Source of the DNA: Candidatus Latescibacterota bacterium
Lineage (GTDB): Bacteria; Latescibacterota; UBA2968; GCA-2709665
Assembly (NCBI GenBank): GCA_963667175.2
Contig: CAXXXF010000017.1
Coordinates: forward strand, 39,044-103,043
Reading direction: 5' to 3'
DNA length: 64,000 nucleotides
The notes beneath the pieces were generated by a model, which made no database searches, was not told where the DNA came from, and worked only from the letters and a program-made list of their open reading frames with translations. The translations under genes and the position numbers were made by a program. This document shows positions 1-64,000 of the stretch, in pieces. How positions within the stretch are numbered: the first letter of the stretch is position 1; the number at the start of each line of letters is the position of its first letter.

Positions 1-1
1 C

Positions 2-1852
2 GAATCCATCGGATCGGGTCTTGCGCGCGCGGCGTTGGCCGGCAAGGTCAACGGCCGGGCCATGGATCTCACAACGTCACTGGATGGCAACGCCGACCTG
101 GAGATTCTCACGTTCTCCAGCGACGCCGGCAAGGAAGTGTACTGGCACAGCACGGCCCATATTATGGCGCAAGCGGTACAGGACCTGTTTCCGGACGTGA
201 AAGTCACGCTGGGCCCGCCCATCGAAAAAGGCTTCTATTACGACTTCGACCGGGAAAAGCCATTCACGCCGGATGAATTGCGCCGGATCGAAGTCCGCAT
301 GCGCGAACTCATTGCGGAAGCCCAGCCGTTCGAACGCCAGGAGATCACCCGGGAGGCCGCGATCGAACTGTTCGGAGCGCGCGGCGAAACCTACAAACTG
401 GAAATCCTGGAGGAAATCGAACCCGGCGAGACCATCAGCATCTATAAGAATGCAGACAAGTGGCTGGACCTCTGCCGTGGGCCGCATGTCCCCGACACCG
501 GCCGCATCAAGTCGGTCAAACTGCTGAGTTCCTCGGGCGCATACTGGCGGGGAGACGAAAACAACGTGATGCTCCAGCGCATCTACGGCATCTCGTTTCC
601 GGGCCGGAAAGACCTCGACGCCTATTTGGAGTACCTGGAAGAAGCCAGGAACCGCGACCACCGCGACATCGGCACGCGCCTCGATCTCTTTTCGATCAAC
701 GATACCGCCGGACCCGGCCTGGTGCTCTGGCATCCAAAAGGCGCGCGAATCAGGAACCAGATCGAAGACTTCTGGCGCGAAGCGCACTACGACGGCGGAT
801 ACGATCTGGTCGGTTCGCCCCATATCGGCCGCTCCCGGCTCTGGGAAACCAGCGGCCATCTGGATTTTTTCCAGGAGAACATGTACCCCCCGATGGATGT
901 CGACGGTCAGGCCTATTTCGCCAAACCGATGAATTGCCCCTTCCACATCCTCATCTACAAATCGAGGCGGCGCAGTTACCGGGAGCTTCCCTTTCGATGG
1001 GCGGAGCTGGGCACCGTCTACCGCTACGAAATGGTCGGCACGCTTCACGGCCTGCTGCGGGTGCGCGGATTCACCCAGGACGACGCCCATATCTTCTGTC
1101 GCCCGGACCAGGTGGAGGAGGAAGTCGCACGGGTTATCGACTTCACGATGTTCATCCTCAAGTCATTCGGCTTTGAGGACTTCAACGTTTACATCTCGAC
1201 GCGGCCCGATAAAGCGGTTGGAGATCCCGCCGACTGGGATAGAGCCACCGACGCCCTCAAGCGGGCCGTCGACACCCAGAAGTTGCCGTATCGGATCGAC
1301 GAAGGCGCCGGCGCATTCTACGGCCCCAAGATCGACGTGACCATCAACGACGCCCTGAACAGGGAATGGCAATGCACCACCATTCAGTTTGATTTTAACC
1401 TTCCGGAACGCTTCGACCTCAGCTTTGTCGGACCCGACGGGAAATTTCACCGCCCGTATATGGTCCATCGCGCCCTTCTGGGCGCGATGGAACGGTTCTT
1501 CGGCCTGCTGATCGAGCATTACGCGGGGAACTTCCCGCTCTGGCTTGCGCCCGTGCAGGCCGTCGTACTTCCCGTATCCGATCCCTTTGTCGAATACGCC
1601 GGCCAGGTCGCCAGCCGCCTCAACAGCGCGGGTCTCCGCGCCGAAGTGGACCCGCAGGACGCGAAACTCGGATTCAAGATCCGCGAGGCCGAAGTGCAGA
1701 AAATTCCGTACATGATCATTGTGGGAAAACAGGAAGTCGCCGCGCAGACCATTTCGGTCCGCAGACATGGCGCCGGCGACCTCGGAAGGATGTCCACGCT
1801 CAATCTGATTGCCAGGATGCAGCAGGAAGTCGAGACGAAGAGCGCCACCTGA
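2..1852 (+). CDS. thrS: threonine--tRNA ligase, 5' end cut by the window edge
   Basis: The frame is open from base 2 (ESIGSGLARAALAGKVNG, end of the TGS domain). It is collinear with E. coli ThrRS and has class II motifs FRWAELGTVYRYE, RVRGFTQDDAHIF and GAFYGPKID. Confidence 0.97.
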   Translation, partial: ESIGSGLARAALAGKVNGRAMDLTTSLDGNADLEILTFSSDAGKEVYWHSTAHIMAQAVQDLFPDVKVTLGPPIEKGFYYDFDREKPFTPDELRRIEVRMRELIAEAQPFERQEITREAAIELFGARGETYKLEILEEIEPGETISIYKNADKWLDLCRGPHVPDTGRIKSVKLLSSSGAYWRGDENNVMLQRIYGISFPGRKDLDAYLEYLEEARNRDHRDIGTRLDLFSINDTAGPGLVLWHPKGARIRNQIEDFWREAHYDGGYDLVGSPHIGRSRLWETSGHLDFFQENMYPPMDVDGQAYFAKPMNCPFHILIYKSRRRSYRELPFRWAELGTVYRYEMVGTLHGLLRVRGFTQDDAHIFCRPDQVEEEVARVIDFTMFILKSFGFEDFNVYISTRPDKAVGDPADWDRATDALKRAVDTQKLPYRIDEGAGAFYGPKIDVTINDALNREWQCTTIQFDFNLPERFDLSFVGPDGKFHRPYMVHRALLGAMERFFGLLIEHYAGNFPLWLAPVQAVVLPVSDPFVEYAGQVASRLNSAGLRAEVDPQDAKLGFKIREAEVQKIPYMIIVGKQEVAAQTISVRRHGAGDLGRMSTLNLIARMQQEVETKSAT

Positions 1853-1910
1853 GTCCCTATTTTTCCAATTTGGCCCAAGACGGCACGGACCAATTTCGGA
1901 GGTGATCGGT

Positions 1911-2447
1911 ATCAACAGAGGTCGAAGAGTTTTCAGAGATCGAAAGCAGGAAAGAGCGCCCCGCGTCAACGAGCAGATCCGCGTACCTCAAATCCGACTG
2001 GTCGACAAAGACGGCGAACAGGTCGGCATTGTTGAAACCCGGAAGGCGATGGAAATGGCAATGGAAGCCGAACTCGACCTCGTCGAAGTCGCTCCCAACG
2101 CCCGCCCGCCGGTCTGCCGGATCATGAATTACGGAAAGTACCGATATGAGCAGAGCAAGAAGCAGAAGAAAGGCAAAAAGAGCGGGTCGCAACTGAAAGA
2201 GATACGTCTGGGCCCCCGAATCAGCGACCACGATTACGAATTCAAGATGCGCCACGCCGAAAACTTCCTGAAACACCGGCACAAAGTCAGGATCACCGTG
2301 GAGTTCCGCGGCCGGCAGAATATGTATCGAATGCAGGGCAGACAGCTGCTGGAACGCGCCGAAGAGGACCTCCGGGAGATCGGCGCCGCCGAAGTGCCTA
2401 TCAAGGACGAGGGTCGCAACATCGTCATCATTATCGCTCCGAAATAA
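1911..2447 (+). CDS. infC: translation initiation factor IF-3; start uncertain (ATC 1911 after GGAGG 1898-1902, or GTG 1902)
   Basis: VNEQIRVPQIRLVDKDGEQVGIV...PPVCRIMNYGKYRYE is collinear with E. coli IF3. There is no ATG near the expected N-terminus, and IF3 genes classically use rare start codons. Confidence 0.88.
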   Translation: MNRGRRVFRDRKQERAPRVNEQIRVPQIRLVDKDGEQVGIVETRKAMEMAMEAELDLVEVAPNARPPVCRIMNYGKYRYEQSKKQKKGKKSGSQLKEIRLGPRISDHDYEFKMRHAENFLKHRHKVRITVEFRGRQNMYRMQGRQLLERAEEDLREIGAAEVPIKDEGRNIVIIIAPK

Positions 2448-2588
2448 CGTTCGCCGACGGCGCCGGCACACGAGGAATCGGAACGCGACGCCGGGGAAGA
2501 CCCGGACGTCTCCGGTTCGCCCGGTCCGGCCCTTCGTCGCCGCCCCTCTCGCGTGCGGCGAAATACGAACCTTCCCAAGGAGTTGGAC

Positions 2589-2783
2589 GTGCCTAAAATG
2601 AAAACCCATCGGGGAGCCGCGAAACGGTTCAAGCGCCGGAAATCCGGTACGATCGGCCGCGGAAAGTCAACGGTCACGCATAACCTGACGAGCAAGAGCA
2701 GCAAACGCAAGATGCACCTTCGAAAGTCCACGGTGGTGCACAAATCGGACCAGGACCGGGTACAGCGCCTGCTGCCCAACTGA
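2589..2783 (+). CDS. rpmI: 50S ribosomal protein L35
   Basis: [23 protein letters not shown] at 2589 sits 6 nt after AAGGAG. It has the canonical position after infC. Confidence 0.93.
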
Positions 2784-2900
2784 CAGGCCGCTACGCCCCG
2801 AAAACGCAAGTACTCTTCCCGCGTCCGTTCGGATTTTGAGTTGAGGCTACGGCGGACCGGAGGCAAAGACCGCGCCAGGCGTTGCCAGGAGACCATCGAT

Positions 2901-3254
2901 ATGGCCAGAACAACGAATAGCGTCGCATCCCGGCGCAGACGGAAAAAGATCCTGAAAGCCGCGCGAGGCTACCGCGGAGGACGGAGCAAGCTCTATCGCA
3001 CCGCGGACGACGCCGTTCATCGTGCGCTTTCCTATGCATACAGGGACCGTCGCCAGAAAAAGAGGAATTTCCGCTCGCTGTGGATCGTTCGAATCAATGC
3101 CGCGGCCCGGCTTAACGGACTCTCGTACAGCAGCCTGATCAACGGTCTCAAGAAAGCCGATATAGCCGTTGACAGAAAAGTCCTGGCCAACCTCGCCGTC
3201 ACGGATGCAACTGCGTTCACGGCGCTTGCGGAACAGGCTCGACGAGCCCTGTAG
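2901..3254 (+). CDS. rplT: 50S ribosomal protein L20
   Basis: [33 protein letters not shown]...[10 protein letters not shown]; infC-rpmI-rplT synteny. Confidence 0.95.
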
Positions 3255-3348
3255 ATCGCCCTCCAAATCGCGGAATCCTGTCGAAAAGACGTTCCCTGGA
3301 ATCCACCCCGATTCCGTTCTCGTTCCCCGTACAAACGGTATCCCGCCC

Positions 3349-3377
3349 TTGACTTTGGGCCATGGAGGGTTTACATT
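3349..3377 (+). promoter_or_regulatory. sigma70-like promoter TTGACT-N17-TACATT
   Basis: Hexamers at 3349-3354 and 3372-3377 with exact 17-nt spacing. It lies 245 nt upstream of the next CDS. Confidence 0.4.
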
Positions 3378-3622
3378 GCTTAGCAGCCCGCAGATAAAGT
3401 CCATCCGGGCTACGTCCGGCTCTTGTGACCGAATGACGGCGTTGCCTGCCTGTGCGTGTCCGCACGCAGACAGGCACGCCTTGTCTTCGGCCACAATGAC
3501 TCGGCTTCGCCTGCAGAGCGACTTTTTCAACGGACTGTTAGCGTGCGGATACACACGCGGAATTATGCTCTCTGACTGCACAGACGCGCCGAAAACGACG
3601 TCATCCATGAAAGGGTGAGACC

Positions 3623-4276
3623 ATGGAAGCGCAAGATCGGGCAAACGAACAGCCGGAGTCGGGGATCGGGGACGACGAACCTTTCGAATCCGACGGCCAG
3701 ACGGACGAGACGACGCAAACAGACGACCAGGAACACGTACAGCTGGACCTCCAGGATCGGGACGAAGACGCCATCGAGGCTGTCCACGTGACAGACGCAC
3801 AGACGGAATTCAAGGACCCCGAAGGCGGACAGCTCGATCTCCAGGACCGGCGGGACGAGTCCCTCGAATCCGTCGCCCATTCGGACGAGCCTGCGGCTAC
3901 GGTGGAAACTGAAGAACCGCGGGTTGAAACGGAGGATGGCACAGACGGGCAGGCGGACGCCGGCGACCATGAAGAGGCCCGGATGGAGTCGGAAAACCGG
4001 GTGTCCGAGCAGCTGGATCACCTGATCAGTGAAATCGACCGCGCCGTCGGGATTATCCGGCAGTTGCGACAGCGGACCGCCGAACTCGACGAGAGAAACC
4101 GGGAACTTCAGGAACGACTGGAAAACAAGGACCAGGTGATCTCCGGATTGCAGGCAGAAAGGGAACGTCTCCGGTCCATCTACGATAATAATGCATCGCT
4201 GATTGAAAACAAGGAGGAGATCCAACGCAAAATCGAAACCATGATCTCGCGTCTGGATTCAGTGAATACAGCGTAA
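3623..4276 (+). CDS. acidic protein with C-terminal coiled coil (ZapB-like?), directly upstream of zapA
   Basis: The N-terminal D/E-rich half has an internal duplication (QLDLQDRDEDAIEAV / QLDLQDRRDESLESV). The C-terminal heptad-rich segment is RTAELDERNRELQERLENKDQVISGLQAERERL. Confidence 0.5.
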   Translation: MEAQDRANEQPESGIGDDEPFESDGQTDETTQTDDQEHVQLDLQDRDEDAIEAVHVTDAQTEFKDPEGGQLDLQDRRDESLESVAHSDEPAATVETEEPRVETEDGTDGQADAGDHEEARMESENRVSEQLDHLISEIDRAVGIIRQLRQRTAELDERNRELQERLENKDQVISGLQAERERLRSIYDNNASLIENKEEIQRKIETMISRLDSVNTA

Positions 4277-4328
4277 AACAGCACCGCCGACGTCCACGCC
4301 GCGCCACGGAGCTTCACGCTGCGTCCGG

Positions 4329-4628
4329 ATGTCCCGAGGTCTCATGTCTGAACAACCGCTAATACGCGTCCAGATCTTCGGCACCGAATACAACGTCCAC
4401 TCGGAAGGCGACCCGGATCACGCCCGGGCCGTGGCACGGTACGTCGACCAGAAAATGCGTGACGTCGCAAACGCCATTTCACTTCGTTCGGTTGCCAAGA
4501 TTGCAGTCGTAGCCGCCGTCAATCTCGCGCACGAACTGCTCAAAGAGGAAGAAGCCAGTCGAAAGTTGGGTAAGACCCTGACGGACAAGACCCACAATCT
4601 TGCCTCTTTAACAAACCGGATTGCGTAG
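4329..4628 (+). CDS. zapA: cell division protein ZapA (alternative start ATG 4344)
   Basis: IRVQIFGTEYNVHSEGDPDHARAVARYVDQKMRDV...AVVAAVNLAHELLKE matches the ZapA pattern. Confidence 0.8.
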   Translation: MSRGLMSEQPLIRVQIFGTEYNVHSEGDPDHARAVARYVDQKMRDVANAISLRSVAKIAVVAAVNLAHELLKEEEASRKLGKTLTDKTHNLASLTNRIA

Positions 4629-4831
4629 AGACGACCTCGATCATATAGGTCGTGCCTGCAATTCCGCACACCCAGGCCGGATCAACGATTCCGGTGCCGC
4701 CTGCTGCGTTCATCTGAAACCATCCGGAGCGATCACCGCGACCCGGACGGGACGTGCGGAACCGGATGAGCGCAAGCGGGTTTTTTTTGTTTACGAGTTG
4801 ATGCGTGGTCCCAATTGACGTGGAGGCCGAA

Positions 4832-6418
4832 ATGAACCTGCCGATAGACACGACCATGGAAGTCGTGACGATCATCATGCTGTCGGCCGGGCTGCTTATA
4901 CTGGGATTCATCCTGGGTTGGCTGATCAGCGGCAAGATCGCGAAGCGCAAGATTCATCGCGCCGAACTCTCCGCGGAGAAAATTCTGGAAGATGCCCAGA
5001 CCGAAGCCGACGCAATGAAACGGACGGCGGTCCTGGAGGCCAAAGACAGGATACAGCAGGAGCGGCTCCGGTTCGATCAGGAACTGAAAGAAAAACGCGA
5101 TCGGTCCAACAGGGAAGAGTCGAAACTGAGCAGCCTCAGACGGCAACTCGACAAACGTGCGGACCTGTTGAACGACAAGGAAAAACTGGCTACGGAGAAA
5201 GATGAGGGGCTCCGGCTTCTGGAGGAGCAGCTCGCGGACCGGTCACGGGAACTTGAACAGGGCCAGCTGAGGCAGAACAGGCGCCTGGAACAGATCGCGG
5301 GTCTTACGAAGGAAGAGGCAAAACGGGTCCTGATGGCCAACATGGAAGCGGATGCGGAACGCGATGCGGAATGGCGGCTGAAGGAAATCCGCGACGACGC
5401 ACTCGTCCGGGCAAACGATGAAGCCCGGGAAATCATCGCCGGAGCGATTCAACGATTGGCCGCGGACCATACCATCGAGTCCACCGTTGCGGTCGTACGC
5501 CTGCCTTCCGACGAGATGAAGGGGCGGATTATCGGGCGTGAGGGCCGAAATATCCGGGCCTTTGAAATGGCCACGGGAGTGGACGTCACGATCGACGACA
5601 CGCCCGAAGCGGTCATCCTGTCGGGGTTCGACCCCATCCGCCGCGCGATCGCGCAGATTGCCATGGAACAACTGATTCTGGACGGGCGCATCCACCCGGG
5701 ACGGATCGAAGAAATCGTACAGAAGTCGAGGGAGTCGATTCAGGAGGTCATGCACGATGCCGGCGTCCAGGCGGCATTCGACGTGGGCGTACCGGGCCTG
5801 CACGATCGTCTCGTCGCTTGCCTGGGCCGACTCAAATATCGCACGAGCTACGGTCAGAACGTACTGAATCACAGCAAAGAGGTGGCCTTTCTAGCGGGTA
5901 TGATGGCCACTTCGCTTGGACTCGACGCCCAGCTGACCAAACGCGCGGGATTGCTTCACGACGTCGGCAAAGGGTTGGCGCACGAAGCCGAGGGCACGTA
6001 CGGAGAGAATGGCGCTGACCTGGCGCGCAAATACGGTGAAGACACGATTGTGATAAACGCGATCGAGGCGCATCATGGAGATTCGGACCCGATTTCGCCG
6101 GTTGCCGTACTGGTCGACGCGGCCGACACCGTTTCCAGGTCGCGGCCGGGCGCGCAGCGCGAACAGATCGAGAATTACGTCCGACGCCTGGAACGACTGG
6201 AGTCCATCGCCAAGATGATCCAGGGCGTCGAATCGGTCTTCGCCATCAAAGCCGGACAGGAGGTCCGTGTGGTGGCGGACTCCGATATGATGAGCGACGC
6301 CGACACGGAACGCCTGGCCACGCAGATCGTCTCCCGGCTCACGGAAGACGCCACCTGCCCGGGGCCGGTCAAGGTAACCGTCATCAGAGAAACGCGTTCG
6401 GTGGACTTTGCGCGCTGA
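4832..6418 (+). CDS. rny: ribonuclease Y (N-terminal TM, coiled coil, KH, HD domains)
   Basis: ATG 4832 follows GGAGG. KH motif GRIIGREGRNIRAFE; HD motif LLHDVGK...IEAHHGD. Confidence 0.93.
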   Translation: MNLPIDTTMEVVTIIMLSAGLLILGFILGWLISGKIAKRKIHRAELSAEKILEDAQTEADAMKRTAVLEAKDRIQQERLRFDQELKEKRDRSNREESKLSSLRRQLDKRADLLNDKEKLATEKDEGLRLLEEQLADRSRELEQGQLRQNRRLEQIAGLTKEEAKRVLMANMEADAERDAEWRLKEIRDDALVRANDEAREIIAGAIQRLAADHTIESTVAVVRLPSDEMKGRIIGREGRNIRAFEMATGVDVTIDDTPEAVILSGFDPIRRAIAQIAMEQLILDGRIHPGRIEEIVQKSRESIQEVMHDAGVQAAFDVGVPGLHDRLVACLGRLKYRTSYGQNVLNHSKEVAFLAGMMATSLGLDAQLTKRAGLLHDVGKGLAHEAEGTYGENGADLARKYGEDTIVINAIEAHHGDSDPISPVAVLVDAADTVSRSRPGAQREQIENYVRRLERLESIAKMIQGVESVFAIKAGQEVRVVADSDMMSDADTERLATQIVSRLTEDATCPGPVKVTVIRETRSVDFAR

Positions 6419-6561
6419 AGGCGCCGGCCCGGTCCCCGCTTTCCCCGCAACCGTATCCCGAAGGTCCGCGTGTCCGTTGCCGGCTTTATTGCCTGCCGGA
6501 ACAAACGCCTGCGCGCGGGCAACTCAGCCTCACTCATTGACCGAAATCTACAGGTGTCCAC

Positions 6562-7350
6562 TTGAATATCCTGTTTGTCGGCGATATCTACGGCAGGCCG
6601 GGCAGAAAAGCGGCCGCGGACCTGATTCCCCGCCTCAAGGAAAGCCACGGGATCGATTTCTGTATCGCCAATGGAGAAAACGCCGCCGGCGGCTTCGGCA
6701 TTACCGAAAACATCGCGAAGAAACTCTTTGCCTACGGGGCCGACGTGATTACCACGGGAAACCACGTCTGGGACCGAAAGGACGACATCCCGTACATACT
6801 CGGCGCCGACCGGGTTCTGCGTCCGTCGAATTTCCCGGAGAGTGTGGGCGGCGCCGGTTACGGCGTCTTCACCGCCTCGAACGGAATCCCGATCGGCGTG
6901 GTCTGCATCCAGGGCCGGGTGCATATGCTCGACCTGGACTGCCCCTTTCGCGTCGGCAGGGAAATAGTGGACCGCCTTCGCCGGCAGACCCCGGTGATTC
7001 TCATCGATTTTCACGCGGAGGCGAGTTCTGAAAAAATCGCGTACGGATGGTTTATGGACGGCCGCGCCAGCGCCGTTCTTGGCACCCACACCCACGTGCA
7101 GACCGCCGATGAGCGCATTCTGCCGGGCGGAACGGCCTACGTGTCCGACGCCGGCATGACCGGCCCCCACGACTCCGTGATCGGCACCCGCAAGGAGCCG
7201 GTGATCCAGCGGTTTCTGGACCGTATGCCTGTGCGGTTTGATCCCGCTGAAGGCGACGTCAAGCTTTGCGGCGTCGTCGTGGAAGTCGAAGACGAAACCG
7301 GAAAAGCGACACGAATCGAGAGACTGCGCGTCGACTGGCAGGAGACCTGA
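6562..7350 (+). CDS. ymdB: YmdB-family metallophosphoesterase (2',3'-cyclic-nucleotide 2'-phosphodiesterase family)
   Basis: Motifs VGDIYGRPGR, ANGENAAGG and TGNHVWD. The rny-ymdB adjacency matches Bacillus. Confidence 0.85.
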   Translation: MNILFVGDIYGRPGRKAAADLIPRLKESHGIDFCIANGENAAGGFGITENIAKKLFAYGADVITTGNHVWDRKDDIPYILGADRVLRPSNFPESVGGAGYGVFTASNGIPIGVVCIQGRVHMLDLDCPFRVGREIVDRLRRQTPVILIDFHAEASSEKIAYGWFMDGRASAVLGTHTHVQTADERILPGGTAYVSDAGMTGPHDSVIGTRKEPVIQRFLDRMPVRFDPAEGDVKLCGVVVEVEDETGKATRIERLRVDWQET

Positions 7351-7352
7351 TC

Positions 7353-8564
7353 GTGGCGGAACGGCCCTATACCGTTACAGAAATAACGCAGGCAATCCGA
7401 AAAAAACTCGAAGCGGAATATCCCGTCCTGTGGGTTGTGGGTGAAATATCTCAATACAACCAGGCGGCTTCGGGCCATCGTTACTTTACTCTCATCGACC
7501 AGACCTGCCAGCTCCGGTGCGTGATGTGGCGGTCTGCGACGCCGGCGTTCCAACCCGAAACCGGCGTCAAGGCGCTCGCCCGGGGGCGGATTACGGTCTA
7601 TGAACGCAACGGCGAGTACCAGCTGATCGTCACGCAGCTCTTCCCCGCTGGCAGCGGCCAGCAGCAACTCGCCCTGGAAGCGTTGAAGCGCAAGCTTCAG
7701 GAGGAAGGGTTGTTCGATCAGGCGCGGAAACGCGCGCTGCCCGCGTTCCCGCTTTCGATCGGTGTGGCCACGTCCCGCACGGGAGCGGCGATTCGGGACA
7801 TTCTCAATGTCCTGGAAAGGCGATTTCCAGGTGTCACCATCATACTCCGGCCGACGCTGGTTCAGGGCGCCGGGGCGCCGGAAGACGTGGCGCTTGCCAT
7901 CGGAGAGCTGAACGCGCACGGCAAGGCTGACGTGCTGATCGTGGGGCGCGGCGGAGGTTCCGTGGAAGACCTGGCCGCGTTCAACACCGAGGTCGTCGTT
8001 CGCGCCATCTGCGGCTCCGGCATTCCCGTAATTTCCGCCGTGGGACACGAAGTTGACGTCACCCTCGCCGACCTTGCCGCCGATTGCAGGGCGCCCACGC
8101 CATCGGCGGCGGCCGAACTGGCCGTTCGCGACGCCGACGAGTTGCGCGCACGGATTCAAAACCTGACAAAGCGCTCCTGCGTCGCGCTGAACCGCTATCT
8201 GAAAGAGAACCAGGACCTGCTCAGCGGCTACATGGGCCGGTACGGATTGCGAAAGGTCGAAGACAACGTCCTCCAGAACGTCCAGACCGTCGACGACCTT
8301 CAGAGGAGCCTCCAGAGCGGCCTCAGGCGCATTTTCGACCTGCGCATGGAATCGTATCGCCGCCGCACCGTCGAACTCGGCGCGCTCAGCCCGCTCTCCG
8401 TCCTGAGCCGGGGGTACAGCCTCACGCATCGGGCCGACAACAATGCGCTGGTCACCCGCGCCGAATCACTTTCGAAGGACGAGCAGGTCCGCGTTCGCCT
8501 GTCCAGAGGCGAAATCTTCTGCACGGTCGACCGTATTCTGGCCGAGAGTCCGACGGTACGTTGA
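7353..8564 (+). CDS. xseA: exodeoxyribonuclease VII large subunit
   Basis: GTG 7353 lies just after the ymdB stop. YTVTEITQAIRKKLEAEYPVLWVVGEISQ (OB fold) and IVGRGGGSVEDLAAFN. Confidence 0.9.
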   Translation: MAERPYTVTEITQAIRKKLEAEYPVLWVVGEISQYNQAASGHRYFTLIDQTCQLRCVMWRSATPAFQPETGVKALARGRITVYERNGEYQLIVTQLFPAGSGQQQLALEALKRKLQEEGLFDQARKRALPAFPLSIGVATSRTGAAIRDILNVLERRFPGVTIILRPTLVQGAGAPEDVALAIGELNAHGKADVLIVGRGGGSVEDLAAFNTEVVVRAICGSGIPVISAVGHEVDVTLADLAADCRAPTPSAAAELAVRDADELRARIQNLTKRSCVALNRYLKENQDLLSGYMGRYGLRKVEDNVLQNVQTVDDLQRSLQSGLRRIFDLRMESYRRRTVELGALSPLSVLSRGYSLTHRADNNALVTRAESLSKDEQVRVRLSRGEIFCTVDRILAESPTVR

Positions 8565-8649
8565 GAGTCGACGGCATTCCCTCTTGACGGTTACGCGGTT
8601 CGGGCGGGTACTCGAACGTTACAGGCCCTTCAAACCCACGAGGAATCCG

Positions 8650-8904
8650 ATGGCCGAAGAAGAACCCACTTTCGAAGAGGCGCTGAAAAAACTCGAGACC
8701 GCGGTAGAGACCCTGGAAGGCGGAAACCTGCCCCTGGCGGAAGCGCTCCGACTCTTCGAAGAGGGACTGAAGGCGTCGAACCACTGCCGCGCGCGGCTCG
8801 AAGAGGCCAGACAACGCGTCGAAGTCCTCGCCGCAGAGAGCGGAAACGACTTTCAGCTGACCGACCTGGATGCCGACGGGGTACCCCCGGAACAGGGTGC
8901 GTAA
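8650..8904 (+). CDS. xseB: exodeoxyribonuclease VII small subunit
   Basis: MAEEEPTFEEALKKLETAVETLEGGNLPLAEALRLFEEG, adjacent to xseA. Confidence 0.85.
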   Translation: MAEEEPTFEEALKKLETAVETLEGGNLPLAEALRLFEEGLKASNHCRARLEEARQRVEVLAAESGNDFQLTDLDADGVPPEQGA

Positions 8905-8982
8905 CACCGATTGCGAGATCCGGAAATTCAGGCTACATTGATTTATGCAGCCACAGCGTATTATTTACGAAGAGCGGTTCCA

Positions 8983-9849
8983 GTGAAGCGCATCGGCATT
9001 CTTGCATATATCGAACGAGACGGCATCGGTCCCATCCTCCAGAATTTCGTGAGGCTCGCGCAGGACCAGGACATCGAGCTCATTCTGGAGGAACCGTTAC
9101 GGGAAGTTTGTGTCTCCAGCGGGGTCTCTTACCGGCCAGGCGCCCACCTGGCCGGTTGTTCGGATATTGTCGTCGCCCTGGGCGGCGACGGCACCATTCT
9201 GCGCGCGGCCAACCTGGTCGGCGCTACGCAGAAGCCCATTCTGGGCGTCAACCTCGGGCGGCTGGGGTTTCTGGCGGGAGCCGCGCTCGAAGAGTTGCGG
9301 GAAAGTCTGGGCAGATTGAAACGGGGGGAATACCAGCTCGAGGAACGCATGGCCCTCGAAGCGGAAATCGGCAACAGGACTTTTTTCGCGCTCAATGAGT
9401 TCGTATTCGAAAAAGCGGTGCTCGCCCGTCTGGTCCAGGTGAAGTCCTGGATTTCCGAAACGCCGTTCAGCTCCTTTTTCGGGAACGGCATTATCGTATC
9501 CACCCCAACGGGCTCAACCAGTTACAGCCTTTCCGCGGGAGGGCCCATCGTCCATCCCGATCTGCGGGCATTCATCGTCACGCCAATCTGCGCGCACTCG
9601 CTATCGTTGCGTCCCGCCGTCGTCCCGGGCAGTCAGTCGATCACCGTGCAGATGATCGCCGAACACACCGATATCATGGTCACCGCGGACGGCAAGATCG
9701 TCTCTCCGATACAGCCTGAAGAACGCGTGCACATCCGACAGGCCGCCCATACCACCCGCCTGATCAACCTCCAGGGGCTGTCCTTCTATCAGTTGCTCAG
9801 TCGAAAACTGGACTGGAGTCTGGACCGGCGCAAAACTCGGGAGTACTGA
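8983..9849 (+). CDS. nadK: NAD+ kinase
   Basis: VALGGDGTILRAANL, GVNLGRLGFL and STPTGSTSYSLSAGGPIV. Confidence 0.85.
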   Translation: MKRIGILAYIERDGIGPILQNFVRLAQDQDIELILEEPLREVCVSSGVSYRPGAHLAGCSDIVVALGGDGTILRAANLVGATQKPILGVNLGRLGFLAGAALEELRESLGRLKRGEYQLEERMALEAEIGNRTFFALNEFVFEKAVLARLVQVKSWISETPFSSFFGNGIIVSTPTGSTSYSLSAGGPIVHPDLRAFIVTPICAHSLSLRPAVVPGSQSITVQMIAEHTDIMVTADGKIVSPIQPEERVHIRQAAHTTRLINLQGLSFYQLLSRKLDWSLDRRKTREY

Positions 9850-9851
9850 AC

Positions 9852-11552
9852 GTGCTCTGCCGCCTGCTGGTCGTCAACTATGCGTTGATCGACAGAGTTG
9901 AAATTGAATTCGGGCCCGGGCTGAACATCATTACGGGTGAAACCGGCGCGGGCAAATCCATCCTCATCGGCGCCCTGGGTCTGGTACTCGGAACGCGAGC
10001 GAGCCCGGACGTGATCCGGACGAGCGAGAAACGGTGTCTTGTCGAGGCCATTTTCCAGCTGAAATCCGATCACCGGTGTCTGCCGCTTCTGGACGCCATG
10101 GGCATCGAGGCCGAGCACGGTGAACTCATCATCCGCCGGGAGATCGTCGCGAACGGCCGCAGTCGCTGTTTCGTAAACGGTCTGGCCGTCCCCGTCCGTG
10201 GGCTGCTCGACCTGGCCCGGGCCCTGGTCGACCTTCACGGACAACACGATCACCAGTCGCTGCTCTACGCGGAACGTCATATCGACTTTCTGGACGGGTT
10301 CGGCAGGCTCGGCGAACTCCGGGAATCGGTCGGTATCGCCCACGGTCGTCTGGCGAACCTGCTCGCGAAGCGGGAAAACGCCGACGCCGAAGCACGGCGC
10401 ATGCGCGACCGGCGGGAACTTCTCGAATTTCAGGTTGAAGAAATCGCCGCGGCAGACCCGGAACCGGACGAAGACGAGCGGCTCTTGCAGGAACGATCGC
10501 TGCTCACCCACGCCGAACGACTGATTGAAACCGCCGTCAACCTGGAAACCCTGCTCTATCAGGGAGACGATTCCATCGTGGATCGCCTGGGCGCGGCAGA
10601 GCGCCTCCTGAACGACGCCGTGCAGATGGACGAATCGCTCCGTCTTCAAGCCGATGAATTGATCGCCCAGCGTTATGCCATTGAGGAAATCGCCCGTTTC
10701 TTTTCGGAGTACGCACGCGGCGTCGAGCACGACCCGGAACGCCTGGCGGAGGTCAGCGGGCGCCTGGACCTCCTGGCGCATCTGAAGAAGAAATTCGGCG
10801 GCAGCCTGGAAACGGTGCTTGCGTATCGTGAGAACGCGGAGAAGGAACTGGCGCAGTCGGAGCGTCTGGACCGTTCGCTGGCCGAGGTTGAGGGAGACAT
10901 CGACTCCGCCCGCGCCGGCCTGGCGGACCTGTGCGCCCGGCTTTCCGGAGCGCGCGAAGCCGCCGCGCGAGACCTCGCGCGCGCAACGATGGATGCGCTC
11001 GGAGACCTGGGGATTCCGCGGGCCGACTTCCGCGTCGAGCTGATCCGGGACGAGTCGCCCGACGGCTGGGTAAACCTGGAAAACCGGCGGTTTCGCGTGG
11101 GCCCGAAGGGCATCGAGCGCGTGGAATTCCACGTTTCCACGAACCCCGGCGAAGCCCTCAGGCCGCTGGTCAGAGTGGCTTCCGGCGGTGAGGTGTCCCG
11201 GATCATGCTGGCGCTCAAATCCGTGCTCTCCCAATCCGATCCGGTACAGGTCCTCATCTTCGACGAAATCGATATCGGCATATCCGGACGCATCGCCGAC
11301 GTGGTGGGCAGGAAGCTCAAGAGCCTGTCGTGCGCGCGCCAGACCATCTGCATAACCCATCTCCCACAGATTGCCAGAATGGCGGATACCCACCTTGCCG
11401 TGCACAAGGCCCTGTCGAACGGGCGCACCGTGACCCGGGTGGCGCGCCTCGGCGACGACGACAGAGCGCGCGAAATCGCCAAGTTGCTCGGCGGCGAGAA
11501 AATCTCGGACCTTAGCATGGAACACGCCCGCGAATTGCTGAGTCAGAACTGA
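9852..11552 (+). CDS. recN: DNA repair protein RecN
   Basis: Walker A ITGETGAGKSI, long coiled coil, signature ASGGEVSRIMLALK, Walker B VLIFDEID. Confidence 0.93.
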   Translation: MLCRLLVVNYALIDRVEIEFGPGLNIITGETGAGKSILIGALGLVLGTRASPDVIRTSEKRCLVEAIFQLKSDHRCLPLLDAMGIEAEHGELIIRREIVANGRSRCFVNGLAVPVRGLLDLARALVDLHGQHDHQSLLYAERHIDFLDGFGRLGELRESVGIAHGRLANLLAKRENADAEARRMRDRRELLEFQVEEIAAADPEPDEDERLLQERSLLTHAERLIETAVNLETLLYQGDDSIVDRLGAAERLLNDAVQMDESLRLQADELIAQRYAIEEIARFFSEYARGVEHDPERLAEVSGRLDLLAHLKKKFGGSLETVLAYRENAEKELAQSERLDRSLAEVEGDIDSARAGLADLCARLSGAREAAARDLARATMDALGDLGIPRADFRVELIRDESPDGWVNLENRRFRVGPKGIERVEFHVSTNPGEALRPLVRVASGGEVSRIMLALKSVLSQSDPVQVLIFDEIDIGISGRIADVVGRKLKSLSCARQTICITHLPQIARMADTHLAVHKALSNGRTVTRVARLGDDDRAREIAKLLGGEKISDLSMEHARELLSQN

Positions 11553-11616
11553 AGGCGCGCATACGGGGCCGCCCGCGAGGGTCGCCGCCGTCTGGCGCGA
11601 AGGGAAGGACTTCCCG

Positions 11617-12769
11617 GTGAAACCGAAGATTCCGAACCAGCTTGACGACGTTTACGGGAAAGTCATTGCCGGCGAAAGGCTCTCTGCCGACGACGGGTTG
11701 CGGCTTTACGATTCGCCGCATCTCAACGCGGTGGGGTACATGGCCAATATCGTACGCGAGCGTCTCTGCGGCAACGTGGCCTGGTACGTGCGCAACCAGC
11801 ATATCAACTATACCAACGTCTGCAACAAGCTCTGCAGATTCTGCTCCTTTTACGTGCCGCCGAAAGACAGCCGGGGGTACGTACTTTGGCCTGAAGACGT
11901 CCAGGAACGGGTCAGACAGTATCTGCACATTCCCATCACCGAAATCCATATGGTCGCGGGAATCAATCCCAAACTTCCCTATTCCTACTATATCGACATC
12001 GTACAGGCGGTGAAGGAAGTCCGCCCGGAGGTCGCCGTAAAGGCCTTTACGGCGATTGAATGGGTGCAGATCGCCAGAATCGCAAAAAAAACCGCTCCGG
12101 GAGGTGATGGTGGAACTCAAGGCTGCCGGGGTGTCGTCGATCCCGGGCGGAGGCGCCGAAGTCTTCAGCGATCGGGTGCAGGCGGAGATGTTCTGGACCA
12201 AGGCCGACTCCGACGAGTGGATGCGGGTTGCCCGCACCGCACACGAAGTGGGGCTGCCCACCAATGCCACGATGCTCTACGGCCACGTCGAGAATCCGGA
12301 CGAACGGGTTCAGCACCTGGTCAGCCTGAGAGAGCTTCAGGACGAGACCGGCGGTTTTCTGGCCTACATTCCGCTTTCCTTTCACCCTGAACGAACCGAA
12401 CTGGAAGACCTGCCCGCCCCCACGGGCGAGGCCGACCTGCGCGAAATCGCCGTCGCACGACTCATGCTGGACAATTTTCCGCACATCAAGACGTTCTGGA
12501 TCATGAACACCATCGAAATTTCTCAGGTGGCGCTCTGGTACGGCGCCGACGACATCGACGGCACCATCCAGGAGTACGAAATCACCAGGCGAACGTACGA
12601 AGAGACCCGGCAGGTGCTCACCCGGAGACAACTGGTGGAACGCATTGTGGAAGCGGGAAGGGTACCCGCGGAACGCGACAATCTCTACAACGAACTCGAA
12701 ACGCCGGGGGAGATCCCCGAAGACGAGGGTCCTCCGGTCATTCCCGGTGGGAAGTCCGTGTTGCCGTGA
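11617..12769 (+). pseudogene. radical-SAM MqnC/MqnE-family menaquinone (futalosine pathway) enzyme interrupted by a +1 frameshift in an A8 run (12084-12091)
   Basis: Frame 1 reads ...CNKLCRFCSF...AIEWVQIARIAKK. Frame 2 continues PLREVMVELKAAGVSSIPGGGAEVF...TMLYGHVE. Both out-of-frame continuations are Arg/Gly/Pro-rich nonsense. Confidence 0.8.
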
Positions 12770-12865
12770 AACACGTCGAGGACCGTCGAATCGCCGTTGC
12801 GCCCCCTCGGGAGAATCGTCGTCGCCAACAGGGGCAATGAGACGTACGGCAGGGAGAACCGATCG

Positions 12866-13966
12866 ATGATCGATGACATCGCGGAAAAAATCGACGCTGA
12901 AGAGCGCATCACGATGGAAGACGCCAGGCGGCTGATGGCGCATCCGAACGTCACGGAGCTGGGCATGCTTGCGGATACGGTACGCAGACGCAGGTGGCCG
13001 GAAGACGTGGTGACCTACAACGTCGGCCGCAACATCAACTACACCAACGTCTGCTGGGTGCGCTGCGATTTCTGCGCTTTCTACCGTCCACCCGGATCCG
13101 AGGAAGGATACGTCCTGCCACGGGAACAGATCTTTCGGAAAATCGACGAACTGGTGGCCGCGGGCGGGAAGGCCCCCAAGTCGAACGAGATCCTCATGCA
13201 GGGCGGCCTGAATCCCAGACTGCGCATCGACTACTATGAAGATCTCTTCTCCAGCATCCGGGAACGATATCCGTCGGTCCACCAGCACTGCCTCTCGGCC
13301 ACCGAGATCATTTATATAGCCCACATATCACGACTGTCCATCCGGGACTGTATTCGCCGCCTTCGGGACGCAGGTCTGGATTCCATTCCGGGCGCCGGCG
13401 CCGAGATTCTCTCGGACGAGGTGCGCGACGTCATCGGTTACCGCAAAGACCGGGTGCACGAGTGGCTGGCGGTACACCGCGCCGCGCACGAACTGGACAT
13501 GCGAACGACCGCCACCATGATGTACGGCCACGTCGAATCCGTTGACCAGCGCCTCGAACATCTGAAACACGTCCGGGACCTCCAGGACGACACCGGCGGC
13601 ATGACCGCTTTCATTGCGTGGAACTTTCAGCCGGACGACACCGATCTGGCCGCGGACAACACCCGCTGGAACGGGAAGAAAGCCACCGGCTACGACTATC
13701 TCCGCACGATTGCCGTCTCCCGCCTCTTCCTGGACAATATCCCGAGTTTTCAAGCCTCGTGGGTGACGCAGGGTCCCAAGATCGCCCAGGTCGGCCTCAA
13801 ATACGGCGTCAATGACTTCGGGAGCACCATGATGGAGGAGAACGTCGTCTCCGCCGCAGGTACAAGCCACACGGACGACATGAGTCTTCCGACGATGTTA
13901 CGTCTCATCCGGGGCGCCGGCTACCGGCCGGCGAGACGAAACACCCGGTACGAAATGGTGAACTGA
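12866..13966 (+). CDS. radical-SAM MqnC/MqnE-family enzyme (paralogue of the preceding gene)
   Basis: CWVRCDFCAF (CxxxCxxC), LDSIPGAGAEILSDEV, TMMYGHVES. I cannot tell MqnC from MqnE by eye. Confidence 0.85.
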   Translation: MIDDIAEKIDAEERITMEDARRLMAHPNVTELGMLADTVRRRRWPEDVVTYNVGRNINYTNVCWVRCDFCAFYRPPGSEEGYVLPREQIFRKIDELVAAGGKAPKSNEILMQGGLNPRLRIDYYEDLFSSIRERYPSVHQHCLSATEIIYIAHISRLSIRDCIRRLRDAGLDSIPGAGAEILSDEVRDVIGYRKDRVHEWLAVHRAAHELDMRTTATMMYGHVESVDQRLEHLKHVRDLQDDTGGMTAFIAWNFQPDDTDLAADNTRWNGKKATGYDYLRTIAVSRLFLDNIPSFQASWVTQGPKIAQVGLKYGVNDFGSTMMEENVVSAAGTSHTDDMSLPTMLRLIRGAGYRPARRNTRYEMVN

Positions 13967-13977
13967 AAGCCGCGCGA

Positions 13978-14778
13978 ATGACAACCCGCCTTGGTGTGGT
14001 CTCTTTCCTGAACACACAGCCGCTCGTGCACGCCCTGGAGACCGGTCGAATCGAACACAGCTTCGACTTTACCTACGACGTGCCGTCCCGCTGCGCGGAA
14101 CGCCTTCACCGAGGCGAGACCGACGTTGCCCTCATCCCCTCCATCGAAATCGCGCGCGGACTCGATCCCTACAGCGTCGTGCCCGAGGTCAGTATCTCCT
14201 CCCGGGGTCCGGTCGGAAGCGTTCTGCTCCTGCTTCGAAGAGATCCAGCCGACGTCCGGACGCTTGCCCTCGACGCGAACTCCCGGACGTCCACCGTCCT
14301 CAGCCGCATCGTGTTGCAACGAAAACACCGGTGCAGGCCCGAGATCTTACACCAGCCCCCGGACGCCGGGCGCATGCTGGATCATGCGGATGCAGCCGTC
14401 ATCATCGGAGACGCGGCGCTCGCCCTGGAGAAAGGGTCATATCGTGTCGTTGACCTTGGTGAGGCCTGGACCGCACTCACGGGGCTTCCGTTTGTCTACG
14501 CCTGCTGGACGGGAAGGTCGGACGCACTGAGTCCGGATCAGACCGGGCAGCTGATCTGCGCCAAGGCCCTGGGCGTCCGTGAGGTTCCGTCCATCGCAAG
14601 GACCTATGCCGCTTCGCATCCTCGATCCGCCGGATTCTATACCGACTACATGGCCAGGAAGATCCAATATGACTTCGGCCGGGCCGAACAGGAGGGCCTC
14701 AGCCTCTTTTTCAGATACGCCCTTGAAGCGGGTTGTGTCGAGAACATCCCGAGAATGCGATTCTACGCACAATCCTGA
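13978..14778 (+). CDS. mqnA: MqnA/MqnD-family protein (chorismate dehydratase-like)
   Basis: LGVVSFLNTQPLVHAL...DVALIPSIE is the family hallmark. It is adjacent to the mqn radical-SAM genes. Confidence 0.7.
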   Translation: MTTRLGVVSFLNTQPLVHALETGRIEHSFDFTYDVPSRCAERLHRGETDVALIPSIEIARGLDPYSVVPEVSISSRGPVGSVLLLLRRDPADVRTLALDANSRTSTVLSRIVLQRKHRCRPEILHQPPDAGRMLDHADAAVIIGDAALALEKGSYRVVDLGEAWTALTGLPFVYACWTGRSDALSPDQTGQLICAKALGVREVPSIARTYAASHPRSAGFYTDYMARKIQYDFGRAEQEGLSLFFRYALEAGCVENIPRMRFYAQS

Positions 14779-14814
14779 CACATCCGACCGAAAGTCGGAG
14801 GGAGGGACTCAACC

Positions 14815-15867
14815 ATGCCCAGAACCGGCCGCGCCTCGGTTCTCGTCGGCGAACGATTTGAAGTCCGGGAGTTCCCGGTCCCGGAACCGGCGCCCGGAAC
14901 GGTCCTGTTGAGACAGGAACTCGCCGGCATCTGCGGAACTGACCTGCACAACTGGGAATACCAGAGACTGGACGACGAGATCATCCTGGGGCACGAGAAC
15001 GTGGGGATCGTCGACAGACTCGGCGACGGTGTGACCCACGATCACCTGGGTCGTCCCGTCAGACCCGGCGACCGGATCGCCCTTGTGCCGGGCACGTCTC
15101 AAGGCGCGTACGGATTCATCCCTGCCGGAGAGCAGCCCTATCTCCGCGGCGGCTTTGCCGAATACATCTATCTCTGGAATCCGGAGACCGTCTTCTTCAA
15201 GACCGATCTGCCCGCCGAGGTCGCCGTTCTGCTCGAGCCCTTCACGATCGGCGTACACGGCGTGATGCGGGCGGGGATCCGATTCGGAGACACCGTCGTC
15301 GTTCAGGGTTCCGGCGCCATCGGCCTTGTCACCCTCATCTGCGCGAAGGTCAGCGGCGCCGGCCGGTTGATCATGGTCGGCGGGCCCCCGGGACGCCTGG
15401 CGCTCGCACGGGAAATCGGCGCGGACGTCACGGTCGACATCGCCGACGTCCCGGACCCGGAAGTACGAAAGCAAATGGTTCGGGACGCCACGCCGAAGGG
15501 GGCCGGCGCCGACGTCGTCTTCGAGTGCGCGGGCTTTCTGCAAGCCATCCCTGAGGGTCTGGATTATCTCCGTCAGGACGGCACGTACGTCGAAATGGGC
15601 CATTTCGTAGACGTCGGTTCCTTCGAATGCAATCCCAATCGGATGTTCATGCGCAAGAACCTGCGTTTCGAAGCGGTCTGGGCGAGTTACCCGGAACACT
15701 TCGTGCGCGGACTTCCCATCCTGGAGAGGAACGAGTTCCCCTTTGCGGATATGGTCAGCCACACCATCCCGCTGGACCGCGTGCCCGAAGGCTTCAACGC
15801 CCTGGCCGGCAGCTATCGCCTGGACGGGAAGGACGCCATCAAGATTGCGGTGTCCGGAAGTCTGTAG
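14815..15867 (+). CDS. zinc-dependent medium-chain alcohol dehydrogenase family protein
   Basis: ICGTDLH, GHENVGIV and the Rossmann motif VVVQGSGAIGL. Confidence 0.8.
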   Translation: MPRTGRASVLVGERFEVREFPVPEPAPGTVLLRQELAGICGTDLHNWEYQRLDDEIILGHENVGIVDRLGDGVTHDHLGRPVRPGDRIALVPGTSQGAYGFIPAGEQPYLRGGFAEYIYLWNPETVFFKTDLPAEVAVLLEPFTIGVHGVMRAGIRFGDTVVVQGSGAIGLVTLICAKVSGAGRLIMVGGPPGRLALAREIGADVTVDIADVPDPEVRKQMVRDATPKGAGADVVFECAGFLQAIPEGLDYLRQDGTYVEMGHFVDVGSFECNPNRMFMRKNLRFEAVWASYPEHFVRGLPILERNEFPFADMVSHTIPLDRVPEGFNALAGSYRLDGKDAIKIAVSGSL

Positions 15868-15959
15868 ACCTAACCCTGTGTCGACATGAATTAAAGTCGC
15901 GCGCCGACCGCACCATCAGGTCCGGCCGCATCGCGTACCGACATCCGACGGCAGACACC

Positions 15960-17928
15960 ATGACGCTGCGCGCGCTCCTCGTCGGCCTGGCCATGGCCGT
16001 CTGGGTCAACCTATGGCCCACCTACTCCAGCCTCATCGCGCATTCCTCGCGCGCAGACTATGCGCACCTGTCGGTAGCCCTGCTGATTCCCTTCGTTTGC
16101 CTGCTCGGACTCAATCTGCCTCTCTATCGTCGAGGACGCGGCCTGTCGGCCTCGGAATTGCTGTCCATCTGCTGTATCGGAATGGTCGCTGCGACCATGC
16201 AGGGAGAGTGGCTCTCGGGATATCTGCTGGGCGTGGTTACGGCGCCCACCTATTTTGCGACACCCGAGAATCAATGGGCCGAACACCTGCTCTCCAGGGT
16301 CCCCTCCTGGACCATTGTCGCGGATCGAACGGCCGCAACGGGCTTCTACGAGAGTCTGTTCAAGGGCCAGGAATTCCCCTGGAGCGCCTGGGCGGCGCCG
16401 GTTTTCTGGTGGGGCGGATTCCTCGGTTCGGTGCTCACCGTCAGCTTCTGCCTGGTCGTCATTCTGCGCAAACAGTGGATGGACAACGAACGCCTCACGT
16501 TCCCGATCGCCACCGCCGTGCTGGAGCTCACCGGCGTTTCCGGTTCCGGGCGCAGCCTGGCCACCCTGGTCCGGTCACGCCTGTTTCCGGTTCGGTTTCT
16601 GGCTGGTCGTCGCCATCTTCTGCTGGAATATCGCGACCTGGTTCGTCAGGGCCATACCCGTCCTGGACGTACCCATGACGGTCCTCAGCCGCAAGGTGAT
16701 CCGGATCGGCGAGGGTTTCCCCTACTTTGCATTTTCCATCCATCCGATGACGATCGCGTTCGCGTACTTCACCGAATCCAGCGTCCTGTTCAGCATCTGG
16801 CTCTTCCACCTTCTGGCCATCCTGCAGGTGGGCGTCTTCAACCGCCTGGGCTTCAGTATCGGCGGTTCTGATATGTGGTGCTCCTTCGATCCCGCCATCG
16901 GCTGGCAGAGCTTCGGCGGTCTCACGGTGTTTGCGGGCTGGGGGCTCTGGGTTGCCCGGAGCCACCTGGCCGCGGTATTCAGGAAGGCCTTAGCGCGCGG
17001 TGCGAGCGCCAGAGGTACGGGCGCAGTCGACGACGTCGACGACGCTAACGAACTCATCTCCTACCGTACGGCGGTAGTTCTGCTCCTGGCCGGATGCGCG
17101 TACCTGCTCGTGTGGCTTTTCCGCGCGGGGATGGCCGCCGGCCCCCTGATCGCTTTCTGGTTCGCCACCCTCGCGCTCTACCTGGGTCTGGCGCGCATTA
17201 TCGTGGAAAGCGGCCTCGTGTATCTGCGCGGCCCCATTACGGCGCAGGCGTTTACGTGGCACCTTTTCGGCATTTCCGGAATGGGTCCGCACAGCGCGGT
17301 TGCCCTGGGCCTGACCTACACCTTTTTCTGCGACGCAAAGACCTGGGCGATCACCGCCCTGGCCCACGTCCCCAGGCTGGGCGTGGCCATGCGGCCCGAA
17401 CGCCGAAGGCTGCTGGCGCCCGGCGTTCTCCTGGGCGCCCTTGGCGGCGCCTTTTCCGTGATCGCCTTCATTCTCTACCACGGCTATTACGGCGTGGGCA
17501 GCTACAACTTCGGCGTGGTCAGCTTCAACGGCTCCGGCGACGGTGCCGTTGGCATCTGGCGTTATACGGCCGCCCGCATCCAGCAGGGGACGGCCGGCAC
17601 AAGCTGGGACCGCGTCGGGTTCTTCGGCATCGGCGCCGCGTTCACCGGCCTCCTCGTCTTCCTGCGATACCGCTTTCCGGGATTCCCCATTCATCCCATC
17701 GGATTCACCATTTCCGCCTCCAACGTGCTCAGAAGCAGCGTCACCTCCATTTTCATCGCGTGGTTCACCAAAGCCCTTATCATGAGATTCGGCGGCCTCA
17801 ACAGCTACAGACGCCTGACACCCCTCTTTCTGGGCATGTTCATGGGATACCTCGTAGGCGTGGGTCTGGGCGTCGTCGCGGACGTTATCTGGTTCAACGG
17901 AGACGGTCACAAACTGAATGACTGGTAG
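15960..17928 (+). pseudogene. large polytopic membrane protein of unknown function, about 655 aa, interrupted by a +1 frameshift near 16584-16587 (TTT run)
   Basis: Hydrophobic reading MTLRALLVGLAMAV...SLATLVRSRLF in frame 0 continues as RFGFWLVVAIFCWNIATWF... in frame 1. The alternative continuations are Arg/Pro-rich nonsense. Confidence 0.6.
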
Positions 17929-18028
17929 GAAGCTGTTTCAAAATCCTGTGCGCCGAATAGAAATCCTGTTTATCTTCAGTCGGCAATCCAAATCGGCCCG
18001 GCGCCACGCCTCTCCGAAGGTGCACCGC

Positions 18029-19594
18029 ATGACGTTCGACGTCCTCATCCGCAACGGCCTCATCGTCGACGGGACAGGCCGTAGAGACCCGTTCCCGGCG
18101 GATATCGCCGTACATGGCGACCGGATCGCCGCCGTGGGCAGCCTTTCGAACGTTGAGGCGAAACGGGAGATCGATGCCCGCGGCCACGTGGTCTGCCCCG
18201 GATTCATCGACGTGCACGTGCATTGTGAGCCCGCGCTGCTGACCGGAAACCACCGCTTTGCGGGTGTCGTCCAGGGCGTTACGACGCAACTCCTCGCGCC
18301 CGACGGCTTCGGATGGGCGCCGTTGTCTCCGGACCTGCGAGGGCAGATGTGGGAGTACACACGGTTCGCCGCCGGATCGGCGGATCTGGACCTAACATGG
18401 GAATCCATTGAAGACTACCTGAACCTGTTTCCAGGGAACAGCCCCTGCAACGTCTACCCGCAGGCGCCCCACTGCGCCGTGCGCCTGAACGTCTGCGGCT
18501 GGTCGCCCGGTCCCGCCACCGATACGCAGATCGACGCCATGGCCGACCTGGTGCGGCAATGGATGGAAGCGGGCGCGGGCTGCCTCTGCCTGGGGCTGGA
18601 CTACCAGCCGAGCGCGAATTCCGACCTGCGCGAACTGGTTGAACTCTGCAAAGTGGCGGCGTCCTACGGCGGCATTTACGCGGCGCACATCCGCAACCAC
18701 ATTCTGGGCCGGGCGGATGCCTGGAAGGAGACCTTCGAGATCTTTCGGCAGTCCGGCATTCCCGTCCACCATTCCCACGAGCGGGCCGACCGGGAGGGCG
18801 CCGAGCTTCTCGAGAATGCCGACAGGGAGGATATCGATCTCACCTTCGAGTCCTATCTCTATCCCGCCGGCATGTCGCACATGACCATTATGCTTCCCGT
18901 CGAGGACCAGGTCGGCGCTCCGGCAGACGTCCTGGATCACCTGGCGGACCCCGGTGTGAAGAAACGGGTCCTTCCCCATCTCCGCGGCTGGCTGGGCGCG
19001 TGCAACCAGGTGGTAGGCCACACCCGATCAGGACGCTACGTCGGCGCCACACTGTCGGACCTGGCCGCCGGGGCAGGCGTCGCCCCGGAGGACTTCGCCT
19101 ACGATCTCATCCTGGAGGAGGAAGGCCTGTCCACGTACATTTTCCCGTGGCAGGACACCCCCGAAAACAACGAAACCACGGTCAGGAATACCGCAACGCA
19201 CCCGCGGATGATGGTCGCGAGCGACGGCATCTACAACGTGCGTCACCCCCACCCCAGGGGTTTCGGGTGCTTCGCCCGCGTACCAGGTGAGATCGTCCGC
19301 GAGAAGAACCTGATCTCTCTCGCGGAAGCCATCCACAAAATGAGCGGCTTCCCCGCCCGGCGATTCGGCCTTGCCGACCGTGGCGAAATCGCCGAAGGCA
19401 ACGCTGCCGACGTCGTGATCTTCGATCCTCAGACCGTCAACTCGACCGCCACGTTCGAGAACCCAACCGGAGGCCCCGTGGGGATCCCGTACGTGCTGGT
19501 CAACGGAACGCCGGCCGTGGATGGGGGCGCGCCCACCGGCGCGCTTCCGGGCAAGGTGCTGCGCCGCAACGCCTCGCCGGCGAGCCGACCATGA
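18029..19594 (+). CDS. N-acyl-D-amino-acid deacylase (D-aminoacylase) family amidohydrolase
   Basis: FDVLIRNGLIVDGTG...DIAVHGDRIAAVG...PGFIDVHVH and C-terminal ADVVIFDP. Confidence 0.75.
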   Translation: MTFDVLIRNGLIVDGTGRRDPFPADIAVHGDRIAAVGSLSNVEAKREIDARGHVVCPGFIDVHVHCEPALLTGNHRFAGVVQGVTTQLLAPDGFGWAPLSPDLRGQMWEYTRFAAGSADLDLTWESIEDYLNLFPGNSPCNVYPQAPHCAVRLNVCGWSPGPATDTQIDAMADLVRQWMEAGAGCLCLGLDYQPSANSDLRELVELCKVAASYGGIYAAHIRNHILGRADAWKETFEIFRQSGIPVHHSHERADREGAELLENADREDIDLTFESYLYPAGMSHMTIMLPVEDQVGAPADVLDHLADPGVKKRVLPHLRGWLGACNQVVGHTRSGRYVGATLSDLAAGAGVAPEDFAYDLILEEEGLSTYIFPWQDTPENNETTVRNTATHPRMMVASDGIYNVRHPHPRGFGCFARVPGEIVREKNLISLAEAIHKMSGFPARRFGLADRGEIAEGNAADVVIFDPQTVNSTATFENPTGGPVGIPYVLVNGTPAVDGGAPTGALPGKVLRRNASPASRP

Positions 19595-19730
19595 CGCACG
19601 CCCCGTACCCGCACGGTGCGACGTTTCGGACCCGGCCGTCATCCGACGCGCGCGCCGCCGCCAGCCGTTCGTTACCGACGTGTGCGTTGCAGCCACTACA
19701 AATCGATCAGAATCGAGAGGATGTCCAGTC

Positions 19731-22700
19731 ATGCTGATGTTCGCCCTCGTGCTCGTCCTGATCCTTCTCGCACTCCGGCCGGACCCCGCCGGCGCGGACC
19801 CTGTCTTTCCGCCCGACCTGGACGATTCCGACGTGGAGCGCCTGCGCCGGAACCTCGAACCCGTAATCTCGTTGTCGGAACGCGAACTTCTGCGCCTCAT
19901 TCCCGACCGCGCGGGCATCTATTTCGTGGACTGTCCCAACTGCGACGGCGGCGCGCAGGAGGGCCAGATCGACTGGACGATCGAAGACCCGGACCGCGTC
20001 TTCTGCAAATACTGCGGCCTGAAATATCCCAACGATAGATTTCCGGATACCGAAATCCTGAGCGTCGTCAATCCCGTGGGCGAGACACAGGAGTATCCGT
20101 ACTGGGAGGACGAATCCGGGTACAGGCACTTCTTCCAGGCAAAGGGGTGGTACCTGGCGCGGGCCTGGTTCGCCGGGGCCGCCCATGACCTGGCGACGCT
20201 CTACTTTGCGACCGGAGACCGTTCCTTCGCCCGCCGCGCGGCCCTCATTCTGAACCGCTTCGCCGAGGTCTATCCCGGGTACTGCGTTCACCACGACCTG
20301 CCCTTCCGGCGGAAGATCATTTTCCCGGGCAGCCAGGGCTTTCCCTATCCAGTCCAGGATTACCGGGCTTCCAAGTGGGACTGGTGGGCCTATATGGACA
20401 TACCGGAAAACCTGATCTACGCCTACGACCTGATCCGGGACAGCGGTGAACTGGACGAAACCATGATTCGTCGCATCGAGGACGGGTTCTTCCACGCCAG
20501 CGTGGCCTTCATCCGGGGGTTCCCGCCGGCGCTCGGCAACATGGATCCCACGCTTCTGCGCGGCATGGTCGCGGCGGGTCGGGTCCTGAAGGAACCCGAC
20601 TACATTCACGACGTGGTCGACCGTATCTCGCGGCTCATCGCCGTCAACTTCCTCGTGGACGGGGTATGGCGCGAAGGCGCGATCTCGTACCACAACCAGA
20701 CCATCGGCGGGCTGCGTCAGGTGATGGAGAGACTGGACGGTTACAGCGACCCGGACGGATACGTGCATCCCGCCGACGGGGAGCGTTACGACAATCTGGA
20801 CCTGAACGCCCGTTTTCCCATCCTGACAAAGGCCGCGGGCATCCCAGCGCTTCTCTGCTATCCAAACGGCCGCGTGGTCCCCACCCACGACACCTGGGCA
20901 AAAGGACGGCGGAACGCCCCGGAATCGACGGGCCCCATGCTCCTTCCGGGCATGGGCCACGCCCGCCTGAGTACGGGCAGCGGAGACGACCGCACCCAGA
21001 CGTACCTCCACTTCTCCGGCGGATACGGCCACCAGCACGCGGATCTTCTGAGCATCACCCTCTACGCGCGCGGCCAGGAGCGCCTGAGCGACGTCGGGTA
21101 TACCCACACGCGCCACCGGTGCTGGACGATCAGCACGCTGTCGCACAACACGGTTGCCGTGGACGGCAAGGACCAGGCGTTCGGCTCCGAAAACGCGCCC
21201 TCGGACGGCAACCTCCTGCTCTTCGTCCCGCACAGCGACACGTTCCAGGCGATCGAAGCCTCGGGCGACCGCGCCTATCCGGGCGTCACGTCCACCTACC
21301 GGCGGATGCTGTTACAGATCGGCCTTTCATCGGAACAGACGTACGTCGTCGACCTGTTCCGGGTCGCGGGCGGCCGTCGTCACGAGTACATCCTGGCAGG
21401 CGACGCGGACCACGAGGGCACGATCGAAACCGACCTCTTCTCCGAGCCCCACGGCGAGACGCTGCTCCCGGCGGGCGTGACCGCCACCCTGCCCACAGGA
21501 GAGAGCGTCCAGGGCGACGCCGGGGGACACAACCTGGGATACGCGTTCATTCGCGACGTACGGCGCGCCGGAGTCACCCGGCCCTGGCGCGCTACGTTCA
21601 CCAGCCAGGCGTCCCCCGAGGGTTTGGTCCGCGTTTACAGCCTGACCGGCCCGGGCGGAGACCTCTTCACGGCCCGGGCGCCCTCCATCCGGAATGCGGA
21701 CGAGGACGACACCCGTCTGGACGCCGTCACCATGCCCATGCTGATCCATCGCCGCGAAGGCGAGAACCTCTCCACCCTCTTCAGCACCGTCCTGGAACCC
21801 AGCGGCGACCGTCCAGCCATCACAAGCGCGGAGCGTCTGGAACTGCACGGCGCCAGCGAAGAGGACGTCGCGCTCCGGATCGTTTCCGGCGACGTCACCG
21901 ACTATATCCTTTCCGCGTCGGACGAGAACCGCACGCTCGAGTTCGGCGACCTCCGCTTCCTCGGACGCGTCGGCTTCGTCAGAGTACGAGGCGGAAAAGT
22001 TGAAGAAATGATCCTCGTCGGGGGCACGCTTCTCCAGAAGGGAAACCGCAAGCTCGGCGGCCGCGGCACACGCACGGGCGCCGTCCTCAAAACACTTCGC
22101 GAGGCGGCGGGCGACGACGCGGACGGGCTCCTCATCGACACGGAACTTCCCACGGGCGTGGACCTCGCGGGCCTTACCGCCATTGTCACGGACGGCGACG
22201 GGTTCACCTACGGGCACAAGATCAAAGCCATCCATCACCCGGAAGCCGGCGGCGCTCTGCTGGAGCTGGAGGATGACCCCGGGTACGAAATCACCGCGAA
22301 GGGCGGCCGCCTCCTGTTCTTTCCGGGCCGTTCATGGACCGGCCCGGCGACGATCGAAATCCCCACCGTGGCCAGCCTGCGCATCAACGCGTCCGACGTC
22401 AACGCCACCCGGACCGGCGACTGGATCAACCTGGTCCGCAATGCGCCGTTCACGCCGCGCGATACGTCCGAAGACGTGGTGTTTCAGGACAAACTCTGGA
22501 TCAGCAACGCCTACTACCATTCCGGTATCCTCACCCGGGACCTCTGGAATTCGTCCGACGGCATCAGCTGGCATCTGGTAAGCGAAGCCACGCCCTACGA
22601 CGGCTACAGCGAAATGGTGGCCTACAAGGACAAAATGTGGGCCGTCAAGGCAAGCGTCTGGACATCGCCGGACGGCGTCGACTGGACCCGGGTGCTGGAA

Positions 22701-23276
22701 GAAACTCCCTTCGGGCCGAGGGGCTACGGCGAACTGGTGATCTACCGGGACAGGATGTGGCAGCTTGGCAGCGGCACCGACGTATGGCACACCGGCGACG
22801 GCGTCGACTGGACACGAGTCGGGTCCAAAGCCCCTTACGGCGACCGGTCCGCCGCCGCAGTGGCCGCGTACGACAACCGGCTGTGGGTGATGGGGGGCAG
22901 GATCGACGGGCGCAACGACCCGCCCGAAAAGGGTTACCCGCAATACACGACCCTGAACGACGTCTGGTGTTCGGAGGACGGCGTCAACTGGACGCGCGTA
23001 CTCGAAAACGCCCCCTGGTCGCCGCGGATGTGGTTTATTCCGAAGGTCTACGCGGGCAGACTCTGGATCATCGGCGGGTACGACAACGCCAATTCGGTGA
23101 ACCTTGGCGACGTCTGGTACACCGAAGACGGCCGGGAGTGGCACGAATTCAAACCTGATACCCGTTTTTCGCCCCGCCACGAGTCCACCTGCTACGTGTT
23201 CAAGAACAGCCTCTGGGTTGTCGCGGGCAATACATGGCCTGTCGTGAACGACGTCTGGCGGCTTACGCTTCCGTGA
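19731..23276 (+). CDS. secreted heparinase II/III-like protein fused to a C-terminal beta-propeller repeat domain
   Basis: Signal peptide MLMFALVLVLILLALRPDPAGA. GYGHQHADLLSITLY is heparinase II/III-like. There are about six repeats of SxDGxxW plus xLWvxGG. Confidence 0.6.
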   Translation: MLMFALVLVLILLALRPDPAGADPVFPPDLDDSDVERLRRNLEPVISLSERELLRLIPDRAGIYFVDCPNCDGGAQEGQIDWTIEDPDRVFCKYCGLKYPNDRFPDTEILSVVNPVGETQEYPYWEDESGYRHFFQAKGWYLARAWFAGAAHDLATLYFATGDRSFARRAALILNRFAEVYPGYCVHHDLPFRRKIIFPGSQGFPYPVQDYRASKWDWWAYMDIPENLIYAYDLIRDSGELDETMIRRIEDGFFHASVAFIRGFPPALGNMDPTLLRGMVAAGRVLKEPDYIHDVVDRISRLIAVNFLVDGVWREGAISYHNQTIGGLRQVMERLDGYSDPDGYVHPADGERYDNLDLNARFPILTKAAGIPALLCYPNGRVVPTHDTWAKGRRNAPESTGPMLLPGMGHARLSTGSGDDRTQTYLHFSGGYGHQHADLLSITLYARGQERLSDVGYTHTRHRCWTISTLSHNTVAVDGKDQAFGSENAPSDGNLLLFVPHSDTFQAIEASGDRAYPGVTSTYRRMLLQIGLSSEQTYVVDLFRVAGGRRHEYILAGDADHEGTIETDLFSEPHGETLLPAGVTATLPTGESVQGDAGGHNLGYAFIRDVRRAGVTRPWRATFTSQASPEGLVRVYSLTGPGGDLFTARAPSIRNADEDDTRLDAVTMPMLIHRREGENLSTLFSTVLEPSGDRPAITSAERLELHGASEEDVALRIVSGDVTDYILSASDENRTLEFGDLRFLGRVGFVRVRGGKVEEMILVGGTLLQKGNRKLGGRGTRTGAVLKTLREAAGDDADGLLIDTELPTGVDLAGLTAIVTDGDGFTYGHKIKAIHHPEAGGALLELEDDPGYEITAKGGRLLFFPGRSWTGPATIEIPTVASLRINASDVNATRTGDWINLVRNAPFTPRDTSEDVVFQDKLWISNAYYHSGILTRDLWNSSDGISWHLVSEATPYDGYSEMVAYKDKMWAVKASVWTSPDGVDWTRVLEETPFGPRGYGELVIYRDRMWQLGSGTDVWHTGDGVDWTRVGSKAPYGDRSAAAVAAYDNRLWVMGGRIDGRNDPPEKGYPQYTTLNDVWCSEDGVNWTRVLENAPWSPRMWFIPKVYAGRLWIIGGYDNANSVNLGDVWYTEDGREWHEFKPDTRFSPRHESTCYVFKNSLWVVAGNTWPVVNDVWRLTLP

Positions 23277-23340
23277 CGTGTGGATGCGCCGTTCCGGCAT
23301 CGAACGGGTATCGCATGGAAAAGGATACGAGGCCGTAACC

Positions 23341-23775
23341 ATGTCTCGCGTCAAACTTGAACTCCCCGGGACCTTCAACTACGCCACCGACGTCCGGCTT
23401 CGCGTTTCCGACATCAACTACGGCGGGCACATGGACAACAATGCCGTCCTGTCGCTCGTCCACGAGGCCAGGGTACGTTTTCTCGAGAGCCACGGATTCA
23501 CCGAACTGGACGTGGACGGGGTGGGCATCATCATGGTCGACGCCGTCATCCAGTACAAGTCCGAAGCGTTCTACGGCCAGACCCTGACCTTTCAGGTCGC
23601 CGTGGACGGCATGACCCGCATCGGATGCGACATCTATTACCGCATAACCGACCGGGACACCGGCATCGAAGTCGCCCGGGCGAAAACCGGGATCGCCTTC
23701 CTGGATTACGCCACCCGGAAACCGAAACGGATGCCCGCGGGATTCCGGAACCTGTTCGCGGCCGAGGAATCTTGA
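23341..23775 (+). CDS. hotdog-fold acyl-CoA thioesterase (4HBT/YbgC-like)
   Basis: VRLRVSDINYGGHMDNNAVLSLVHEARVRFL...IIMVDAVIQYKSEAFYGQ. Confidence 0.7.
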   Translation: MSRVKLELPGTFNYATDVRLRVSDINYGGHMDNNAVLSLVHEARVRFLESHGFTELDVDGVGIIMVDAVIQYKSEAFYGQTLTFQVAVDGMTRIGCDIYYRITDRDTGIEVARAKTGIAFLDYATRKPKRMPAGFRNLFAAEES

Positions 23776-23800
23776 CAAGGTCAAGGCGGTTTTATATATT
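23772..23800 (+). promoter_or_regulatory. sigma70 consensus-like promoter TTGACA-N17-TATATT for tRNA-Leu
   Basis: Hexamers at 23772-23777 and 23795-23800, about 45 nt upstream of the tRNA 5' end. Confidence 0.6.
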
Positions 23801-23845
23801 TCCTTTCCGGTCTGCGGGTTCCGGCTCCAGGCCCATGGCTCATGT

Positions 23846-23933
23846 GCCGAAGTGGTGGAACTGGTAGACGCGCTGCGTTCAGGGCGCAGTGAGCCTTGTG
23901 CTCGTGGGGGTTCGAATCCCCCCTTCGGCACCA
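23846..23933 (+). tRNA. tRNA-Leu (anticodon CAG), long variable arm, encoded CCA
   Basis: Acceptor GCCGAAG/CTTCGGC. Anticodon stem CTGCG/CGCAG with loop TTCAGGG. T arm GGGGG-TTCGAAT-CCCCC. 3' ACCA. Confidence 0.97.
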
Positions 23934-23939
23934 AAAAAC

Positions 23940-23973
23940 AACGGGTTACGTCGAATTGACGTAACCCGTTTTT
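23940..23973 (+). terminator. intrinsic terminator (13-bp perfect stem, bidirectional A/T flanks)
   Basis: AACGGGTTACGTC-GAATT-GACGTAACCCGTT followed by TTT. Confidence 0.85.
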
Positions 23974-24082
23974 GTACTGTTGGGATACAGGAATAATCGG
24001 CTTTCAGCTTTGCGTGGAAGTTACGCCTCATGAGTCCGGGGTGTTACCTGCCTCCACGGTGCGGTGTCTTTCCGGTAGACCC

Positions 24083-25441
24083 ATGGAAAAACCGTCAACA
24101 GACGCCCGGTTGGTCGCCACAGTGCGTTCGGGCGACCTCGCCGCTTTCGAGACCCTGGTGAAGCGCCACGGAAATCGCCTCTTCCGCCAGGCGCTGGGTT
24201 ACCTGCACGCCGACGAAGACGCACGGGATGCGCTTCAGGAGGCATTCCTGAGAGCATTTATGCGGCTGGATGCGCTGGAGGATCCCTCCCGTTTTCTACC
24301 ATGGGTCGGCCGGATCCTTCGGAACCTCTGCCTGAACAGGCTGAGGCAGGTTCGACGGCGGCTGGCCATGAACGAATCGGCCGGCACGGCGACGGAACCG
24401 AAACCACATCGTGACGAACCGGTTCTTCGCAACGAGGCAATACAGGAACTGCTCGCGTGCCTTCCGGGCGCCAGCGTACGGGCATTCACGCTGCACTATC
24501 TCGAGGGATATACCATCCGGGACGTGGCCCTTCGGGTGGGATCGACCCAGGGGGCTGTAAAACAGCGCCTCTATCGGGCGCGCAGGCAGCTTCAAAAGGA
24601 GGTCTTCCGCATGGCACGGGACGAAAGGAGCAGGAACGACCTGCCCGACGGGTTCGTCGCGCAGACCATCGCCCGTCTCCTGGAGCAGGGACGGACGGAT
24701 CGTTTGTACTTGAGGACCGATGCGGCTCGGGCCCGGTTCAGGGAAGCGCTGGAAGTATGCCCCGACCATCCCGCGGCGATGATGGAACTGGGCCGTACCG
24801 GCGACCCGTTCGATGGACCAACCGAGGAAGAAGCGGCAACGCTGCAAAGAGCCGCAAAGGCGCGGCCGGATTCGATCGAGGTTGCGATGGCGCTCGCTGC
24901 CGCGCGGCGGCACGACGCAGACGCGCAGGCACGCGCGGTTGACAACTGCATCGTGCTGTGCGATGCCCGGCTCTCGCATGCTCCGGATGACATCGTCGCG
25001 CTTACCGCGAAAGCGCAGATGTTCCTGTGGAAGCGGGACTTCGAAGCAATGGAGGCGGTTGCGCGGCGAGCGGCCGGAAACGCCCCCGACAACCAGGAGT
25101 GTCTCAACTACCTGGCACTGTCGCTTGCGCGGCAGAAACGATGGGCCGAGGCCTATCCGCTATATGAGCGGGTGTACAGACTGGACAAAAAGACCGTCTG
25201 GGCGTACGTCGCACTCAGGCAGATGGGTACGTATCTGGCATTTCACCTGGGAGATTGGAAACGGGCCGTGGGCATACAGGAAAAGGTATGGGCGCTTGCA
25301 CGCAGACCCAACGAAGCCGGCAACCTGATCTATTATTACGGCCGTGCCGGGATGATGCAAAAGGCCGAAGCGCTGTTCCGCGAGGTCGGGGACCACCGTC
25401 ATCCGCCGAGAGTCTACGAAATCCTGGGGAGTAACGGTTGA
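24083..25441 (+). CDS. ECF-type sigma-70 factor fused to a C-terminal TPR-like domain
   Basis: Sigma regions 2 and 4 (FETLVKRHGNRLFRQALGYL..., DVALRVGSTQGAVKQRLYRARRQL) are followed by about 270 aa of helical repeats. Confidence 0.75.
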   Translation: MEKPSTDARLVATVRSGDLAAFETLVKRHGNRLFRQALGYLHADEDARDALQEAFLRAFMRLDALEDPSRFLPWVGRILRNLCLNRLRQVRRRLAMNESAGTATEPKPHRDEPVLRNEAIQELLACLPGASVRAFTLHYLEGYTIRDVALRVGSTQGAVKQRLYRARRQLQKEVFRMARDERSRNDLPDGFVAQTIARLLEQGRTDRLYLRTDAARARFREALEVCPDHPAAMMELGRTGDPFDGPTEEEAATLQRAAKARPDSIEVAMALAAARRHDADAQARAVDNCIVLCDARLSHAPDDIVALTAKAQMFLWKRDFEAMEAVARRAAGNAPDNQECLNYLALSLARQKRWAEAYPLYERVYRLDKKTVWAYVALRQMGTYLAFHLGDWKRAVGIQEKVWALARRPNEAGNLIYYYGRAGMMQKAEALFREVGDHRHPPRVYEILGSNG

Positions 25442-25484
25442 GTTATCCGCGTTGGCGGCAGGATTCCGCGGCCTCGTTCGGCGT

Positions 25485-27170
25485 TTACGATTGCGTTCCG
25501 GCGATATCGATGTTGACCTCAAAGGCGCTAACCGGTACGGATATGCCCCAGTTCTCCAGGACCTCGGGATGGATTTCGCCGATGATGCCGAAGCCATTCC
25601 CGTCCAACCTGATTTCGCCCGCCCGCCCCGGCAGAAACGTGGGGTGCTCGGACGGCGTGAGGCTGTAGTCGAATCCGAGGTAGTAAGCCAGTGCTTCCAG
25701 GTGGCTCTGAATCCCCGAGAGAGTGGCGTCGGCGTGGGCCTCCAGCGCCGCCAGGCAGATTTCGGTACGGGTGCCGTAGAGCTCGTCCCGCGCGATGACG
25801 CAGACTTCGCCCACCTCGAAGATATGATGGGGATACGGGGCTTTCCGGCTCGCGGCTTCCACGCGGAGAAGCCCGGGCAGCAGGGCGTTCCGAACCGCGC
25901 TGTAATTCTCGGACATGGGGTTGGAGATCTCGACAATCCTCGCGCCGGTGTCGCAAACGCGCTCCGTCAGGTCGGCGCGCGAGGATAGAATTGGCAGGAA
26001 GACTTCCTGGAACCCGCATCCGACCATCAGGCCGCGGATGCGGTCGGAGAGGTCCTCCTCGGGCGCGGACTTGCCGACGGTGAAATCGTGCGGCAATTCG
26101 GGTTCGAAGTTGTCGAAGCCCACGGCCACGATCACGTCTTCGATGAGGTCCACGGGATGGAGGATATCGTCCCGGTACGGCGCCGGCCGGGCCCGGACGC
26201 GGTTGCGGTCGAGCGCGACGTCCCGGTACCCCATGGCGGCCAGGGCGCGTTCGATGCTTCCGTTGTCGATGGCGCCGCCGATCACGCGCCGGAGGTCGTC
26301 CAGGTCGACTTCGACGGTTTCGGTCATATCCAGAGGGCACCGGATCTCGCGCCCGCGCGGCGTATCATAAGGATAGATGGTGTTTACGGGCAGGATACGG
26401 CCTCCCCGGTCGGCCATGTTGGCGGCCATGATGGCAACGGAAAGCAGCACGGCGTCGAGTTCGGTTCCGGTGGCCTCGCAGAAGAGAAACGAATCGCCGA
26501 CCTCCACCGCGCCCGGGTCCCGGCTGTTGATCACGGGAGGCATGGAGAGGACCTCGCCCCGGCTGTCGGAGATGAGGGGAAAGGCGCCGAAGCCCTCCAG
26601 CAGGTGCGCGTACGTCCGGCCCGTGGGGTGTTCGCTCAGGATATCCCGAAGGGTCAGCCCGGTCTCCATCCCCAGCGGCACAAATCGGGTCGCATCCGGA
26701 TCGGCCGCGTCGTAGCGGACGGGAAAGGCGAGGTCGGAAGCGTCGTAGATGCCGATGGCCACGGCGCTTCGACCGCGCCCGTAGCCTTCCGCCAGTTTTT
26801 CCTGGGCCTCGATGAGCTGCTCGAGGGCCGCTTCGTCCACCGAGACCCCTTCGCAGGCGAAGGCGGCGACGTAGGGACGAAGGCCTTCCAGCGCGGGATC
26901 CACGCGCACTTCAAGTTCCCCCGGCGGGTCATCGAAAAACCCATAGGGTTCGTGCACGCCCTCTCGATGACCCTTGAGCAGCCGGGCGACGCCCTCCGAC
27001 GACCACAGGTCCGGCCGATTGGTATCCTTCAACTGGATCCTCAACAGGGCGCCGTCTTCGACCTTGACCTCGGCTTTGACGGCCTCGAGGGCGCGTTCGA
27101 GCTCGGGAAGGTCGTAGGTCTGACCCGCGAGCCGTTCGAGGTCTTCCCTGATCACGGTGATGGTGGGCAT
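25485..27170 (-). CDS. pheT: phenylalanine--tRNA ligase beta subunit, short archaeal/eukaryal type (561 aa)
   Basis: MPTITVIREDLERL...IQLKDTNRPDLWSSEGVARLLKG. The length and architecture are unlike the roughly 800-aa bacterial PheT. It is adjacent to pheS. Confidence 0.9.
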   Translation of the reverse strand: MPTITVIREDLERLAGQTYDLPELERALEAVKAEVKVEDGALLRIQLKDTNRPDLWSSEGVARLLKGHREGVHEPYGFFDDPPGELEVRVDPALEGLRPYVAAFACEGVSVDEAALEQLIEAQEKLAEGYGRGRSAVAIGIYDASDLAFPVRYDAADPDATRFVPLGMETGLTLRDILSEHPTGRTYAHLLEGFGAFPLISDSRGEVLSMPPVINSRDPGAVEVGDSFLFCEATGTELDAVLLSVAIMAANMADRGGRILPVNTIYPYDTPRGREIRCPLDMTETVEVDLDDLRRVIGGAIDNGSIERALAAMGYRDVALDRNRVRARPAPYRDDILHPVDLIEDVIVAVGFDNFEPELPHDFTVGKSAPEEDLSDRIRGLMVGCGFQEVFLPILSSRADLTERVCDTGARIVEISNPMSENYSAVRNALLPGLLRVEAASRKAPYPHHIFEVGEVCVIARDELYGTRTEICLAALEAHADATLSGIQSHLEALAYYLGFDYSLTPSEHPTFLPGRAGEIRLDGNGFGIIGEIHPEVLENWGISVPVSAFEVNIDIAGTQS

Positions 27171-27225
27171 GCGTGCTCCTTGATGCCTACGCGCGGGATG
27201 CGCGCGAATTCCGTTTCCCGGCGCG

Positions 27226-28812
27226 TCAGGTCGCGGCCGGCCTGTTTTCTCTTTCGTTCCGGATCCGGTCCAGGTCCGTGCTGAACAGATCGCGGATGTC
27301 GTCTATGTCCAGGGCGACCATCGCCATCCGGTCGATGCCCAGACCCCATGCGATGACCGGAACCTCGACGCCCAGCGGGCGCGTGAGTTCGGGCCGGAAC
27401 AGGCCGGCGCCGCCGAATTCGATCCAGCCCAGCGACGGGTGCCTGGCCTGGAGCTCGACCGAGGGCTCGGTGAACGGGAAATAATCCGGCACAAACCGGC
27501 ATTCGTCCGACTGCGCGATCTCCAGCGCAAACAGCTTCAGCAGGCCCAGCAGACTCCGGAAATTGATGCCCTCACCCAGGACGATCCCCTCCACCTGGAA
27601 GAAGTCGGCGGCGTGGGTGGCGTCGACGTCGTCGTACCGGAAGCATCGCGCAACCGCGAAATACTTCCCCGGGACGTTCGGTCCGGAAGCAAGCGTACGG
27701 CCCGACAGCGCGGTACCCTGGCTGCGCAGGATGAGGCGGCGCGCGCGGGCCGGACTGAATTCGTACCGCCAGCCTCGGGAGCCCGTGTCGCCGCCGTCGG
27801 CGTGGGCGGCGGCCACGTTGGAGAAGAAAGGTTCTTCGGGCGCATTCGAACGGATGGGCTCCTTGACGTAATAGGCGTCATGGATATTTCGCGCCGCGTG
27901 AAACTGCGGCATGAACAGAGCATCCATATTCCAGAATTCGGTTTCCACCAGCGGGCCCTTCATTTCCTCGAACCCGAGAGACAGCAGTTTGCGCCGGACA
28001 CCGTCGAGATAGGCGCGGTACGGGTGCAGGCGGCCGATGAGAATACGCGGGGGCTTGATGCTGATGTCGTACCGCCGGAACGAGACGTCTCTCCAGTCGC
28101 CCGACTGCAACATCTCCGGCGTGAGGCGGGAGACCTCGTCGCCCGTCAGCCCGGATTCCAGAATGCGCTCCAGCGTACCCCTACCGGCCGGCGTAAGCCT
28201 GTACGTGCGTTCCAGGCGTTCGTCCACTCGGATGGCGGCCTTGCCCTTGCCACGTTTGCTCGTTCTTTCCAGGATATAGGACTGAATCTCTTCGGTAAAG
28301 TCGTCGAGATTCAGCGCGGCACCGTCGCCGGCCTCCCGAAAGCGCCCGAACAGCCCCGGCACGAGCCTTTCGGTATAGAAGGCGGCTCTGTCGGGATCCG
28401 CGATGCGGATGGCGGCGCCGTCCTGCCTGATTGTGCCTTCGGCCTTCAGCCCGCCGTATGCGCTGCCCCATTCTCCGCGGTCGAAGCGGGTATCCGCCTG
28501 GAGGTGCTTCAACGTGGGCGCCGGCTCTTTATTGGCGCGCAGCAAAAGCGCGGCCTCCGGCGTCGCACCGATGCCGGCCAGGGCGACCCCCGATTCCGTG
28601 AGGCTGACGGTCGAGACCGTGGCTTCACCGGCGACGTCGAGGAGACCCTTGGAACGCAGCCATTCCAGGGCGCGCCGGACCTGTCCGGAACCGATGCCCG
28701 CGGCTTCGGGCAGGACGGCGTCGGTCAGTTCGTGTTCCTCGCCGGACTCGAAGGCGCGCAGCGTCTTGATTTCGAGGGCGTGAAGGGACGACAGGTCGAT
28801 CGTTGGATCCAC
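27226..28812 (-). CDS. pheS: phenylalanine--tRNA ligase alpha subunit, long archaeal/eukaryal type (528 aa), GTG start
   Basis: About 200 aa of N-terminal helical/winged-helix-like extension. Class II core FFQVEGIVLGEG...FPFTEPSVEL...GAGLFRPEL...AWGLGIDRMAMV. Confidence 0.9.
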   Translation of the reverse strand: MDPTIDLSSLHALEIKTLRAFESGEEHELTDAVLPEAAGIGSGQVRRALEWLRSKGLLDVAGEATVSTVSLTESGVALAGIGATPEAALLLRANKEPAPTLKHLQADTRFDRGEWGSAYGGLKAEGTIRQDGAAIRIADPDRAAFYTERLVPGLFGRFREAGDGAALNLDDFTEEIQSYILERTSKRGKGKAAIRVDERLERTYRLTPAGRGTLERILESGLTGDEVSRLTPEMLQSGDWRDVSFRRYDISIKPPRILIGRLHPYRAYLDGVRRKLLSLGFEEMKGPLVETEFWNMDALFMPQFHAARNIHDAYYVKEPIRSNAPEEPFFSNVAAAHADGGDTGSRGWRYEFSPARARRLILRSQGTALSGRTLASGPNVPGKYFAVARCFRYDDVDATHAADFFQVEGIVLGEGINFRSLLGLLKLFALEIAQSDECRFVPDYFPFTEPSVELQARHPSLGWIEFGGAGLFRPELTRPLGVEVPVIAWGLGIDRMAMVALDIDDIRDLFSTDLDRIRNERENRPAAT

Positions 28813-28884
28813 GTGATTGCTCCCTGGAATCGGTGCTCGAGATCGGCCGAAGACGATGCGGCCGGACGTCCGGGCCGCGGATAT

Positions 28885-29200
28885 AAAAAAAACCTTCCAT
28901 CCCCATAGGGACGAAAGGACGTGACGTCTTCCGCGGTACCACCCTATTTGCGCCCTTCAGGCGCCGCTTGACAGGCGGCCGTTACCGCCCCTCCCTGTTG
29001 TCGGCGGGAGACACCGGCGCCGCCTAGTAACGGTTGCCGGTTTCCTTTTTTCTAACCTGCACTGCAGCCGGCAATCGCATTCAGCGTTGCAGCTCGAGAG
29101 GGAACTTCGGCCGTTCATGCCGCGAGGGCGCTTTCAGTCCGGGGCGCCCCCTCCCTTTCCGGTTGGGGACGGCTTACTTTCCTCCGTCATCGCTTTGGGT
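28885..29200 (-). promoter_or_regulatory. T-box riboswitch leader (candidate Phe specifier UUC) with terminator/antiterminator, upstream of pheS
   Basis: Minus strand: GCGATGA...GGAAAGTA at the Stem I base, then CCGTTA. The T-box core AAATAGGGTGGTACCGCGG lies at 28931-28949. The terminator CCTTTCGTCCC-TATG-GGGATGGAAGG plus T8 lies at 28885-28918. TAGGG/CCCTA antiterminator pairing shares a strand with the terminator. Confidence 0.85.
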
Positions 29201-29203
29201 GAG

Positions 29204-29232
29204 AACATAGGATTTTGACCATCATCTGTCAA
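29204..29232 (-). promoter_or_regulatory. sigma70 consensus-like promoter TTGACA-N17-TATGTT driving the T-box leader
   Basis: Minus-strand hexamers at 29232-29227 and 29209-29204, immediately upstream of the leader. Confidence 0.6.
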
Positions 29233-29828
29233 GGGGAAACAATTGAAAGGCGGGGGCAAAAACAGCTGTTCAGCAGTCAGCCAGAATCGAAAACGAAAAT
29301 CAAAGGCGGCAACCAGAAAAGCCCGGTTCGCGAAATGCGGGCAACCACAAGAGTTGCCCCTACGGGTACCTCGTTGACGAAGACAATGGCAATTGTGGGC
29401 TTATGGCGATTTTAGGGGCGACTCAGGCGCCGCCTCGACGGATTCCGTGCGGCGTCGATTTATCCATCGAAACCACGATCCCATTTCGCTCGATATGTTG
29501 GTCCAAATCCTGGTTTTCCTCCCCCTCTCCCCCCGGGAGAGGGGGCCGGGGGGAGAGGTCTGCGTGCTCCCGGGCTTACCGCTCCACGGCGCTGACGTCA
29601 ACGGGTTTGGCTTTTGCTTCAAGCTGATTGCTGACGGCTGATCGCTGAATGCGAATTGCTGTTTTTCCCTTTGTGCCTCCGTGTGAGTGTCTTCATGCTT
29701 GACGTTGGCGGACGTGCCGCATCCCTGCAAACTGAATATTTGCTTTCCGGGACACCGGATGTGTATCTTTTGTCTGCGCCGTTTTCGATGAACCGGTTGT
29801 TCGACTCCAGGTCCTTCAGGAGTTTCCT

Positions 29829-32800
29829 GTGAAAGACCGACAAGCGCTCTTGCCGCGGATTTCCATTTCGCGACCGGTCACGGTGGCCATGTGCCTCGTG
29901 GCGCTGCTGGTGATCGGTTGCGTGTCCTATGTGAAGATACGCCTTCAGGCCTTTCCGTCGGGGTGGGAGTGGAAACGGTTGTGGGTGTGGGTGGACAGCC
30001 GGGATACGTCGCCCAAGGAGAACGACCAGGAAATTTGCAGGCTGTTCGAGACGTATCTCGGAACGGTGAAAAACCTCGAGTCAATGCGTACGTGGGCCGG
30101 TAAGGACTGGGCGGACGCCGGTCTGAGGTTTCGCCCGGAAACCGACATGTCTCTGGCCTATAACCAGGTCATGGACCGGCTGGACCGCATGAAACTGGAA
30201 TTGCCCCCCGAGAAACGCGATAGGACGGGGGTGTGGAAATACAACGAGGAGACCGACCAGGAGATCATATGGATGGGGGTGGCCCCGCCGGAGGGGCTGG
30301 ACGATATCCAGTCCTTCATTGAAGACCGGGTTCAACGACGTCTGGAGCGGATCGACGGCGTGGCGAAGGTTTCCTTCTGGGGGAGATTCCGGAAAGAGAT
30401 CATGGTCGTTGTGCTACAGGAGCGCATGCGTTCCCTCGGCGTCCTGCCCGCCGACGTGGTACAGGCGCTGCAGGGAGAGAACTTCGCGCTGGCCGGCGGT
30501 CACCTGCAGGAGGGCGGCAAGAGGTACTTCATCCGCTCCCTGGCGCGGTATAAGGACATGGACGAGATCCGCCGGATACCCGTCAGGCGGTCGAACGGTC
30601 TGGAACCCGTCACCGTATCCGACGTGGGAGGCGTGCTGTTCGGAATGCCGCCGCGCCTGGGATCCTGGAGAATCAATGGCAAGGAAGCCGTCGGGCTCGA
30701 CGTGTACAAGGAGTCGAGCGCCAACGTCGTGGACGTATCCGTCCGGGTGAGGGAGGAACTGGATCGGATCGGCGAGGAAACCGGAGCACAATTCAACGTC
30801 ATGTGGGATCAAGGCCGGGCGGTGCGGGATTCGATAGACAATATTCGAACGACCGCGATCTGGGGGGCCCTGTTCGCCTCCCTGATCCTGCTGTATTTTC
30901 TCCGCGCCGTGCGGATGACGGCCCTGATTACCCTGTCGATTCCATTGTGCATCATGATGACGATTTCCGTGCTTTATTTTCTGGACTGGTCGCTGAATCT
31001 GCTGACTATGATGGGCCTGATGGTGGGGATGGGAATGGTGGTGGACAACGCGATCGTGATCGTGGAAAACATCTATCGAATGCGGGCAAAGGGAAAGGAT
31101 GCGCACCAGGCGTCCGTTGCCGGGGCCAGCGAGGTGGGCATGGCCATATCGATGGCGACGCTGACCACGGTGGTGGTCTTCATGCCGTTGATGTTTATGA
31201 CGGGAAGAGCCGGGCTGACCTTTGAACTCACAAGGGTCGGTATTCCGGTGGTCGTGTCGCTGTTGGGGTCTCTCTTCGTGGCACTGATCTTCATACCCCT
31301 TGCGGCGAAGCTTCTGGGGAGGCACGCCGCCAGGAAGGACCCGCGGTCGATCCGGTGGCTGCGGCGCAGGTACCAGCGCGGCCTGGGGTGGGTTCTGAAC
31401 CACCGGCGGGATGCTTCGCTTGTTTTTGTTCTCCTGTTTGTTTCCGTCTTCTATCCGGCGTCGAACGTTAAAGAAACGACAGGACGCGCCCGGGTAACTA
31501 ACGAGTTTTTCATTCGTTTCAACGCCCCTCCGTTCTTCAAGCGGGCGGAGATGGAGCGTATCGCGGTTCAGATCGAGGATTTCCTGGACAGCAAACGGGA
31601 CACCTACCGGATAGAAACCGTGCGGCTGGGATACTGGCGGCAGCGGGGCTTTATCCGGGTGTATCTGCAAGAAGAACCGAACAGGGACTGGTGGTACCAG
31701 TTTTACAAGAGCGTTCGAAAGAAGGCCGGTATTCCCGTAAAGGGGTGGATGACGCGAGCTGAGGTGATCGAAGACACCAAGAAACACATACCGAAATTCG
31801 TCGGCGTGCGGGTGATGGTACAGACGCGGTGGCGCAGTGAGCCGGGAGTGTCGGTTTATCTCTACGGAGACGACATCGATCTGCTGGCGCGGCTGTCGGA
31901 GGCCGTGCGACAGCGGGTGGAGGCGATACCGGACGTCGTCAGCGTGGACAGCGACCTGGAATACGCGGAAAAGGAAGTGCAGGTGCTCATCAACAAGGAA
32001 CAGGCGCACGCGTACGGGATTACCGCACAGGCCGTGGGCCGCAGCATTTCCTACCAGTTGCGCGGGGTCAACCTGGCGCCGTATCACGACGACGACCGGA
32101 TGATTTCGGTCCGGCTGTTTATGGACGAAGACGATCGACAGACGCTGGCACAACTCAAGAAGTTCCCGTTTCGCTCAAAAACCGGTACCCAGATTCCCCT
32201 CTCGGCATTCGCCTCGTTCAACGTTACGGAAGGCAGCGGCGCCATTCGGCGCGAGGACGGAAAAATGCGGATGCGGGTGCGGGCATTTACAACGCAGGAA
32301 GACCTGAAAGGGTTGTGGGAGCAGATCGACCGCGCGATGGTGGGATTCGCCGTGCCGCGGGGGTATTCCTGGAACAAGGGAGAGACCTATTCCAGGTTCC
32401 AGGAGTCCGACGATACGATGTCGTTCGCAATCGCGATGGCGATTACCTGCGTCTTCCTGTTGATGGGCGTGCTGTTCGAGTCCTTCGTGCTTCCGTTCGC
32501 GGTCCTGCTGTCGATCCCCTTCGCGTTTCTGGGCGTGTACTGGAGTCTGTTCCTGACGAACACCGTGATGGGGAAAATGGCCCAGATGGGTATCATTCTG
32601 CTGATCGGCGTGGTCGTGAACAACGCGATCGTGCTGGTGGATATGATCAATCGGTTGAGGGGGAGCGGCATGAGCCGATCGGAGGCGATCGAGGAGGCCG
32701 GATTCAACCGCTTCCGGCCGATTCTGATGACCACCTTCACGACGGTCTTCGGACTGTTCCCGATGGCCGCGGGATCCGCGACCATGCTCGGGACCCCCTA

Positions 32801-32963
32801 CGCCCCGCTGGGCATCACGATGATCGGCGGCCTCCTATCGTCCACGGTCCTGACGCTTTTCGTGGTGCCGCTGTTCTATACGTATCTGGATGACCTGAGG
32901 CATTTTCTGAGGGGGTTTGCAGGGAATGTACTCAAGTCTACGGACCCTGCGAAGTCACCGTAG
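29829..32963 (+). CDS. RND (AcrB/HAE family) efflux transporter, with no adjacent MFP or OMF gene
   Basis: 1044 aa with a 12-TM/two-large-loop layout. ISRPVTVAMCLVALLVIG, VVDNAIVIVENI and VVNNAIVLVDMI. Confidence 0.9.
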   Translation: MKDRQALLPRISISRPVTVAMCLVALLVIGCVSYVKIRLQAFPSGWEWKRLWVWVDSRDTSPKENDQEICRLFETYLGTVKNLESMRTWAGKDWADAGLRFRPETDMSLAYNQVMDRLDRMKLELPPEKRDRTGVWKYNEETDQEIIWMGVAPPEGLDDIQSFIEDRVQRRLERIDGVAKVSFWGRFRKEIMVVVLQERMRSLGVLPADVVQALQGENFALAGGHLQEGGKRYFIRSLARYKDMDEIRRIPVRRSNGLEPVTVSDVGGVLFGMPPRLGSWRINGKEAVGLDVYKESSANVVDVSVRVREELDRIGEETGAQFNVMWDQGRAVRDSIDNIRTTAIWGALFASLILLYFLRAVRMTALITLSIPLCIMMTISVLYFLDWSLNLLTMMGLMVGMGMVVDNAIVIVENIYRMRAKGKDAHQASVAGASEVGMAISMATLTTVVVFMPLMFMTGRAGLTFELTRVGIPVVVSLLGSLFVALIFIPLAAKLLGRHAARKDPRSIRWLRRRYQRGLGWVLNHRRDASLVFVLLFVSVFYPASNVKETTGRARVTNEFFIRFNAPPFFKRAEMERIAVQIEDFLDSKRDTYRIETVRLGYWRQRGFIRVYLQEEPNRDWWYQFYKSVRKKAGIPVKGWMTRAEVIEDTKKHIPKFVGVRVMVQTRWRSEPGVSVYLYGDDIDLLARLSEAVRQRVEAIPDVVSVDSDLEYAEKEVQVLINKEQAHAYGITAQAVGRSISYQLRGVNLAPYHDDDRMISVRLFMDEDDRQTLAQLKKFPFRSKTGTQIPLSAFASFNVTEGSGAIRREDGKMRMRVRAFTTQEDLKGLWEQIDRAMVGFAVPRGYSWNKGETYSRFQESDDTMSFAIAMAITCVFLLMGVLFESFVLPFAVLLSIPFAFLGVYWSLFLTNTVMGKMAQMGIILLIGVVVNNAIVLVDMINRLRGSGMSRSEAIEEAGFNRFRPILMTTFTTVFGLFPMAAGSATMLGTPYAPLGITMIGGLLSSTVLTLFVVPLFYTYLDDLRHFLRGFAGNVLKSTDPAKSP

Positions 32964-33109
32964 AGGAAAAACCGGTGAGACGGGAGTCGTGAGATGGTAT
33001 CCTTGCCCGATAGGTTCTTCCTTTGTGCCGTCGGCAAGAGACGATAACGGACGGGGCGGACAATCTCTCCCCTCTCCCGTCTTGCGTCTACCCGCTCCCC
33101 GCCTTCAGG
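32964..33109. repeat. MITE-like repeat, copy A (terminal inverted GAGACGGGAG / CTCCCGTCT)
   Basis: Aligns with 38929-39087 through AAAACCGGTGA-GACGGGAG, GATGNNATCCTTNCCCGATNGGTTC, GGCAAG and CTCTCCCGTCT. It starts at the stop codon of the RND gene. Confidence 0.6.
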
Positions 33110-33145
33110 AGAGATCACCGCAGTGAAAAACGACGGCACTGGATG

Positions 33146-33511
33146 CTATCCCGGCCTGTCATCAGGAGGAATGTAGCGGTTGCCCAGTTCCACGTAGTCT
33201 TCCCTGACCGGGCTGAAGATGTCCAGCACCACGGCGGGTCCGTCCACGGCCACCGCTCGATGCGGCACATTGGGCGGGATGAGATAGGCGTCGTCCTTCT
33301 CGACCGTACGGGTGACGTCGCCGATCGTCAGCTCGACCCGTCCTTCGAGCATGATTCCGCCCTGCTCGTGCGGATGATGGTGCAGCGGCACCACCGCGCC
33401 TTCGTCCATTTCCAGCAGGGAGATCATGAGATTCTCGCCGTAGGGCGCGCGGATACGCACACCGGGGGCAAGGTCGTTGACGGGGACGTCGCTCCAGTTG
33501 ATATGGGGCAT
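33146..33511 (-). CDS. cupin domain protein
   Basis: GAVVPLHHHPHEQGGIMLEGRVELTIGD...YLIPPNVPH. The start is taken at MPHINW, after the CoxG stop. Confidence 0.6.
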   Translation of the reverse strand: MPHINWSDVPVNDLAPGVRIRAPYGENLMISLLEMDEGAVVPLHHHPHEQGGIMLEGRVELTIGDVTRTVEKDDAYLIPPNVPHRAVAVDGPAVVLDIFSPVREDYVELGNRYIPPDDRPG

Positions 33512-33557
33512 GGGGAACTCAGCCGTTTCTTCGACACTCTGGTCCGGGCTCGCAACG

Positions 33558-34067
33558 CTATTGCCCGGCGCCGGGCTTCTTGCCGCGCAGATAGTCCCGC
33601 AGGATGCCATGCTTGACGGATTCTCCCGGCGCAGCGTTGGCTTCTGCCTCGATGGCGCCGAAGAGCTGTCGCGTCATCATCTTCGAGACACTCAGATGCA
33701 GCCGCTGTCCCACCGCCGCCACGGGGCCGCCAAGCTGCACGTTGCCGCTGTAGGATACCTGCGTCCCGTCGTCCTCGTCGGCGAGGTCGATGCTTCCTTC
33801 GCCCTTGACGAACCCGGTCTTGCCCTTCGCATCCACGACCATGCGATAATGTCGGGGCGGGTCCAGGTCTCCCAGGCGGATCGTGCCGCTGTAACTGCCT
33901 CTAATGGGCCCCACGCCGGCGTTGATTTCCAGTTCGTACGTGTTCTCGCCGACAAGCTCCAGCTTGCGGGCGCCGGGAATGCACCTGGCGAGGGCCTCGG
34001 GGTCGGTGAGCAGGTCGAAGACCCGCTGCCGCGGCGCGTTGATCGTATGCGTGCCCTGCAGTTTCAA
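33558..34067 (-). CDS. CoxG-like SRPBCC protein
   Basis: MKLQGTHTINAPRQRVFDLLTDPEALARCIPG...GSYSGTIRL, downstream of the CoxSLM-like genes. Confidence 0.8.
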   Translation of the reverse strand: MKLQGTHTINAPRQRVFDLLTDPEALARCIPGARKLELVGENTYELEINAGVGPIRGSYSGTIRLGDLDPPRHYRMVVDAKGKTGFVKGEGSIDLADEDDGTQVSYSGNVQLGGPVAAVGQRLHLSVSKMMTRQLFGAIEAEANAAPGESVKHGILRDYLRGKKPGAGQ

Positions 34068-34167
34068 ATGCGCCTCCTCATGGGTTACGGCGGGTCGGTA
34101 CGCGCTCGCGTGCGCCCGGAGACACTACCGGACGCACGCGAAGATCTGTTCGGATGATCTGACGCTT

Positions 34168-35034
34168 TCAGGCAGCCCGCTCGGCGGCCCGGGTAAGCGC
34201 CTGGCGGGTGAAGACCCTCGCCAGGTGCGCCCGGTAGTCCCCCGAGGCGTGATGGTCTTCCTGATAGTCATCGACGCCGTCGGCGGCCTTTTCGGCTGCC
34301 GCGGCGATGGTCTCGGCGTTGAGCGGTCCGCCCTGCAGCGCGGCTTCCGCGGCAGATGCCCTGTAGGCCACCGCCGAAACGCCCGTCACGCCGATGGCGA
34401 CCGACGCGCAGGCGCCGTTGCTCCGTGTGACCTGCGCGGCAACGCCGCAGATGGCGAATCCCGAAGCCGACTGATGCATCTTGACGTACGCGCCTCCGGA
34501 GCCGGCCGGCGGCGTGGCGATGCGGATTCGGGTGAGGATTTCGTCGTCGCCGATGGCGGTGGTGAGCAGGTCTTCGAAGAAATCGCCGATGGCAACGCTC
34601 CGGTCGCCCCCGGGACCGGAGACGTCGAGTTCGGCGTTCAACGCCAGCATCGCGGCCGGCCAGTCCGCTGCGGGATCCGCGTGGACCAGGCTTCCGCCCA
34701 CCGTGCCGCGATTGCGCACCTGGACGTCGCCGATCGCCGACGCGGTTTCAGGGAGCAGGCCGCATCTGGATTTCAGCAGCCGGTGGCTCTCCACCGTGTG
34801 GTGCGTCGCAAGGGCGCCGATCGAGATCGTTTCGTTTCCCGCGACGACCTTTCGAAGGCCCGAAATGCCGCCCAGGTCGATGAGGGTTGCCGGCGAGGCG
34901 AACCGCAGCTTCATCAGCGGGATGAGGCTGTGGCCGCCTGCCAGGATCTTCGCGTCGCCGCCGTGTTCCTGAAGCAGACTGAGCGCCTTTCTCAGGGTCT
35001 TCGGCGCGTGATAGTCGAACGGGCTGGGAATCAT
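34168..35034 (-). CDS. FAD-binding medium subunit (CoxM-like) of a xanthine dehydrogenase-family Mo-hydroxylase
   Basis: FDYHAPKTLRKALSLLQEHGGDAKILAGGHSLIPLMKLR...NRGTVGGSL. Confidence 0.85.
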   Translation of the reverse strand: MIPSPFDYHAPKTLRKALSLLQEHGGDAKILAGGHSLIPLMKLRFASPATLIDLGGISGLRKVVAGNETISIGALATHHTVESHRLLKSRCGLLPETASAIGDVQVRNRGTVGGSLVHADPAADWPAAMLALNAELDVSGPGGDRSVAIGDFFEDLLTTAIGDDEILTRIRIATPPAGSGGAYVKMHQSASGFAICGVAAQVTRSNGACASVAIGVTGVSAVAYRASAAEAALQGGPLNAETIAAAAEKAADGVDDYQEDHHASGDYRAHLARVFTRQALTRAAERAA

Positions 35035-35134
35035 TGGCTTCTCTCCAGGTATCGAAGATTTGAACATCCGCGCGGGCGCGTCCAACCGATCGTCGGCCGG
35101 TTTTCCGCGCGCCCTGACGGAACGGGCAGACGAC

Positions 35135-37465
35135 CTACCCCTGCATGAGTTTCCAGAGTTTTTCGGGACGCAGCGGCATGTCGATGTGCCGCACGCCGAA
35201 CGGTTTGAGCGCGTCCACCACCGCGTTGACGATGGACGGCGTGGAGCCGATGGTGCCCGCCTCTCCCACGCCCTTGACGCCCATCGGATTCACCGGCGAG
35301 GGCGTGACCGTGTTGTCGAGCTCGAAGCGCGGGAAGTTGTGCGCCTTGGGCAGGGCATAGTCCATGAACGTGCCGGTGAGCATCTGCCCGCTCTCGTCGT
35401 AGATGGCCTCTTCATATAGCGCCTGGCCCAGACCCTGGGCGATGCCCCCGTGGATCTGACCCTCGACGATCAGCGGGTTGATGATCTGGCCGCAGTCGTC
35501 AACGGCGATATACCGCAGGACGTCCACCTCTCCGGTGTCCGCGTCCACTTCCACGATGGCAATGTGCGTGCCGAACGGGTAGGTGAAGTTGGACGGCTCG
35601 AAGAAATGGGTCGCCGCCATGCCCGGCTCGGTATCCGGCGGCAGATTCACACCCCCGTGTGCGGCCATGGATATCTCCGCCAGGGTGACGCCCTGGTCGG
35701 GCGAGCCCTTGACGCCGTACTTGCCGTCGTCGACGACGATGTCCTGCGGGTTGCTCTCCAGCAGGTGCGCGGCGATGTTGACGGCCTTTTCCTTGATCTT
35801 TTCCATCGCCATTACCATGGCCGTACCGCCCACCGCGGTCGCGCGGGAACCGAACGTGCCGATGCCGTACTGCACGGCTTCGGTATCGCCGTGGATGATC
35901 CGCACATCGTCGATATCCACCCCGAGACCGTCGGCGATGAGTTGCGCAAACGTGGTTTCCTGCCCCTGGCCGTGGGGCGAGACCCCGGTGAGAACGGTGA
36001 CTTTGCCCGTCGGGTCCACCCTTACCGTGCCGCTCTCCCAACCGCCCGCTGGCATGGCCGCCGAGGGCCCCATGCCGCAGATCTCCACGTACGTGGAGAA
36101 GCCGATGCCCAGGTACCGGCCCTGTTCGCGGGCGTCCGCCTGCTCCTTGCGGAAGCCTTCGTAGTCGATCTTCCTGAGCGCCTTGTTGAGCGCGATCTCG
36201 TAGTCGCCGCTGTCGTAGGCGACTGCGGTGCCGGTTTCGAAGGGAAACTCGTCCTTGCCGATGAAGTTCCTTCGCCGGACCTCCAGGGGGTCCATGTCCA
36301 GATCGTGAGCCACGCAGTCCAGCATGCGTTCGATGAGGTACGTGGCTTCCGGCCTGCCCGCGCCCCGGTACGCGTCGGTGGCCATCTTGTTGGTGAAGGC
36401 CGCGGTGAGTTCCATCGAGACGTTCTGGAACCTGTAACAACCGCAGAGCATCAGCCCCGTGAGGGTGGGGATCGCGGGCGTGAGCAACTGGTAGTAGGCG
36501 CCCACGTCGGCCTCCACGGTATATTTGAGGCCCAGGATGGTTCCGTCGTTCTTGACGGGGATCTCCACGTCGCCGACCTGGTCTCGCCCGTGGATGGTGT
36601 GCAGGAAGTTCTCCCTCCGGCTTTCAATCCACTTGACCGGCCTCTTGAGCTGGATGGCCAGATAACCGACCAGGGCTTCCTCGGCGTAGACGTTCAGCTT
36701 GCAGCCGAATCCGCCGCCCACCTCGGGAGCGATGACCTGCACGAGTTGCTCTGGCCGGTTGAGAATGACCGAAAGCTGGGTCCTGAGCAGATGCGGGATC
36801 TGCGTGGACGACCAAACCGTGAGTTTTCCGTCACCTGGCTGAAATTGTGCGACCACACCACGGGTTTCCAGCGGATTGGGCACCAGCCGCTGGTGGTTGA
36901 AACGCTGTTTGACCACGCGGTCGGCCTGGGCGAAGGCGTCGTCGATGTCGCCGCCGGCAATCGCCCATGTAAAGGCCTGGTTGCTGCCGAATTGTTCGTG
37001 CAGAAGCGGGGCGCCGTCAGCCAGCGCCGCCTCGGACGAGTTGACGGCGTCGAGCGGGTCGTAGTCCACCTCGATGAGTTCAGCCGCGTCCCTGGCGGCA
37101 TATGAACTGTCGGCGACCACGGCCGCGACCGGCTCCCCGACGAACCGTACCTTACCGTGCGCCAGGACCGGATGATCCGGGACCTGGATGCCCGGAAAGC
37201 CCTCGGGGTCGGTGGTGGCGCAGGGAATGGCGCCGATGTTGTCCTTCAGATCGTCGCCGGTAACCACGGCCACCACGCCCGGATGCTCCGAGGCGGCCGA
37301 GGTGTCGATACCGCGGACGTGCGCGTGCCCGTACGGGCTGCGGAGCACGGCGACGTGCAGCGTACCGGGCAATTGGATGTCGTCTACGTATTGCGCAAGG
37401 CCCTGGATCAGCCGGGGATCTTCCCTGCGCTTGATTCTGGCGCCTACGGATTTGCTGACAGGCAT
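35135..37465 (-). CDS. molybdopterin large subunit (CoxL-like, form II signature AYRGAGR)
   Basis: VGARIKRREDPRLIQG..., ATDAYRGAGRPEATY, GGGFG. This is not the form-I AYxCSFR motif. Confidence 0.9.
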   Translation of the reverse strand: MPVSKSVGARIKRREDPRLIQGLAQYVDDIQLPGTLHVAVLRSPYGHAHVRGIDTSAASEHPGVVAVVTGDDLKDNIGAIPCATTDPEGFPGIQVPDHPVLAHGKVRFVGEPVAAVVADSSYAARDAAELIEVDYDPLDAVNSSEAALADGAPLLHEQFGSNQAFTWAIAGGDIDDAFAQADRVVKQRFNHQRLVPNPLETRGVVAQFQPGDGKLTVWSSTQIPHLLRTQLSVILNRPEQLVQVIAPEVGGGFGCKLNVYAEEALVGYLAIQLKRPVKWIESRRENFLHTIHGRDQVGDVEIPVKNDGTILGLKYTVEADVGAYYQLLTPAIPTLTGLMLCGCYRFQNVSMELTAAFTNKMATDAYRGAGRPEATYLIERMLDCVAHDLDMDPLEVRRRNFIGKDEFPFETGTAVAYDSGDYEIALNKALRKIDYEGFRKEQADAREQGRYLGIGFSTYVEICGMGPSAAMPAGGWESGTVRVDPTGKVTVLTGVSPHGQGQETTFAQLIADGLGVDIDDVRIIHGDTEAVQYGIGTFGSRATAVGGTAMVMAMEKIKEKAVNIAAHLLESNPQDIVVDDGKYGVKGSPDQGVTLAEISMAAHGGVNLPPDTEPGMAATHFFEPSNFTYPFGTHIAIVEVDADTGEVDVLRYIAVDDCGQIINPLIVEGQIHGGIAQGLGQALYEEAIYDESGQMLTGTFMDYALPKAHNFPRFELDNTVTPSPVNPMGVKGVGEAGTIGSTPSIVNAVVDALKPFGVRHIDMPLRPEKLWKLMQG

Positions 37466-37478
37466 GGAAGATCTCCTT

Positions 37479-37943
37479 TCAGGATCTCATCTTTCGGGCC
37501 GCGTACTGGACGGCGTCCACAATGTGCTGGTACCCGGTGCAGCGGCAGAGGTTGCCCTCGATGCCGCGACGGATCTGCGCCTCGGTGGGCCGCGAGTTGC
37601 GCTGCAACAACTGGTGGGCGGCGATGATCATTCCGGGCGTGCAGAAACCACACTGAAGGCCGTGACATTCCCAGAAGCCCTCCTGTACGGGATGAAGTTC
37701 GCCGTTTTCGGCCAGCCCCTCGATGGTGGTAATCTCGGCGCCGTGCGCCTGTACCGCGAGCAGAGTACAGGACTTCACAGCCTGCCCGTCGAGCATCACC
37801 GTGCAGGCGCCGCAAAGGCTGGTTTCGCAGCCGACGTGGGTGCCGGTAAGGCCGACGACGTCGCGCAGATAATGCACAAGCAGCAGCCTGGGCTCCACAT
37901 CGTGGCTGTTGCGCTCGCCGTTAATAGTGACTTCCACGTTCAC
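37479..37943 (-). CDS. [2Fe-2S] small subunit (CoxS-like), GTG start after GGAGGT
   Basis: [10 protein letters not shown]...[12 protein letters not shown]...[10 protein letters not shown]...CRCTGY. Confidence 0.9.
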
Positions 37944-38273
37944 GGGCGACCTCCTTTTCTGATGATTTTCCGATAAATCGGTCCCGATGCAGCTCGAGTG
38001 CACGGGACGGATCTCGCAGGAACCGTGTGGTGAAAAGTACGCACAACTGTCGCGTCCGCGCAAGCGGATTCTGTCGGGCCGCAGGAAAGGCGCGCTGAGA
38101 CGTCATTCTACAGATTCAGACGGGGTCGACGGGCTTGCCTTTTTGGACTCCCGTCTTTAATATTGTACCCGCGCGGCAGGTGAGGACTCCGGCGTCGCGA
38201 ACCGGACGGTTCGAGGTCATTCAATCCGGGCTACCGTCTGTTTTTTCGTACGCGTCCTTCGAAGGAACGAGTC

Positions 38274-39035
38274 ATGGATCACAAACTCTATTACGTGGCC
38301 GACCCCATGTGTTCGTGGTGCTGGGGGTTCCGTCCGGTGCTTCAGGAAATCGTGGCGGCGCTTCCGGATTCCATCCCGGTGGGTTACGTGATGGGCGGGC
38401 TGGCCAGGGATTCGGACGATCCGATGCCGGAAGAGACCCGCGCGTACGTGCAGATGAACTGGCGTGAGGTCACAGAGACGACGGGGGCCGATTTCAACTG
38501 GGACTTCTGGCGCAAATGCAGACCTCGCCGGTCGACCTATCCCGCCTGCCGCGCGGTGCTGGCGGCAGGGGCGCAGCGGGAAGACGCCGTGCCGGAGATG
38601 TTCGACGCCATCCAGCGGGCGTATTACCGGGAGGCGCGGAACCCCTCGGATATCGACACGCTGACCGCGGTTGCCGGGTCGCTTTCTCCGCCGCTGGACG
38701 CGGATCGGTTCGACCGGGACATCCGGTCGCCGGAGATCGAAGGGGAATTGCAGGCGGGTTTCAACCTGCGCAGGTCGATGGGGGTGCGGGAGTTTCCCAG
38801 CGTGGTCGTGAAACGGGGCGGCGCGCAGATGGACGTCGTCCGCGGATGGGCGGACGCCGGGACGGCGATGGCGAAATTAGATGGAAGCGATAGGCGGGAA
38901 GAGGTTAGAAGGCAGAAGGAAGAACGAAGAAGGAGGAAGGAAAAACTGAAAACCGGTGAAGACGGGAGACGGGAGACGGTAGATGACATCCTTCCCCGAT
39001 TGGTTCATACTCATTGCCTCCGGCAAGTAAGTTGA
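38274..39035 (+). CDS. DsbA-family thioredoxin-fold protein whose last 50 or so codons run into a purine-rich tract and the MITE-like repeat
   Basis: YVADPMCSWCWGF (CxxC). The tail from about 38880, RREEVRRQKEERRRRKEKLKTGEDGRRETVDD..., is repeat-derived. Confidence 0.7.
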   Translation: MDHKLYYVADPMCSWCWGFRPVLQEIVAALPDSIPVGYVMGGLARDSDDPMPEETRAYVQMNWREVTETTGADFNWDFWRKCRPRRSTYPACRAVLAAGAQREDAVPEMFDAIQRAYYREARNPSDIDTLTAVAGSLSPPLDADRFDRDIRSPEIEGELQAGFNLRRSMGVREFPSVVVKRGGAQMDVVRGWADAGTAMAKLDGSDRREEVRRQKEERRRRKEKLKTGEDGRRETVDDILPRLVHTHCLRQVS

Positions 39036-39087
39036 AACCATACCAGGGCAGATCACATTCTCTCCCGTCTCACCTCTACCCTCTCCC
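38929..39087. repeat. MITE-like repeat, copy B
   Basis: See copy A. Terminal GAAGACGGGAGACGGGAGACGG versus CTCTCCCGTCT...CTCTCCCCGTCTT. Confidence 0.6.
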
Positions 39088-39213
39088 CGTCTTTAGGGCG
39101 CTGATAACATCTCACAGTCTTACGTCTTACCTCTACCAGGATCCAGATTTAGACTTACACAGTACACATTTCCACGTAGTGTTTAACTCAAACATTTCAA
39201 GGAGGTTATCGAA

Positions 39214-39675
39214 ATGGCTGAAAGTGAATCCATCTCCCAGGAGCAGATGAACGAGTTTCTGTTCACGCAGGTCGTGCTGATGTTTCAGGGGGCAGCCTGG
39301 CAGCATCTGGGCAAGGTGATGAACCCGGCGAGCAACAAGGTGGAACGGGATCTCGCGCAGGCGAAGAACACCATTGATATCCTGGGCATGCTGCAGGCGA
39401 AGACGAAGGGCAATCTCAGCGACAACGAACAGAAGTTTCTGGAACACGCGCTGTACGAGTTGAGGATGAACTACGTGGACGAAGCGAACAAGGGTCCGGA
39501 CGAGGCGGAGACCTCCGCAGGTGAGGCCGATGGGGACGCGGCCGACGCCGAAGCGACTGCCGGGGAAGGCGGCGAAGATGCCGCCGAAGGCGCTGAGGCC
39601 GAGGCGCCGAAGGAAGCAGCGTCAGTGGAAGCGGCGGAGGAGGACGCGTCGGACGCTAAGGAGGAAACGGATTGA
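39214..39675 (+). CDS. DUF1844-like protein with an acidic Ala/Glu-rich tail
   Basis: FLFTQVVLMFQGAAWQHLGKVMNP...AKNTIDILGMLQAKTKGNLSDNEQKFLEHALYELRMNY. Confidence 0.7.
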   Translation: MAESESISQEQMNEFLFTQVVLMFQGAAWQHLGKVMNPASNKVERDLAQAKNTIDILGMLQAKTKGNLSDNEQKFLEHALYELRMNYVDEANKGPDEAETSAGEADGDAADAEATAGEGGEDAAEGAEAEAPKEAASVEAAEEDASDAKEETD

Positions 39676-40169
39676 CGCGTTCTCTCCTTCCCTGCGCCGT
39701 GCTGGTCATGTTCTGGCTGGGCGGATGCGCGTACTATTCGACCTCCGCAACCGGCGGATCGGGCTTCCGCTCGGTGGCCATTCCGCTGATGGAGAACGAG
39801 AGCCTGGAGCCGGAGATCCAGCAGGCGCTCACGGACAGCCTGATCCAGGCGTTCATCCAGGACGCGGCGCTGCGCGTGACGGACGAGGACCGCGCGGACG
39901 TCGTGCTTCGCGGCACGATTGTCGAGGTGCGGGACGATCCGTTCACCTACCGCGGCCAGGAGGACCAGTTCCAGATTTCGGTCTTCCTGGACGTGAGCTG
40001 CTACGACGTGAAGAACAAGAAGCTGCTGTGGGAGGAGAAGCGCCTGAAGGGATACGGCATCTACAGCGCCGCCGGCCAGCGCGAGGACGCCCGCCACGCG
40101 GGCCTCGGCGCCGCGTTCGACATCCTCACACGGGATATCGTGGATAGGACGCAGGTTGGCGGGTGGTAG
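39672..40169 (+). CDS. lipoprotein, LptE-like
   Basis: Lipobox LGGC after a hydrophobic signal. IPLMENESLEPEIQQALTDSLIQAFIQD...VVLRGTI resembles LptE-family proteins. Confidence 0.5.
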   Translation: MTRSLLPCAVLVMFWLGGCAYYSTSATGGSGFRSVAIPLMENESLEPEIQQALTDSLIQAFIQDAALRVTDEDRADVVLRGTIVEVRDDPFTYRGQEDQFQISVFLDVSCYDVKNKKLLWEEKRLKGYGIYSAAGQREDARHAGLGAAFDILTRDIVDRTQVGGW

Positions 40170-40202
40170 CGAGAGACCATATTCTCACGACCGGAGCTTG
40201 CG

Positions 40203-40424
40203 ATGACAAGACAGTTGACTGCAATTATAGAACGCGAAGGCGATGGATACGTCGCCCTCTGCCCTGAGGTGGACATTGCGAGTCAGGGTGCAACCGTTTC
40301 TGAAGCAAGGGGAAACCTGAAGGAGGCGTTGGAGCTGTTCCTGGAGACGGCATCAGATACTGAGATCAAGCAACGCCTGCACGAGGAAGTGTACGTCACC
40401 CAGGTGGAGGTTGCCATTGGTTAG
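40203..40424 (+). CDS. hicB: HicB-family antitoxin
   Basis: LTAIIEREGDGYVALCPEVDIASQGATVSEARGNLKEALELFLE. Confidence 0.8.
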   Translation: MTRQLTAIIEREGDGYVALCPEVDIASQGATVSEARGNLKEALELFLETASDTEIKQRLHEEVYVTQVEVAIG

Positions 40425-40635
40425 GCTTCGGGTATTGTCGGGACGCGAAACCTGTGAAATACTCGCGGACCACGGGTTTACCGAAGTCCGGCGCAGGAGC
40501 AGCCACGTCGTCATGCAGAAGATCGCATCCGAGAGTACGATCACTGTCCCGGTTCCTGACCACAAGGAACTACGAAAAGGGACACTGATGGCAATCATTC
40601 GGCAATCGGGGCTACCACGAACGCTGTTCGAGTAA
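40411..40635 (+). CDS. hicA: HicA-family mRNA interferase toxin (TTG start at 40411 or 40417, overlapping the hicB stop)
   Basis: LSGRETCEILADHGFTEVRRRSSHVVMQK...ITVPVPDHKELRKGTLMAIIRQSGL. Confidence 0.8.
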   Translation: MPLVRLRVLSGRETCEILADHGFTEVRRRSSHVVMQKIASESTITVPVPDHKELRKGTLMAIIRQSGLPRTLFE

Positions 40636-40654
40636 GACGCTTGAAACAGGGGAC

Positions 40655-40686
40655 CATGGACATAGCCGGACAGACCGGATAAAAGC
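40655..40686 (-). repeat. island repeat, degenerate instance 0, at the core/island junction
   Basis: The plus strand reads ATGGACATAGCCGGACAGACCGGATAAAAGC. The consensus is ATGGATGGACAGGATGAACAGGATAAAAC. Confidence 0.3.
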
Positions 40687-40794
40687 ATGCGAACAAAAAA
40701 GCGGTTCAACGGCGAAAGTCACGCCGATCAGATCGGGAGTCGCTGCTGAGGAAGAGACACGATCAACTCATACGGTTTTTCCTGTACATTCTTT

Positions 40795-40886
40795 AGTGGT
40801 CCTGGTTTGCCCCTTTTGTGTTCTTTGTGCCTTTTGTGGCTTTCGTAGATTTTCGTGTTTTATCCTGTTCATCCTGTCCATCCATG
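40795..40886 (+). repeat. island repeat, instance 1 (long form), ending 26 nt before the hsdR start
   Basis: GGTCCTGG...(CACAAAAGG/CGTAGA-type tract)...TTTATCCTGTTCATCCTGTCCATCCATG. Confidence 0.7.
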
Positions 40887-40912
40887 TTGGTTAATTTCTG
40901 ATAAGACATCAA

Positions 40913-43441
40913 ATGAACGAAGCAGCGGCGAGGATCAAGATCAACAAACTGCTCGAGGCGGCGGGGTGGCGGTTCTTCGATGATGAAGGCAAGCCCGCCA
41001 ACGTTCGCGTCGAAGCGAGCGTCAAGCTGAAGAAAGCCGACCTGGACGCATTGGGCGAAGACTTCGAGAACGCGACGGGACACATAGACTTCCTCCTCCT
41101 TGACGCAAAAGGCTTCCCGCTCATCGTCCTGGAGGCCAAGTCGGAGGACAAGAACCCGCTGGTGGGCAAGGAACAGGCGCGGAAGTACGCCCGCTCTCAG
41201 AACTGCCGCTTCGTTATCCTGTCAAACGGCAATCTGCATTACTTCTGGGACCTCGAGAGAGGCAATCCGTACCTCATCACCTCGTTCCCCACGCCGGACT
41301 CCGTTACCAACTACAACAAAGTCCGGCCCAACCCCCAGCGCCTGGTCGATGAGCCCGTCAGCGAGGATTACATCGTACTCACCCTGCGGCCGAATTATGC
41401 CTCGGAAGCGGCGTGGACAAACGAGGCTGAACGCCCCGCTTTCATCAAATCCAACAAACTGAGTTTCCTGCGCCCCTACCAGCTCCGGGCCGTTCATGCG
41501 CTTCAGCGTGCGGTAAAGGACGGGAAGGACCGGTTCCTGTTCGAGATGGCCACCGGAACGGGCAAGACCCTTGTCTCAGCCGCGGTGATCAAGCTCTTTC
41601 TGCGCTCCGGCAATGCCTCCCGCGCGCTGTTTCTCGTCGACCGGCTGGAACTCGAGGAGCAGGCGCGGAAGGTCTTCACCGCCCTGCTTTCGGCGGACTT
41701 CCAGACGGTGATCTACAAGGAACGGCGCGACGACTGGCGGTCCGCCGAAATCGTCGTCACGACGGTCCAGTCGCTGCTGTTCAATAACAAGTACCAGTCG
41801 CTTTTCTCCCCCACCGACTTCGACCTCGTCATCTCCGACGAAGCGCACCGGTCCATCGGCGGCAACGCCCGGTCCGTGTTCGACTATTTCGTCGGGTACA
41901 AACTGGGCCTGACCGCGACCCCCCGGGACTATCTGAAGGGATTCGACGATTCCCGCCCGACCACGCGGGACCCGCGCGAAGCCGAACGCCGTTTGCTCCT
42001 GGACACCTACCGCACCTTCGGGTGTGAAAGCGGGCAGCCCACGTTCAAGTACTCCCTGCTCGACGGCGTGAAGGACGGCTATCTGATCAACCCGACGGTC
42101 GTGGACGCGCGAACGAAAGTGACCACGGAGTTACTTTCGGAACAGGGATTTGTCGTCTCCTTTACGGACGATGAGGGAGAAGAACAGGAAGAGGCCTACA
42201 AAAAGCGTGAGTTCGAGAAGCGATTCTACTCCGACGCGACCAACCAGCTGTTCTGTAAGACTTTTCTTGAGAACGCGATCCGGGATCCGGTCAGCGGAGA
42301 AATCGGCAAGTCCATTATCTTCGCCGTCAGTCAGAAGCACGCGGCAAGATTGACTCAGATCCTCAACGCAATAGCCCACATGATGTTTCCGGACAGATAC
42401 CAGTCGGACTTTGCCGTGCAGGTCACGTCGCAGATCACGGATGCCCAACAGTTTACCGTGAATTTCAGCAACAACAACCTGCTCGGTTCCGGCAACTTCC
42501 TCCCTGAGTATCTGACGAGCAAATCGAGGGTCTGCGTCACGGTCGGCATGATGACCACGGGGTACGATTGCACGGATATTCTGAACCTGGGTCTGTTCCG
42601 CCCGATCTTCTCGCCCACCGACTTCATCCAGATCAAGGGGAGAGGCACAAGGAAGCATAACTTCCTCGAACAGTCGCTTAATCCGGCGATCGCGGAACGC
42701 GTAGACGAGCCCGATAAGACCGCGTTCAAACTGTTCGACTTCTTTGCCAATTGCGAATACTTCGAAGCGGAGTTTAACTACGACGAAGTGTTGGGATTGC
42801 CTGTCTTCAAAGACGCCCATGAACGAGAGGACTCGGAATCACAGAGTGCGGACGTGGGTACGTATGAGTACCTGGGGAGAGACATCCTGTCGACCATCAA
42901 GGTCGAGGCCGTCGGTGAGGAAGGGATGAAGATCGACCGGATGTTCTTCGAGAAATTCGAGGATGCCGTCCGGAAGGACGACGTCATTGCGCAGGCCGTT
43001 GAGGCGGGGCAGTGGGACCGGGTCATCGACTACGTCAACCGGGAAGTCTTCGACCGGCCCGAGGAGTTTTACACGCTCGAAAAGCTGCGCAAAGCAGCGG
43101 CCGTGGACCGGCGGATCACCCTTCGGGAGATTCTGGAGAAGGTGTTCGGGCTGATCCCCCGATTCAAATCCAAGGACGAAATGCTGGAAGAGGAATTCGG
43201 GAAGTTCGTGGCCGACTACACCCCCGAACAGGTCGATGCCATCCCCGCGATCAAGAATTACTTCAAGGCGTACGTCACCAGCGACCAGATCCGCCACATC
43301 ATCGAAAACCGGGACTACACCGGCCTGGCCACCAACCCCGTACTCTCAATGAAGGACCTTGGCGCCGTACCGGAGAAATACCGCAAACTCGTCCCCGAAT
43401 ACGTTAAGGACTACGTCCCGCTAAATCAATTCGCCGCGTAG
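40913..43441 (+). CDS. hsdR: type I restriction enzyme R subunit (N-terminal nuclease, DEAH helicase, EcoEI-R-like C-terminal domain)
   Basis: MNEAAARIKINKLLEAAGWRF...DFLLLD...LEAK (PD-ExK-like). Walker A MATGTGKT. DEAH box LVISDEAHRS. Confidence 0.85.
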   Translation: MNEAAARIKINKLLEAAGWRFFDDEGKPANVRVEASVKLKKADLDALGEDFENATGHIDFLLLDAKGFPLIVLEAKSEDKNPLVGKEQARKYARSQNCRFVILSNGNLHYFWDLERGNPYLITSFPTPDSVTNYNKVRPNPQRLVDEPVSEDYIVLTLRPNYASEAAWTNEAERPAFIKSNKLSFLRPYQLRAVHALQRAVKDGKDRFLFEMATGTGKTLVSAAVIKLFLRSGNASRALFLVDRLELEEQARKVFTALLSADFQTVIYKERRDDWRSAEIVVTTVQSLLFNNKYQSLFSPTDFDLVISDEAHRSIGGNARSVFDYFVGYKLGLTATPRDYLKGFDDSRPTTRDPREAERRLLLDTYRTFGCESGQPTFKYSLLDGVKDGYLINPTVVDARTKVTTELLSEQGFVVSFTDDEGEEQEEAYKKREFEKRFYSDATNQLFCKTFLENAIRDPVSGEIGKSIIFAVSQKHAARLTQILNAIAHMMFPDRYQSDFAVQVTSQITDAQQFTVNFSNNNLLGSGNFLPEYLTSKSRVCVTVGMMTTGYDCTDILNLGLFRPIFSPTDFIQIKGRGTRKHNFLEQSLNPAIAERVDEPDKTAFKLFDFFANCEYFEAEFNYDEVLGLPVFKDAHEREDSESQSADVGTYEYLGRDILSTIKVEAVGEEGMKIDRMFFEKFEDAVRKDDVIAQAVEAGQWDRVIDYVNREVFDRPEEFYTLEKLRKAAAVDRRITLREILEKVFGLIPRFKSKDEMLEEEFGKFVADYTPEQVDAIPAIKNYFKAYVTSDQIRHIIENRDYTGLATNPVLSMKDLGAVPEKYRKLVPEYVKDYVPLNQFAA

Positions 43442-43469
43442 AATCTTTAATACAAAGAGCCGGAACTTA

Positions 43470-44227
<758 letters not shown>

Positions 44228-44330
44228 CATGGATGAACAGGATGGACAGGATAAAACCAAAAGGCACGAAAAAACGAACTTCAGAAACTACGAAACACGC
44301 GAAAAAGCGCGAAAAATGCACGAGAAAAAA
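44228..44330 (-). repeat. island repeat, instance 2 (long form), split by intron copy 1 (remainder TAAGTTCCG at 43461-43469)
   Basis: The plus strand reads CATGGATGAACAGGATGGACAGGATAAAACCAAAAGGCACGAAAAAACG.... Confidence 0.7.
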
Positions 44331-44571
44331 CCGAAAAGCACGACAAAGGCGCGAGAAAACGAGGAACGGCTGGGAATCGATTCACCATAGAACGCGGGTC
44401 ATCACTCCGCCCACCCCGAAACCCCAGCGTTTGCCGGCCAGCCCGACTCCGGATTCTTAATGGATTTCGTTACATTTTCCGCTGATGTTATTGAAAATCA
44501 ACCGATTATATAACAAATCCACCTGTTTTCATGGATAATTCGAGATAAACCTCAACTTTTTTCTCAAATAC

Positions 44572-44601
44572 AAAAAAAATCCCACGAGCCGAAACCCGTG
44601 G
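44572..44601 (-). terminator. minus-strand intrinsic terminator-like hairpin (CCCACG-9 nt-CGTGGG plus T8)
   Basis: Seen in the AT-rich spacer upstream of hsdM. The transcript it would terminate is unknown. Confidence 0.4.
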
Positions 44602-44821
44602 GGCCTGCAATAAGACATTATAGTCGATTTGCAAGAGCCAATAAAACATCCAGACAAACACAATATACATTGAAAATCACATGAAAACAAGACTCTTTCT
44701 CAACGAAGTTCTGCATTCTCGAACCGTCAATTACAAGGCAGTGTTCAGCAACAAGCTCCGGATGATGAATACAACTGCAGCGGCTGGAATCGTTGATGCG
44801 TTGGCTGAACCCGATGTTTTT

Positions 44822-44866
44822 GGTCCAGTGCTTTTATCCTGTTCATCTTGTCCATCCATGTAAGTT
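44822..44866 (+). repeat. island repeat, instance 3 (short form), unoccupied intron site 18 nt before the hsdM start
   Basis: GGTCCAGTGCTTTTATCCTGTTCATCTTGTCCATCCATG|TAAGTT. Confidence 0.7.
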
Positions 44867-44878
44867 TGAGGTTTTTCG

Positions 44879-47464
44879 ATGTTAGACGCTGAAACGAAAC
44901 GCCGTATAGATACTGCCCGCGATATCCTGGTCGGGAAGGTGCCGGATCCCAAGAGTCAGGTGGAGCAGATCACCATCGCGTTGATCTACAAGTTCATGGA
45001 CGACATGGACGCCGTGAGCGAGGAACTCGGCGGCACGCGGAGGTTCTTCGCCGGCGAGTTCGCCCGGTTCGGATGGCCGAAGCTGATGCGCTCCGGTCTG
45101 GGCGGACATGAGATGCTCAACGTCTACGCCGAAGCCATCGACCGCATGCCCGAGAACCCCGGTATTCCGCCGCTTTTCAGGGACATCTTCAACAACGCGT
45201 ATCTCCCCTATCGCGACCCGGAAACGCTCCGCGCCTTTTTGAAGGTCATCGACGAGTTTACGTACGACCACAGCGAGCGCCTCGGCGACGCCTTCGAGTA
45301 CCTGCTCTCGGTCCTGGGTTCGCAGGGCGACGCGGGCCAGTTCCGCACCCCGCGCCACATCATCGACTTCATCGTCGCAGTGATCGACCCGAAGAAAAAC
45401 GAATCCATCCTGGACCCGGCCTGCGGCACCGCCGGGTTTCTGATTTCGTCGTACAAGCACATTGTCGAGGCCAACACCGACGACGACGGAAACAGCACGC
45501 TCACGCCCGACGAACGGGAAAAACTCACGGCAAACTTCAAGGGCTACGACATTTCACCCGACATGGTCCGCCTGTCGCTGGTGAACATGTACCTCCACGG
45601 CTTCCAGGACCCGCACATCTTCGAATACGACACCCTCACCAGCGAGGACCGATGGAACGAATACGCCGACGTGATTCTGGCCAATCCGCCGTTCATGTCG
45701 CCGAAGGGCGGAATCCGCCCGCACAACCGCTTTTCCGTGAAATCCAAACGTAGCGAAGTGCTGTTCGTGGACTACATGGCCGAACACCTCACACCATCCG
45801 GCCGGGCCGGGATCATCGTTCCTGAGGGCATCATCTTCCAGAGCCAGAACGCCCACAAACAGCTTCGCAAGATGCTTGTCGAGGAGTATCTGATCGCCGT
45901 CGCCTCCCTCCCCGCGGGCGTCTTCAATCCCTACTCCGGCGTCAAGACATCCATCCTCATCCTCGACAAAGCCCTGGCGAAAAGAACCGACAGCATCGCC
46001 TTCTTCAAGGTAGAAAACGACGGCTTCGACCTTGGCGCCCAGCGCAGAACGATCGACCAGAACGACCTCCTGCGGACCCAGCAGGCTGTGAAGGAATACA
46101 TGGGCAATGTTGGAAACATGGATGGACCTGTCTGCCGTGCCGGGCACGGCACAGGCAGGCAGGATGGGCAGGATAAAGGCGAACCACCCCCCGCCGCCGA
46201 TCAGTCAATCCTGGAGCAACTCATTCAGCAAGGGACCGCCCTCATCGCAAAAAAAGACAAGATCGCGGAGAACGGGGAATACAACCTGAGTGGGGAGAGG
46301 TATAGGGAATACAGAACCAACGATACAAAATACGCCTGGGTAAACCTTGGCGAAATTATCTTGGGCAAACCGACGTACGGTTCCGGGGCACGCAAAGTTA
46401 CATACGATAACAAAGTACGATATGTGCGGATAACTGACATCACAGACGACGGAGAACTCCGTTCAAACGATTCAGTTTCGCCTTCACTAATCGAGCCAGA
46501 CCTCTTCTTGAAACCTGGTGACCTGCTTATCGCACGCTCGGGCTCCGTTGGACGTACCTACATGCACGGAAATCAGCAAGGAAATTATCAATACGCTGGT
46601 TACTTGATTCGTTTCCGTATCGATCCGACTAAAGCCGTTCCTGAATTTGTTTATCACGTAACCAAGTCAGAGACGTGGCGCGAATGGATAGACAGTAACT
46701 CGAAGACGGGCACGCTTACCAATATTAACGCGAGACAGTATTCGAGCTTCAGTTTTCCCCTACCGCCTCTGGATGTGCAGCGGGAAATTGTGGAGGAGAT
46801 TGAGGGGTATCAGCGGGTGATCAATGGCGCGCGCGCAGTCATCGAAAACTACCGGCCGCATATCCCCATCGACCCCGACTGGCCGATGGTGCATGTAGGT
46901 TCGCTTGCAAATATCGTCAGGGGCAGTTCTCCCCGCCCGAAGAGTGATCCGAGATATTACGGTGGTCCTATTCCACGACTCATGGTCGCGGACATAACAC
47001 GAGACGGGATGTATGCAACACCTCGACTTGACTCATTGACCATTGAAGGAGCAGTTAAAAGCCGTCCTATGAAAAAGGGGGATGTAGTTGTCACCGTGAG
47101 CGGCAATCCTGGACTGCCAACTATTCTGGCTACGGACGCATGCATTCATGACGGATTCGTTGGACTACGCAATCTGAAGTGTGATGTGGTGCTACCTACG
47201 TTTCTCTATTATTGCCTCCTCGCACAGCATGATCTGCATGGTACCCAATCGGTAGGTGCCGTGTTCAAGAATCTCACAACACATCAAATACGGGACTTTA
47301 GAATTCCTCTGCCTAACTGTGAAACCCAGCAAGCCATCGTCGCCGAGATTGATGCCGAACAGGCCGCAGTCGCCGCAAATCGCGAACTGTTAACACGATT
47401 CGAAAAGAAGATTCAGGCGGCTATTGGGAGGGTGTGGGGCGAGACTAAGAAAAACGCGCAATAG
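44879..47464 (+). CDS. hsdM: type I R-M methyltransferase fused to a two-TRD specificity subunit (HsdM-HsdS fusion, 861 aa)
   Basis: Motif I LDPACGTAGFL and motif IV ILANPPFMSP. M-subunit tail IAENGEYNLSGERY. Two HsdS-like TRD/conserved-helix units follow (PLPPLDVQREIVEEIEG..., PLPNCETQQAIVAEIDA...). Confidence 0.88.
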   Translation: MLDAETKRRIDTARDILVGKVPDPKSQVEQITIALIYKFMDDMDAVSEELGGTRRFFAGEFARFGWPKLMRSGLGGHEMLNVYAEAIDRMPENPGIPPLFRDIFNNAYLPYRDPETLRAFLKVIDEFTYDHSERLGDAFEYLLSVLGSQGDAGQFRTPRHIIDFIVAVIDPKKNESILDPACGTAGFLISSYKHIVEANTDDDGNSTLTPDEREKLTANFKGYDISPDMVRLSLVNMYLHGFQDPHIFEYDTLTSEDRWNEYADVILANPPFMSPKGGIRPHNRFSVKSKRSEVLFVDYMAEHLTPSGRAGIIVPEGIIFQSQNAHKQLRKMLVEEYLIAVASLPAGVFNPYSGVKTSILILDKALAKRTDSIAFFKVENDGFDLGAQRRTIDQNDLLRTQQAVKEYMGNVGNMDGPVCRAGHGTGRQDGQDKGEPPPAADQSILEQLIQQGTALIAKKDKIAENGEYNLSGERYREYRTNDTKYAWVNLGEIILGKPTYGSGARKVTYDNKVRYVRITDITDDGELRSNDSVSPSLIEPDLFLKPGDLLIARSGSVGRTYMHGNQQGNYQYAGYLIRFRIDPTKAVPEFVYHVTKSETWREWIDSNSKTGTLTNINARQYSSFSFPLPPLDVQREIVEEIEGYQRVINGARAVIENYRPHIPIDPDWPMVHVGSLANIVRGSSPRPKSDPRYYGGPIPRLMVADITRDGMYATPRLDSLTIEGAVKSRPMKKGDVVVTVSGNPGLPTILATDACIHDGFVGLRNLKCDVVLPTFLYYCLLAQHDLHGTQSVGAVFKNLTTHQIRDFRIPLPNCETQQAIVAEIDAEQAAVAANRELLTRFEKKIQAAIGRVWGETKKNAQ
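46117..46190 (-). repeat. island repeat, instance 4, in frame inside hsdM and carrying a nested imperfect 33-nt hairpin
   Basis: ATGGATGGAC-[CTGTCTGCCGTGCCGGGCACGGCACAGGCAGGC]-AGGATGGGCAGGATAAAGGCGAACCACC, translated as MDGPVCRAGHGTGRQDGQDKGEPP. Confidence 0.6.
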
Positions 47465-47470
47465 GATGAG

Positions 47471-48193
47471 ATGATGGAAGACGCACTCGAGATGAACGAG
47501 TTTCTCCCAATTTCGTTCAAAACGATCGAAGAAGGCGAATACGTTGCTTTTCTTTGGAGTAGCTTTGAGTCGAATTTCACTCAGCGCAAATTCCAGTTCG
47601 CGTACCTGGCCTTTCACATGCTTGCGATGAGCATTGTATATTTCAAGATCTGGCAGATAAAGCACGCAAGGCCAGAGGAATTTAGAAGAGCCTTAATTGG
47701 CTTTAGTAATCACGAAGAAAAGGACATCCTGAAGACCACCTCACCCTTTACGTTTAGCATGGTATCGGAGCGCAGAGTTTTTCGTTTTCTCAAACTCGTT
47801 GGATGTGATAACGGCCAGATTGGAAATTACGCGAGACTTGTCGACGACCGCAATGAGATGGCACATCCGAATGGCCATATTTACGTAAAGTCACAGGACC
47901 AACTTGACGCGAAGATTAGGAATATCCTGAGGGTGATGAGTGACATTCATGCGCAATCCAAACCGATCGTCGAGTCCTGCTATGAAGAGTTTCTCTTGAG
48001 CAACTTCGACCCCGAGACCCGAGAGTACTTTGATGAGAAAGATCAGATCAGGGAAGTTCTAATCCACCATAATTACCTTTCTCCGAAGGACATTGAACTC
48101 TGCACCAGATTCAATGTCGGAGATCTGGCCAATCGGCGCGGATTTGAACATATGAAACGTCTTCACGATTGCTTACTTGCGGACTATGAATAA
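47471..48193 (+). CDS. hypothetical protein with a HEPN-type Rx4H motif (DUF4145-like?), embedded in the R-M operon
   Basis: LVDDRNEMAHPNG (R-N-x-x-A-H). It starts 7 nt after the hsdM-S stop. A hydrophobic helix FQFAYLAFHMLAMSIVYF lies near the N-terminus. Confidence 0.5.
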   Translation: MMEDALEMNEFLPISFKTIEEGEYVAFLWSSFESNFTQRKFQFAYLAFHMLAMSIVYFKIWQIKHARPEEFRRALIGFSNHEEKDILKTTSPFTFSMVSERRVFRFLKLVGCDNGQIGNYARLVDDRNEMAHPNGHIYVKSQDQLDAKIRNILRVMSDIHAQSKPIVESCYEEFLLSNFDPETREYFDEKDQIREVLIHHNYLSPKDIELCTRFNVGDLANRRGFEHMKRLHDCLLADYE

Positions 48194-48347
48194 AACGGAC
48201 TGTTCACACCTCACTGATTATCGTGCACGCCCCTGAATCAACACATACCAACAAGCCGCGGAACGTGTCAAGAGCAATGGGACGCCGAGAACGCCGACAG
48301 AGCGTTTAATTCCAGATGCGGATCCTAACTACGCAGTCATATGAGAA

Positions 48348-48896
48348 TTGAGGGAAACAGTGTTACGCGAGATAAGGTTACGAAATTTCCGCGGGTTTGA
48401 TGATCATCAGTTGCCGCTAAAGGATCTCACGGTAATCGTTGGAAAGAACAATGCAGGAAAGACAACATTGGTGGAAGCGCTCAGGCTTCTGTCCATAGTA
48501 GTATCCAGATACCGAAATTTGACATATCGAAGACCCCCCGTTTGGACAGACTTACCGCATCGTGACTATGGTGTTGCTCCTTCTTTAAGGAATCTGGAGA
48601 TAAATTTCCAAGGGATATTTCACAGGTATAATCCTCCACCAGCGATTTTGGAGGGGTTCTTCAAAAACGGCACGTCAGTTTCCATCTACGTGAATGACAC
48701 ACAAGAGATACATGCTACAGTAAGGGACTCAGAAGGCAACGTCGTCCGTAGTCGGGATCAAGCAAGCAAAACTGACCTTCTAGGTGTAAGTATTATGCCT
48801 CAGGTCACGCCGCTTCAACTTACTGAAAAAGTGCTTACGCCCGAATACGTTCGAAGAGCAATGTCATCTGCATTGTCCTCATTGCATTTCGGAACG
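48348..48896 (+). pseudogene. OLD/AAA15-type ABC ATPase-nuclease, N-terminal fragment (Walker A), truncated by the IS3 insertion
   Basis: LREIRLRNFRGFDDHQLPLKDLTVIVGKNNAGKTTLVEAL. The reading frame runs into the IS end at 48897. Confidence 0.7.
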
Positions 48897-48929
48897 TGTC
48901 AATAGAAATGAGACACCTCCCGTTGGGGT

Positions 48930-50002
48930 TTAGTGTAGCAGTTGTTGGCATTCGATGGTGTTCTGTGGTTGGTTAATCCAGACTTGGTCTGGAACGTGTG
49001 GTGGTCGAGGATGCCCCTTAACAAATCGTTCAGGGTGGTTGTGATAAGCCTGATCCAGCACCGATTGTCTGGCGGCTTGCACCTGCTGTGTGAGCCCATG
49101 GTGGACGGTGTCGGGCGTGAGTAAGCCCAGTCCGCTGTGCCGGTGTTGCGTGTTGTACCAGGAAAAGAAGGTCTGTAAATAGGTACGGGCTTCTTGCGGA
49201 CCGGTGAAGCGCCCGGGGTATGAAGGCGCGTATTTGAGCGTTTTGAACTGGCTTTCGGAATACGGGTTGTCATCGGAGACGCGGGGTCGAGCGTAGCTGG
49301 CCAGGATGTCGAGGTCCATCAGCAACTGCGAAAACGTCTTGGCTGTCATGGGTGCGCCGCGGTCCTGGTGCAGCGTCAGTTGTCGGGGTTGAATGCCCTG
49401 CTTGTTGCAGGCGTTGGTGATCAGGCGCTTGGCGTATGTGGCGCTTTCTCTTGTGGCGACCATCCAGGCCACGACATAGCGTGAGAACAGATCCAGTACG
49501 ACGTAGAGGGGATAGGTTTCCCACTTGCGGGTTCCTGGCAGCCGCGTGATATCCCATGTCCAGACCTGGTTGGGCGCATCCGCCATCAAGCGGGGCGGTT
49601 CCAGACGTGGATGACGCCGCTGGTGTCGCCGCTGGGGCACCTCTCCTGCATCGTGCAGCAGACGGTACATGGTCCGGATCGAGCAGACATACCGCCCTTC
49701 CTCGAGCAGCGCGGCGTAGACTGCCGGTGGCGCCTGGTCTACGAAGCGGTCCTCGTGCAGGATGTCCAGCACGGTAGCGCGCTCGTTTTGGGAAAGCGCA
49801 CGTGGCGACGAGGACCGGGCGCCACGAGGCCCGCGTTGGGCTGGCTGACGCGCACGGTAGACCGATGCCCGCGCCACACCCAGCGCCCGGCACGCGGAAG
49901 CCAACCCGACCTTCGGGGCCAGTTGTTCTGCCGCCCGTATCATACGTCGTCGTCGCCTGCTGGCGGATTCAGGGGGATGCCCAGGATCTCGGAGGCTTTT
50001 TT
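48930..50002 (-). CDS. IS3 OrfB (DDE integrase core), expressed as OrfAB through a -1 frameshift at the A-run (plus-strand T-run 49997-50004)
   Basis: WTWDITRLPG...YVVLDLFSRYVVAW...HQDRGAPMTAK...SDDNPYSESQFKTLKY. Confidence 0.85.
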
Positions 50003-50440
50003 TTGGATCTCGAGGATCGTGTTCGCCTGTTCCAATCGTCGTCGCAAACGGGCGATCTCCTTGCGCAGTTGCTCGTTCTCGACGGATACCTCGTCGCGGC
50101 GACGCCCTTTCGGTCCCCGCAGCTTCAACAGCGCCTTGAGCGACCCCTCGCGACGCGCACGACGCCACTGCGTCAACTGCGAGGAATACAGACCCTCGCG
50201 GCGCAGCAGCGCGCCGACTTCACCAGGGGCACGGCACGCGTCGGCCTCTTCCAAGATGCGAAGCTTGTACTTTGCCGTGAAACGGCGACGCCGCGCACGC
50301 GCCGGCACTTCCGGATTCGGCCTCGTGGTTGTGGAGGTCCCGCGCGGGACCTCCACAACCAGAGACCCCTTGCTGCCGTTGCCTACAACATCGGTCCTTG
50401 ACCTCATCTCTTGTTCTCCTCTCCGCCCATGATACGACAT
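49940..50440 (-). CDS. IS3 OrfA (HTH/leucine-zipper part of the transposase); start uncertain
   Basis: RRRFTAKYKLRILEEADAC...LYSSQLTQWRRARREG...LRKEIARLRRRLEQANTILEIQKKAS. Confidence 0.8.
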   Translation of the reverse strand: MSYHGRRGEQEMRSRTDVVGNGSKGSLVVEVPRGTSTTTRPNPEVPARARRRRFTAKYKLRILEEADACRAPGEVGALLRREGLYSSQLTQWRRARREGSLKALLKLRGPKGRRRDEVSVENEQLRKEIARLRRRLEQANTILEIQKKASEILGIPLNPPAGDDDV

Positions 50441-50483
50441 TAATCTCGAAGGGGGAGTTGTCTCACTCTATATTGGCACGTAG

Positions 50484-51704
50484 GGTTTTCGGAATCAGCT
50501 GAACTTGCTACGTGAGGATTTTTATTCCGAATTCCAGCGCGTGGTCGAAGACACTTGGCCAGGAGTACGGGTAATGGAGTTGTTGGTCCGAGGAAGGCAG
50601 CCCGACAAGCAGGTATTCTTGCACATTAGAAATGAAGACTTCGTGGGAGAAGTCGGACTGATGGGACATGGTTTGCAGATGTGGTTACAGGCTATGTGGT
50701 TTTTGACACGTTCTGCCCGAAGCACGACGGTCATTCTTGATGAACCTGACGTATACATGCACCCCGACCTTCAAAGAAGAGTAATCCGCTTTCTACGCAA
50801 TCGATACCCCCAAACCATCTTGACAACACATTCGATTGAGATTATGGCGGAGGTCGAACCCGACAACATTCTTATCGTCGATAAAGCTCGAGACAGGAGT
50901 GATTTTGCGTCAACACTTCCTGCAGTCCAAGAGATTACAAGCAACATCGGTAGCGTCCATAATGTCCATCTTTCGAGGCTCTGGACATCGAGAAGATTTC
51001 TCTTACTAGAAGGTAAGGACATCCGGTTTTTGAAACATTTCCAAGATGTTCTTTTTCCGAGTAGCAATGTACCGATGGAGACCATTCCTCATATGTCGAT
51101 TGGAGGTTGGGGAGGTTGGAATTTTGCAATTGGATCGTCAATGGCATTACAAAATGCGATGGGAGAAGAGATCGAAGTGTATTGTATCCTTGACAGAGAC
51201 TACCACACGGAGAGTGAGATAGAAGAAAGAATGAACAAAGCAATGGAACGAGGCATACACCTGCACATTTGGGCTCAAAAAGAGATCGAAAATTACCTTC
51301 TATCACCACCTGTAATTCATAGATATATCTCGCATCGCACCGCAACACGTACGGACCCTCCGTCGCAGTATGAAGTAAGTGAAAAGATTGAAGAATTGGC
51401 ATGGAATTTGGAAGAGGATGTTTTCGATTCGCTCTCTAGCGAATTCCATATAGGCAACCGCAAGAGAGGATTGAGGGGAGCAAATGCCGCAGCGAGAAAA
51501 TATATGAAACCATATAAGGAGGACGGTTCAATAGTACCGATTGTTTCTGGTAAGTCCCTTCTTGCGAAGATCTCATCTTGGTCGAAGTCGGAATTCGGCG
51601 TGCAGGTCAGCGCGATAGGTTTAATCAGTGAGTTTCAGAAATCTGAGATCGACATTGAAGTGGTCCGTGTCATTACCGCAATTGAGCAACTCCGAGAATT
51701 TTAG
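50484..51704 (+). pseudogene. OLD/AAA15-type ATPase-nuclease, C-terminal fragment (signature/Walker B plus TOPRIM/DUF4435-like)
   Basis: GHGLQMWLQAMWFL, VILDEPDVYMHP and TTHSIEIM, then LLLEGKDIRFL ... CILDRDYH (E...DxD). It is in the same frame as the N-terminal fragment once 1584 bp are removed, but a TAG at 50481-50483 remains. Confidence 0.7.
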
Positions 51705-51720
51705 GGCTTTCTCTATATAA

Positions 51721-52120
51721 CCATCTGCTTACTACGGCCGAAAAGGTTCAGTCTGTTGGATTTCAAAGGGTTCGCAAGTCTACCTGTACCATACAGGGGT
51801 CGGCGTCATTTCCAGTGGTAGGGCACCTCTGGTTTTGGGAAAGCGGATTACCAGAATGACAAGAACGAAGAATATTACGTTCCATTTAAATTTGAGTGGG
51901 CCTTAGGCGAAAGTGAATGGCACCAGGCACCGAGGGCATGGAAGATCAATAAGAAATGGAATTCAAGCCATCGGTTCACACAAACTGTGTTTGTTATTAC
52001 CGAGGAGATGGCAGAGGAAATACAGGCAATATTCAAAAAAAACGGAAGGTACGGACTAATTTCCACAGATTTTCCAGCTTCTTTAATCACATTGGAAAGC
52101 CTTGGGAAGCAATTGAAGTA
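51721..52120 (+). pseudogene. degraded gene remnant (no start codon, one frameshift near 51820-51846)
   Basis: Protein-like readings ...QVYLYHTGVGVISSGRAPLVLGK (frame 1) and DYQNDKNEEYYVPFKFEWALGESEWHQAPRAWKINKKW...EEMAEEIQAIFKKNGRYG (frame 0). Confidence 0.3.
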
Positions 52121-52236
52121 GGCGTTGGGTGAGGGTCATTCCCGCCGCTGATTGAAACAGCCGTTTTGCAACACAAAAACGCCCCACACTCGCGTAAGCG
52201 AATACAGGGCTGTCCCAGATCTGACCACGCGTTGGA

Positions 52237-52500
52237 CTAGTCGCTGAATGCCTTTATAGCAAGCCCTGCGATAGCCAAGATCGTCGTAACCTGCAACGGT
52301 ACTACCCAACGGTAGAGACCGTCGATCTTGGCTTCCAGGGACGTGCGGGTAGTGTCGATCTTTGCGTCCACCGCGTCTATCTTTGTTTCCATCCGCCCCA
52401 AACGGACATCAATCTGTTCGACCACGCCCTCCAACCGGGCAATACGCCCCTCGTGGTCCAATGGATAAGGGCGTTCCTGCGTTGGACTCGTCTCGGCCAT
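52237..52500 (-). CDS. small coiled-coil protein with a C-terminal TM anchor (XhlA-like architecture), copy A
   Basis: EGRIARLEGVVEQIDVRLGRMETKIDAVDAKID...YRWVVPLQVTTILAIAGLAIKAF. About 88% identical to copy B at 61502-61765. Confidence 0.45.
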   Translation of the reverse strand: MAETSPTQERPYPLDHEGRIARLEGVVEQIDVRLGRMETKIDAVDAKIDTTRTSLEAKIDGLYRWVVPLQVTTILAIAGLAIKAFSD

Positions 52501-52549
52501 CGACTTTCATCTCCACTTGCTGCAGTTTGTTTGGTCAGGGGTACTAGGT

Positions 52550-53056
52550 TCAGATCAGTTGAAGATTCATAAGGCGGTAAGTCATCGCCTGCGGACTAAC
52601 CTTAAATTTATCGGCGAGTCGCTCAAGGCCGTCGTCCTCGGTAAGGTCAAAGGGTTGTCGATCAAAAGCCTCCCTAACCCAATGTGCGGGCATGAGCAGA
52701 GCTGCTGCGAACGCATTCGCTTCCATTTCTTCTGACTCGGTTCCAGAGCCAGACTCCATGTCGCGGAATTGTACGCGATATCCTTTGTCTATATAGGTCT
52801 CGCCTTTGTGAAGTAGGTAATGTGCGATTTCGTGCGCAATACTGAATCGCCGTCGATTGGAATGATGACCCCAGTTGACCCCGATTACAGCTCGGTTTCT
52901 TTTTCGGACAAGCACTCCCGAGCAATCTTCTCCAAGGTCCGCCAATTCGACCCTGACGCCCAAACAGGCGGCGACTTGCTCCACAGGTACGGGTGCAGAA
53001 TGAACTCTCGCTCTTGCGAGTAGTCGATCTGCCTGTGTCTCAATCTCTATCGACAT
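52550..53056 (-). CDS. capP: ImmA/IrrE-family Zn metallopeptidase (CapP-like)
   Basis: HExxH motif FSIAHEIAHYLLH. Paired with an upstream XRE HTH gene and divergent from a CD-NTase operon. Confidence 0.75.
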   Translation of the reverse strand: MSIEIETQADRLLARARVHSAPVPVEQVAACLGVRVELADLGEDCSGVLVRKRNRAVIGVNWGHHSNRRRFSIAHEIAHYLLHKGETYIDKGYRVQFRDMESGSGTESEEMEANAFAAALLMPAHWVREAFDRQPFDLTEDDGLERLADKFKVSPQAMTYRLMNLQLI

Positions 53057-53405
53057 TGGTGCCGATCTTCTCTCGGCTACTTGCGATAAAAGAGACTACC
53101 TGGCTTTGGATCTCTTCCGCTACACCATCGGGGAGACTTGATAATTGGGCGGTTGCATCCGTTCCCGAATACTCGTCTCGTGACGGCAACAGCGAACGCA
53201 TGTCAACGCTTAATGCATCTGCTAGCGACCAAAGTGTGTGCAGAGTTGGCCGTTGATTTCCACTTTCAATGTTCGCAATTGAGCCACGTGCCAAATCACA
53301 CCGTTGCGCAAGTTGGGTCTGCGATAGCCCGGCCTTTTGCCGGTATCGTTCAACTTTCTGCCCTACCAGTTCGTAGAGCCTCTCTGAGTTAGGTCGTCGT
53401 CGCAT
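53040..53405 (-). CDS. capH: XRE-family HTH regulator (CapH-like)
   Basis: LYELVGQKVERYRQKAGLSQTQLAQRCDLARGSIANIESGNQRPTLHTLWSLADAL. The start is taken at ATG 53405. Confidence 0.7.
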   Translation of the reverse strand: MRRRPNSERLYELVGQKVERYRQKAGLSQTQLAQRCDLARGSIANIESGNQRPTLHTLWSLADALSVDMRSLLPSRDEYSGTDATAQLSSLPDGVAEEIQSQVVSFIASSREKIGTNVDRD

Positions 53406-53447
53406 AATTCTAGCACAGAATTTAAGCAATCCCACATGAAGTGTCAA
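53406..53447 (-). promoter_or_regulatory. capH promoter TTGACA-N17-TAAATT with the palindrome AATTCT-N5-AGAATT between -10 and ATG (near-leaderless mRNA)
   Basis: -35 at 53447-53442 and -10 at 53424-53419. Palindrome at 53406-53422. ATG at 53405. Confidence 0.5.
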
Positions 53448-53543
53448 GCAATAAAAAGCAAATGTGTGAATTGTATCTCTCAAACGCCACAAGAGAGCCG
53501 AATATATCGCTTTTTAATGCAAGGCAATATAGTTTTTTATCCC

Positions 53544-53572
53544 TTGACATCAGATGGTGTTTTCATTAGATT
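53544..53572 (+). promoter_or_regulatory. candidate promoter TTGACA-N17-TAGATT for the CD-NTase operon
   Basis: Hexamers at 53544-53549 and 53567-53572. This would leave a 5' UTR of about 190 nt. Confidence 0.4.
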
Positions 53573-53767
53573 CCCCAAAGTTCTGAGGCACGTCCATTTA
53601 TTTGGATATTGAACCCTTACAACCAATGAGACTGCGATTGATGCATTCCGTTACCATAAATTCGCGTCTCCAGCACAGTTTCCGACTGCGAACCACCACA
53701 AAACCCAGATAGAGACCTGTCGCACTCCGCTTTCTGGGGGCTCTTTGGAAAAAACAGGAGGTGTTCA

Positions 53768-54715
53768 GTGGAATACTTGAACCAGCAGCTAATCAACTAC
53801 GTTAACCGGATCAAGCTTACTCAAGAGAAGAAATCCTCGTACGCCAATCAAATTGAGAATCTGAGGAACAATGTTCTCAGTGCCGTAAAGGAAATGGAGA
53901 ACACCAGGGTGACGAGAATATTACAAGCGGGGTCGTGGAAGAAGGGCACTGCGTTGGCCCCAAAGGGAGACTATCCGCTCGATATCGACATGGTGTTTTT
54001 CTTAGACGTTGATGAAGATTCTTCGTTTGACGCTGAGGATCTGCGCGAGGACATAATCGACGTTTTATGTGGAGCATATCCAAACAAGGAAAGATCGGAT
54101 TTTACTGATGGCCAAAAGACGATCGGCATTGTATTCAGGGGCACCGGGCTTGAAGCTGACATTGTGCCGTTTATCCCGGAGAAAGGAAATACGACATACG
54201 GCAGGCAACCTCGAAAAAAACTAAACTCAGGTGAGTTTAAAACCAGCGTTGACAAGCAACTGGAATTCATCAGCAAAATAAAAATTAAATGTTCGAATTT
54301 CACATCTATCGTCCGGATATTGAAGAGTTGGAGGAATTACAAGGAATTGGCACTTTCCTCCTTTGCGATTGAATTAGCGGCGGCCAATTTGGTTCACGAA
54401 GGGAGAATAAATGGCTCTTCGATAAATCAGGCGATTGTCAGCTTCTTCGAGTTCTTCGGCAACGGTAATCCCGTCGAGGTGTATTTCTCGGGCGCAATTG
54501 GGCCAAAGGACGGCAACGCCCCATGCATAGCGGATCCGACAAACAACGAAAACAATACGATCAGGATGTCTGATAGTGAGTGGGACGAGATCGTCGAGAT
54601 TGCCGAGAATAGCTTTGAGACGATTTCCTATGCGCAGGCAGTCAAGGAGACCGGAAAAACATTGGACCTGTGGAAGGAAGTTTTCGGACCGAGTTTCAAT
54701 ATTAATGAGGAGTAA
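53768..54715 (+). CDS. cGAS/DncV-like nucleotidyltransferase (CD-NTase / SMODS)
   Basis: Pol-beta NTase triad AGSWKKGTAL...PLDIDMVFF...LEADIVPF. OAS-like helical C-half (IVRILKSWRN). GTG start after AGGAGG. Confidence 0.8.
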   Translation: MEYLNQQLINYVNRIKLTQEKKSSYANQIENLRNNVLSAVKEMENTRVTRILQAGSWKKGTALAPKGDYPLDIDMVFFLDVDEDSSFDAEDLREDIIDVLCGAYPNKERSDFTDGQKTIGIVFRGTGLEADIVPFIPEKGNTTYGRQPRKKLNSGEFKTSVDKQLEFISKIKIKCSNFTSIVRILKSWRNYKELALSSFAIELAAANLVHEGRINGSSINQAIVSFFEFFGNGNPVEVYFSGAIGPKDGNAPCIADPTNNENNTIRMSDSEWDEIVEIAENSFETISYAQAVKETGKTLDLWKEVFGPSFNINEE

Positions 54716-54720
54716 AACTA

Positions 54721-55203
54721 ATGAACGCCATCACGCGAACATATACAAGAACAGACATACGTAGAGTCTTCGAGAACTTTAAAGCAGACCTGCAAATGCT
54801 TGCGGTAAGGACCCAAGCAATGGAATCAGACCATGCAGAAAGGTGTGCTGATGATGTCTGTATAATGGCCCAAGAAGAGTGTTTGAAGTGCGTCCATGTC
54901 CAATTGTATGACGCTGCCGGAAATCTCATTAAGGTCCATCGGTATTCCGTAAAAAAGGACATTATATCAGATGCGCAAAGGCCTGGTGGAAATAGATGGC
55001 CATGCTTACCGTCCGGGACACTATGCGTGATAGTAGAATACTCAGATAGGGACAAGGCGGAACAACTCAAAGTGTCAGGCAAGTTAGAGCTACCTTGGAG
55101 CCCGTCAGCCCTGTCGACCGACTACTCCAGAATGCGAAACGACGCCGGCAGACTCTATTCCAGTAATACCTACGGATTACGCAGGGATACATTCGCGGTC
55201 TAA
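54721..55203 (+). CDS. HORMA-like protein (Cap7-like), assigned by size, position and sequence pattern
   Basis: 160 aa between the CD-NTase and the AAA+ gene, as in type III CBASS. N-terminal TRTYTRTDIRRVFENFKADLQML and C-terminal ...RLYSSNTYGLRRDTF resemble bacterial HORMA proteins as I recall them. Confidence 0.5.
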   Translation: MNAITRTYTRTDIRRVFENFKADLQMLAVRTQAMESDHAERCADDVCIMAQEECLKCVHVQLYDAAGNLIKVHRYSVKKDIISDAQRPGGNRWPCLPSGTLCVIVEYSDRDKAEQLKVSGKLELPWSPSALSTDYSRMRNDAGRLYSSNTYGLRRDTFAV

Positions 55204-55216
55204 ACGGGACAAGATA

Positions 55217-56119
55217 ATGACACAAGATACGTTTGACGCTGTACGAGAGTTGCCATCAGATGATCTGGATGATATCGCTGGAACGCTTGTTGGATTCAAG
55301 AGACGTTATGAAACATTGAAAAATCATCTAATGATATCGTTAATGCCAGATCAGATAGAGCAATGGAGCAAAAAGCACCATGGACGGATTATTCCCCTAT
55401 GTGACGTTATTCGACATAGATATCCGGTTTTTCTTTTCAGTGGCGATGTTGGGACCGGAAAAACAGTAACGGCCGAATGTGCGGCAGACCGGTTGACAAG
55501 GGAAATGGGCAGAGAGGGTTTTTTGCTTAAGCTGAGCACACGCGTGAGAGGTAAGGGACTACATGGAGAAATGAGTCAACTTATTCAGGACGCCTTTGAG
55601 AATCTGACAACTCAAGCGGGCAAAAAACGACTTTCGTTTCTGCTGATAGACGAGGCAGATTCAATTGCATCACTTCGGTCCACGGAACAGATGCACCAGG
55701 AAGAAAAGGCTGCTGTTAATACTCTGATACAGAAAATCGATGAGATTCGCCAGGTGGACGGTCGGGCTGTTATATTTCTGTGCACCAACAGAGCAGATGT
55801 TATCGATCGAGCGGTTGTAAGGCGTGCTGCACTACACATGGAGTTTTCTCGACCAACTGGAGACGAGAGTTTAGAACTGCTGACGCGTGATCTTCAAGGA
55901 ATAGAATTGGCACCAGAAGAGCTATGCGAATTAGCGGCTCTAACCTCAATTGGAGGATTGTATGAGGAAAACGGTTATTCGTTCTCCGATTTTCGGTTGC
56001 GCTTTTATCCAGAAGCGCTTTCTCAGGCCTTTCCGGACCGCGCACTGACTTTCAAAGTTCTGAAGGATACAGTGTCAATCATAAAACCAAGCCCCCGGAT
56101 CGACAAAAATGCAAAATGA
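55217..56119 (+). CDS. TRIP13/Pch2-like AAA+ ATPase (Cap6-like)
   Basis: Walker A FSGDVGTGKT and Walker B FLLIDEADS. About 300 aa. Third gene of the operon. Confidence 0.7.
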   Translation: MTQDTFDAVRELPSDDLDDIAGTLVGFKRRYETLKNHLMISLMPDQIEQWSKKHHGRIIPLCDVIRHRYPVFLFSGDVGTGKTVTAECAADRLTREMGREGFLLKLSTRVRGKGLHGEMSQLIQDAFENLTTQAGKKRLSFLLIDEADSIASLRSTEQMHQEEKAAVNTLIQKIDEIRQVDGRAVIFLCTNRADVIDRAVVRRAALHMEFSRPTGDESLELLTRDLQGIELAPEELCELAALTSIGGLYEENGYSFSDFRLRFYPEALSQAFPDRALTFKVLKDTVSIIKPSPRIDKNAK

Positions 56120-56684
56120 CAGCATGAACTCAAGTCGGGATATTCTTAAGAAACTGAGAAACAAAGCGGAATTGTGCCGTTTCTGTCACGCAGCGCTGAA
56201 GGAACGATATAGCGGTTTCCGTAGCAGCAAAGAATTCAGCGTCGTGTTGTTATCCTTGATTTCTGCCGCATTAATCGGTTTCTACTATCGACGTGTTTGG
56301 ACTGGCGAACTGATCTTGTCCCTAATTTTTCTGATACCACTCTTCACGGCCATTGTTCAAGCACTGGACAACACCGTATTCAAATGGACCGAGAAAGTGG
56401 CGCGGCACGAGTCAGCGGTAGCAATATGGGGAGATTGGATTAGAGAAGCTGACTTTCTTGAGAAGCGTATCGAGCTATATTCCATTGAAGTGATAAACGA
56501 AAAAATCCAGAATATACAGGACAAGTACATTGTTTGTATGGGTAATACAACGCAGATACCAAATGCAAAGTTTCTGCAATTCAAAAGAAAATTCAGAATA
56601 CAGGTATTGAGTTCGAAGAAGATCGATGAGATGACATTGGAGGAATTAGAGTCTTACAGTAAGACTTCAACGCAAAATGCTTAG
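56109..56684 (+). CDS. 2-TM membrane protein, SLATT-like candidate effector
   Basis: N-terminal helix (ELCRFCHAALKERYSGF). Two TM helices (FSVVLLSLISAALIGFYY, LILSLIFLIPLFTAIVQAL). Helical C-terminal about 90 aa. It overlaps the AAA+ stop by 11 nt. Confidence 0.5.
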   Translation: MQNDSMNSSRDILKKLRNKAELCRFCHAALKERYSGFRSSKEFSVVLLSLISAALIGFYYRRVWTGELILSLIFLIPLFTAIVQALDNTVFKWTEKVARHESAVAIWGDWIREADFLEKRIELYSIEVINEKIQNIQDKYIVCMGNTTQIPNAKFLQFKRKFRIQVLSSKKIDEMTLEELESYSKTSTQNA

Positions 56685-56782
56685 AAGTTTGGTCACGCTG
56701 CTTGCATAGAGGTTGTCTTTCGCCACACCATCATCGTAATATTCTATGAGCTCTACGGGCGGGAAAAACGACCCATCCAAAT

Positions 56783-57247
56783 CTAACTCCGCAGATTTGC
56801 AATTGCTTCGTCAATGGAATACGAAGGGCCGGTGCTTGGCTTATGTTCCCGATCCAAGATTAACAGGTTCCAACTTACCTCTCGAAGGAGTGCACTGCAT
56901 ATCCGTGCGTTCTTATCCACGATCCTGAATTTTTCGTATGTGTTGGCGTCGAGTTTACTGAGCAATCTTCCTGTAGAGGTCCAGGTTTCCGAGGGTGTTC
57001 TTTTTCCGGTTTCCTCCAGGCCAGCGATTGCTTTCTCTACATCACCGTTACGACACATCGATTTGTAATTTTTCGGATTCTGCTCAAGCGATTGCAAAAA
57101 CTTACGCCAGTCAGCGATCACTTTCAAAATATGCTCGTTCGTTTCTTCAAACCCCTAGCGCATTTCTTTTAGCAGACTCTGCCGGATTTCTTCCTCCTTA
57201 TCCTGTCGGAATTCTTCCTCCATAGAGGGCTGTGACAGTTCATCCAT
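56783..57247 (-). pseudogene. hypothetical gene with an in-frame TAG (57155-57157)
   Basis: ATG 57247 MDELSQPSMEEEFRQDKEEEIRQSLLKEMR-TAG-GFEETNEHILKVIADWRKF... runs continuously in one frame. Confidence 0.4.
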
Positions 57248-57384
57248 GAATTGCCGTACTGGTCTGTATGTCGCAGACATCACATCCATCACTGCAGTGC
57301 CCATCTCGTTTTCTCCAGAAAGATATCTGGTTGTCTTTTATTACCAGGAACAGCAAATAGTGGCCAGTGGTCAGGAAGAGCAGT

Positions 57385-58145
<761 letters not shown>

Positions 58146-58721
58146 TGTCAGCTTTCATTTATTTTCAGGAGCAGCAAATAGTCGACATCCAGATCCAACC
58201 AAAGAAGAGTGGGAGGACGTAAACAATACGGTGCTCCCCGTAATAAATATCTTTCCGAAAAAATATGCACGCGTGTCCACAATGTCAACTGTGTTTTATG
58301 CAACTGTCAACGCAAAAAATAAAAGTCGAGTCCACTCTGAAAAGTGAGATTCGTGTAATTTTCCTTCAATTTTGGTTCAGAAGCGGCAATTTTCGACAAG
58401 ATCTATATCCGCATAAACCATTATATATGATATTTTTATACCAGATATGATTTCGATTTACTTCGGAATGACACATCGTTTTAGACCTCGTCAGACGAAA
58501 TTTGAGTCGTTTTCCACTCATTTCGAGAGTGTCTGCAAGAGCGTCTCAGATGAACTCAGGCTGGTTGGGGAGGCATTGTTCTAAGGATTCCCGTTACTTG
58601 CAGGTTCAGGGTTGAGCGCCTTGAAAATCGTAGAATTGAACCACCAAAAATTGGGAGTGCCCTCGAATTACTACTGGTCGCCGGCAACCGCGGACTCACT
58701 AAGCAAGTCGATAAAGATGGC

Positions 58722-59684
58722 ATGGAGGACGATGGATTGGGTGCGAAGGGATTTGCCATGAAGAATGTCATGCAGAAAATCAACATGCTCAATGATGATG
58801 AAATTTCGAAGTTTAAAAATCCGGCCCACCGAATCATGGAGGCCAGCGAGCAGATGTTTCGCTCGTTTCACGCGAATCCCATTCAACGCGACTTCTCGTC
58901 AGAATTCGAAGCCATTGCCGCCTGGAGTACAGTTACGTGCTGTTATTCCGGCATTGAGCAGGCCCTGAAGTGCCTATTAAAGATGCAAGGTACGTTCATT
59001 GACAAGCCTGCTCGGGAGGGTGGACACCGCCATCACGATATTGGGAAGCTCTTCAAGGATCTTGCTCCTGAAGAGCAGGATGTTCTCCGCGTCTCCTATG
59101 GTATTTATCGTTCGCTGCACGATTGCATTCCCCCCGAAACCGTCGACTGCTTCCTTGACGGCATTGACAAAGGGTACACGACGTGGCGCTATTTCCTCCT
59201 TGATGGACGAAAGTCGGACGATTGGCCGACGCCCCATCCCGGTGCGATGGTAGATATCTGGTCAGCACTTTCGAATATTATTTGTGCAAGGGTATACTGC
59301 AATCACGGACTTCAAACAGTGAAACAGCGAATCGACATCCATCTGCGTGAGGAACATATCCGTGCGGAGCGTGAGTCGGACGACGAGCGAGACATCCGAC
59401 ACATCAACGAAATCCTCGGCTGGCAGCAAAGGGATTGTTTCCTGGATATCAATGTCTACTCCAGTCTCCTCTATTGCCATGGGAACGGAAAACCACTCCA
59501 CGTCGACCCACAGTCGGCCTCCGTACCTGAGGAACTTACCAGACTGCCTGTACTGAAAGCATTCACTCGCAATGTACGGCAACGAAAAAACGACAATGAC
59601 CTTTCCCATTTTCAACACCGAGCCGAAACCAGCAGGATAGTTTGGAATTCTGCTACAGTTCGCTTCGAGACCGACTTCCATTGA
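58722..59684 (+). CDS. hypothetical protein with a classical HEPN-like helix pair (alternative start 58758)
   Basis: GIEQALKCLLKMQGTFIDKPAREGGHRHHDIGKLFKDL resembles the HEPN E..LK..L...R(x4-6)H.L..L pattern. The rest is unassigned. Confidence 0.35.
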   Translation: MEDDGLGAKGFAMKNVMQKINMLNDDEISKFKNPAHRIMEASEQMFRSFHANPIQRDFSSEFEAIAAWSTVTCCYSGIEQALKCLLKMQGTFIDKPAREGGHRHHDIGKLFKDLAPEEQDVLRVSYGIYRSLHDCIPPETVDCFLDGIDKGYTTWRYFLLDGRKSDDWPTPHPGAMVDIWSALSNIICARVYCNHGLQTVKQRIDIHLREEHIRAERESDDERDIRHINEILGWQQRDCFLDINVYSSLLYCHGNGKPLHVDPQSASVPEELTRLPVLKAFTRNVRQRKNDNDLSHFQHRAETSRIVWNSATVRFETDFH

Positions 59685-59773
59685 ATGACGTTCACCCCAT
59701 ATCATTCCGCTGGCAGCCTCCGATCACCATTTGGTGGATTTGAATCCGCGTCACTATTCCCGGTTTATTGTCA

Positions 59774-59800
59774 TTATCTCATCCGTCCTGTCCATCCATG
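59774..59800 (+). repeat. island repeat, instance 5
   Basis: TTATCTCATCCGTCCTGTCCATCCATG|TTGATTTTGAT. Confidence 0.6.
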
Positions 59801-59890
59801 TTGATTTTGATTCGCCAATTCCACCTGAGTTCGTGTAGAGGCTCATACGTCGGTTTCGAGCAACGTGCACAATCAGCTTCCACCGCTATT

Positions 59891-59940
59891 GCCCTGTTGT
59901 TGTGTTTTTATCCTGTTCATCCTGTCTATCCATGTAAGTT
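59891..59940 (+). repeat. island repeat, instance 6, unoccupied intron site
   Basis: GCCCTGTTGTTGTGTTTTTATCCTGTTCATCCTGTCTATCCATG|TAAGTT. Confidence 0.7.
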
Positions 59941-60082
59941 GCTTTGCCTTTTGGTTTTGAGATATCCATGTTGACCAATGTCGGAACAAGGCCGCGACGG
60001 TTTTTTTACGTCAGTATTCTGTGCCATCGTTGAACGAAACGCGTCAGTTTGGGTGATAAGCTTAAAGCCAGGGGTGGAGGCG

Positions 60083-61126
60083 ATGTTGACACGCCTGCAG
60101 ATACGAAATTTCCGCGGCTTCAATGCGCTCAAGATTGACCACTTAAATGCTATCAACCTGATTGCCGGGAAAAACAACTCTGGAAAGACAAGCCTGCTTG
60201 AAGCGATTTTTCTTCTGTCCGGAGCGGGGAATACTCAATTGGCAATGAATGACAATGGCATTCGGGACCTGGCGCCACACGGGGTTTCTACGGGCGATCC
60301 GTTCTGGAAACAGCTTTTTTTCAATCGGGATATGGGACGATCGATCGAGATTACCGCGCGTCGTTCAACACGCGATCAATTGACCCTTAAGATCACTTCG
60401 GAAAGACAGCCGACGACCGAAATACCCCTTGACCGAACGAATGGAACGTCCACTACAAATTTCCTCAACGAGCAATTGCTCGCGTTTGAGTATACTGGAC
60501 CGTCAGCGAATTCGGTAAAGAGCCAGATTCGTATGAAGGAACAGGGCTTTCAGGTAGATCAGCCTTCGACAAGTCCCCTGTTTCGGGCGATATTCCTCTC
60601 GTCTCGAAATCGGAATATCCACGAAGACGCAGTAAGATTAGGACGGTTAAGGCAGCAAAAGCAGGGAGATATGCTCTTGACGGCACTGCGGGTTTTCGAA
60701 CCGAGATTGCTGAGCATTGAGGATAATGCTTATAGCGGAACGCCCATGATCTGGGGAGATATCGGGTGGTCCGAATTGGTACCATTATCCGTAATGGGCG
60801 AAGGCATGACACAGATCGCCCGCCTTGTATTGGGTATCGCTTCCGTACCGGATGGCGTCGTTTTGGTGGATGAACTCGAAAATGGCATACACCACTCGGT
60901 ACTACCTGATGTATGGCGCGTCATCGATGAAGCGGCCAAACAGTTTCGGACTCAAATATTCGCAACCACGCACAGTCTGGAATGCGTCATTGCAGCTCAT
61001 GATTCTCTCAGAAAGGACAGGTTCCGGCTACACAGGCTTGAGATTACTGAGAACACAAGCCGCTGTGTCACATACGAACCTGAATCAATCGATTCGGCAA
61101 TCCGCCATAATCTCGAGGTTCGATAG
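60083..61126 (+). CDS. AAA15/AAA21-type ABC ATPase (defence-associated family)
   Basis: MLTRLQIRNFRGFNALKIDHLNAINLIAGKNNSGKTSLLEAI...VLVDELENGIHHS...FATTHSLECV. Confidence 0.8.
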   Translation: MLTRLQIRNFRGFNALKIDHLNAINLIAGKNNSGKTSLLEAIFLLSGAGNTQLAMNDNGIRDLAPHGVSTGDPFWKQLFFNRDMGRSIEITARRSTRDQLTLKITSERQPTTEIPLDRTNGTSTTNFLNEQLLAFEYTGPSANSVKSQIRMKEQGFQVDQPSTSPLFRAIFLSSRNRNIHEDAVRLGRLRQQKQGDMLLTALRVFEPRLLSIEDNAYSGTPMIWGDIGWSELVPLSVMGEGMTQIARLVLGIASVPDGVVLVDELENGIHHSVLPDVWRVIDEAAKQFRTQIFATTHSLECVIAAHDSLRKDRFRLHRLEITENTSRCVTYEPESIDSAIRHNLEVR

Positions 61127-61242
61127 GAACGCCAGGACCACAAGCAATTCAGTCGGAAATCCAGCTTCTTGTAGAAGGCAATGACCATCTAGATTTTTTA
61201 TGAAGCATTTGTCAAACATCCTTCTCTTTACCGTATCCGTAT

Positions 61243-61287
61243 CTGCCCTGTTTTGTGGTTTTATCCTGTCCATCCTGTCTCTCCGTG
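61243..61287 (+). repeat. island repeat, instance 7
   Basis: CTGCCCTGTTTTGTGGTTTTATCCTGTCCATCCTGTCTCTCCGTG|TTTGATGG. The following 70 or so nt resemble the segment after instance 5. Confidence 0.6.
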
Positions 61288-61501
61288 TTTGATGGTCTTG
61301 AACTGCATTTTCCACGTGAGTCCGTGTCGGCGCTCAGGCGTCGGCTTCGAACAACAAGCGCATATCGGTCCATCCGTGTAAATAATCGGAAATTGCGGGA
61401 TCCTGTGCGCCGTCGCTTCAAACATCCGTTTTACGACACCGAAAAGCCCCACACTCGCCAGGTCGAATGCGGGGCCGTTCCAAATCCGGACATGCCGGCG
61501 A

Positions 61502-61765
61502 CTAATCCGAGAACGCCTTGAATGCTAGCCCTGCGATAGCCAGTACCGTCGCAACCTGCAACGGTACGATCCAACGGTACAGCCCGTCGATCCTGGCTTC
61601 CAGGGACATGCGGGTCGTGTCAATCCTGGCGTCCACCGCGTCTATCTTTGTCTCCATCCGCCCCAAACGGACGTCGATCTGTTCGACCACGCCATCAAGA
61701 CGGGCAATACGCCCCTCATGGTCCAGAGGATGCGGACGTTTCTGCGCTGGATTCGTCTCGGCCAT
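61502..61765 (-). CDS. small coiled-coil/TM-anchor protein (XhlA-like architecture), copy B
   Basis: MAETNPAQKRPHPLDHEGRIARLDGVVEQIDVRLGRMETKIDAVDARID...LQVATVLAIAGLAFKAF. Confidence 0.45.
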   Translation of the reverse strand: MAETNPAQKRPHPLDHEGRIARLDGVVEQIDVRLGRMETKIDAVDARIDTTRMSLEARIDGLYRWIVPLQVATVLAIAGLAFKAFSD

Positions 61766-61897
61766 CGTCTTTCATCTCCACTTGACGATATTATATGGTC
61801 AGTTGTGAAGTCAGATTGGTCAGAGTCGTACTGTGCGGTCCAGGGTGGGAGGACTCATCGCCATAATGCGGAATAGGTAGCATTCCTCCCGCTATTT

Positions 61898-61928
61898 GGT
61901 TTTGTCCTGTTGATCCTGTCTATCCATG
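61898..61928 (+). repeat. island repeat, instance 8, overlapping the 3' end and stop codon of the 61920-62249 gene
   Basis: GGTTTTGTCCTGTTGATCCTGTCTATCCATG|TTTGCTGGTTTTGATCT. Confidence 0.6.
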
Positions 61929-62249
61929 TTTGCTGGTTTTGATCTCTTCCAACAGGTCGCGCAGTTCCTCGGCAATTCGAGGATCCGGCTTGCCAGCAAG
62001 CGCTTTGCTGGCTAACTGCTCTGCCAGGCGCGGCTGGTTGCAGTCCAAAGCCAGCCACCCGGCACTACGGTGTAATATCGAATAAGTTGGCTCCACCGGC
62101 TCGGACATCTCACCAAGAGCCTTGAGCTCCAGGTTCAGGGCCTGGTCAAACAACTCCTGTGACCGCTCCCTGTTTCCCCGTCGCCGTTCTTGATCGGCCA
62201 AAAACGCGGCATTCATGGCTTCGTCGTGGAATTTATCAACATCGCTCAT
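61920..62249 (-). CDS. small all-helical hypothetical protein (109 aa)
   Basis: MSDVDKFHDEAMNAAFLADQERRRGN...LAEQLASKALAGKPDPRIAEELRDLLEEIKTSKHG. The last codons and the stop lie in repeat instance 8. Confidence 0.4.
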   Translation of the reverse strand: MSDVDKFHDEAMNAAFLADQERRRGNRERSQELFDQALNLELKALGEMSEPVEPTYSILHRSAGWLALDCNQPRLAEQLASKALAGKPDPRIAEELRDLLEEIKTSKHG

Positions 62250-62554
62250 TTTTTCTGAACCTCTGCAACCCGAGTCCCCAAATCTACGACGATAACGTAC
62301 ATTTGCATGATGAATGGAAGTCACTTCAAAGTCGACTGTGTAAATGACCGGTGATGTTCGATTTGGCAATGTCAGAAATAATCGCCAATCGGTACAGCAC
62401 AGATGTATCTCTGATATTACGGGACAAGGGTTCGAACAACTGATTAAACCCAAATGCTGCACATAAGTATAGTATTTTTGTGGGAGATGTCAAGAGTCGA
62501 TGAATGACCGGAATCTGGCAATTTGAGCAATTTCAGTTGATCTGGTTTTGCGGG

Positions 62555-62584
62555 TCTGTTTTCTTTTCATCCTGCCCATCCATG
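62555..62584 (+). repeat. island repeat, instance 9
   Basis: GTCTGTTTTCTTTTCATCCTGCCCATCCATG|TTTGTTGGTTTTGATCT. Confidence 0.55.
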
Positions 62585-62647
62585 TTTGTTGGTTTTGATC
62601 TGCCGCTGCGCAGTTTTGTGGCTTTCGTTGCGGTATTTCTAAGGGTC

Positions 62648-62675
62648 TTGACAAGAAGTCAAGCCTCTGTATATT
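62648..62675 (+). promoter_or_regulatory. promoter TTGACA-N16-TATATT upstream of the 62711 gene
   Basis: Hexamers at 62648-62653 and 62670-62675. Confidence 0.5.
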
Positions 62676-62710
62676 TACGAATGAAATTTCCCCGTGTGTA
62701 TTGTTTATGA

Positions 62711-63313
62711 TTGAAAGAGATTTTTGTCTCAAAAGAGGGGTGGAGCGAAAACATGGGGACCTTAGTCCTTGATTCTTCTACGGTAATTCCTACTTTTGTA
62801 AAAGCCCCTACTGCGAAAATTGAGAAAGAGGACACGACTACATTAGATGTCGACTTAGTGGTAAAGGATCCTGTGCAAAAGGCCATACAGGATTTGCACG
62901 CAGTCGAAAAAACTGTGGATCATCATTTGTTAATTATGTCTGAAATCGTTGAAACCTTTAATGAAGATGGAACTGGCTTTTATGCTGAGATATCTCGTTT
63001 AACGAGTACCGATGATTTAATCGCTAATCTTGAAGAAAGTGAGCCGAAGTTATTTAAGGGTTTGGATGAAATTCACAAAGAGCAAGAAATAATAGAACAA
63101 AATGTAGTACGCGCTCCTAACCCATATAATCGAAAAATCTTAGATAAGTACATCAAGGTGGCAAGCAAGTATAAGGAATACCTAAATCTCTTTCAGGATT
63201 ATAAATGGAACCTTATGATATACCAAGCCCGACACGAACATTACGCGGGTAAAGATGCAGGTTCAGATGGAACAGACTCCAGACAATCTACAAAAGACTC
63301 TGACACTACTTGA
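62711..63313 (+). CDS. hypothetical low-GC protein (alternative start ATG 62753), a possible antitoxin-position partner of the next gene
   Basis: Continuous 200-aa ORF, charged and helical (…LFKGLDEIHKEQEIIEQNVV…KYKEYLNLFQDYKWNL). It overlaps the downstream RelE-like ORF. Confidence 0.4.
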   Translation: MKEIFVSKEGWSENMGTLVLDSSTVIPTFVKAPTAKIEKEDTTTLDVDLVVKDPVQKAIQDLHAVEKTVDHHLLIMSEIVETFNEDGTGFYAEISRLTSTDDLIANLEESEPKLFKGLDEIHKEQEIIEQNVVRAPNPYNRKILDKYIKVASKYKEYLNLFQDYKWNLMIYQARHEHYAGKDAGSDGTDSRQSTKDSDTT

Positions 63314-63593
63314 AATAGAATATCTTCCAATTACTCTAGATTCACCAGGGAAGGCTTTTGCAAAACATCGCGATCGTCTACCCGAAGAAATGAAAGAGAG
63401 TTTAGAGGAAGTCATTCAAGAACTAAGGACGAATACGCTCAAGCCCGGTCGTAAGTTCAAAAAATTAAAAAACAAAGATGGTGACTTTTTTGAAGTTCGG
63501 TTAAACAAACAATATAGATTTGTGTTTGAAATCTATGCTCCAGGAAAAGGAATTCATCTTGCCGTTGGGACGCATAAACAGGTAGGAACCTGA
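63255..63593 (+). CDS. RelE/ParE-superfamily toxin-like protein (start 63255 or 63267)
   Basis: AFAKHRDRLPEEMKESLEEVIQELRTN..KPGRKFKKLKNKDGDFFEVRLNKQYRFVFEI...IHLAVGTHKQV fits the RelE/ParE pattern. Confidence 0.65.
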   Translation: MQVQMEQTPDNLQKTLTLLEIEYLPITLDSPGKAFAKHRDRLPEEMKESLEEVIQELRTNTLKPGRKFKKLKNKDGDFFEVRLNKQYRFVFEIYAPGKGIHLAVGTHKQVGT

Positions 63594-64000
63594 TAGAATT
63601 CCCGAATAAGAAAGACGCCGAAACAAACCATTCAAGGTCGCGCGCCTTTGGGCAGCCCTGGGGGAGAACTCCCCTGGGGATTATTTATTATATGATGGAA
63701 ATATGACAAATATTCCGGGGCTGTGTGAAATGTTCGCGCGCGCCGGGTAGCGGTACGACCGATGGGTGGATGAAGTACGAATGCCCGAGCCCATGCCGTT
63801 TTGGCAACAAAGCGGGACCCCCACTGTTCCGATGGTGTGGCGGCGCAAGAGAAATATCTGGATTTAGACCATAACGTATTTTGTAACGTCCGAGATTTTC
63901 TACGAAACATACTGAAGCCATTGTCTACAGTAATGGGGAAATCAATAGGTTGAAGGTCGGGTCCGCGCATCCATTCGACTATGAGGTCTGAAGACAATCC

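Follow-up and report, generated by a model that had tools for sequence, protein, structure and literature searches.

A putative tRNA-Phe-specific class-I T-box upstream of the archaeal-type pheST operon in an uncultured Latescibacterota bacterium

Introduction

The only phenylalanyl-tRNA synthetase (PheRS) operon in the genome of an uncultured Latescibacterota bacterium is preceded by a leader that is almost certainly a class-I transcriptional T-box specific for tRNA-Phe, providing feedback control of that operon. The leader extends for ~310 nt between a promoter and an 11-bp GC-rich hairpin with a U8 tract, on the minus strand of the window, here meaning the whole 64,000-nucleotide stretch of DNA that was analysed (Table 1). 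Direct observation covers every sequence and structural element of the leader and how these covary, the presence of a matching tRNA, the relative energies of the two conformers and the gene context. There is little doubt that the T-box is also functional, with tRNA binding and switching expected by homology to studied T-boxes. The mechanism itself is an ordinary one, with nothing new in it.

Identification of the leader

A permissive Rfam scan matches the region to RF00230 from end to end (model positions 1-219), with 71.5 bits and an E value of 1.6e-15. The same single match is returned genome-wide (E 3.4e-15), making this the sole T-box in the genome. A default Rfam scan of the window does not list the T-box, its score falling short of the gathering score of 93 bits. 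The window copy scores below that value because the RF00230 alignment must absorb lineage-specific inserts of 31 and 48 nt; sister-family leaders of the orthologous gene reach 97-111 bits and exceed it. The sequence-only reading had called a T-box here and proposed an RF00230 scan and a genome-wide survey as checks. Every sequence feature listed in that reading is found at its given position on the minus strand, and the full-length match is well beyond chance. Failure of the covariance model, named there as a refuting outcome, does not occur: the full model matches (E ~1e-15), sub-threshold in the window copy though orthologues pass, and the survey identifies the window leader as the only match.

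Comparative evidence comes from 40 non-redundant leaders that were collected, with 25 Stem I sequences in one alignment (A1) and 22 3' halves in another (A2). Stem I, Stem II, the IIA/B pseudoknot, Stem III and one extra hairpin are all backed by covariation, assessed in up to 25 non-redundant leaders. In A2, the 3' half (IIA, extra hairpin, Stem III and antiterminator) is 97% paired overall. Attenuation by a leader peptide, as in E. coli pheST, was also considered; none of the leader's three frames encodes a Phe-rich peptide, and this mode of control is therefore ruled out. Counted against the T-box reading are the sub-threshold score, a C following the specifier, a degenerate F-box and a host known as an uncultured MAG.

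The leader is headed by a sigma-70-type promoter that had been described from the sequence as a consensus one. A promoter is indeed present and its -35 element is perfect, but the -10 hexamer matches at only 4/6 positions, so that "consensus" slightly overstates the case. The pattern CTTGAC-17-TAnnTT is kept at constant distance in all 25 non-redundant leaders.

Table 1. Features of the pheST leader and operon, in window coordinates
Feature	Position	Strand	Details
Whole element	29232-28885	minus	promoter, class-I T-box leader and intrinsic terminator, upstream of pheS-pheT
Promoter, sigma-70-type	29204..29232	-	-35 TTGACA (29232-29227), 17-nt spacer, -10 TATGTT (29209-29204); scored 10/12
Stem I	29091..29195	-	RF00230 alignment and covariation on A1
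Stem I base	29193-29175	-	GCGAUGA...GGAAAGUA
Stem I K-turn	29191-29187 and about 29096-29094	-	GAUGA/CGA
Specifier loop	29181-29175 / 29108-29101	-	GAAAGUA / GAAGUUCC; S-turn AGUA/GAA
Specifier	29104-29102	-	UUC (Phe), then one unpaired C (29101); context CCGAAGUUCCC
AG bulge	29158-29151	-	AAAGGGAG
Stem I distal helix and loop	29151-29124	-	
Stem II	29017..29090	-	closing helix GCAACGCU/GGCGGCGC, S-turn GAA...ACUA, distal extension
Stem II distal extension	29078-29030	-	49 nt; GCGAUUGCCGG...CCGGCAACCGU
IIA/B pseudoknot	28990..29016	-	IIA CGG/CCG; IIB UCUCCC/GGGAGG
F-box-like element	29004-28998	-	CCGACAA, inside the IIA/B pseudoknot
Extra hairpin	28973..28990	-	GGGCGG-UAACGG-CCGCCU, between pseudoknot and Stem III
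RRRNG motif and Stem III	28950..28969	-	AAGCG (28969-28965); GCGCC-UGAAG-GGCGC (28964-28950), then AA
Antiterminator	28907..28949	-	AGGG / 7-nt bulge UGGUACC / GCGGA ... UUCGU / CCCU; RF00230 alignment
T-box sequence	28949-28931	-	AAAUAGGGUGGUACCGCGG; UGGU bulge at 28941-28938
Intrinsic terminator	28885..28918	-	11-bp hairpin (28918-28893) and U8 (28892-28885)
RBS and pheS	27226..28825	-	RBS AGGGAG (28825-28820); GTG at 28812; 528 aa, archaeal/eukaryal-type alpha subunit
pheT	25485..27170	-	561 aa, archaeal-type beta subunit; TIGR00471

Stem I and the UUC specifier

The Stem I structure that was tested is the one implied by the Rfam alignment, independent of the A1 sequences. Among the 25 leaders, 92% of its cells are paired and both sides have changed in 15 of the 25 base pairs; when the 3' partners are slid as a control, only 41-53% remain paired. 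The stem contains the K-turn, a specifier loop with an S-turn, the AG bulge and a distal loop, whose U-G-N-N-A sequence is invariant in the A1 leaders.

By the TBDB rule, under which the canonical specifier occupies nucleotides two to four counted back from the bulge's 3' end, UUC lies in the +0 frame, with a 4-bp helix (GGAG/CUCU) below the loop. The heptamer GAAGUUC is kept in 24/25 leaders, and the exception, L035, reads GAAUUUC (GAAUUUCC), indicating that the preceding base can change without loss of the codon. A C, rather than the usual purine, follows the specifier in 23/25 leaders, the purine being restored in L012 and L048 (UUCA). Among Phe T-boxes, 99% have UUC as their specifier (TBDB). 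A control for the register is provided by a leuS T-box found in a different Latescibacterota family: its CUC, the commonest Leu specifier, aligns at the model positions occupied here by UUC. The codon corresponds to the amino acid of the downstream pheS gene and to a host anticodon, tRNA-Phe(GAA) being encoded in the genome. The sequence-only proposal of UUC as the Phe specifier is thus upheld by its canonical frame, its conservation and the leuS control.

Stem II, IIA/B pseudoknot and extra hairpin

The closing helix of Stem II covaries among relatives, appearing as GCUCAGCU/GGUUGAGC, GCAGGGCU/GGCUCUGC and GCAGUGCU/GGUGCUGC. Its distal extension is hypervariable, ranging from about 4 to 88 nt. 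The pseudoknot that follows reads CGG-UG-UCUCCC-G-CCG-ACAAC-AGGGAGG; IIA is 94% paired in A2, and IIB covaries through the combinations CUCUC/GAGAG, GUCC/GGAC, UUGUCC/GGGCAA and UCGUUCC/GGAACGG. The F-box within it is degenerate, a variant CCG(A/U)NAA instead of CCGUUA, so that Stem II, its S-turn and the pseudoknot are all present and the F-box is present as a variant. A CCGUUA element had also been noted from the sequence. It exists (29033-29028, minus strand) but is not the F-box, lying in the 3' strand of the Stem II extension and lacking conservation among relatives. Rfam's own alignment of the Stem II/IIA region in the window, in which Stem II closes early and CCGUUA acts as the F-box, was dropped for the comparative structure.

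Between the pseudoknot and Stem III lies an extra hairpin in which 100% of A2 cells are paired and both sides have changed in 5/6 pairs. This hairpin is lineage-specific: it is an insertion to the Rfam model in L002 and is absent from the leuS T-box.

Antiterminator, terminator and the cognate tRNA

The 5'-RRRNG-Stem III-AA-3' arrangement, described as part of the aminoacylation sensor (TBDB motif), is found here as AAGCG-Stem III-AA, and both sides of Stem III have changed in 4/5 pairs of A2. The T-box sequence AGGGUGGUACCGCG is invariant in 22 leaders, with 99-100% pairing of the antiterminator. The genome has one tRNA-Phe, with anticodon GAA, discriminator A73 and an encoded CCA end. Its ACCA-3' terminus is complementary to the UGGU of the bulge, in which the variable position of UGGN is a U that matches A73, just as the sequence-only reading had anticipated from the UGGU and a discriminator A.

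The strand UUCGUCCCU serves twice, as the antiterminator 3' strand and within the 5' strand of the terminator, the 11-bp, U8-tailed hairpin to which it had been assigned from the sequence. The terminator is 92.6% paired among relatives. The two structures are mutually exclusive, and a simple energy evaluation places the terminator conformer at -26.2 kcal/mol vs -14.4 kcal/mol for the antiterminator, ~12 kcal/mol apart. This ranking suggests that termination would be the default and that the antiterminator would need stabilisation from outside.

Proposed mechanism

By analogy with studied T-boxes, transcription would start at the conserved sigma-70-type promoter, and the nascent leader would form Stem I, whose UUC specifier could pair with the GAA anticodon of tRNA-Phe while the distal platform docks onto the tRNA elbow. 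Stem II and the IIA/B pseudoknot would buttress this contact. The 3'-ACCA of an uncharged tRNA would then pair with the UGGU bulge and stabilise the weaker antiterminator, allowing RNA polymerase to read through into pheST. With charged tRNA the antiterminator would remain unstabilised, the 11-bp terminator and U8 would form, and transcription would stop.

Alternative readings of the leader

Within GAAGUUCC, UUC overlaps a GUU one nucleotide upstream, which raises the question of whether the leader senses tRNA-Val, or both Val and Phe; the sequence-only reading had named such a non-Phe codon as grounds for abandoning its own assignment. Where the sequence is GGAGG, one more G-C pair (alignment columns 18 and 100) might form, shortening the loop and shifting the frame, and tRNA-Val genes are present in the genome. 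Bacterial tRNA-Val usually has A73, which would match UGGU too. The extra pair can form in just 11 of the 25 leaders (44%), however, is replaced by A-C or A-A elsewhere and never covaries, while L035 has U in place of the G and keeps UUC. These two observations, the covariation and the L035 variant, lead us to reject the GUU register, against which it also counts that the leuS control codon sits at the UUC positions, that the tRNA-Val anticodons are GAC, TAC and CAC only, without an AAC, so that GUU would need a wobble pair, and that the downstream gene is invariably pheS. Sensing of tRNA-Val is accordingly regarded as exceedingly improbable, and the Phe register is retained.

Two further readings accept the T-box and dispute its operation. 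Given the sub-threshold Rfam score, the large insertions and the several congeners that have lost the T-box and live on with the same PheRS, the leader might be a decaying, non-functional relic carried along with the transferred gene, expression being constitutive or otherwise controlled. Such a relic is very improbable: compensatory changes keep every helix in two families; the T-box core, specifier and terminator show next to no variation; a conserved promoter is kept at constant distance; and a strong terminator before an essential single-copy gene would not persist unless read-through were regulated. Alternatively, control could be exerted on translation by sequestration of the RBS, as in the class-II T-boxes of Actinobacteria, which work in this way as a rule; the organism is GC-rich and not a Firmicute. 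Yet Stem I is full length rather than truncated, the competing helix has the form of a canonical intrinsic terminator, U8 included, and the RBS, ~60 nt downstream of the U tract, is part of neither helix. Translational control is hardly credible on these grounds, and a functional class-I transcriptional T-box for tRNA-Phe is the reading carried forward.

Regulated genes and genomic context

The operon had been read from the sequence as an archaeal/eukaryal-type pheST, an assignment that profile searches sustain. PheS scores 515 bits with NF003210 (cut-off 350) and 330 bits with TIGR00468, and matches PF01409. PheT scores 464 bits with the archaeal equivalog TIGR00471 (pheT_arch, cut-off 283) and just 112 bits with pheT_bact (cut-off 403). 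The long alpha subunit (~500 aa) and short beta subunit (~550 aa) typical of the archaeal/eukaryal enzyme are both seen here. Whole-genome searches found no second pheS or pheT, bacterial-type pheT included.

Elsewhere in the window, a plus-strand cluster (35-6418) begins with thrS-infC-rpmI-rplT (35-3254) and continues with genes for a ZapB-like protein, ZapA and RNase Y; pheST, which often follows rplT in bacteria, is absent from it. Two copies of a group II intron are additionally found on the minus strand (43470-44201 and 57454-58119), with Rfam D1-D4 matches of ~101-102 bits plus domain V/VI matches.

The cell is probably diderm, because Omp85/BamA homologues are present in the genome (best 179.6 bits). 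The sequence-only reading had mentioned an LptE-like lipoprotein. Profile searches give an LPS context no backing: the LpxC and LptD Pfam profiles find no match in the genome (95% complete), the LptD control being insensitive. The outer membrane may lack classical LPS, or LpxC and LptD may be too divergent or absent from the assembly.

Distribution in Latescibacterota

T-box matches were found in 33 of 41 relatives, almost always exactly one per genome, and 10 of these, from the sister family, lie above the gathering score (97-110 bits). In the order as a whole, 43 genomes have the T-box and it is missing from 9/52; across surveys, 10-18 leaders exceed the gathering score. All 37 fetched pheS-type loci whose contig reaches beyond the leader have pheS downstream, and the PheS homologues encoded directly downstream of the relatives' leaders are 62-94% identical. 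Among 168 Latescibacterota genomes, the archaeal PheRS and the Phe T-box are restricted to the same order. Only there, in its families f1 and f2, does pheT_arch score above its cut-off (458-527 bits); in other families it scores 75-127 bits, on ORFs that are mostly ~800 aa long, the bacterial type.

With one exception, the Phe T-box is the sole T-box of each host genome. One relative shows a second, weak match (43.7 bits) on another short contig (G019:C166:605-935), perhaps reflecting strain variation or a duplication in the assembly. The leuS T-box used above as a control, from a genome of another family in the same class (G101, L111:1501-1744), is the only other T-box type in the 168 genomes. 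It is very canonical (124.5 bits), with specifier CUC upstream of the leucyl-tRNA synthetase gene, and is unrelated to the pheS leaders.

No T-box lies upstream of pheS in L038, L043, L044 and L046 (about 1080-1500 in each), loci from some species of the sister family; the upstream sequence is unrelated and the pheS gene is of the same archaeal type. L046 shares its upstream neighbour gene with congeners that carry the T-box. Together, the T-box-less loci and this shared neighbour suggest secondary loss of the T-box. In L002, L005 and L008, the spacer between terminator and pheS exceeds that of close congeners by about 100-150 nt and contains GC-rich repeat-like sequence (e.g. GGGCGACCACAGGGGGCG...), possibly a small inserted element.

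Origin of enzyme and riboswitch

The nearest outgroup PheS proteins are those of Nitrospirota, at about 52-56% identity. Protein similarity points to no donor, identity dropping from at least 63% to about 56% with no intermediate group. Two routes by which the T-box might have reached the operon were rejected. Co-inheritance with a Nitrospirota-like PheRS is contradicted by the absence of an Rfam T-box match at 10 Nitrospirota-like PheRS loci and of the T-box core motif at 58 outgroup loci, vs 56 ingroup loci with the motif. An ancestral T-box on the displaced bacterial pheST is contradicted by the lack of any T-box in the phylum's other families except the unrelated leuS one.

From their distribution, enzyme and riboswitch appear to enter at the same node, with later losses, and no donor with both was found. 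This same-node arrival, taken with the lack of a T-box at the closest Nitrospirota PheRS genes, leads to a tentative reading, possible but somewhat short of an even chance, in which the order's ancestor acquired either the whole cassette from an unsampled donor or a T-box of a third lineage grafted onto the foreign gene. On this reading, the clade's added hairpin and its post-specifier C might reflect adaptation to the new setting.

Comparison with known systems

The leader resembles the Firmicute pheS T-boxes (e.g. Bacillus subtilis pheST; RF00230 class I) throughout. The two have in common a Stem I with K-turn, S-turn specifier loop, AG bulge and distal loop; Stem II with S-turn, the IIA/B pseudoknot, Stem III, the T-box bulge and the terminator/antiterminator pair; and the UUC specifier, the UGGU bulge and PheRS as the regulated function. 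In contrast with those systems, the host belongs to an uncultured diderm phylum, the enzyme is of the archaeal and not the bacterial type, and the leader has its additional pseudoknot-Stem III hairpin, a Stem II extension varying over ~4-88 nt, C after the specifier, a degenerate F-box and the status of its genome's only T-box.

The nearest conceptual precedent is the lysK T-box of Bacillus cereus, which controls a Pyrococcus-like class I LysRS (PMC2916919) and likewise joins a bacterial T-box to a horizontally acquired archaeal-type synthetase gene. Archaea are without T-boxes, and the authors of that study asked how regulator and gene had joined (PMC2916919). The B. cereus enzyme, however, is ancillary, a second copy in a Firmicute rich in T-boxes, whereas the Latescibacterota PheRS is sole and essential, in a lineage with no other T-box.

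Replacement of both bacterial PheRS subunits by the archaeal form is also known from Spirochaetaceae, where it marks the clade (PMC3191353). The Latescibacterota enzyme is similarly an archaeal replacement and a derived character of one clade within its phylum, the subunits of the two cases together spanning about 513-528 aa for alpha and about 514-573 aa for beta. It differs in being closest to Nitrospirota and in its regulator, a 2008 survey having found no T-box in six spirochaete genomes.

For the extra hairpin, a parallel is reported in the staphylococcal glyS T-box, whose clade-specific extra stem, Sa (PMC9177973), is likewise a conserved addition to an otherwise canonical T-box. Stem Sa lies in the terminator/antiterminator domain, in contrast to the position of the Latescibacterota hairpin between the IIA/B pseudoknot and Stem III.

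Significance

More than 95% of the T-boxes in the 2008 survey were in Firmicutes, with a few in Actinobacteria, Chloroflexi, Deinococcus and two deltaproteobacteria, and a full-text literature search found no paper naming both T-box riboswitches and Latescibacteria. T-boxes are regarded as an essentially Gram-positive device, and the present case adds a well-supported one in an uncultured Latescibacterota bacterium that encodes Omp85/BamA. Its evolutionary interest is moderate and lies in the phylogenetic setting, in the coupling to a xenologous synthetase that has no second copy, and in structural additions specific to the clade. Structural studies of the variation that a T-box can accommodate could draw on the extra hairpin, the variable tip of Stem II and the C that follows the specifier.

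The locus also offers a clear-cut natural case in which a bacterial RNA regulator is coupled to an archaeal-type synthetase gained by horizontal transfer and present in the cell as a single copy. Both enzyme and regulator trace to one branch of the phylogeny, followed by losses, and the origin and portability of the T-box module are therefore testable by phylogenetics. If the T-box was acquired by either of the proposed routes, it would have crossed from one phylum to another as a regulatory module complete in itself, ending up as the only T-box in its host.

Follow-up and report, generated by a model that had tools for sequence, protein, structure and literature searches.

A 9-nt periodic repeat of a defence island is likely the terminal arm of a small selfish element carrying a GxxExxY nuclease gene

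REP sequences are lineage-specific, contain a GTAG tetranucleotide and flank a Y1/HUH RAYT gene. The repeat described here shares with REP/REPIN-RAYT systems inverted doublets with a short spacer, location between genes, high copy number, lack of target-site duplication and a putative mobilising gene that is itself flanked by the repeats, but it differs in that this gene encodes a PD-(D/E)XK protein (PDDEXK_3; PF13366/TIGR04256) and not a Y1/HUH RAYT, that its arm consists of tandem 9-nt units with free positions instead of a tight palindrome and has no GTAG, and that the same 24-mer occurs across phyla. Correia/NEMIS MITEs are likewise multi-copy, ORF-less sequences of 60-180 bp with terminal inverted repeats, found near gene starts and ends; here, in contrast, there is no target-site duplication, the copies are spread over phyla, and the partner carrying the same arms encodes a PD-(D/E)XK nuclease and no recognisable transposase. 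Like Rickettsia palindromic elements, the repeat is a palindromic selfish insert tolerated in frame in a protein gene (here hsdM), although the sequences are unrelated and those elements have no known associated gene and are confined to a single genus. Free-standing homing-endonuclease genes also place one small nuclease gene, co-directional, between operon genes and are patchily distributed through horizontal transfer, but they have no inverted arms and leave no multi-copy progeny lacking the gene at unrelated loci. Integron attC sites, too, are imperfect inverted repeats that mark cassette-like gene boundaries and keep some bases unpaired on folding; in contrast to attC, the repeat has no RYYYAAC ... 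GTTRRRY boxes, which led us to reject this assignment, no integrase lies nearby, and its primary sequence is conserved across phyla.

We analysed a 64-kb stretch of DNA (the window), in which 10 to 11 copies lie at 40.6-62.6 kb, with the arm consensus (ATCCTGTnn)1-2 ATCCATG-T. Scanning the window with the 28-mer core (≤3 mismatches) gave 6 matches against 0.00 expected, and with the 14-mer CATCCTGTNCATCC (≤1 mismatch) 10 against 0.12. A looser scan located arm ends on the plus strand (40886, 44860, 59800, 59934, 61287, 61928, 62584) and arms on the minus strand (44228-44255, 46118-46177). All copies listed in the initial annotation were thus recovered, the degenerate one at 40655-40686 being read from the sequence, and we added an overlooked truncated arm end, CCATCCGTG, at 61370-61378. 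Positions 1-40000 yielded no arm, the best hits being chance-level 3-mismatch matches to a 16-mer. A split arm-like stretch at 57198-57248 was left unassigned.

Aligning the arms on the terminal heptamer only gave an unbiased logo with a 7+2 pattern, in which each 9-nt unit has 6-7 conserved and 2 free positions, the flanking T is invariant, and the outer flank reads ATCCATG-T-n-A-A-T. The description of the repeat as iterated sites and not a simple hairpin REP stood in this respect. Paired arms measure 25-30 nt and form terminal inverted repeats with their CATG ends outward. The DnaA box TTATCCACA was rejected as a relative, as it shares only TTATCC with the unit and differs in its CACA half.

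The leftmost pair occupies the gap from the hicA stop to the hsdR start, where the degenerate left arm (CATGGACATAGCCGGACAGACCGGATAAAA; 40655-40686, minus strand) faces the arm at 40859 across about 170 nt. The right arm, TTTATCCTGTTCATCCTGTCCATCCATG plus T (40859-40887, plus strand; motif scan and sequence), is preceded by the inner tract of a long form (40795-40858, plus strand; read from the sequence), built of nnTTTYGTG units and running CCTTTTGTG TTCTTTGTG CCTTTTGTG GCTTTCGTA ... at 40815-40858; the long forms noticed earlier are real and likewise 9-nt periodic. Between hsdR and hsdM, a left arm (CATGGATGAACAGGATGGACAGGATAAA; 44228-44255, minus strand; motif scan and orthologous operons) continues into the purine-rich complement of the long form (44256-44345, minus strand; read from the sequence), with CACGAAAA-type units on the plus strand, and the right arm follows at 44833-44861 (plus strand); the interval between them contains no nuclease gene. 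An arm with a nested GC palindrome (46118-46177, minus strand) is translated in frame within hsdM (MDGPVCRAGHGTGRQDGQDK).

The remaining copies are solo arms on the plus strand. One (59773-59801) marks the right junction of a 19.6-kb segment missing from the syntenic locus L018, and the linker of a ~135-nt unit (TTGATTTTGAT..TTCCACCTGAGTTCGTGT..GCTTCCACCGC..GCCCTGTTG; 59802-59906, plus strand) connects it to another (59907-59935) upstream of an AAA_15/21 gene. Downstream of that gene, the arm at 61260-61288 is followed by a linker with the truncated arm end (61289-61378, plus strand); directly after it begins a 0.5-kb cassette, also missing from L018, which is closed by the arm at 61901-61929 and then TTTGCTGGTTTTGATCT. 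A degenerate arm (62557-62585) sits between divergent promoter-like sites (62493-62466, minus strand; 62648-62675, plus strand). The segment that several copies had been said to share proved to be a linker of 70-110 nt, the TTTGNTGGTTTTGATCT tail was borne out as well, and in a related genome linker and tail build ~135-nt tandem units. The placement of copies at module boundaries was also supported: arms fall at the boundaries of the indels relative to L018.

We found the exact 24-mer at more than 120 genome loci in many phyla, against a chance expectation of about 1 by our own calculation (596 Gb, both strands, 20 specified bases); loci selected by the motif are skewed towards the canonical 7-mer. 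The claim that the repeat is island-restricted holds for the 64-kb window alone; in other genomes, unlike in the window, it is scattered irrespective of gene content, with genes for an SDR protein, NuoA, MogA, an epimerase, YajQ, rplS and glycerol kinase as neighbours. Copies elsewhere are mostly inverted pairs with CATG ends outward, and there is a strong excess of (-,+) pairs whose spacer measures 10-60 nt; because the copies are usually inverted doublets, they are nearer to REPINs and MITEs than the initial annotation supposed. In a gene-less family of 15 members the spacer is conserved while only 14 of the 105 member pairs share flanks; short, ORF-less copies occur in numbers at unrelated loci. 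Plasmid BLAST with the arm returned only short marginal matches, several of them in Gemmatirosa megaplasmids, and only 4 IMG/VR viral contigs carry the 24-mer. Literature searches by sequence, peptide and family name retrieved no description of the element; apart from a table entry reading "PDDEXK_3: unknown, multiple transfers," nothing relevant was found. The element family, which spans many bacterial phyla, appears to be undescribed and does not belong to a known MITE or REP family.

The only recurrent gene beside the arms encodes a PD-(D/E)XK nuclease of 120-140 aa, GxxExxY/PDDEXK_3 (TIGR04256/PF13366), a very large family to which databases assign no function. An arm pair enclosed the gene in 4 of 6 cases, its start codon in the left arm and its stop abutting the right arm. 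In the reverse test, metagenomic GxxExxY genes had an arm upstream in 37/60 cases and downstream in 40/60, and the remaining genes also had 9-nt periodic inverted arms, with variant 7-mers; these variants track the protein clades while the 9-nt period is unchanged. The complete element measures about 0.45-0.55 kb and consists of a left arm (CATGGATnnACAGGATnnACAGGAT), whose ATG is often the start codon of an MDxQDxQD tail, one nuclease gene, and a right arm (ATCCTGTnnATCCTGTnnATCCATG-TnAAT). The MDxQDxQD start was present in 81 of the 120 best homologues. Within the arm the GAT codon is used 24/24 times vs 10/19 in the gene body, showing that the constraint acts on nucleotides.

The nuclease is a minimal RecB/Cas4-like PD-(D/E)XK protein of the GxxExxY family. 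Its catalytic residues (D, ExK, QxxxY) show no variation, and the structure model (pLDDT 86) has Cas4 SSO0001 and lambda exonuclease as nearest folds. The protein had no match in PHROGs and no PDB relative by sequence, and PADLOC gave nothing convincing, only two marginal PDC-M36A matches (best E about 1e-4). More than 7,800 homologues, out of at most 8,000 candidates considered, had E ≤ 1e-10. In the window, tandem 9-nt units ending in ATCCATG-T are inverted on two sides as in the complete element, and tblastn for the gene gave nothing below E = 0.4; all window copies are therefore gene-less.

The hsd operon connects the window copies with intact elements. The pair 44228(-)/44833(+) occupies the position at which 9-10 orthologous hsdR-hsdM operons hold an intact element, and the order hsdR-element-hsdM was found at L107, L129, L133, L137, L139, L140, L142 and L144 and probably also applies to L147, whose locus contains only the element and hsdM. 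The in-frame hsdM insert is present in the window, L007 and L107 and missing in L140, L144 and L147, while 64 nt of it recur, 98% identical, at an intergenic site in L018. The hsdM orthologues and the L018 indels thus reveal insertion polymorphism between related sequences. Since the insert occupies the same site in three diverged orthologues, it could be one old insertion kept for function. No direct repeat of 2-8 nt exceeded the shuffled control at any offset, and the flanks instead extend the inverted repeat; given this lack of target-site duplication, the process is not classical DDE transposition. The only DDE enzyme encoded at 40-64 kb is an IS transposase (48930-50168).

An ORF-less group II intron (43470-44227, minus strand; RF02003, 102 bits; RF00029, 46 bits) abuts the outer end of the 44228 arm. 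It has no intron-encoded protein, and its ends were read from the sequence (GUGYG at the 5' end, AY at the 3' end). The arm end ATCCATG base-pairs with the intron's EBS1 (CATGGAT), and EBS1 blocks match the 5' exons, indicating that the intron homes to the arm end.

We consider it likely that the repeat acts in cis as the terminal arm of a small selfish element carrying a GxxExxY nuclease gene. The architecture, the gene association, the spread across phyla and both filled and empty sites were observed directly. We only infer the mechanism of mobility and the role of the nuclease as the mobilising enzyme; the nuclease could also be cargo and not engine, and no PD-(D/E)XK protein of the GxxExxY family is known to move DNA. 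What binds or cuts the sites is most probably the nuclease that the element encodes, to which we give somewhat less than an even chance, or another trans-acting factor. Gene-less derivatives, namely, tight arm pairs, solo arms and solo-arm arrays, proliferate inside genomes as MITEs and REPINs do, and those of the window probably arrived with horizontally acquired modules. The main carrier would have been the type I R-M operon, which has one copy of the element in the hsdR-hsdM gap and another in frame in hsdM, followed by local spread in an accessory region tolerant of insertions. The 7-mers would be conserved because only copies that kept their propagation sites left descendants.

The alternative that survives best, though we judge it unlikely, is that the arms are attC- or dif-like recombination sites or cassette boundaries served by a trans-acting site-specific recombinase, GxxExxY being merely the commonest cassette. 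Tight packing of genes against arm ends, the indel boundaries at arms and the absent target-site duplication would all suit such sites, and the flank ATGTTAAT loosely resembles an XerD arm of the dif consensus, a match confined to a subset of copies, so that a XerCD/dif-like site was rejected. However, we found no integrase or recombinase among the ORFs of the island (40-64 kb), the flank is T-n-A-A and not GTTRRRY, the 7-mers of the arm change with the clade of the nuclease, and the nuclease gene lies inside the pair, whereas cassettes would sit between pairs.

That the arms act as RNA, either as a paired-arm processing or stability stem (RNase III-type, compare rRNA intervening sequences) or as a CsrA/Rsm array on the purine strand (CAGGAUGnA)n, is improbable. 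Inverted arms do flank a co-directional gene within operons, and the reverse complement looks like CsrB-type CAGGAUG repeats. Nevertheless, there is no compensatory pairing at the free positions, where paired arms are no more alike than by chance (0.40 vs 0.355 ± 0.024), and a stem is impossible for solo arms and arrays, the former making up most window copies. The ~135-nt units fold no better than shuffles (z-scores, -0.5 to +1.1), and Rfam matches in the window are limited to introns and one tRNA, with none on arms. A CsrA-binding array, which calls for GGA in loops of the sense transcript, was rejected because variant arms (ACGCAGAT, ACAAGAT) lack GGA and most window copies have the wrong, pyrimidine sense.

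The initial annotation named operators among its possible readings; at such regulatory sites island-encoded DNA-binding proteins would control the defence genes. Its distances were accurate, plus-oriented copies ending 26 nt 5' of the hsdR ATG (40913), 18 nt 5' of the hsdM ATG (44879), about 150 nt before 60084, where AAA_15 likely starts, and 126 nt before the 62711 gene. Yet the same arm stands beside housekeeping genes in many phyla, arms contain neither a sigma-70-like promoter nor a terminator, one copy lies within coding sequence and others downstream of genes, and the position just 5' of hsdM is explained by the element that the 9-10 orthologous operons have as an insertion in the hsdR-hsdM gap. 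The operator reading, already disfavoured, is thus very improbable. Least credible of all is selection on the translated low-complexity peptide MDxQDxQD, already disfavoured, for although translation runs through the left arm in most GxxExxY genes and in HsdM and the period equals three codons, the codon-level pattern rules against it (synonymous sites are invariant, whereas the "x" codon is free at two of its three bases), the model predicts a disordered tail (pLDDT <50), and most copies are noncoding or antisense.

As the window holds only gene-less copies, the repeat probably represents parasitic DNA rather than a switch that controls the defence genes. Its effects on the island would be by-products: breakpoints for gain and loss of modules, not regulators; a safe multi-copy homing site for the group II intron; and one tolerated in-frame insert. 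More broadly and only tentatively, GxxExxY genes and the 9-nt periodic inverted arms around them may constitute a previously unrecognised class of prokaryotic mobile elements, moved by a minimal RecB/Cas4-like PD-(D/E)XK nuclease without target-site duplication across most bacterial phyla, whose gene-less, MITE-like progeny colonise accessory regions, enter genes in frame and provide homing sites for group II introns. That family members sit between conserved inverted arms and leave gene-less copies would account for the odd MDxQDxQD-type N termini of thousands of annotated proteins and for one kind of spurious small ORF found in genome assemblies; such repeats of defence islands should not be read as regulatory sites. 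A 7+2 periodic site that is identical across phyla poses an unusual recognition problem worth biochemistry, and the GxxExxY family would gain a role, that of a selfish nuclease cassette, which can be put to the test.

Within the window, the core TTTATCCTGTNCATCCTGTCCATCCATG was matched six times at up to three mismatches (0.00 expected) and the 14-mer CATCCTGTNCATCC ten times (0.12 expected). A looser scan and direct reading of the sequence gave the set of repeat copies, here called arms: plus-strand arms ending at 40886, 44860, 59800, 59934, 61287, 61928, and 62584, minus-strand arms at 44228-44255 and 46118-46177, a degenerate minus-strand arm at 40655-40686, and a truncated arm end at 61370-61378 that the initial annotation did not list. 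No arm was found in positions 1-40000, bearing out the reported absence of the repeat from the 40-kb core, and G+C content changes from about 0.62 to about 0.50 at the same boundary where arms begin. The distances previously given between arms and gene starts were correct, as was the linker common to several copies, and the long forms are real, their additional tract being itself 9-nt periodic (nnTTTYGTG units). At 57198-57248, TTATCCTGTC and GTTCATCCATG are separated by an interruption of about 30 nt; the stretch is a split arm or else a chance resemblance within a possibly frameshifted minus-strand ORF.

The region carrying the arms is a defence island. It encodes HicB/HicA (40203-40635), HsdR (40913-43441), an HsdM+S fusion joining hsdM to an HsdS-type domain (44879-47464), an AAA_15/AAA_21 ATPase gene (48348-51704) apparently split by an IS with an rve-type transposase (48930-50168, minus strand), a CBASS-like set of SMODS, HORMA, and AAA genes (53768-56119), an AAA_15/21 gene (59978-61126), and a HigB-like gene (63255-63593). 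The CBASS-like operon (53768-56684) comprises a SMODS nucleotidyltransferase, a bacterial HORMA protein, an AAA (TRIP13-like) ATPase, and a 191-aa ORF, which matched no family and may be the effector. A small gene on the minus strand, encoding 87 aa without a Pfam match, is present in two copies (61408-61707 and 52143-52442) that are 81% identical in nucleotides; arms bound the 61.5-kb copy alone, and this copy is missing from L018, a syntenic locus of a Latescibacterota genome.

Exact TCCTGTNNATCCTGTNNATCCATG was present at at least 120 loci in contigs representing one genome per species, with about one expected by chance. The matches listed came from Dehalococcoidia and other Chloroflexota, Latescibacterota, Acidobacteriota, Verrucomicrobiota, Planctomycetota, Gammaproteobacteria, Betaproteobacteria, Nitrospirae, Hydrogenedentes, Gemmatimonadales, Desulfobacteraceae, and others, and many of them were sponge-associated genome bins. 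Sequence flanking the arms was not conserved between phyla, and in Latescibacterota the adjoining ORFs resembled NUDIX, ceramidase-like, and S9 peptidase genes, as read by eye from translations rather than by family search. Since arms adjoin a wide variety of genes, most of them housekeeping genes (rplS, glycerol kinase, SDR, NuoA, MogA, epimerase, flavin reductase, and YajQ), a role specific to defence, to which the position of the repeat upstream of defence genes had pointed, is unsupported. The arm was also found in four IMG/VR viral contigs, including L124 (9677-9700), L121, and L123; in L124, a 175-aa ORF begins with the arm, and the tail of this ORF goes on into a second 9-nt periodic tract (TKAQRQKAQREK).

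Clustering of the ORFs adjoining arms gave one recurrent real family, of 120 to 140 aa, matching TIGR04256 ("GxxExxY protein") and PF13366 (PDDEXK_3); the arm-associated protein is about 70% identical across at least four phyla. Its gene lies inside an arm pair at loci L018, L092, L111, and L107, with the right arm close behind the stop (directly so in L092), and in L018, L092, and L111 the ATG and an MDxQDxQD tail come from the left arm. It was the only recurrent cargo of wide arm pairs. In the reverse test, from gene to arm, the best 80 of 569 metagenomic relatives were fetched; among the 60 with enough flank, ACAGGATnnACAGGAT lay at most 110 nt upstream of the gene in 37 and ATCCTGTnnATCC... 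at most 110 nt downstream in 40. Genes without the canonical arm had the same architecture built from other 7-mers (GGGGAT, ACACGGAT, ACGCAGAT, ACAAGAT, and ATCCCGT), and these variants track the clades of the protein. The MDxQDxQD N terminus was found in 81 of the best 120 database homologues, and Asp was encoded by GAT in 24/24 cases in the arm versus 10/19 in the gene body, indicating constraint at the nucleotide level. The arms belong, as integral ends, to a horizontally mobile gene cassette.

In the protein itself, the D, ExK, and QxxxY motifs are invariant. The AlphaFold model (pLDDT 86, tail disordered) came closest to Cas4 SSO0001, lambda exonuclease, and the AdnAB/AddAB nuclease domains (TM about 0.48). 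PADLOC gave marginal matches only, and neither a PHROGs match nor a PDB sequence match was found.

Most arms are paired in inverted orientation, their CATG ends pointing outward, across spacers of 10 to 60 nt. The base adjoining the arm on its outer side is T in 93% of 392 arms, with nAA after it, and a logo anchored on ATCCATG alone, downstream of independently selected GxxExxY genes, read ATCCTG(T)nn ATCCTG(T)nn ATCCATG T n A A T with information near zero at nn. Between paired arms, the nn positions agreed no better than in shuffled pairs (0.40 versus 0.355 ± 0.024); selection therefore falls on the individual 7-mers as sites and not on a stem. Four rival readings were considered, namely, that the repeat is a recombinase site, an RNA stem or CsrA array, an operator, or a coding repeat, but none of them accounts jointly for the covariation of 7-mers with nuclease clade and the housekeeping neighbours.

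No GxxExxY protein is encoded in the window, so every copy there is a gene-less derivative. The pair 44228(-)/44833(+) sits between hsdR and hsdM, and a complete element (an inverted arm pair around the nuclease gene) occupies this position in eight orthologous operons (L107, L129, L133, L137, L139, L140, L142, and L144; orthologues 70 to 85% identical in amino acids to the window), and probably also in L147, a locus consisting of the element and hsdM only. Within the spacer of the window pair (44400-44700), 28 nt at 44446-44473 match intron domain I, and the minus strand has a strong terminator-like hairpin at 44602-44581 as well as a promoter-like site (10/12) at 44532-44505; these may represent a small antisense transcription unit or intron debris. 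The copy at 46118-46177 contains a nested GC palindrome and is translated in frame within hsdM (44879-47464), ahead of the C-terminal ENGEYNLSGERY motif. An arm element is present at this point in the hsdM orthologues of L007 and L107; in those of L140, L144, and L147, the linker runs through uninterrupted.

L018 is 82 to 92% identical in nucleotides to the window. It lacks 40190-59780, in place of which it has one intact GxxExxY element together with arrays of arms, and it also lacks the cassette at 61379-61890, which starts directly after the truncated arm end. Insertions and deletions occur at arms. The same genome has arms at at least three distant loci. Families of gene-less pairs with conserved spacers recur at loci with mostly different flanks (in one 15-member family, flanking sequence was shared in 14/105 member pairs), which argues for multiplication of gene-less copies within genomes.

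Rfam identified two minus-strand, ORF-less group II introns of about 760 nt, at 43470-44227 and 57385-58145. They are about 90% identical and differ in one 8-nt EBS1 block (CCCATGGATC versus ATTGTCAGCC), which in each intron complements its own 5' exon; the two exons differ. The intron at 43470-44227 and its relative at L065 (2525-4540), 94 to 99% identical and from another Latescibacterota genome, both lie directly after the ATCCATG of an arm at unrelated loci; this intron lineage therefore homes to arm ends.

The "core" part of the window contains, at 32957-33093 and 38950-39096, a second dispersed element, palindromic and about 130 nt long, whose two sides carry GAGACGG heptads and CCGTCTC, respectively. 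It is also present at comparison loci L030 (78-205), where it abuts an arm directly, and L031 (4636-4785). A GC-rich, perfect-looking palindrome (CCTCCCCCTCTCCCCCCGGGAGAGGGGGCCGGGGGGAGAGG) at 29510-29560 is 94% identical to a stretch in L031.

No target-site duplication was found at arms, which points to a mechanism other than DDE transposition. The 7-mers would be binding or cleavage sites required for propagation, with the cassette's own nuclease as the most economical candidate reader, an assignment that uses the same logic that linked RAYTs to REPs; propagation could proceed through the nuclease with recombination or repair, or through a single-strand hairpin. Searching the full-text literature by sequence, peptide, and family name, we found no published description, the sole statement being a listing of PDDEXK_3 as "unknown; multiple transfers" (PMC3424549). 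We rate the arms as a MITE/REPIN-like system that has an unconventional partner gene and is unusually conserved across phyla. The copies in the island are probably inert, except as breakpoints.

Follow-up and report, generated by a model that had tools for sequence, protein, structure and literature searches.

A predicted CapH/CapP-linked one-HORMA type III CBASS operon with a SLATT-type two-transmembrane effector

Introduction

The best-understood CBASS trigger is that of E. coli MS115-1, the best-studied relative of the HORMA/TRIP13-regulated CdnC module considered here. Its CapH-CapP / CdnC-HORMA-TRIP13-NucC system was described by Ye et al. (2020) and Lau et al. (2020, 2022), and activation by HORMA and reset by TRIP13 are established for the MS115-1 homologues. 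Systems classed as 'Type III (HORMA1) / 2TM' with CapH and CapP are also tabulated for Chryseobacterium, Flavobacterium and Maribacter (Lau et al. 2022, Table S1).

Membrane proteins are reported to form the largest group of CBASS effectors (>40%), and 2TM/SLATT proteins are a major known class among CBASS effectors. The only membrane-effector mechanisms that we found described are those of Cap15, which has a β-barrel sensor, and of the Cap14 ion channel. Cyclic dinucleotides activate Cap15 and restrain OptE, and each of the two proteins forms oligomers that disrupt the membrane. Burroughs et al. in 2015 are said to have been the first to predict SLATT proteins as nucleotide-gated pore-formers. 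SLATT proteins have since been presented as cell-killing CBASS effectors, with the cyclic nucleotide signal as their presumed activator and oligomerisation as the presumed result of its binding (2025 preprint), and an AF3-predicted SLATT filament displays positively charged cytoplasmic pockets between protomers (2025 preprint). For SLATT proteins, we found only predicted models in the literature, and no solved structure or demonstrated ligand site.

Here, we analyse a locus within a stretch of 64,000 nucleotides from a Candidatus Latescibacterota bacterium, the whole of which is referred to as the window. The locus is a divergent SLATT/2TM effector operon of an already catalogued gene combination; the novelty suggested by a sequence-only reading was overstated, given this known effector class and the Table S1 entries.

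Results and discussion

Organization of the locus

The ORF listing confirmed six ORFs within positions 52550-56684 of the window (Table 1), all of which are full length, agree exactly in length with their homologues and keep their catalytic motifs intact. The family assignments given below lie far outside chance expectation. The operon holds a CD-NTase gene, adjoining HORMA and TRIP13 genes and an effector gene, which is the genetic make-up of type III CBASS, and on its sequence the locus is a one-HORMA type III CBASS linked to CapH/CapP. An AGGAGG ribosome-binding site (53757-53762) lies upstream of the CD-NTase GTG, the end of the TRIP13 gene runs 11 nt into the start of the effector gene, and capH and capP overlap by 17 nt. 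Next to the locus, an IS3-type element splits an AAA_15/AAA_21 gene, and group II intron copies without an ORF border the region.

Table 1. Features of the predicted CBASS locus (window positions)
Feature	Position	Strand	Details
Short CapP-like Zn-metallopeptidase	52550..53056	-	168 aa, H75-E-x-x-H79; M78/ImmA-IrrE peptidase domain only
CapH-like XRE-family HTH repressor	53040..53405	-	ORF open to 53492 (150 aa); probable start M30
Divergent promoter region, common to capH-capP and the CBASS core genes	53406..53767	.	
CdnC-like CD-NTase	53768..54715	+	315 aa, GTG start
HORMA-domain protein, Cap7, HORMA1 type	54721..55203	+	160 aa
TRIP13/Pch2-like AAA+ ATPase, Cap6	55217..56119	+	300 aa
Predicted SLATT-type 2TM effector	56109..56684	+	191 aa

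CD-NTase, HORMA and TRIP13 proteins

The CD-NTase matches SMODS (5e-11) and, over its full length, the PADLOC cyclase model PDLC00808 (1e-74), and its best solved relative is CdnC of E. coli MS115-1 (6p80, 1e-19, residues 13-310 aligned). These three matches place it as CdnC-like within the CD-NTases, as the sequence-only reading had supposed. The GS...DxD...D triad noted there is intact (G55-S56, D72-I-D74 and the aspartate of the DIVP motif), and the GS, DID and DIVP elements align with 6p80. The protein is 30% identical over its full length to CdnC of an E. coli upec-117-type system, and the CdnC homologues listed are all at least 71% identical to it.

The HORMA protein matches bacHORMA_1 (8e-26) and PADLOC HORMA (5e-35). 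Searches of the PDB by sequence and by profile returned no HORMA match, and only the comparison of folds succeeded: the AF2 model (pLDDT 90.6) has the E. coli MS115-1 HORMA protein as its top Foldseek match (6u7b_D, TM 0.77, E 6e-9), followed by 6p8v_H and then by Rev7 and Mad2, in keeping with the HORMA fold expected of the 160-aa protein. The TRIP13-like AAA+ ATPase, too, was correctly recognised; it matches PADLOC TRIP13 (1e-100), bacterial Pch2 (6pb3, 2e-43) and E. coli MS115-1 TRIP13 (6p8v, 4e-41), and Walker A (GDVGTGKT) and Walker B (LLIDEAD) motifs are read from its translation.

CapH/CapP-like regulators and the shared promoter

Upstream of the core genes and divergent from them, with a promoter common to both, lie genes for an HTH protein and an HExxH protein (H75-H79). 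The identification of this XRE-HTH and ImmA/IrrE pair as CapH/CapP-like stands. The CapH-like protein matches HTH_3 (6e-14) and PADLOC capH (3e-11, profile positions 5-95 of 103). Its true start is likely M30 at 53405, which gives 121 aa; the homologue in related locus L002 is called at 126 aa. The CapP-like protein matches Pfam Peptidase_M78 (4e-23) and PADLOC capP (7e-37), the latter profile being covered at positions 4-153 of 242 only, and its match to the solved CapP 7t5t (291 aa) is weak and restricted to 7t5t residues 90-151, in the peptidase core. [quoted passage not shown] By sequence, the window protein, which is without GAF, appears to resemble more closely the short ImmA-type peptidases. 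This short form is a detail that had been missed. Cleavage of CapH by CapP is stimulated by single-stranded DNA (Lau et al. 2022); the GAF-less protein of this locus may or may not respond in the same way.

Sigma-70-like sites are located in the divergent promoter at 53544-53572 (+) and 53447-53419 (-), the second of them upstream of CapH M30; such consensus matches alone do not exceed shuffle expectation, and better evidence comes from the conservation seen in six loci. Alignment of the six CapH/CapP-linked loci revealed two conserved boxes, GTCAAGCAATAAAAAGCAAA at ~53443-53462 and TTTTTAATGCAAGGCAA at ~53511-53527, which are candidate CapH operators. A search of the promoter for an inverted-repeat operator yielded one weak 9-nt pair only, near the ribosome-binding site; the conserved boxes are direct.

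Identity and fold of the effector

The fourth gene product is, on its predicted model, a SLATT-type 2TM protein. It matches PADLOC CBASS 'Effector 2TM' models (4e-13 and 9e-11), and hydropathy places two transmembrane segments at ~43-60 (TM1) and ~66-89 (TM2), in agreement with the two helices seen earlier in the 191-aa protein. A cytoplasmic N-helix (~2-42) is continuous with TM1, a short outer loop leads into TM2 (67-89), and three cytoplasmic helices follow (93-119, 126-146 and 152-174). The AF2 model (pLDDT 91.7) is all-alpha, with no β-strands. The protein shows the layout that characterises SLATT proteins, a hairpin of two TM helices set between cytoplasmic helices, with no further domain, in ~180-200 aa encoded next to SMODS.

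Relatives and fold point the same way. In a Foldseek search of BFVD, six of the ten top matches of the model are annotated as SLATT (TM 0.55-0.72, E 6e-5 to 1e-3, probability 1.00), and the best of them are giant-virus proteins (TM 0.64-0.73). All 86 distant relatives recovered by profile search match PADLOC CBASS '2TM effector' models, and 41 of them match the main PADLOC SLATT model of reverse-transcriptase defence systems. At E <= 0.01, Pfam SLATT_5 is matched by 33/86 and SLATT_4 by 17/86; among five relatives whose Pfam SLATT matches were inspected, four scored below the gathering score and one exactly at it. The effector itself has no Pfam SLATT match at E <= 1. Its sequence matched nothing among all solved structures at E <= 10, and Foldseek of its model against the PDB gave only generic helical-bundle or coiled-coil matches, none at E <= 0.001.

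The sequence-only reading had seen no SAVED, STING or NucC region in this protein, and domain and solved-structure searches agree. Sensing of the SAVED/CARF/STING/NucC or Cap14 type was rejected, there being no Pfam or PADLOC domain matches and an all-alpha model. The SLATT-like character proposed for the fourth gene is upheld by the PADLOC 2TM models, the fold and the SLATT matches of relatives. The suggestion of an undescribed effector/sensor solution is not supported, since existing CBASS 2TM HMMs match the protein, relatives and fold place it with SLATT, and Table S1 of Lau et al. (2022) already contains the exact combination. How such a small membrane protein reads a nucleotide is a real question, but one that concerns all SLATT effectors and is not specific to this locus.

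Across the wider effector family, the residues that are kept are basic or aromatic cytoplasmic ones. Conservation is highest in H3 (0.87), followed by H5 (0.79) and the N-helix (0.77), with values of 0.75 and 0.68 for the TM helices, and the conserved residues of the cytoplasmic helices include K19, R24, H27, H100, R112, Y140, F155 and K159. This pattern points to the conserved cytoplasmic helices as the putative sensor site, a proposal founded on conservation and on analogy to a model predicted for another SLATT protein.

Distribution and neighbours

The CdnC-HORMA-TRIP13-2TM order is kept in 22 of the 23 effector-carrying genomes, which represent seven or more named lineages, and the effector family is found in Latescibacterota, Binatia, Nitrospirales and other phyla. 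The effector gene adjoins TRIP13 in 22/23 genomes, usually with an overlap of the two genes. Across loci, the identities of the four proteins to the window proteins co-vary (r = 0.65-0.93), and therefore the four appear to have diverged as a unit; effector identity tracks that of TRIP13 most closely (r = 0.90).

When all ORFs of at least 70 aa flanking the cassette in 23 loci were clustered, the recurrent neighbours were regulators only, namely CapH/CapP in 6 loci and a WYL/BrxR CapW-like protein in 17, never both. No second effector adjoining the cassette recurs in these loci. Because only regulators are otherwise conserved around the cassette, the 2TM protein is the only effector candidate. 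Other recurrent short ORFs lie inside the cassette coordinates and are probably shadow ORFs. Among related loci, the effector is disrupted in L028, and L029 holds a lone fragment.

Proposed mechanism and alternatives

Based on the results presented above, the locus probably serves abortive infection as a one-HORMA type III CBASS operon in which a pore- or lesion-forming SLATT-type effector replaces NucC, under the control of an ImmR/ImmA-like (CapH/CapP-like) switch. By homology, the CapH-like repressor would hold down expression from the divergent promoter, and under stress the CapP-like peptidase would cleave this repressor; the lack of a GAF domain in the CapP-like protein leaves the trigger of this step uncertain. 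The HORMA protein would then bind a phage- or infection-derived peptide, close and activate the CdnC-like synthase, while TRIP13 would unfold HORMA and keep the system off. The activated CdnC would make a cyclic oligonucleotide, for which the precedent in the nearest solved relative is cAAA. The cytoplasmic bundle of the effector (N-helix and H3-H5) may read this nucleotide directly, probably at protomer interfaces, and binding may drive oligomerisation of the TM hairpins, by which the inner membrane would be breached or depolarised and phage production stopped.

That the effector is a self-contained receptor-pore, in which the product of CdnC, perhaps a cyclic trinucleotide, binds in an inter-protomer pocket of the cytoplasmic bundle, is a tentative proposal to which we give a little under an even chance. 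If true, this receptor-pore fold would be unrelated to SAVED/CARF, STING, NucC and the Cap15 β-barrel, a receptor fold without a known experimental structure or ligand, for which the 191-aa family (pLDDT 92) would be a good model.

The 2TM protein could instead be activated by protein contact, for example if a HORMA/TRIP13/CdnC complex docked on its conserved cytoplasmic bundle, or could be a Cap19-like anchor or accessory while the nucleotide has another target. The effector carries no recognised nucleotide-sensor domain, its gene is translationally coupled to TRIP13, which its identities track, and the upec-117 type III CBASS needs the small TM protein Cap19 alongside a separate enzymatic effector. 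We nevertheless regard this reading as unlikely. No second effector-like gene is conserved by the cassette in the 23 loci, and Cap19 (3-TM, E. coli upec-117 type III CBASS) was rejected as a relative, with an hhalign probability of 0.3% against WP_001534688.1. Moreover, distant members of the effector family stand directly after SMODS in QueC-SMODS-SLATT_5 operons without HORMA/TRIP13; therefore, the module operates under varying upstream regulators, and what its settings share is the CD-NTase.

Still less probable is a decaying remnant in an island eroded by mobile elements. The IS3-type element in the neighbouring AAA_15/AAA_21 gene, the flanking ORF-less group II intron copies and the related loci with a disrupted effector or a lone fragment would fit such decay, but the six intact, homologue-length ORFs and the preserved stop/start overlap and ribosome-binding site speak against it. 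Least probable, and very improbable in our view, is an inverse, Panoptes-like logic in which a constitutive nucleotide holds the 2TM effector off until phage sponges or nucleases release it: the 2TM effector OptE, which is related to Cap15, is documented to be under such inhibitory signalling, and the sequence would allow either sign of regulation, but HORMA/TRIP13 is an activation/reset switch for CdnC in characterised homologues, the cyclase is of the CdnC type among SMODS proteins rather than an mCpol, the effector has an all-alpha SLATT-type fold rather than that of S-2TM-β, and repression by CapH/CapP or CapW implies that expression is harmful and inducible.

The preferred reading, a CBASS operon with a SLATT-type effector in place of NucC, leaves current understanding unchanged by the locus itself, and existing tools would annotate it as cbass_type_III. 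What the locus adds is a SLATT subfamily, compact and highly conserved, that goes with a HORMA/TRIP13-regulated CdnC module.

Comparison with known systems

SLATT effectors (Pfam SLATT_1-6) share with the window protein a two-TM hairpin with cytoplasmic helices and a gene directly after a SMODS-containing operon, and SLATT proteins also occur in reverse-transcriptase defence systems and in Thoeris type VII (ThsH). Unlike the Pfam SLATT members, the window effector reaches no Pfam SLATT threshold. Cap15, OptE and the window effector are all small membrane effectors with an N-terminal TM hairpin, but Cap15 and OptE sense through a C-terminal β-barrel, whereas the window effector is all-alpha; membership of Cap15/S-2TM-β was rejected, as the AF2 model is entirely helical and has no β-barrel. 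The QueC-linked type IV-like CBASS contains SLATT_5 effectors (P0136, P0153 and P0177) that are distant members of the window-effector family, at ~20-25% identity; these operons carry QueC-like and other ancillary genes and have no HORMA/TRIP13.

The Table S1 entries of Lau et al. (2022) agree with the window locus in system type, in effector class and in regulator pair, a likeness by category, the entries carrying IMG gene numbers only. The family of the window effector occurs in other phyla, and its moderate PADLOC 2TM match (1e-11 to 4e-13) makes it probably a different subfamily.

The E. coli MS115-1 type III CBASS has the same divergent HTH and M78 pair, CD-NTase, single HORMA and TRIP13, and among solved proteins its CdnC, HORMA and TRIP13 stand closest to those of the window, albeit at low sequence identity and, for HORMA, with a match detectable by fold only. 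Unlike in the MS115-1 CapH-CapP system, the window CapP is without linker and GAF domains. The MS115-1 effector is the cAAA-activated nuclease NucC, whereas that of the window is a predicted 2TM SLATT-type membrane protein. One upstream module drives either a NucC nuclease or a SLATT membrane protein, and comparing the two would be a clean way to ask how cyclic oligonucleotides are recognised by a SLATT protein.

Gene content of the operon

By comparing the locus with profile HMMs, solved structures and predicted folds, the identities of its genes could be established. The six ORFs lie exactly at the coordinates proposed by the sequence-only reading. Among solved structures, the best relative of the NTase is CdnC of E. 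coli MS115-1 (6p80, 1e-19), the alignment covering the full length and including G55-S56, D72-x-D74 and the DIVP aspartate, while clade-D enzymes match more weakly (approximately 3e-5 only). Together with the SMODS match, these aligned active-site residues place the protein in the CD-NTase group, as had been claimed. Matches to bacterial Pch2/TRIP13 structures (2e-43 and 4e-41) confirm that the ATPase is TRIP13-like. The 160-aa protein did not match any solved structure by sequence or as a profile. The best superposition of its AlphaFold2 model (51 homologues, pLDDT 90.6) is with the HORMA protein of E. coli MS115-1 in complex with CdnC (6u7b_D, TM 0.77, E 6e-9), followed by Rev7, Mad2 and P. 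aeruginosa HORMA proteins; the predicted structure and the bacHORMA_1 match thus confirm the proposed HORMA fold.

The GTG start of the CD-NTase gene is preceded by AGGAGG, and the TRIP13 stop and the effector start overlap by 11 nt. G+C is lower in the operon (42-52%) than in the window as a whole (58%), as is typical of acquired islands. For the HTH gene, M30 (53405) is the most likely start, giving a product of 121 aa, because a minus-strand promoter-like site (53447-53419) falls within the longer ORF and gene calling gives 126 aa for a close homologue.

Features of the CBASS operon and the neighbouring island
Feature	Position	Strand	Matches and remarks
hsdR	40913-43441		type I restriction-modification, system span 40913-47464
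Group II intron-like copy	43470-44227		
hsdM/S fusion	44879-47464		type I restriction-modification
240-aa ORF	47471-48193		no Pfam match
AAA_15/AAA_21 gene, part	48348-48905		
IS3-type element	48930-50440	-	
rve transposase	48930-50168	-	part of IS3-type element
orfA	49940-50440	-	upstream part of IS3-type element
AAA_15/AAA_21 gene, part	50505-51704		
87-aa ORF	52237-52500	-	just downstream of capP; coiled-coil-like repeat and C-terminal hydrophobic segment apparent from sequence
CapP-like peptidase, 168 aa	52550-53056	-	Peptidase_M78 4e-23 (Pfam); capP 7e-37 (PADLOC)
CapH-like HTH protein, ORF 150 aa	53040-53492	-	HTH_3 6e-14 (Pfam); capH 3e-11 (PADLOC)
Box GTCAAGCAATAAAAAGCAAA	~53443-53462		candidate operator
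Box TTTTTAATGCAAGGCAA	~53511-53527		candidate operator
NTase, 315 aa	53768-54715	+	SMODS 5e-11 (Pfam); oligonucleotide cyclase 1e-74 (PADLOC)
HORMA protein, 160 aa	54721-55203	+	bacHORMA_1 8e-26 (Pfam); HORMA 5e-35 (PADLOC)
ATPase, 300 aa	55217-56119	+	AAA 7e-20 (Pfam); TRIP13 1e-100 (PADLOC)
Effector, 191 aa	56109-56684	+	Pfam none; CBASS 'Effector 2TM' 4e-13 and 9e-11 (PADLOC)
Group II intron-like copy	57385-58145	-	
320-aa ORF	58722-59684		no Pfam match
Second AAA_15/AAA_21 gene	59978-61126		

Fold and family of the effector

The effector contains two hydrophobic segments (approximately residues 43-60 and 66-89) with a loop of six residues between them. In the AlphaFold2 model (64 homologues, pLDDT 91.7, pTM 0.80), which is all helical, a long helix (2-60) is predicted to form a cytoplasmic stalk that continues into TM1, TM2 is predicted at residues 67-91, and further helices span residues 93-119, 126-146 and 152-174. 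Nothing similar was found among solved structures by sequence or by fold; among predicted viral structures, the best matches are giant-virus proteins annotated as SLATT (TM 0.55-0.72, probability 1.00). SLATT stands for 'SMODS and SLOG-associating 2TM effector domain'.

When 1.84 billion representatives were searched exhaustively with a profile, only 99 clusters were recovered, nearly all of them standalone proteins of 180-220 aa. The PADLOC CBASS 2TM models match all 86 relatives scanned from these clusters, and the SLATT model of reverse-transcriptase defence systems matches 41 of the 86. Pfam SLATT_5 and SLATT_4 were found in 33 and 17 of them, respectively, and when ten relatives were scanned individually, one of the five SLATT_5/SLATT_4 matches equalled the gathering score exactly and the other four fell short of it; the effector of the window itself falls below every Pfam SLATT threshold. 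The fold match and the SLATT matches of the relatives support the description of the fourth gene as a two-TM, 'SLATT-like' protein, by predicted fold and transitive homology. At 90% identity the family comprises 108 clusters, none of which carries a name or a Pfam domain.

Other effector types were also considered. Kinship with Cap19, a 3-TM protein required in the type III system of E. coli upec-117, was ruled out by direct comparison; a Cap15/OptE-type beta-barrel is excluded by the all-helical model, and a Cap14-type (SAVED) effector is likewise excluded.

Distribution and neighbourhood of the cassette

In one-genome-per-species data, the effector occurs in 23 genomes, all metagenome-assembled, from Latescibacterota, Binatia, Nitrospirales, Arenicellales, Opitutales, Bdellovibrionales, Oligoflexia and Gammaproteobacteria. 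These lineages are uncultivated, and there is no cultured host among the listed loci, so direct experiments would be limited to heterologous expression. Judging from bin names, we presume that several of the genomes may be sponge-symbiont bins.

The effector directly follows CdnC-HORMA-TRIP13, in unchanged order, in 22 of the 23 genomes; the exception is a Latescibacterota genome (L029) with a C-terminal effector fragment alone (7001-7285) and no cassette. In a Nitrospira genome (L028), an insertion of approximately 1.3 kb near codon 80-84 splits the effector gene (5476-5727 and 7001-7309). The identities of the four cassette proteins to those of the window co-vary across loci (r = 0.65-0.93), and the effector evolves fastest, with a mean identity of 62% versus 76% for CdnC. 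Relatives at 27-34% identity are still located in SMODS-bacHORMA_1-AAA operons. More distant SLATT_5-like relatives (loci L030 and L036-L038) are encoded after SMODS genes in type IV-like operons, which have a QueC-like gene together with an unannotated one of approximately 320 aa; in L030 the effector lies between two SMODS genes. Thus, it is the cyclase, rather than HORMA/TRIP13, that the effector module accompanies.

For neighbour analysis, ORFs of at least 70 aa from the 23 loci were clustered, and short ORFs within cassette coordinates were set aside as probable shadow ORFs. Besides the cassette, two mutually exclusive gene sets recur: capH with capP, upstream and divergent, in six loci (the window counted), and a WYL/BrxR CapW-like gene of approximately 280 aa, on the same strand and immediately 3' of the effector, in 17 (L004 8564-9403, L008-L012, L015, L017 and L019-L027). 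Neither a nuclease, a SAVED protein nor any other effector candidate recurs among the clustered ORFs; another effector, which would have refuted the sequence-only reading, thus did not emerge.

Regulators and the shared promoter

The profile matches also bear out a CapH/CapP pair in divergent position. The HTH-like linker and GAF domains present in Thauera and E. coli CapP (291 aa in the structurally characterised CapP) are absent from the CapP-like peptidase (homologues of 166-170 aa in five related loci), which is nearer to short ImmA-type peptidases; consequently, its activating signal may differ from single-stranded DNA sensing. The divergent promoter of every CapH/CapP-linked locus (six in total) contains the conserved boxes GTCAAGCAATAAAAAGCAAA and TTTTTAATGCAAGGCAA, candidate operator sites that have an AAAGCAA-like core in common. 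The CapW-like gene of the sister loci lies downstream in the same direction, unlike capW in the CapW paper, where a consistently upstream, divergent position is described.

The neighbouring island

The arrangement hsdR - hsdM/S - capP - capH - CBASS is also present in another Latescibacterota genome (L001, with the restriction-modification system at 1-4269), with CBASS core proteins 78-86% identical, and the island is therefore shared. An OLD/AbiEii-like ABC ATPase gene (AAA_15/AAA_21) next to CBASS is split in two by the IS3-type element, whose G+C content is 62-64%, and this defence gene is probably inactivated. In addition, a group II intron-like element occurs twice (92% identity between the copies over 761 nt), once between hsdR and hsdM/S and once approximately 700 nt 3' of the effector. 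Both copies match the Rfam group-II-D1D4-4 and domain V/VI models, and neither contains a reverse-transcriptase ORF.

Proposed mechanism

The best-supported reading is that of a standard type III CBASS. By homology, the CapH-like repressor would occupy the shared promoter until removed by the CapP-like peptidase. By analogy with E. coli MS115-1, peptide-bound HORMA would switch CdnC on and TRIP13 would reset HORMA; CdnC would then make a cyclic oligonucleotide, for which we take cAAA as the precedent from the nearest solved CdnC. Direct nucleotide binding may then cause the SLATT-type effector to oligomerise and breach the inner membrane.

Conservation of the effector is highest in the cytoplasmic helices (H3 0.87, H5 0.79, N-helix 0.77) and lower in TM1 (0.75), TM2 (0.68) and the outer loop (0.59). 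The residues K19, R24, H27, H100, R112, Y140, F155, K159 and K165, all cytoplasmic and basic or aromatic, are kept across the wider family and provide a lead to the predicted location of the sensor.

Protein contact as the activator of the effector, or a Cap19-like accessory role, is disfavoured, since no second effector is conserved and some operons with members of the family lack HORMA and TRIP13. Inverse, Panoptes-like signalling is disfavoured because the window cyclase is not mCpol, and a decaying locus because every ORF and motif is intact.

Comparison with known systems

A similar idea about the sensor site exists for another SLATT effector: in a December 2025 Thoeris preprint, oligomerisation of CBASS SLATT effectors is presumed to follow nucleotide binding, and the AF3 model presented there has positively charged inter-protomer pockets in the cytoplasmic region. 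Membrane proteins, including SLATT types, reportedly account for more than 40% of CBASS effectors and are already covered by existing detection HMMs (PADLOC). CapH/CapP occur with type I-III systems having transmembrane effectors (Lau et al. 2022, bioRxiv 10.1101/2022.04.27.489752), and Table S1 of that study lists eight 'Type III (HORMA1) / 2TM' systems, as well as several 'Type III (HORMA2/3) / 4TM' systems. The architecture is therefore already catalogued, and although the gene identities of the sequence-only reading stand, its suggestion of an undescribed effector/sensor solution was overstated. The locus is a new, divergent member from uncultivated lineages. How a SLATT protein reads its nucleotide is a question for the whole family, and this subfamily would offer a convenient system for answering it.
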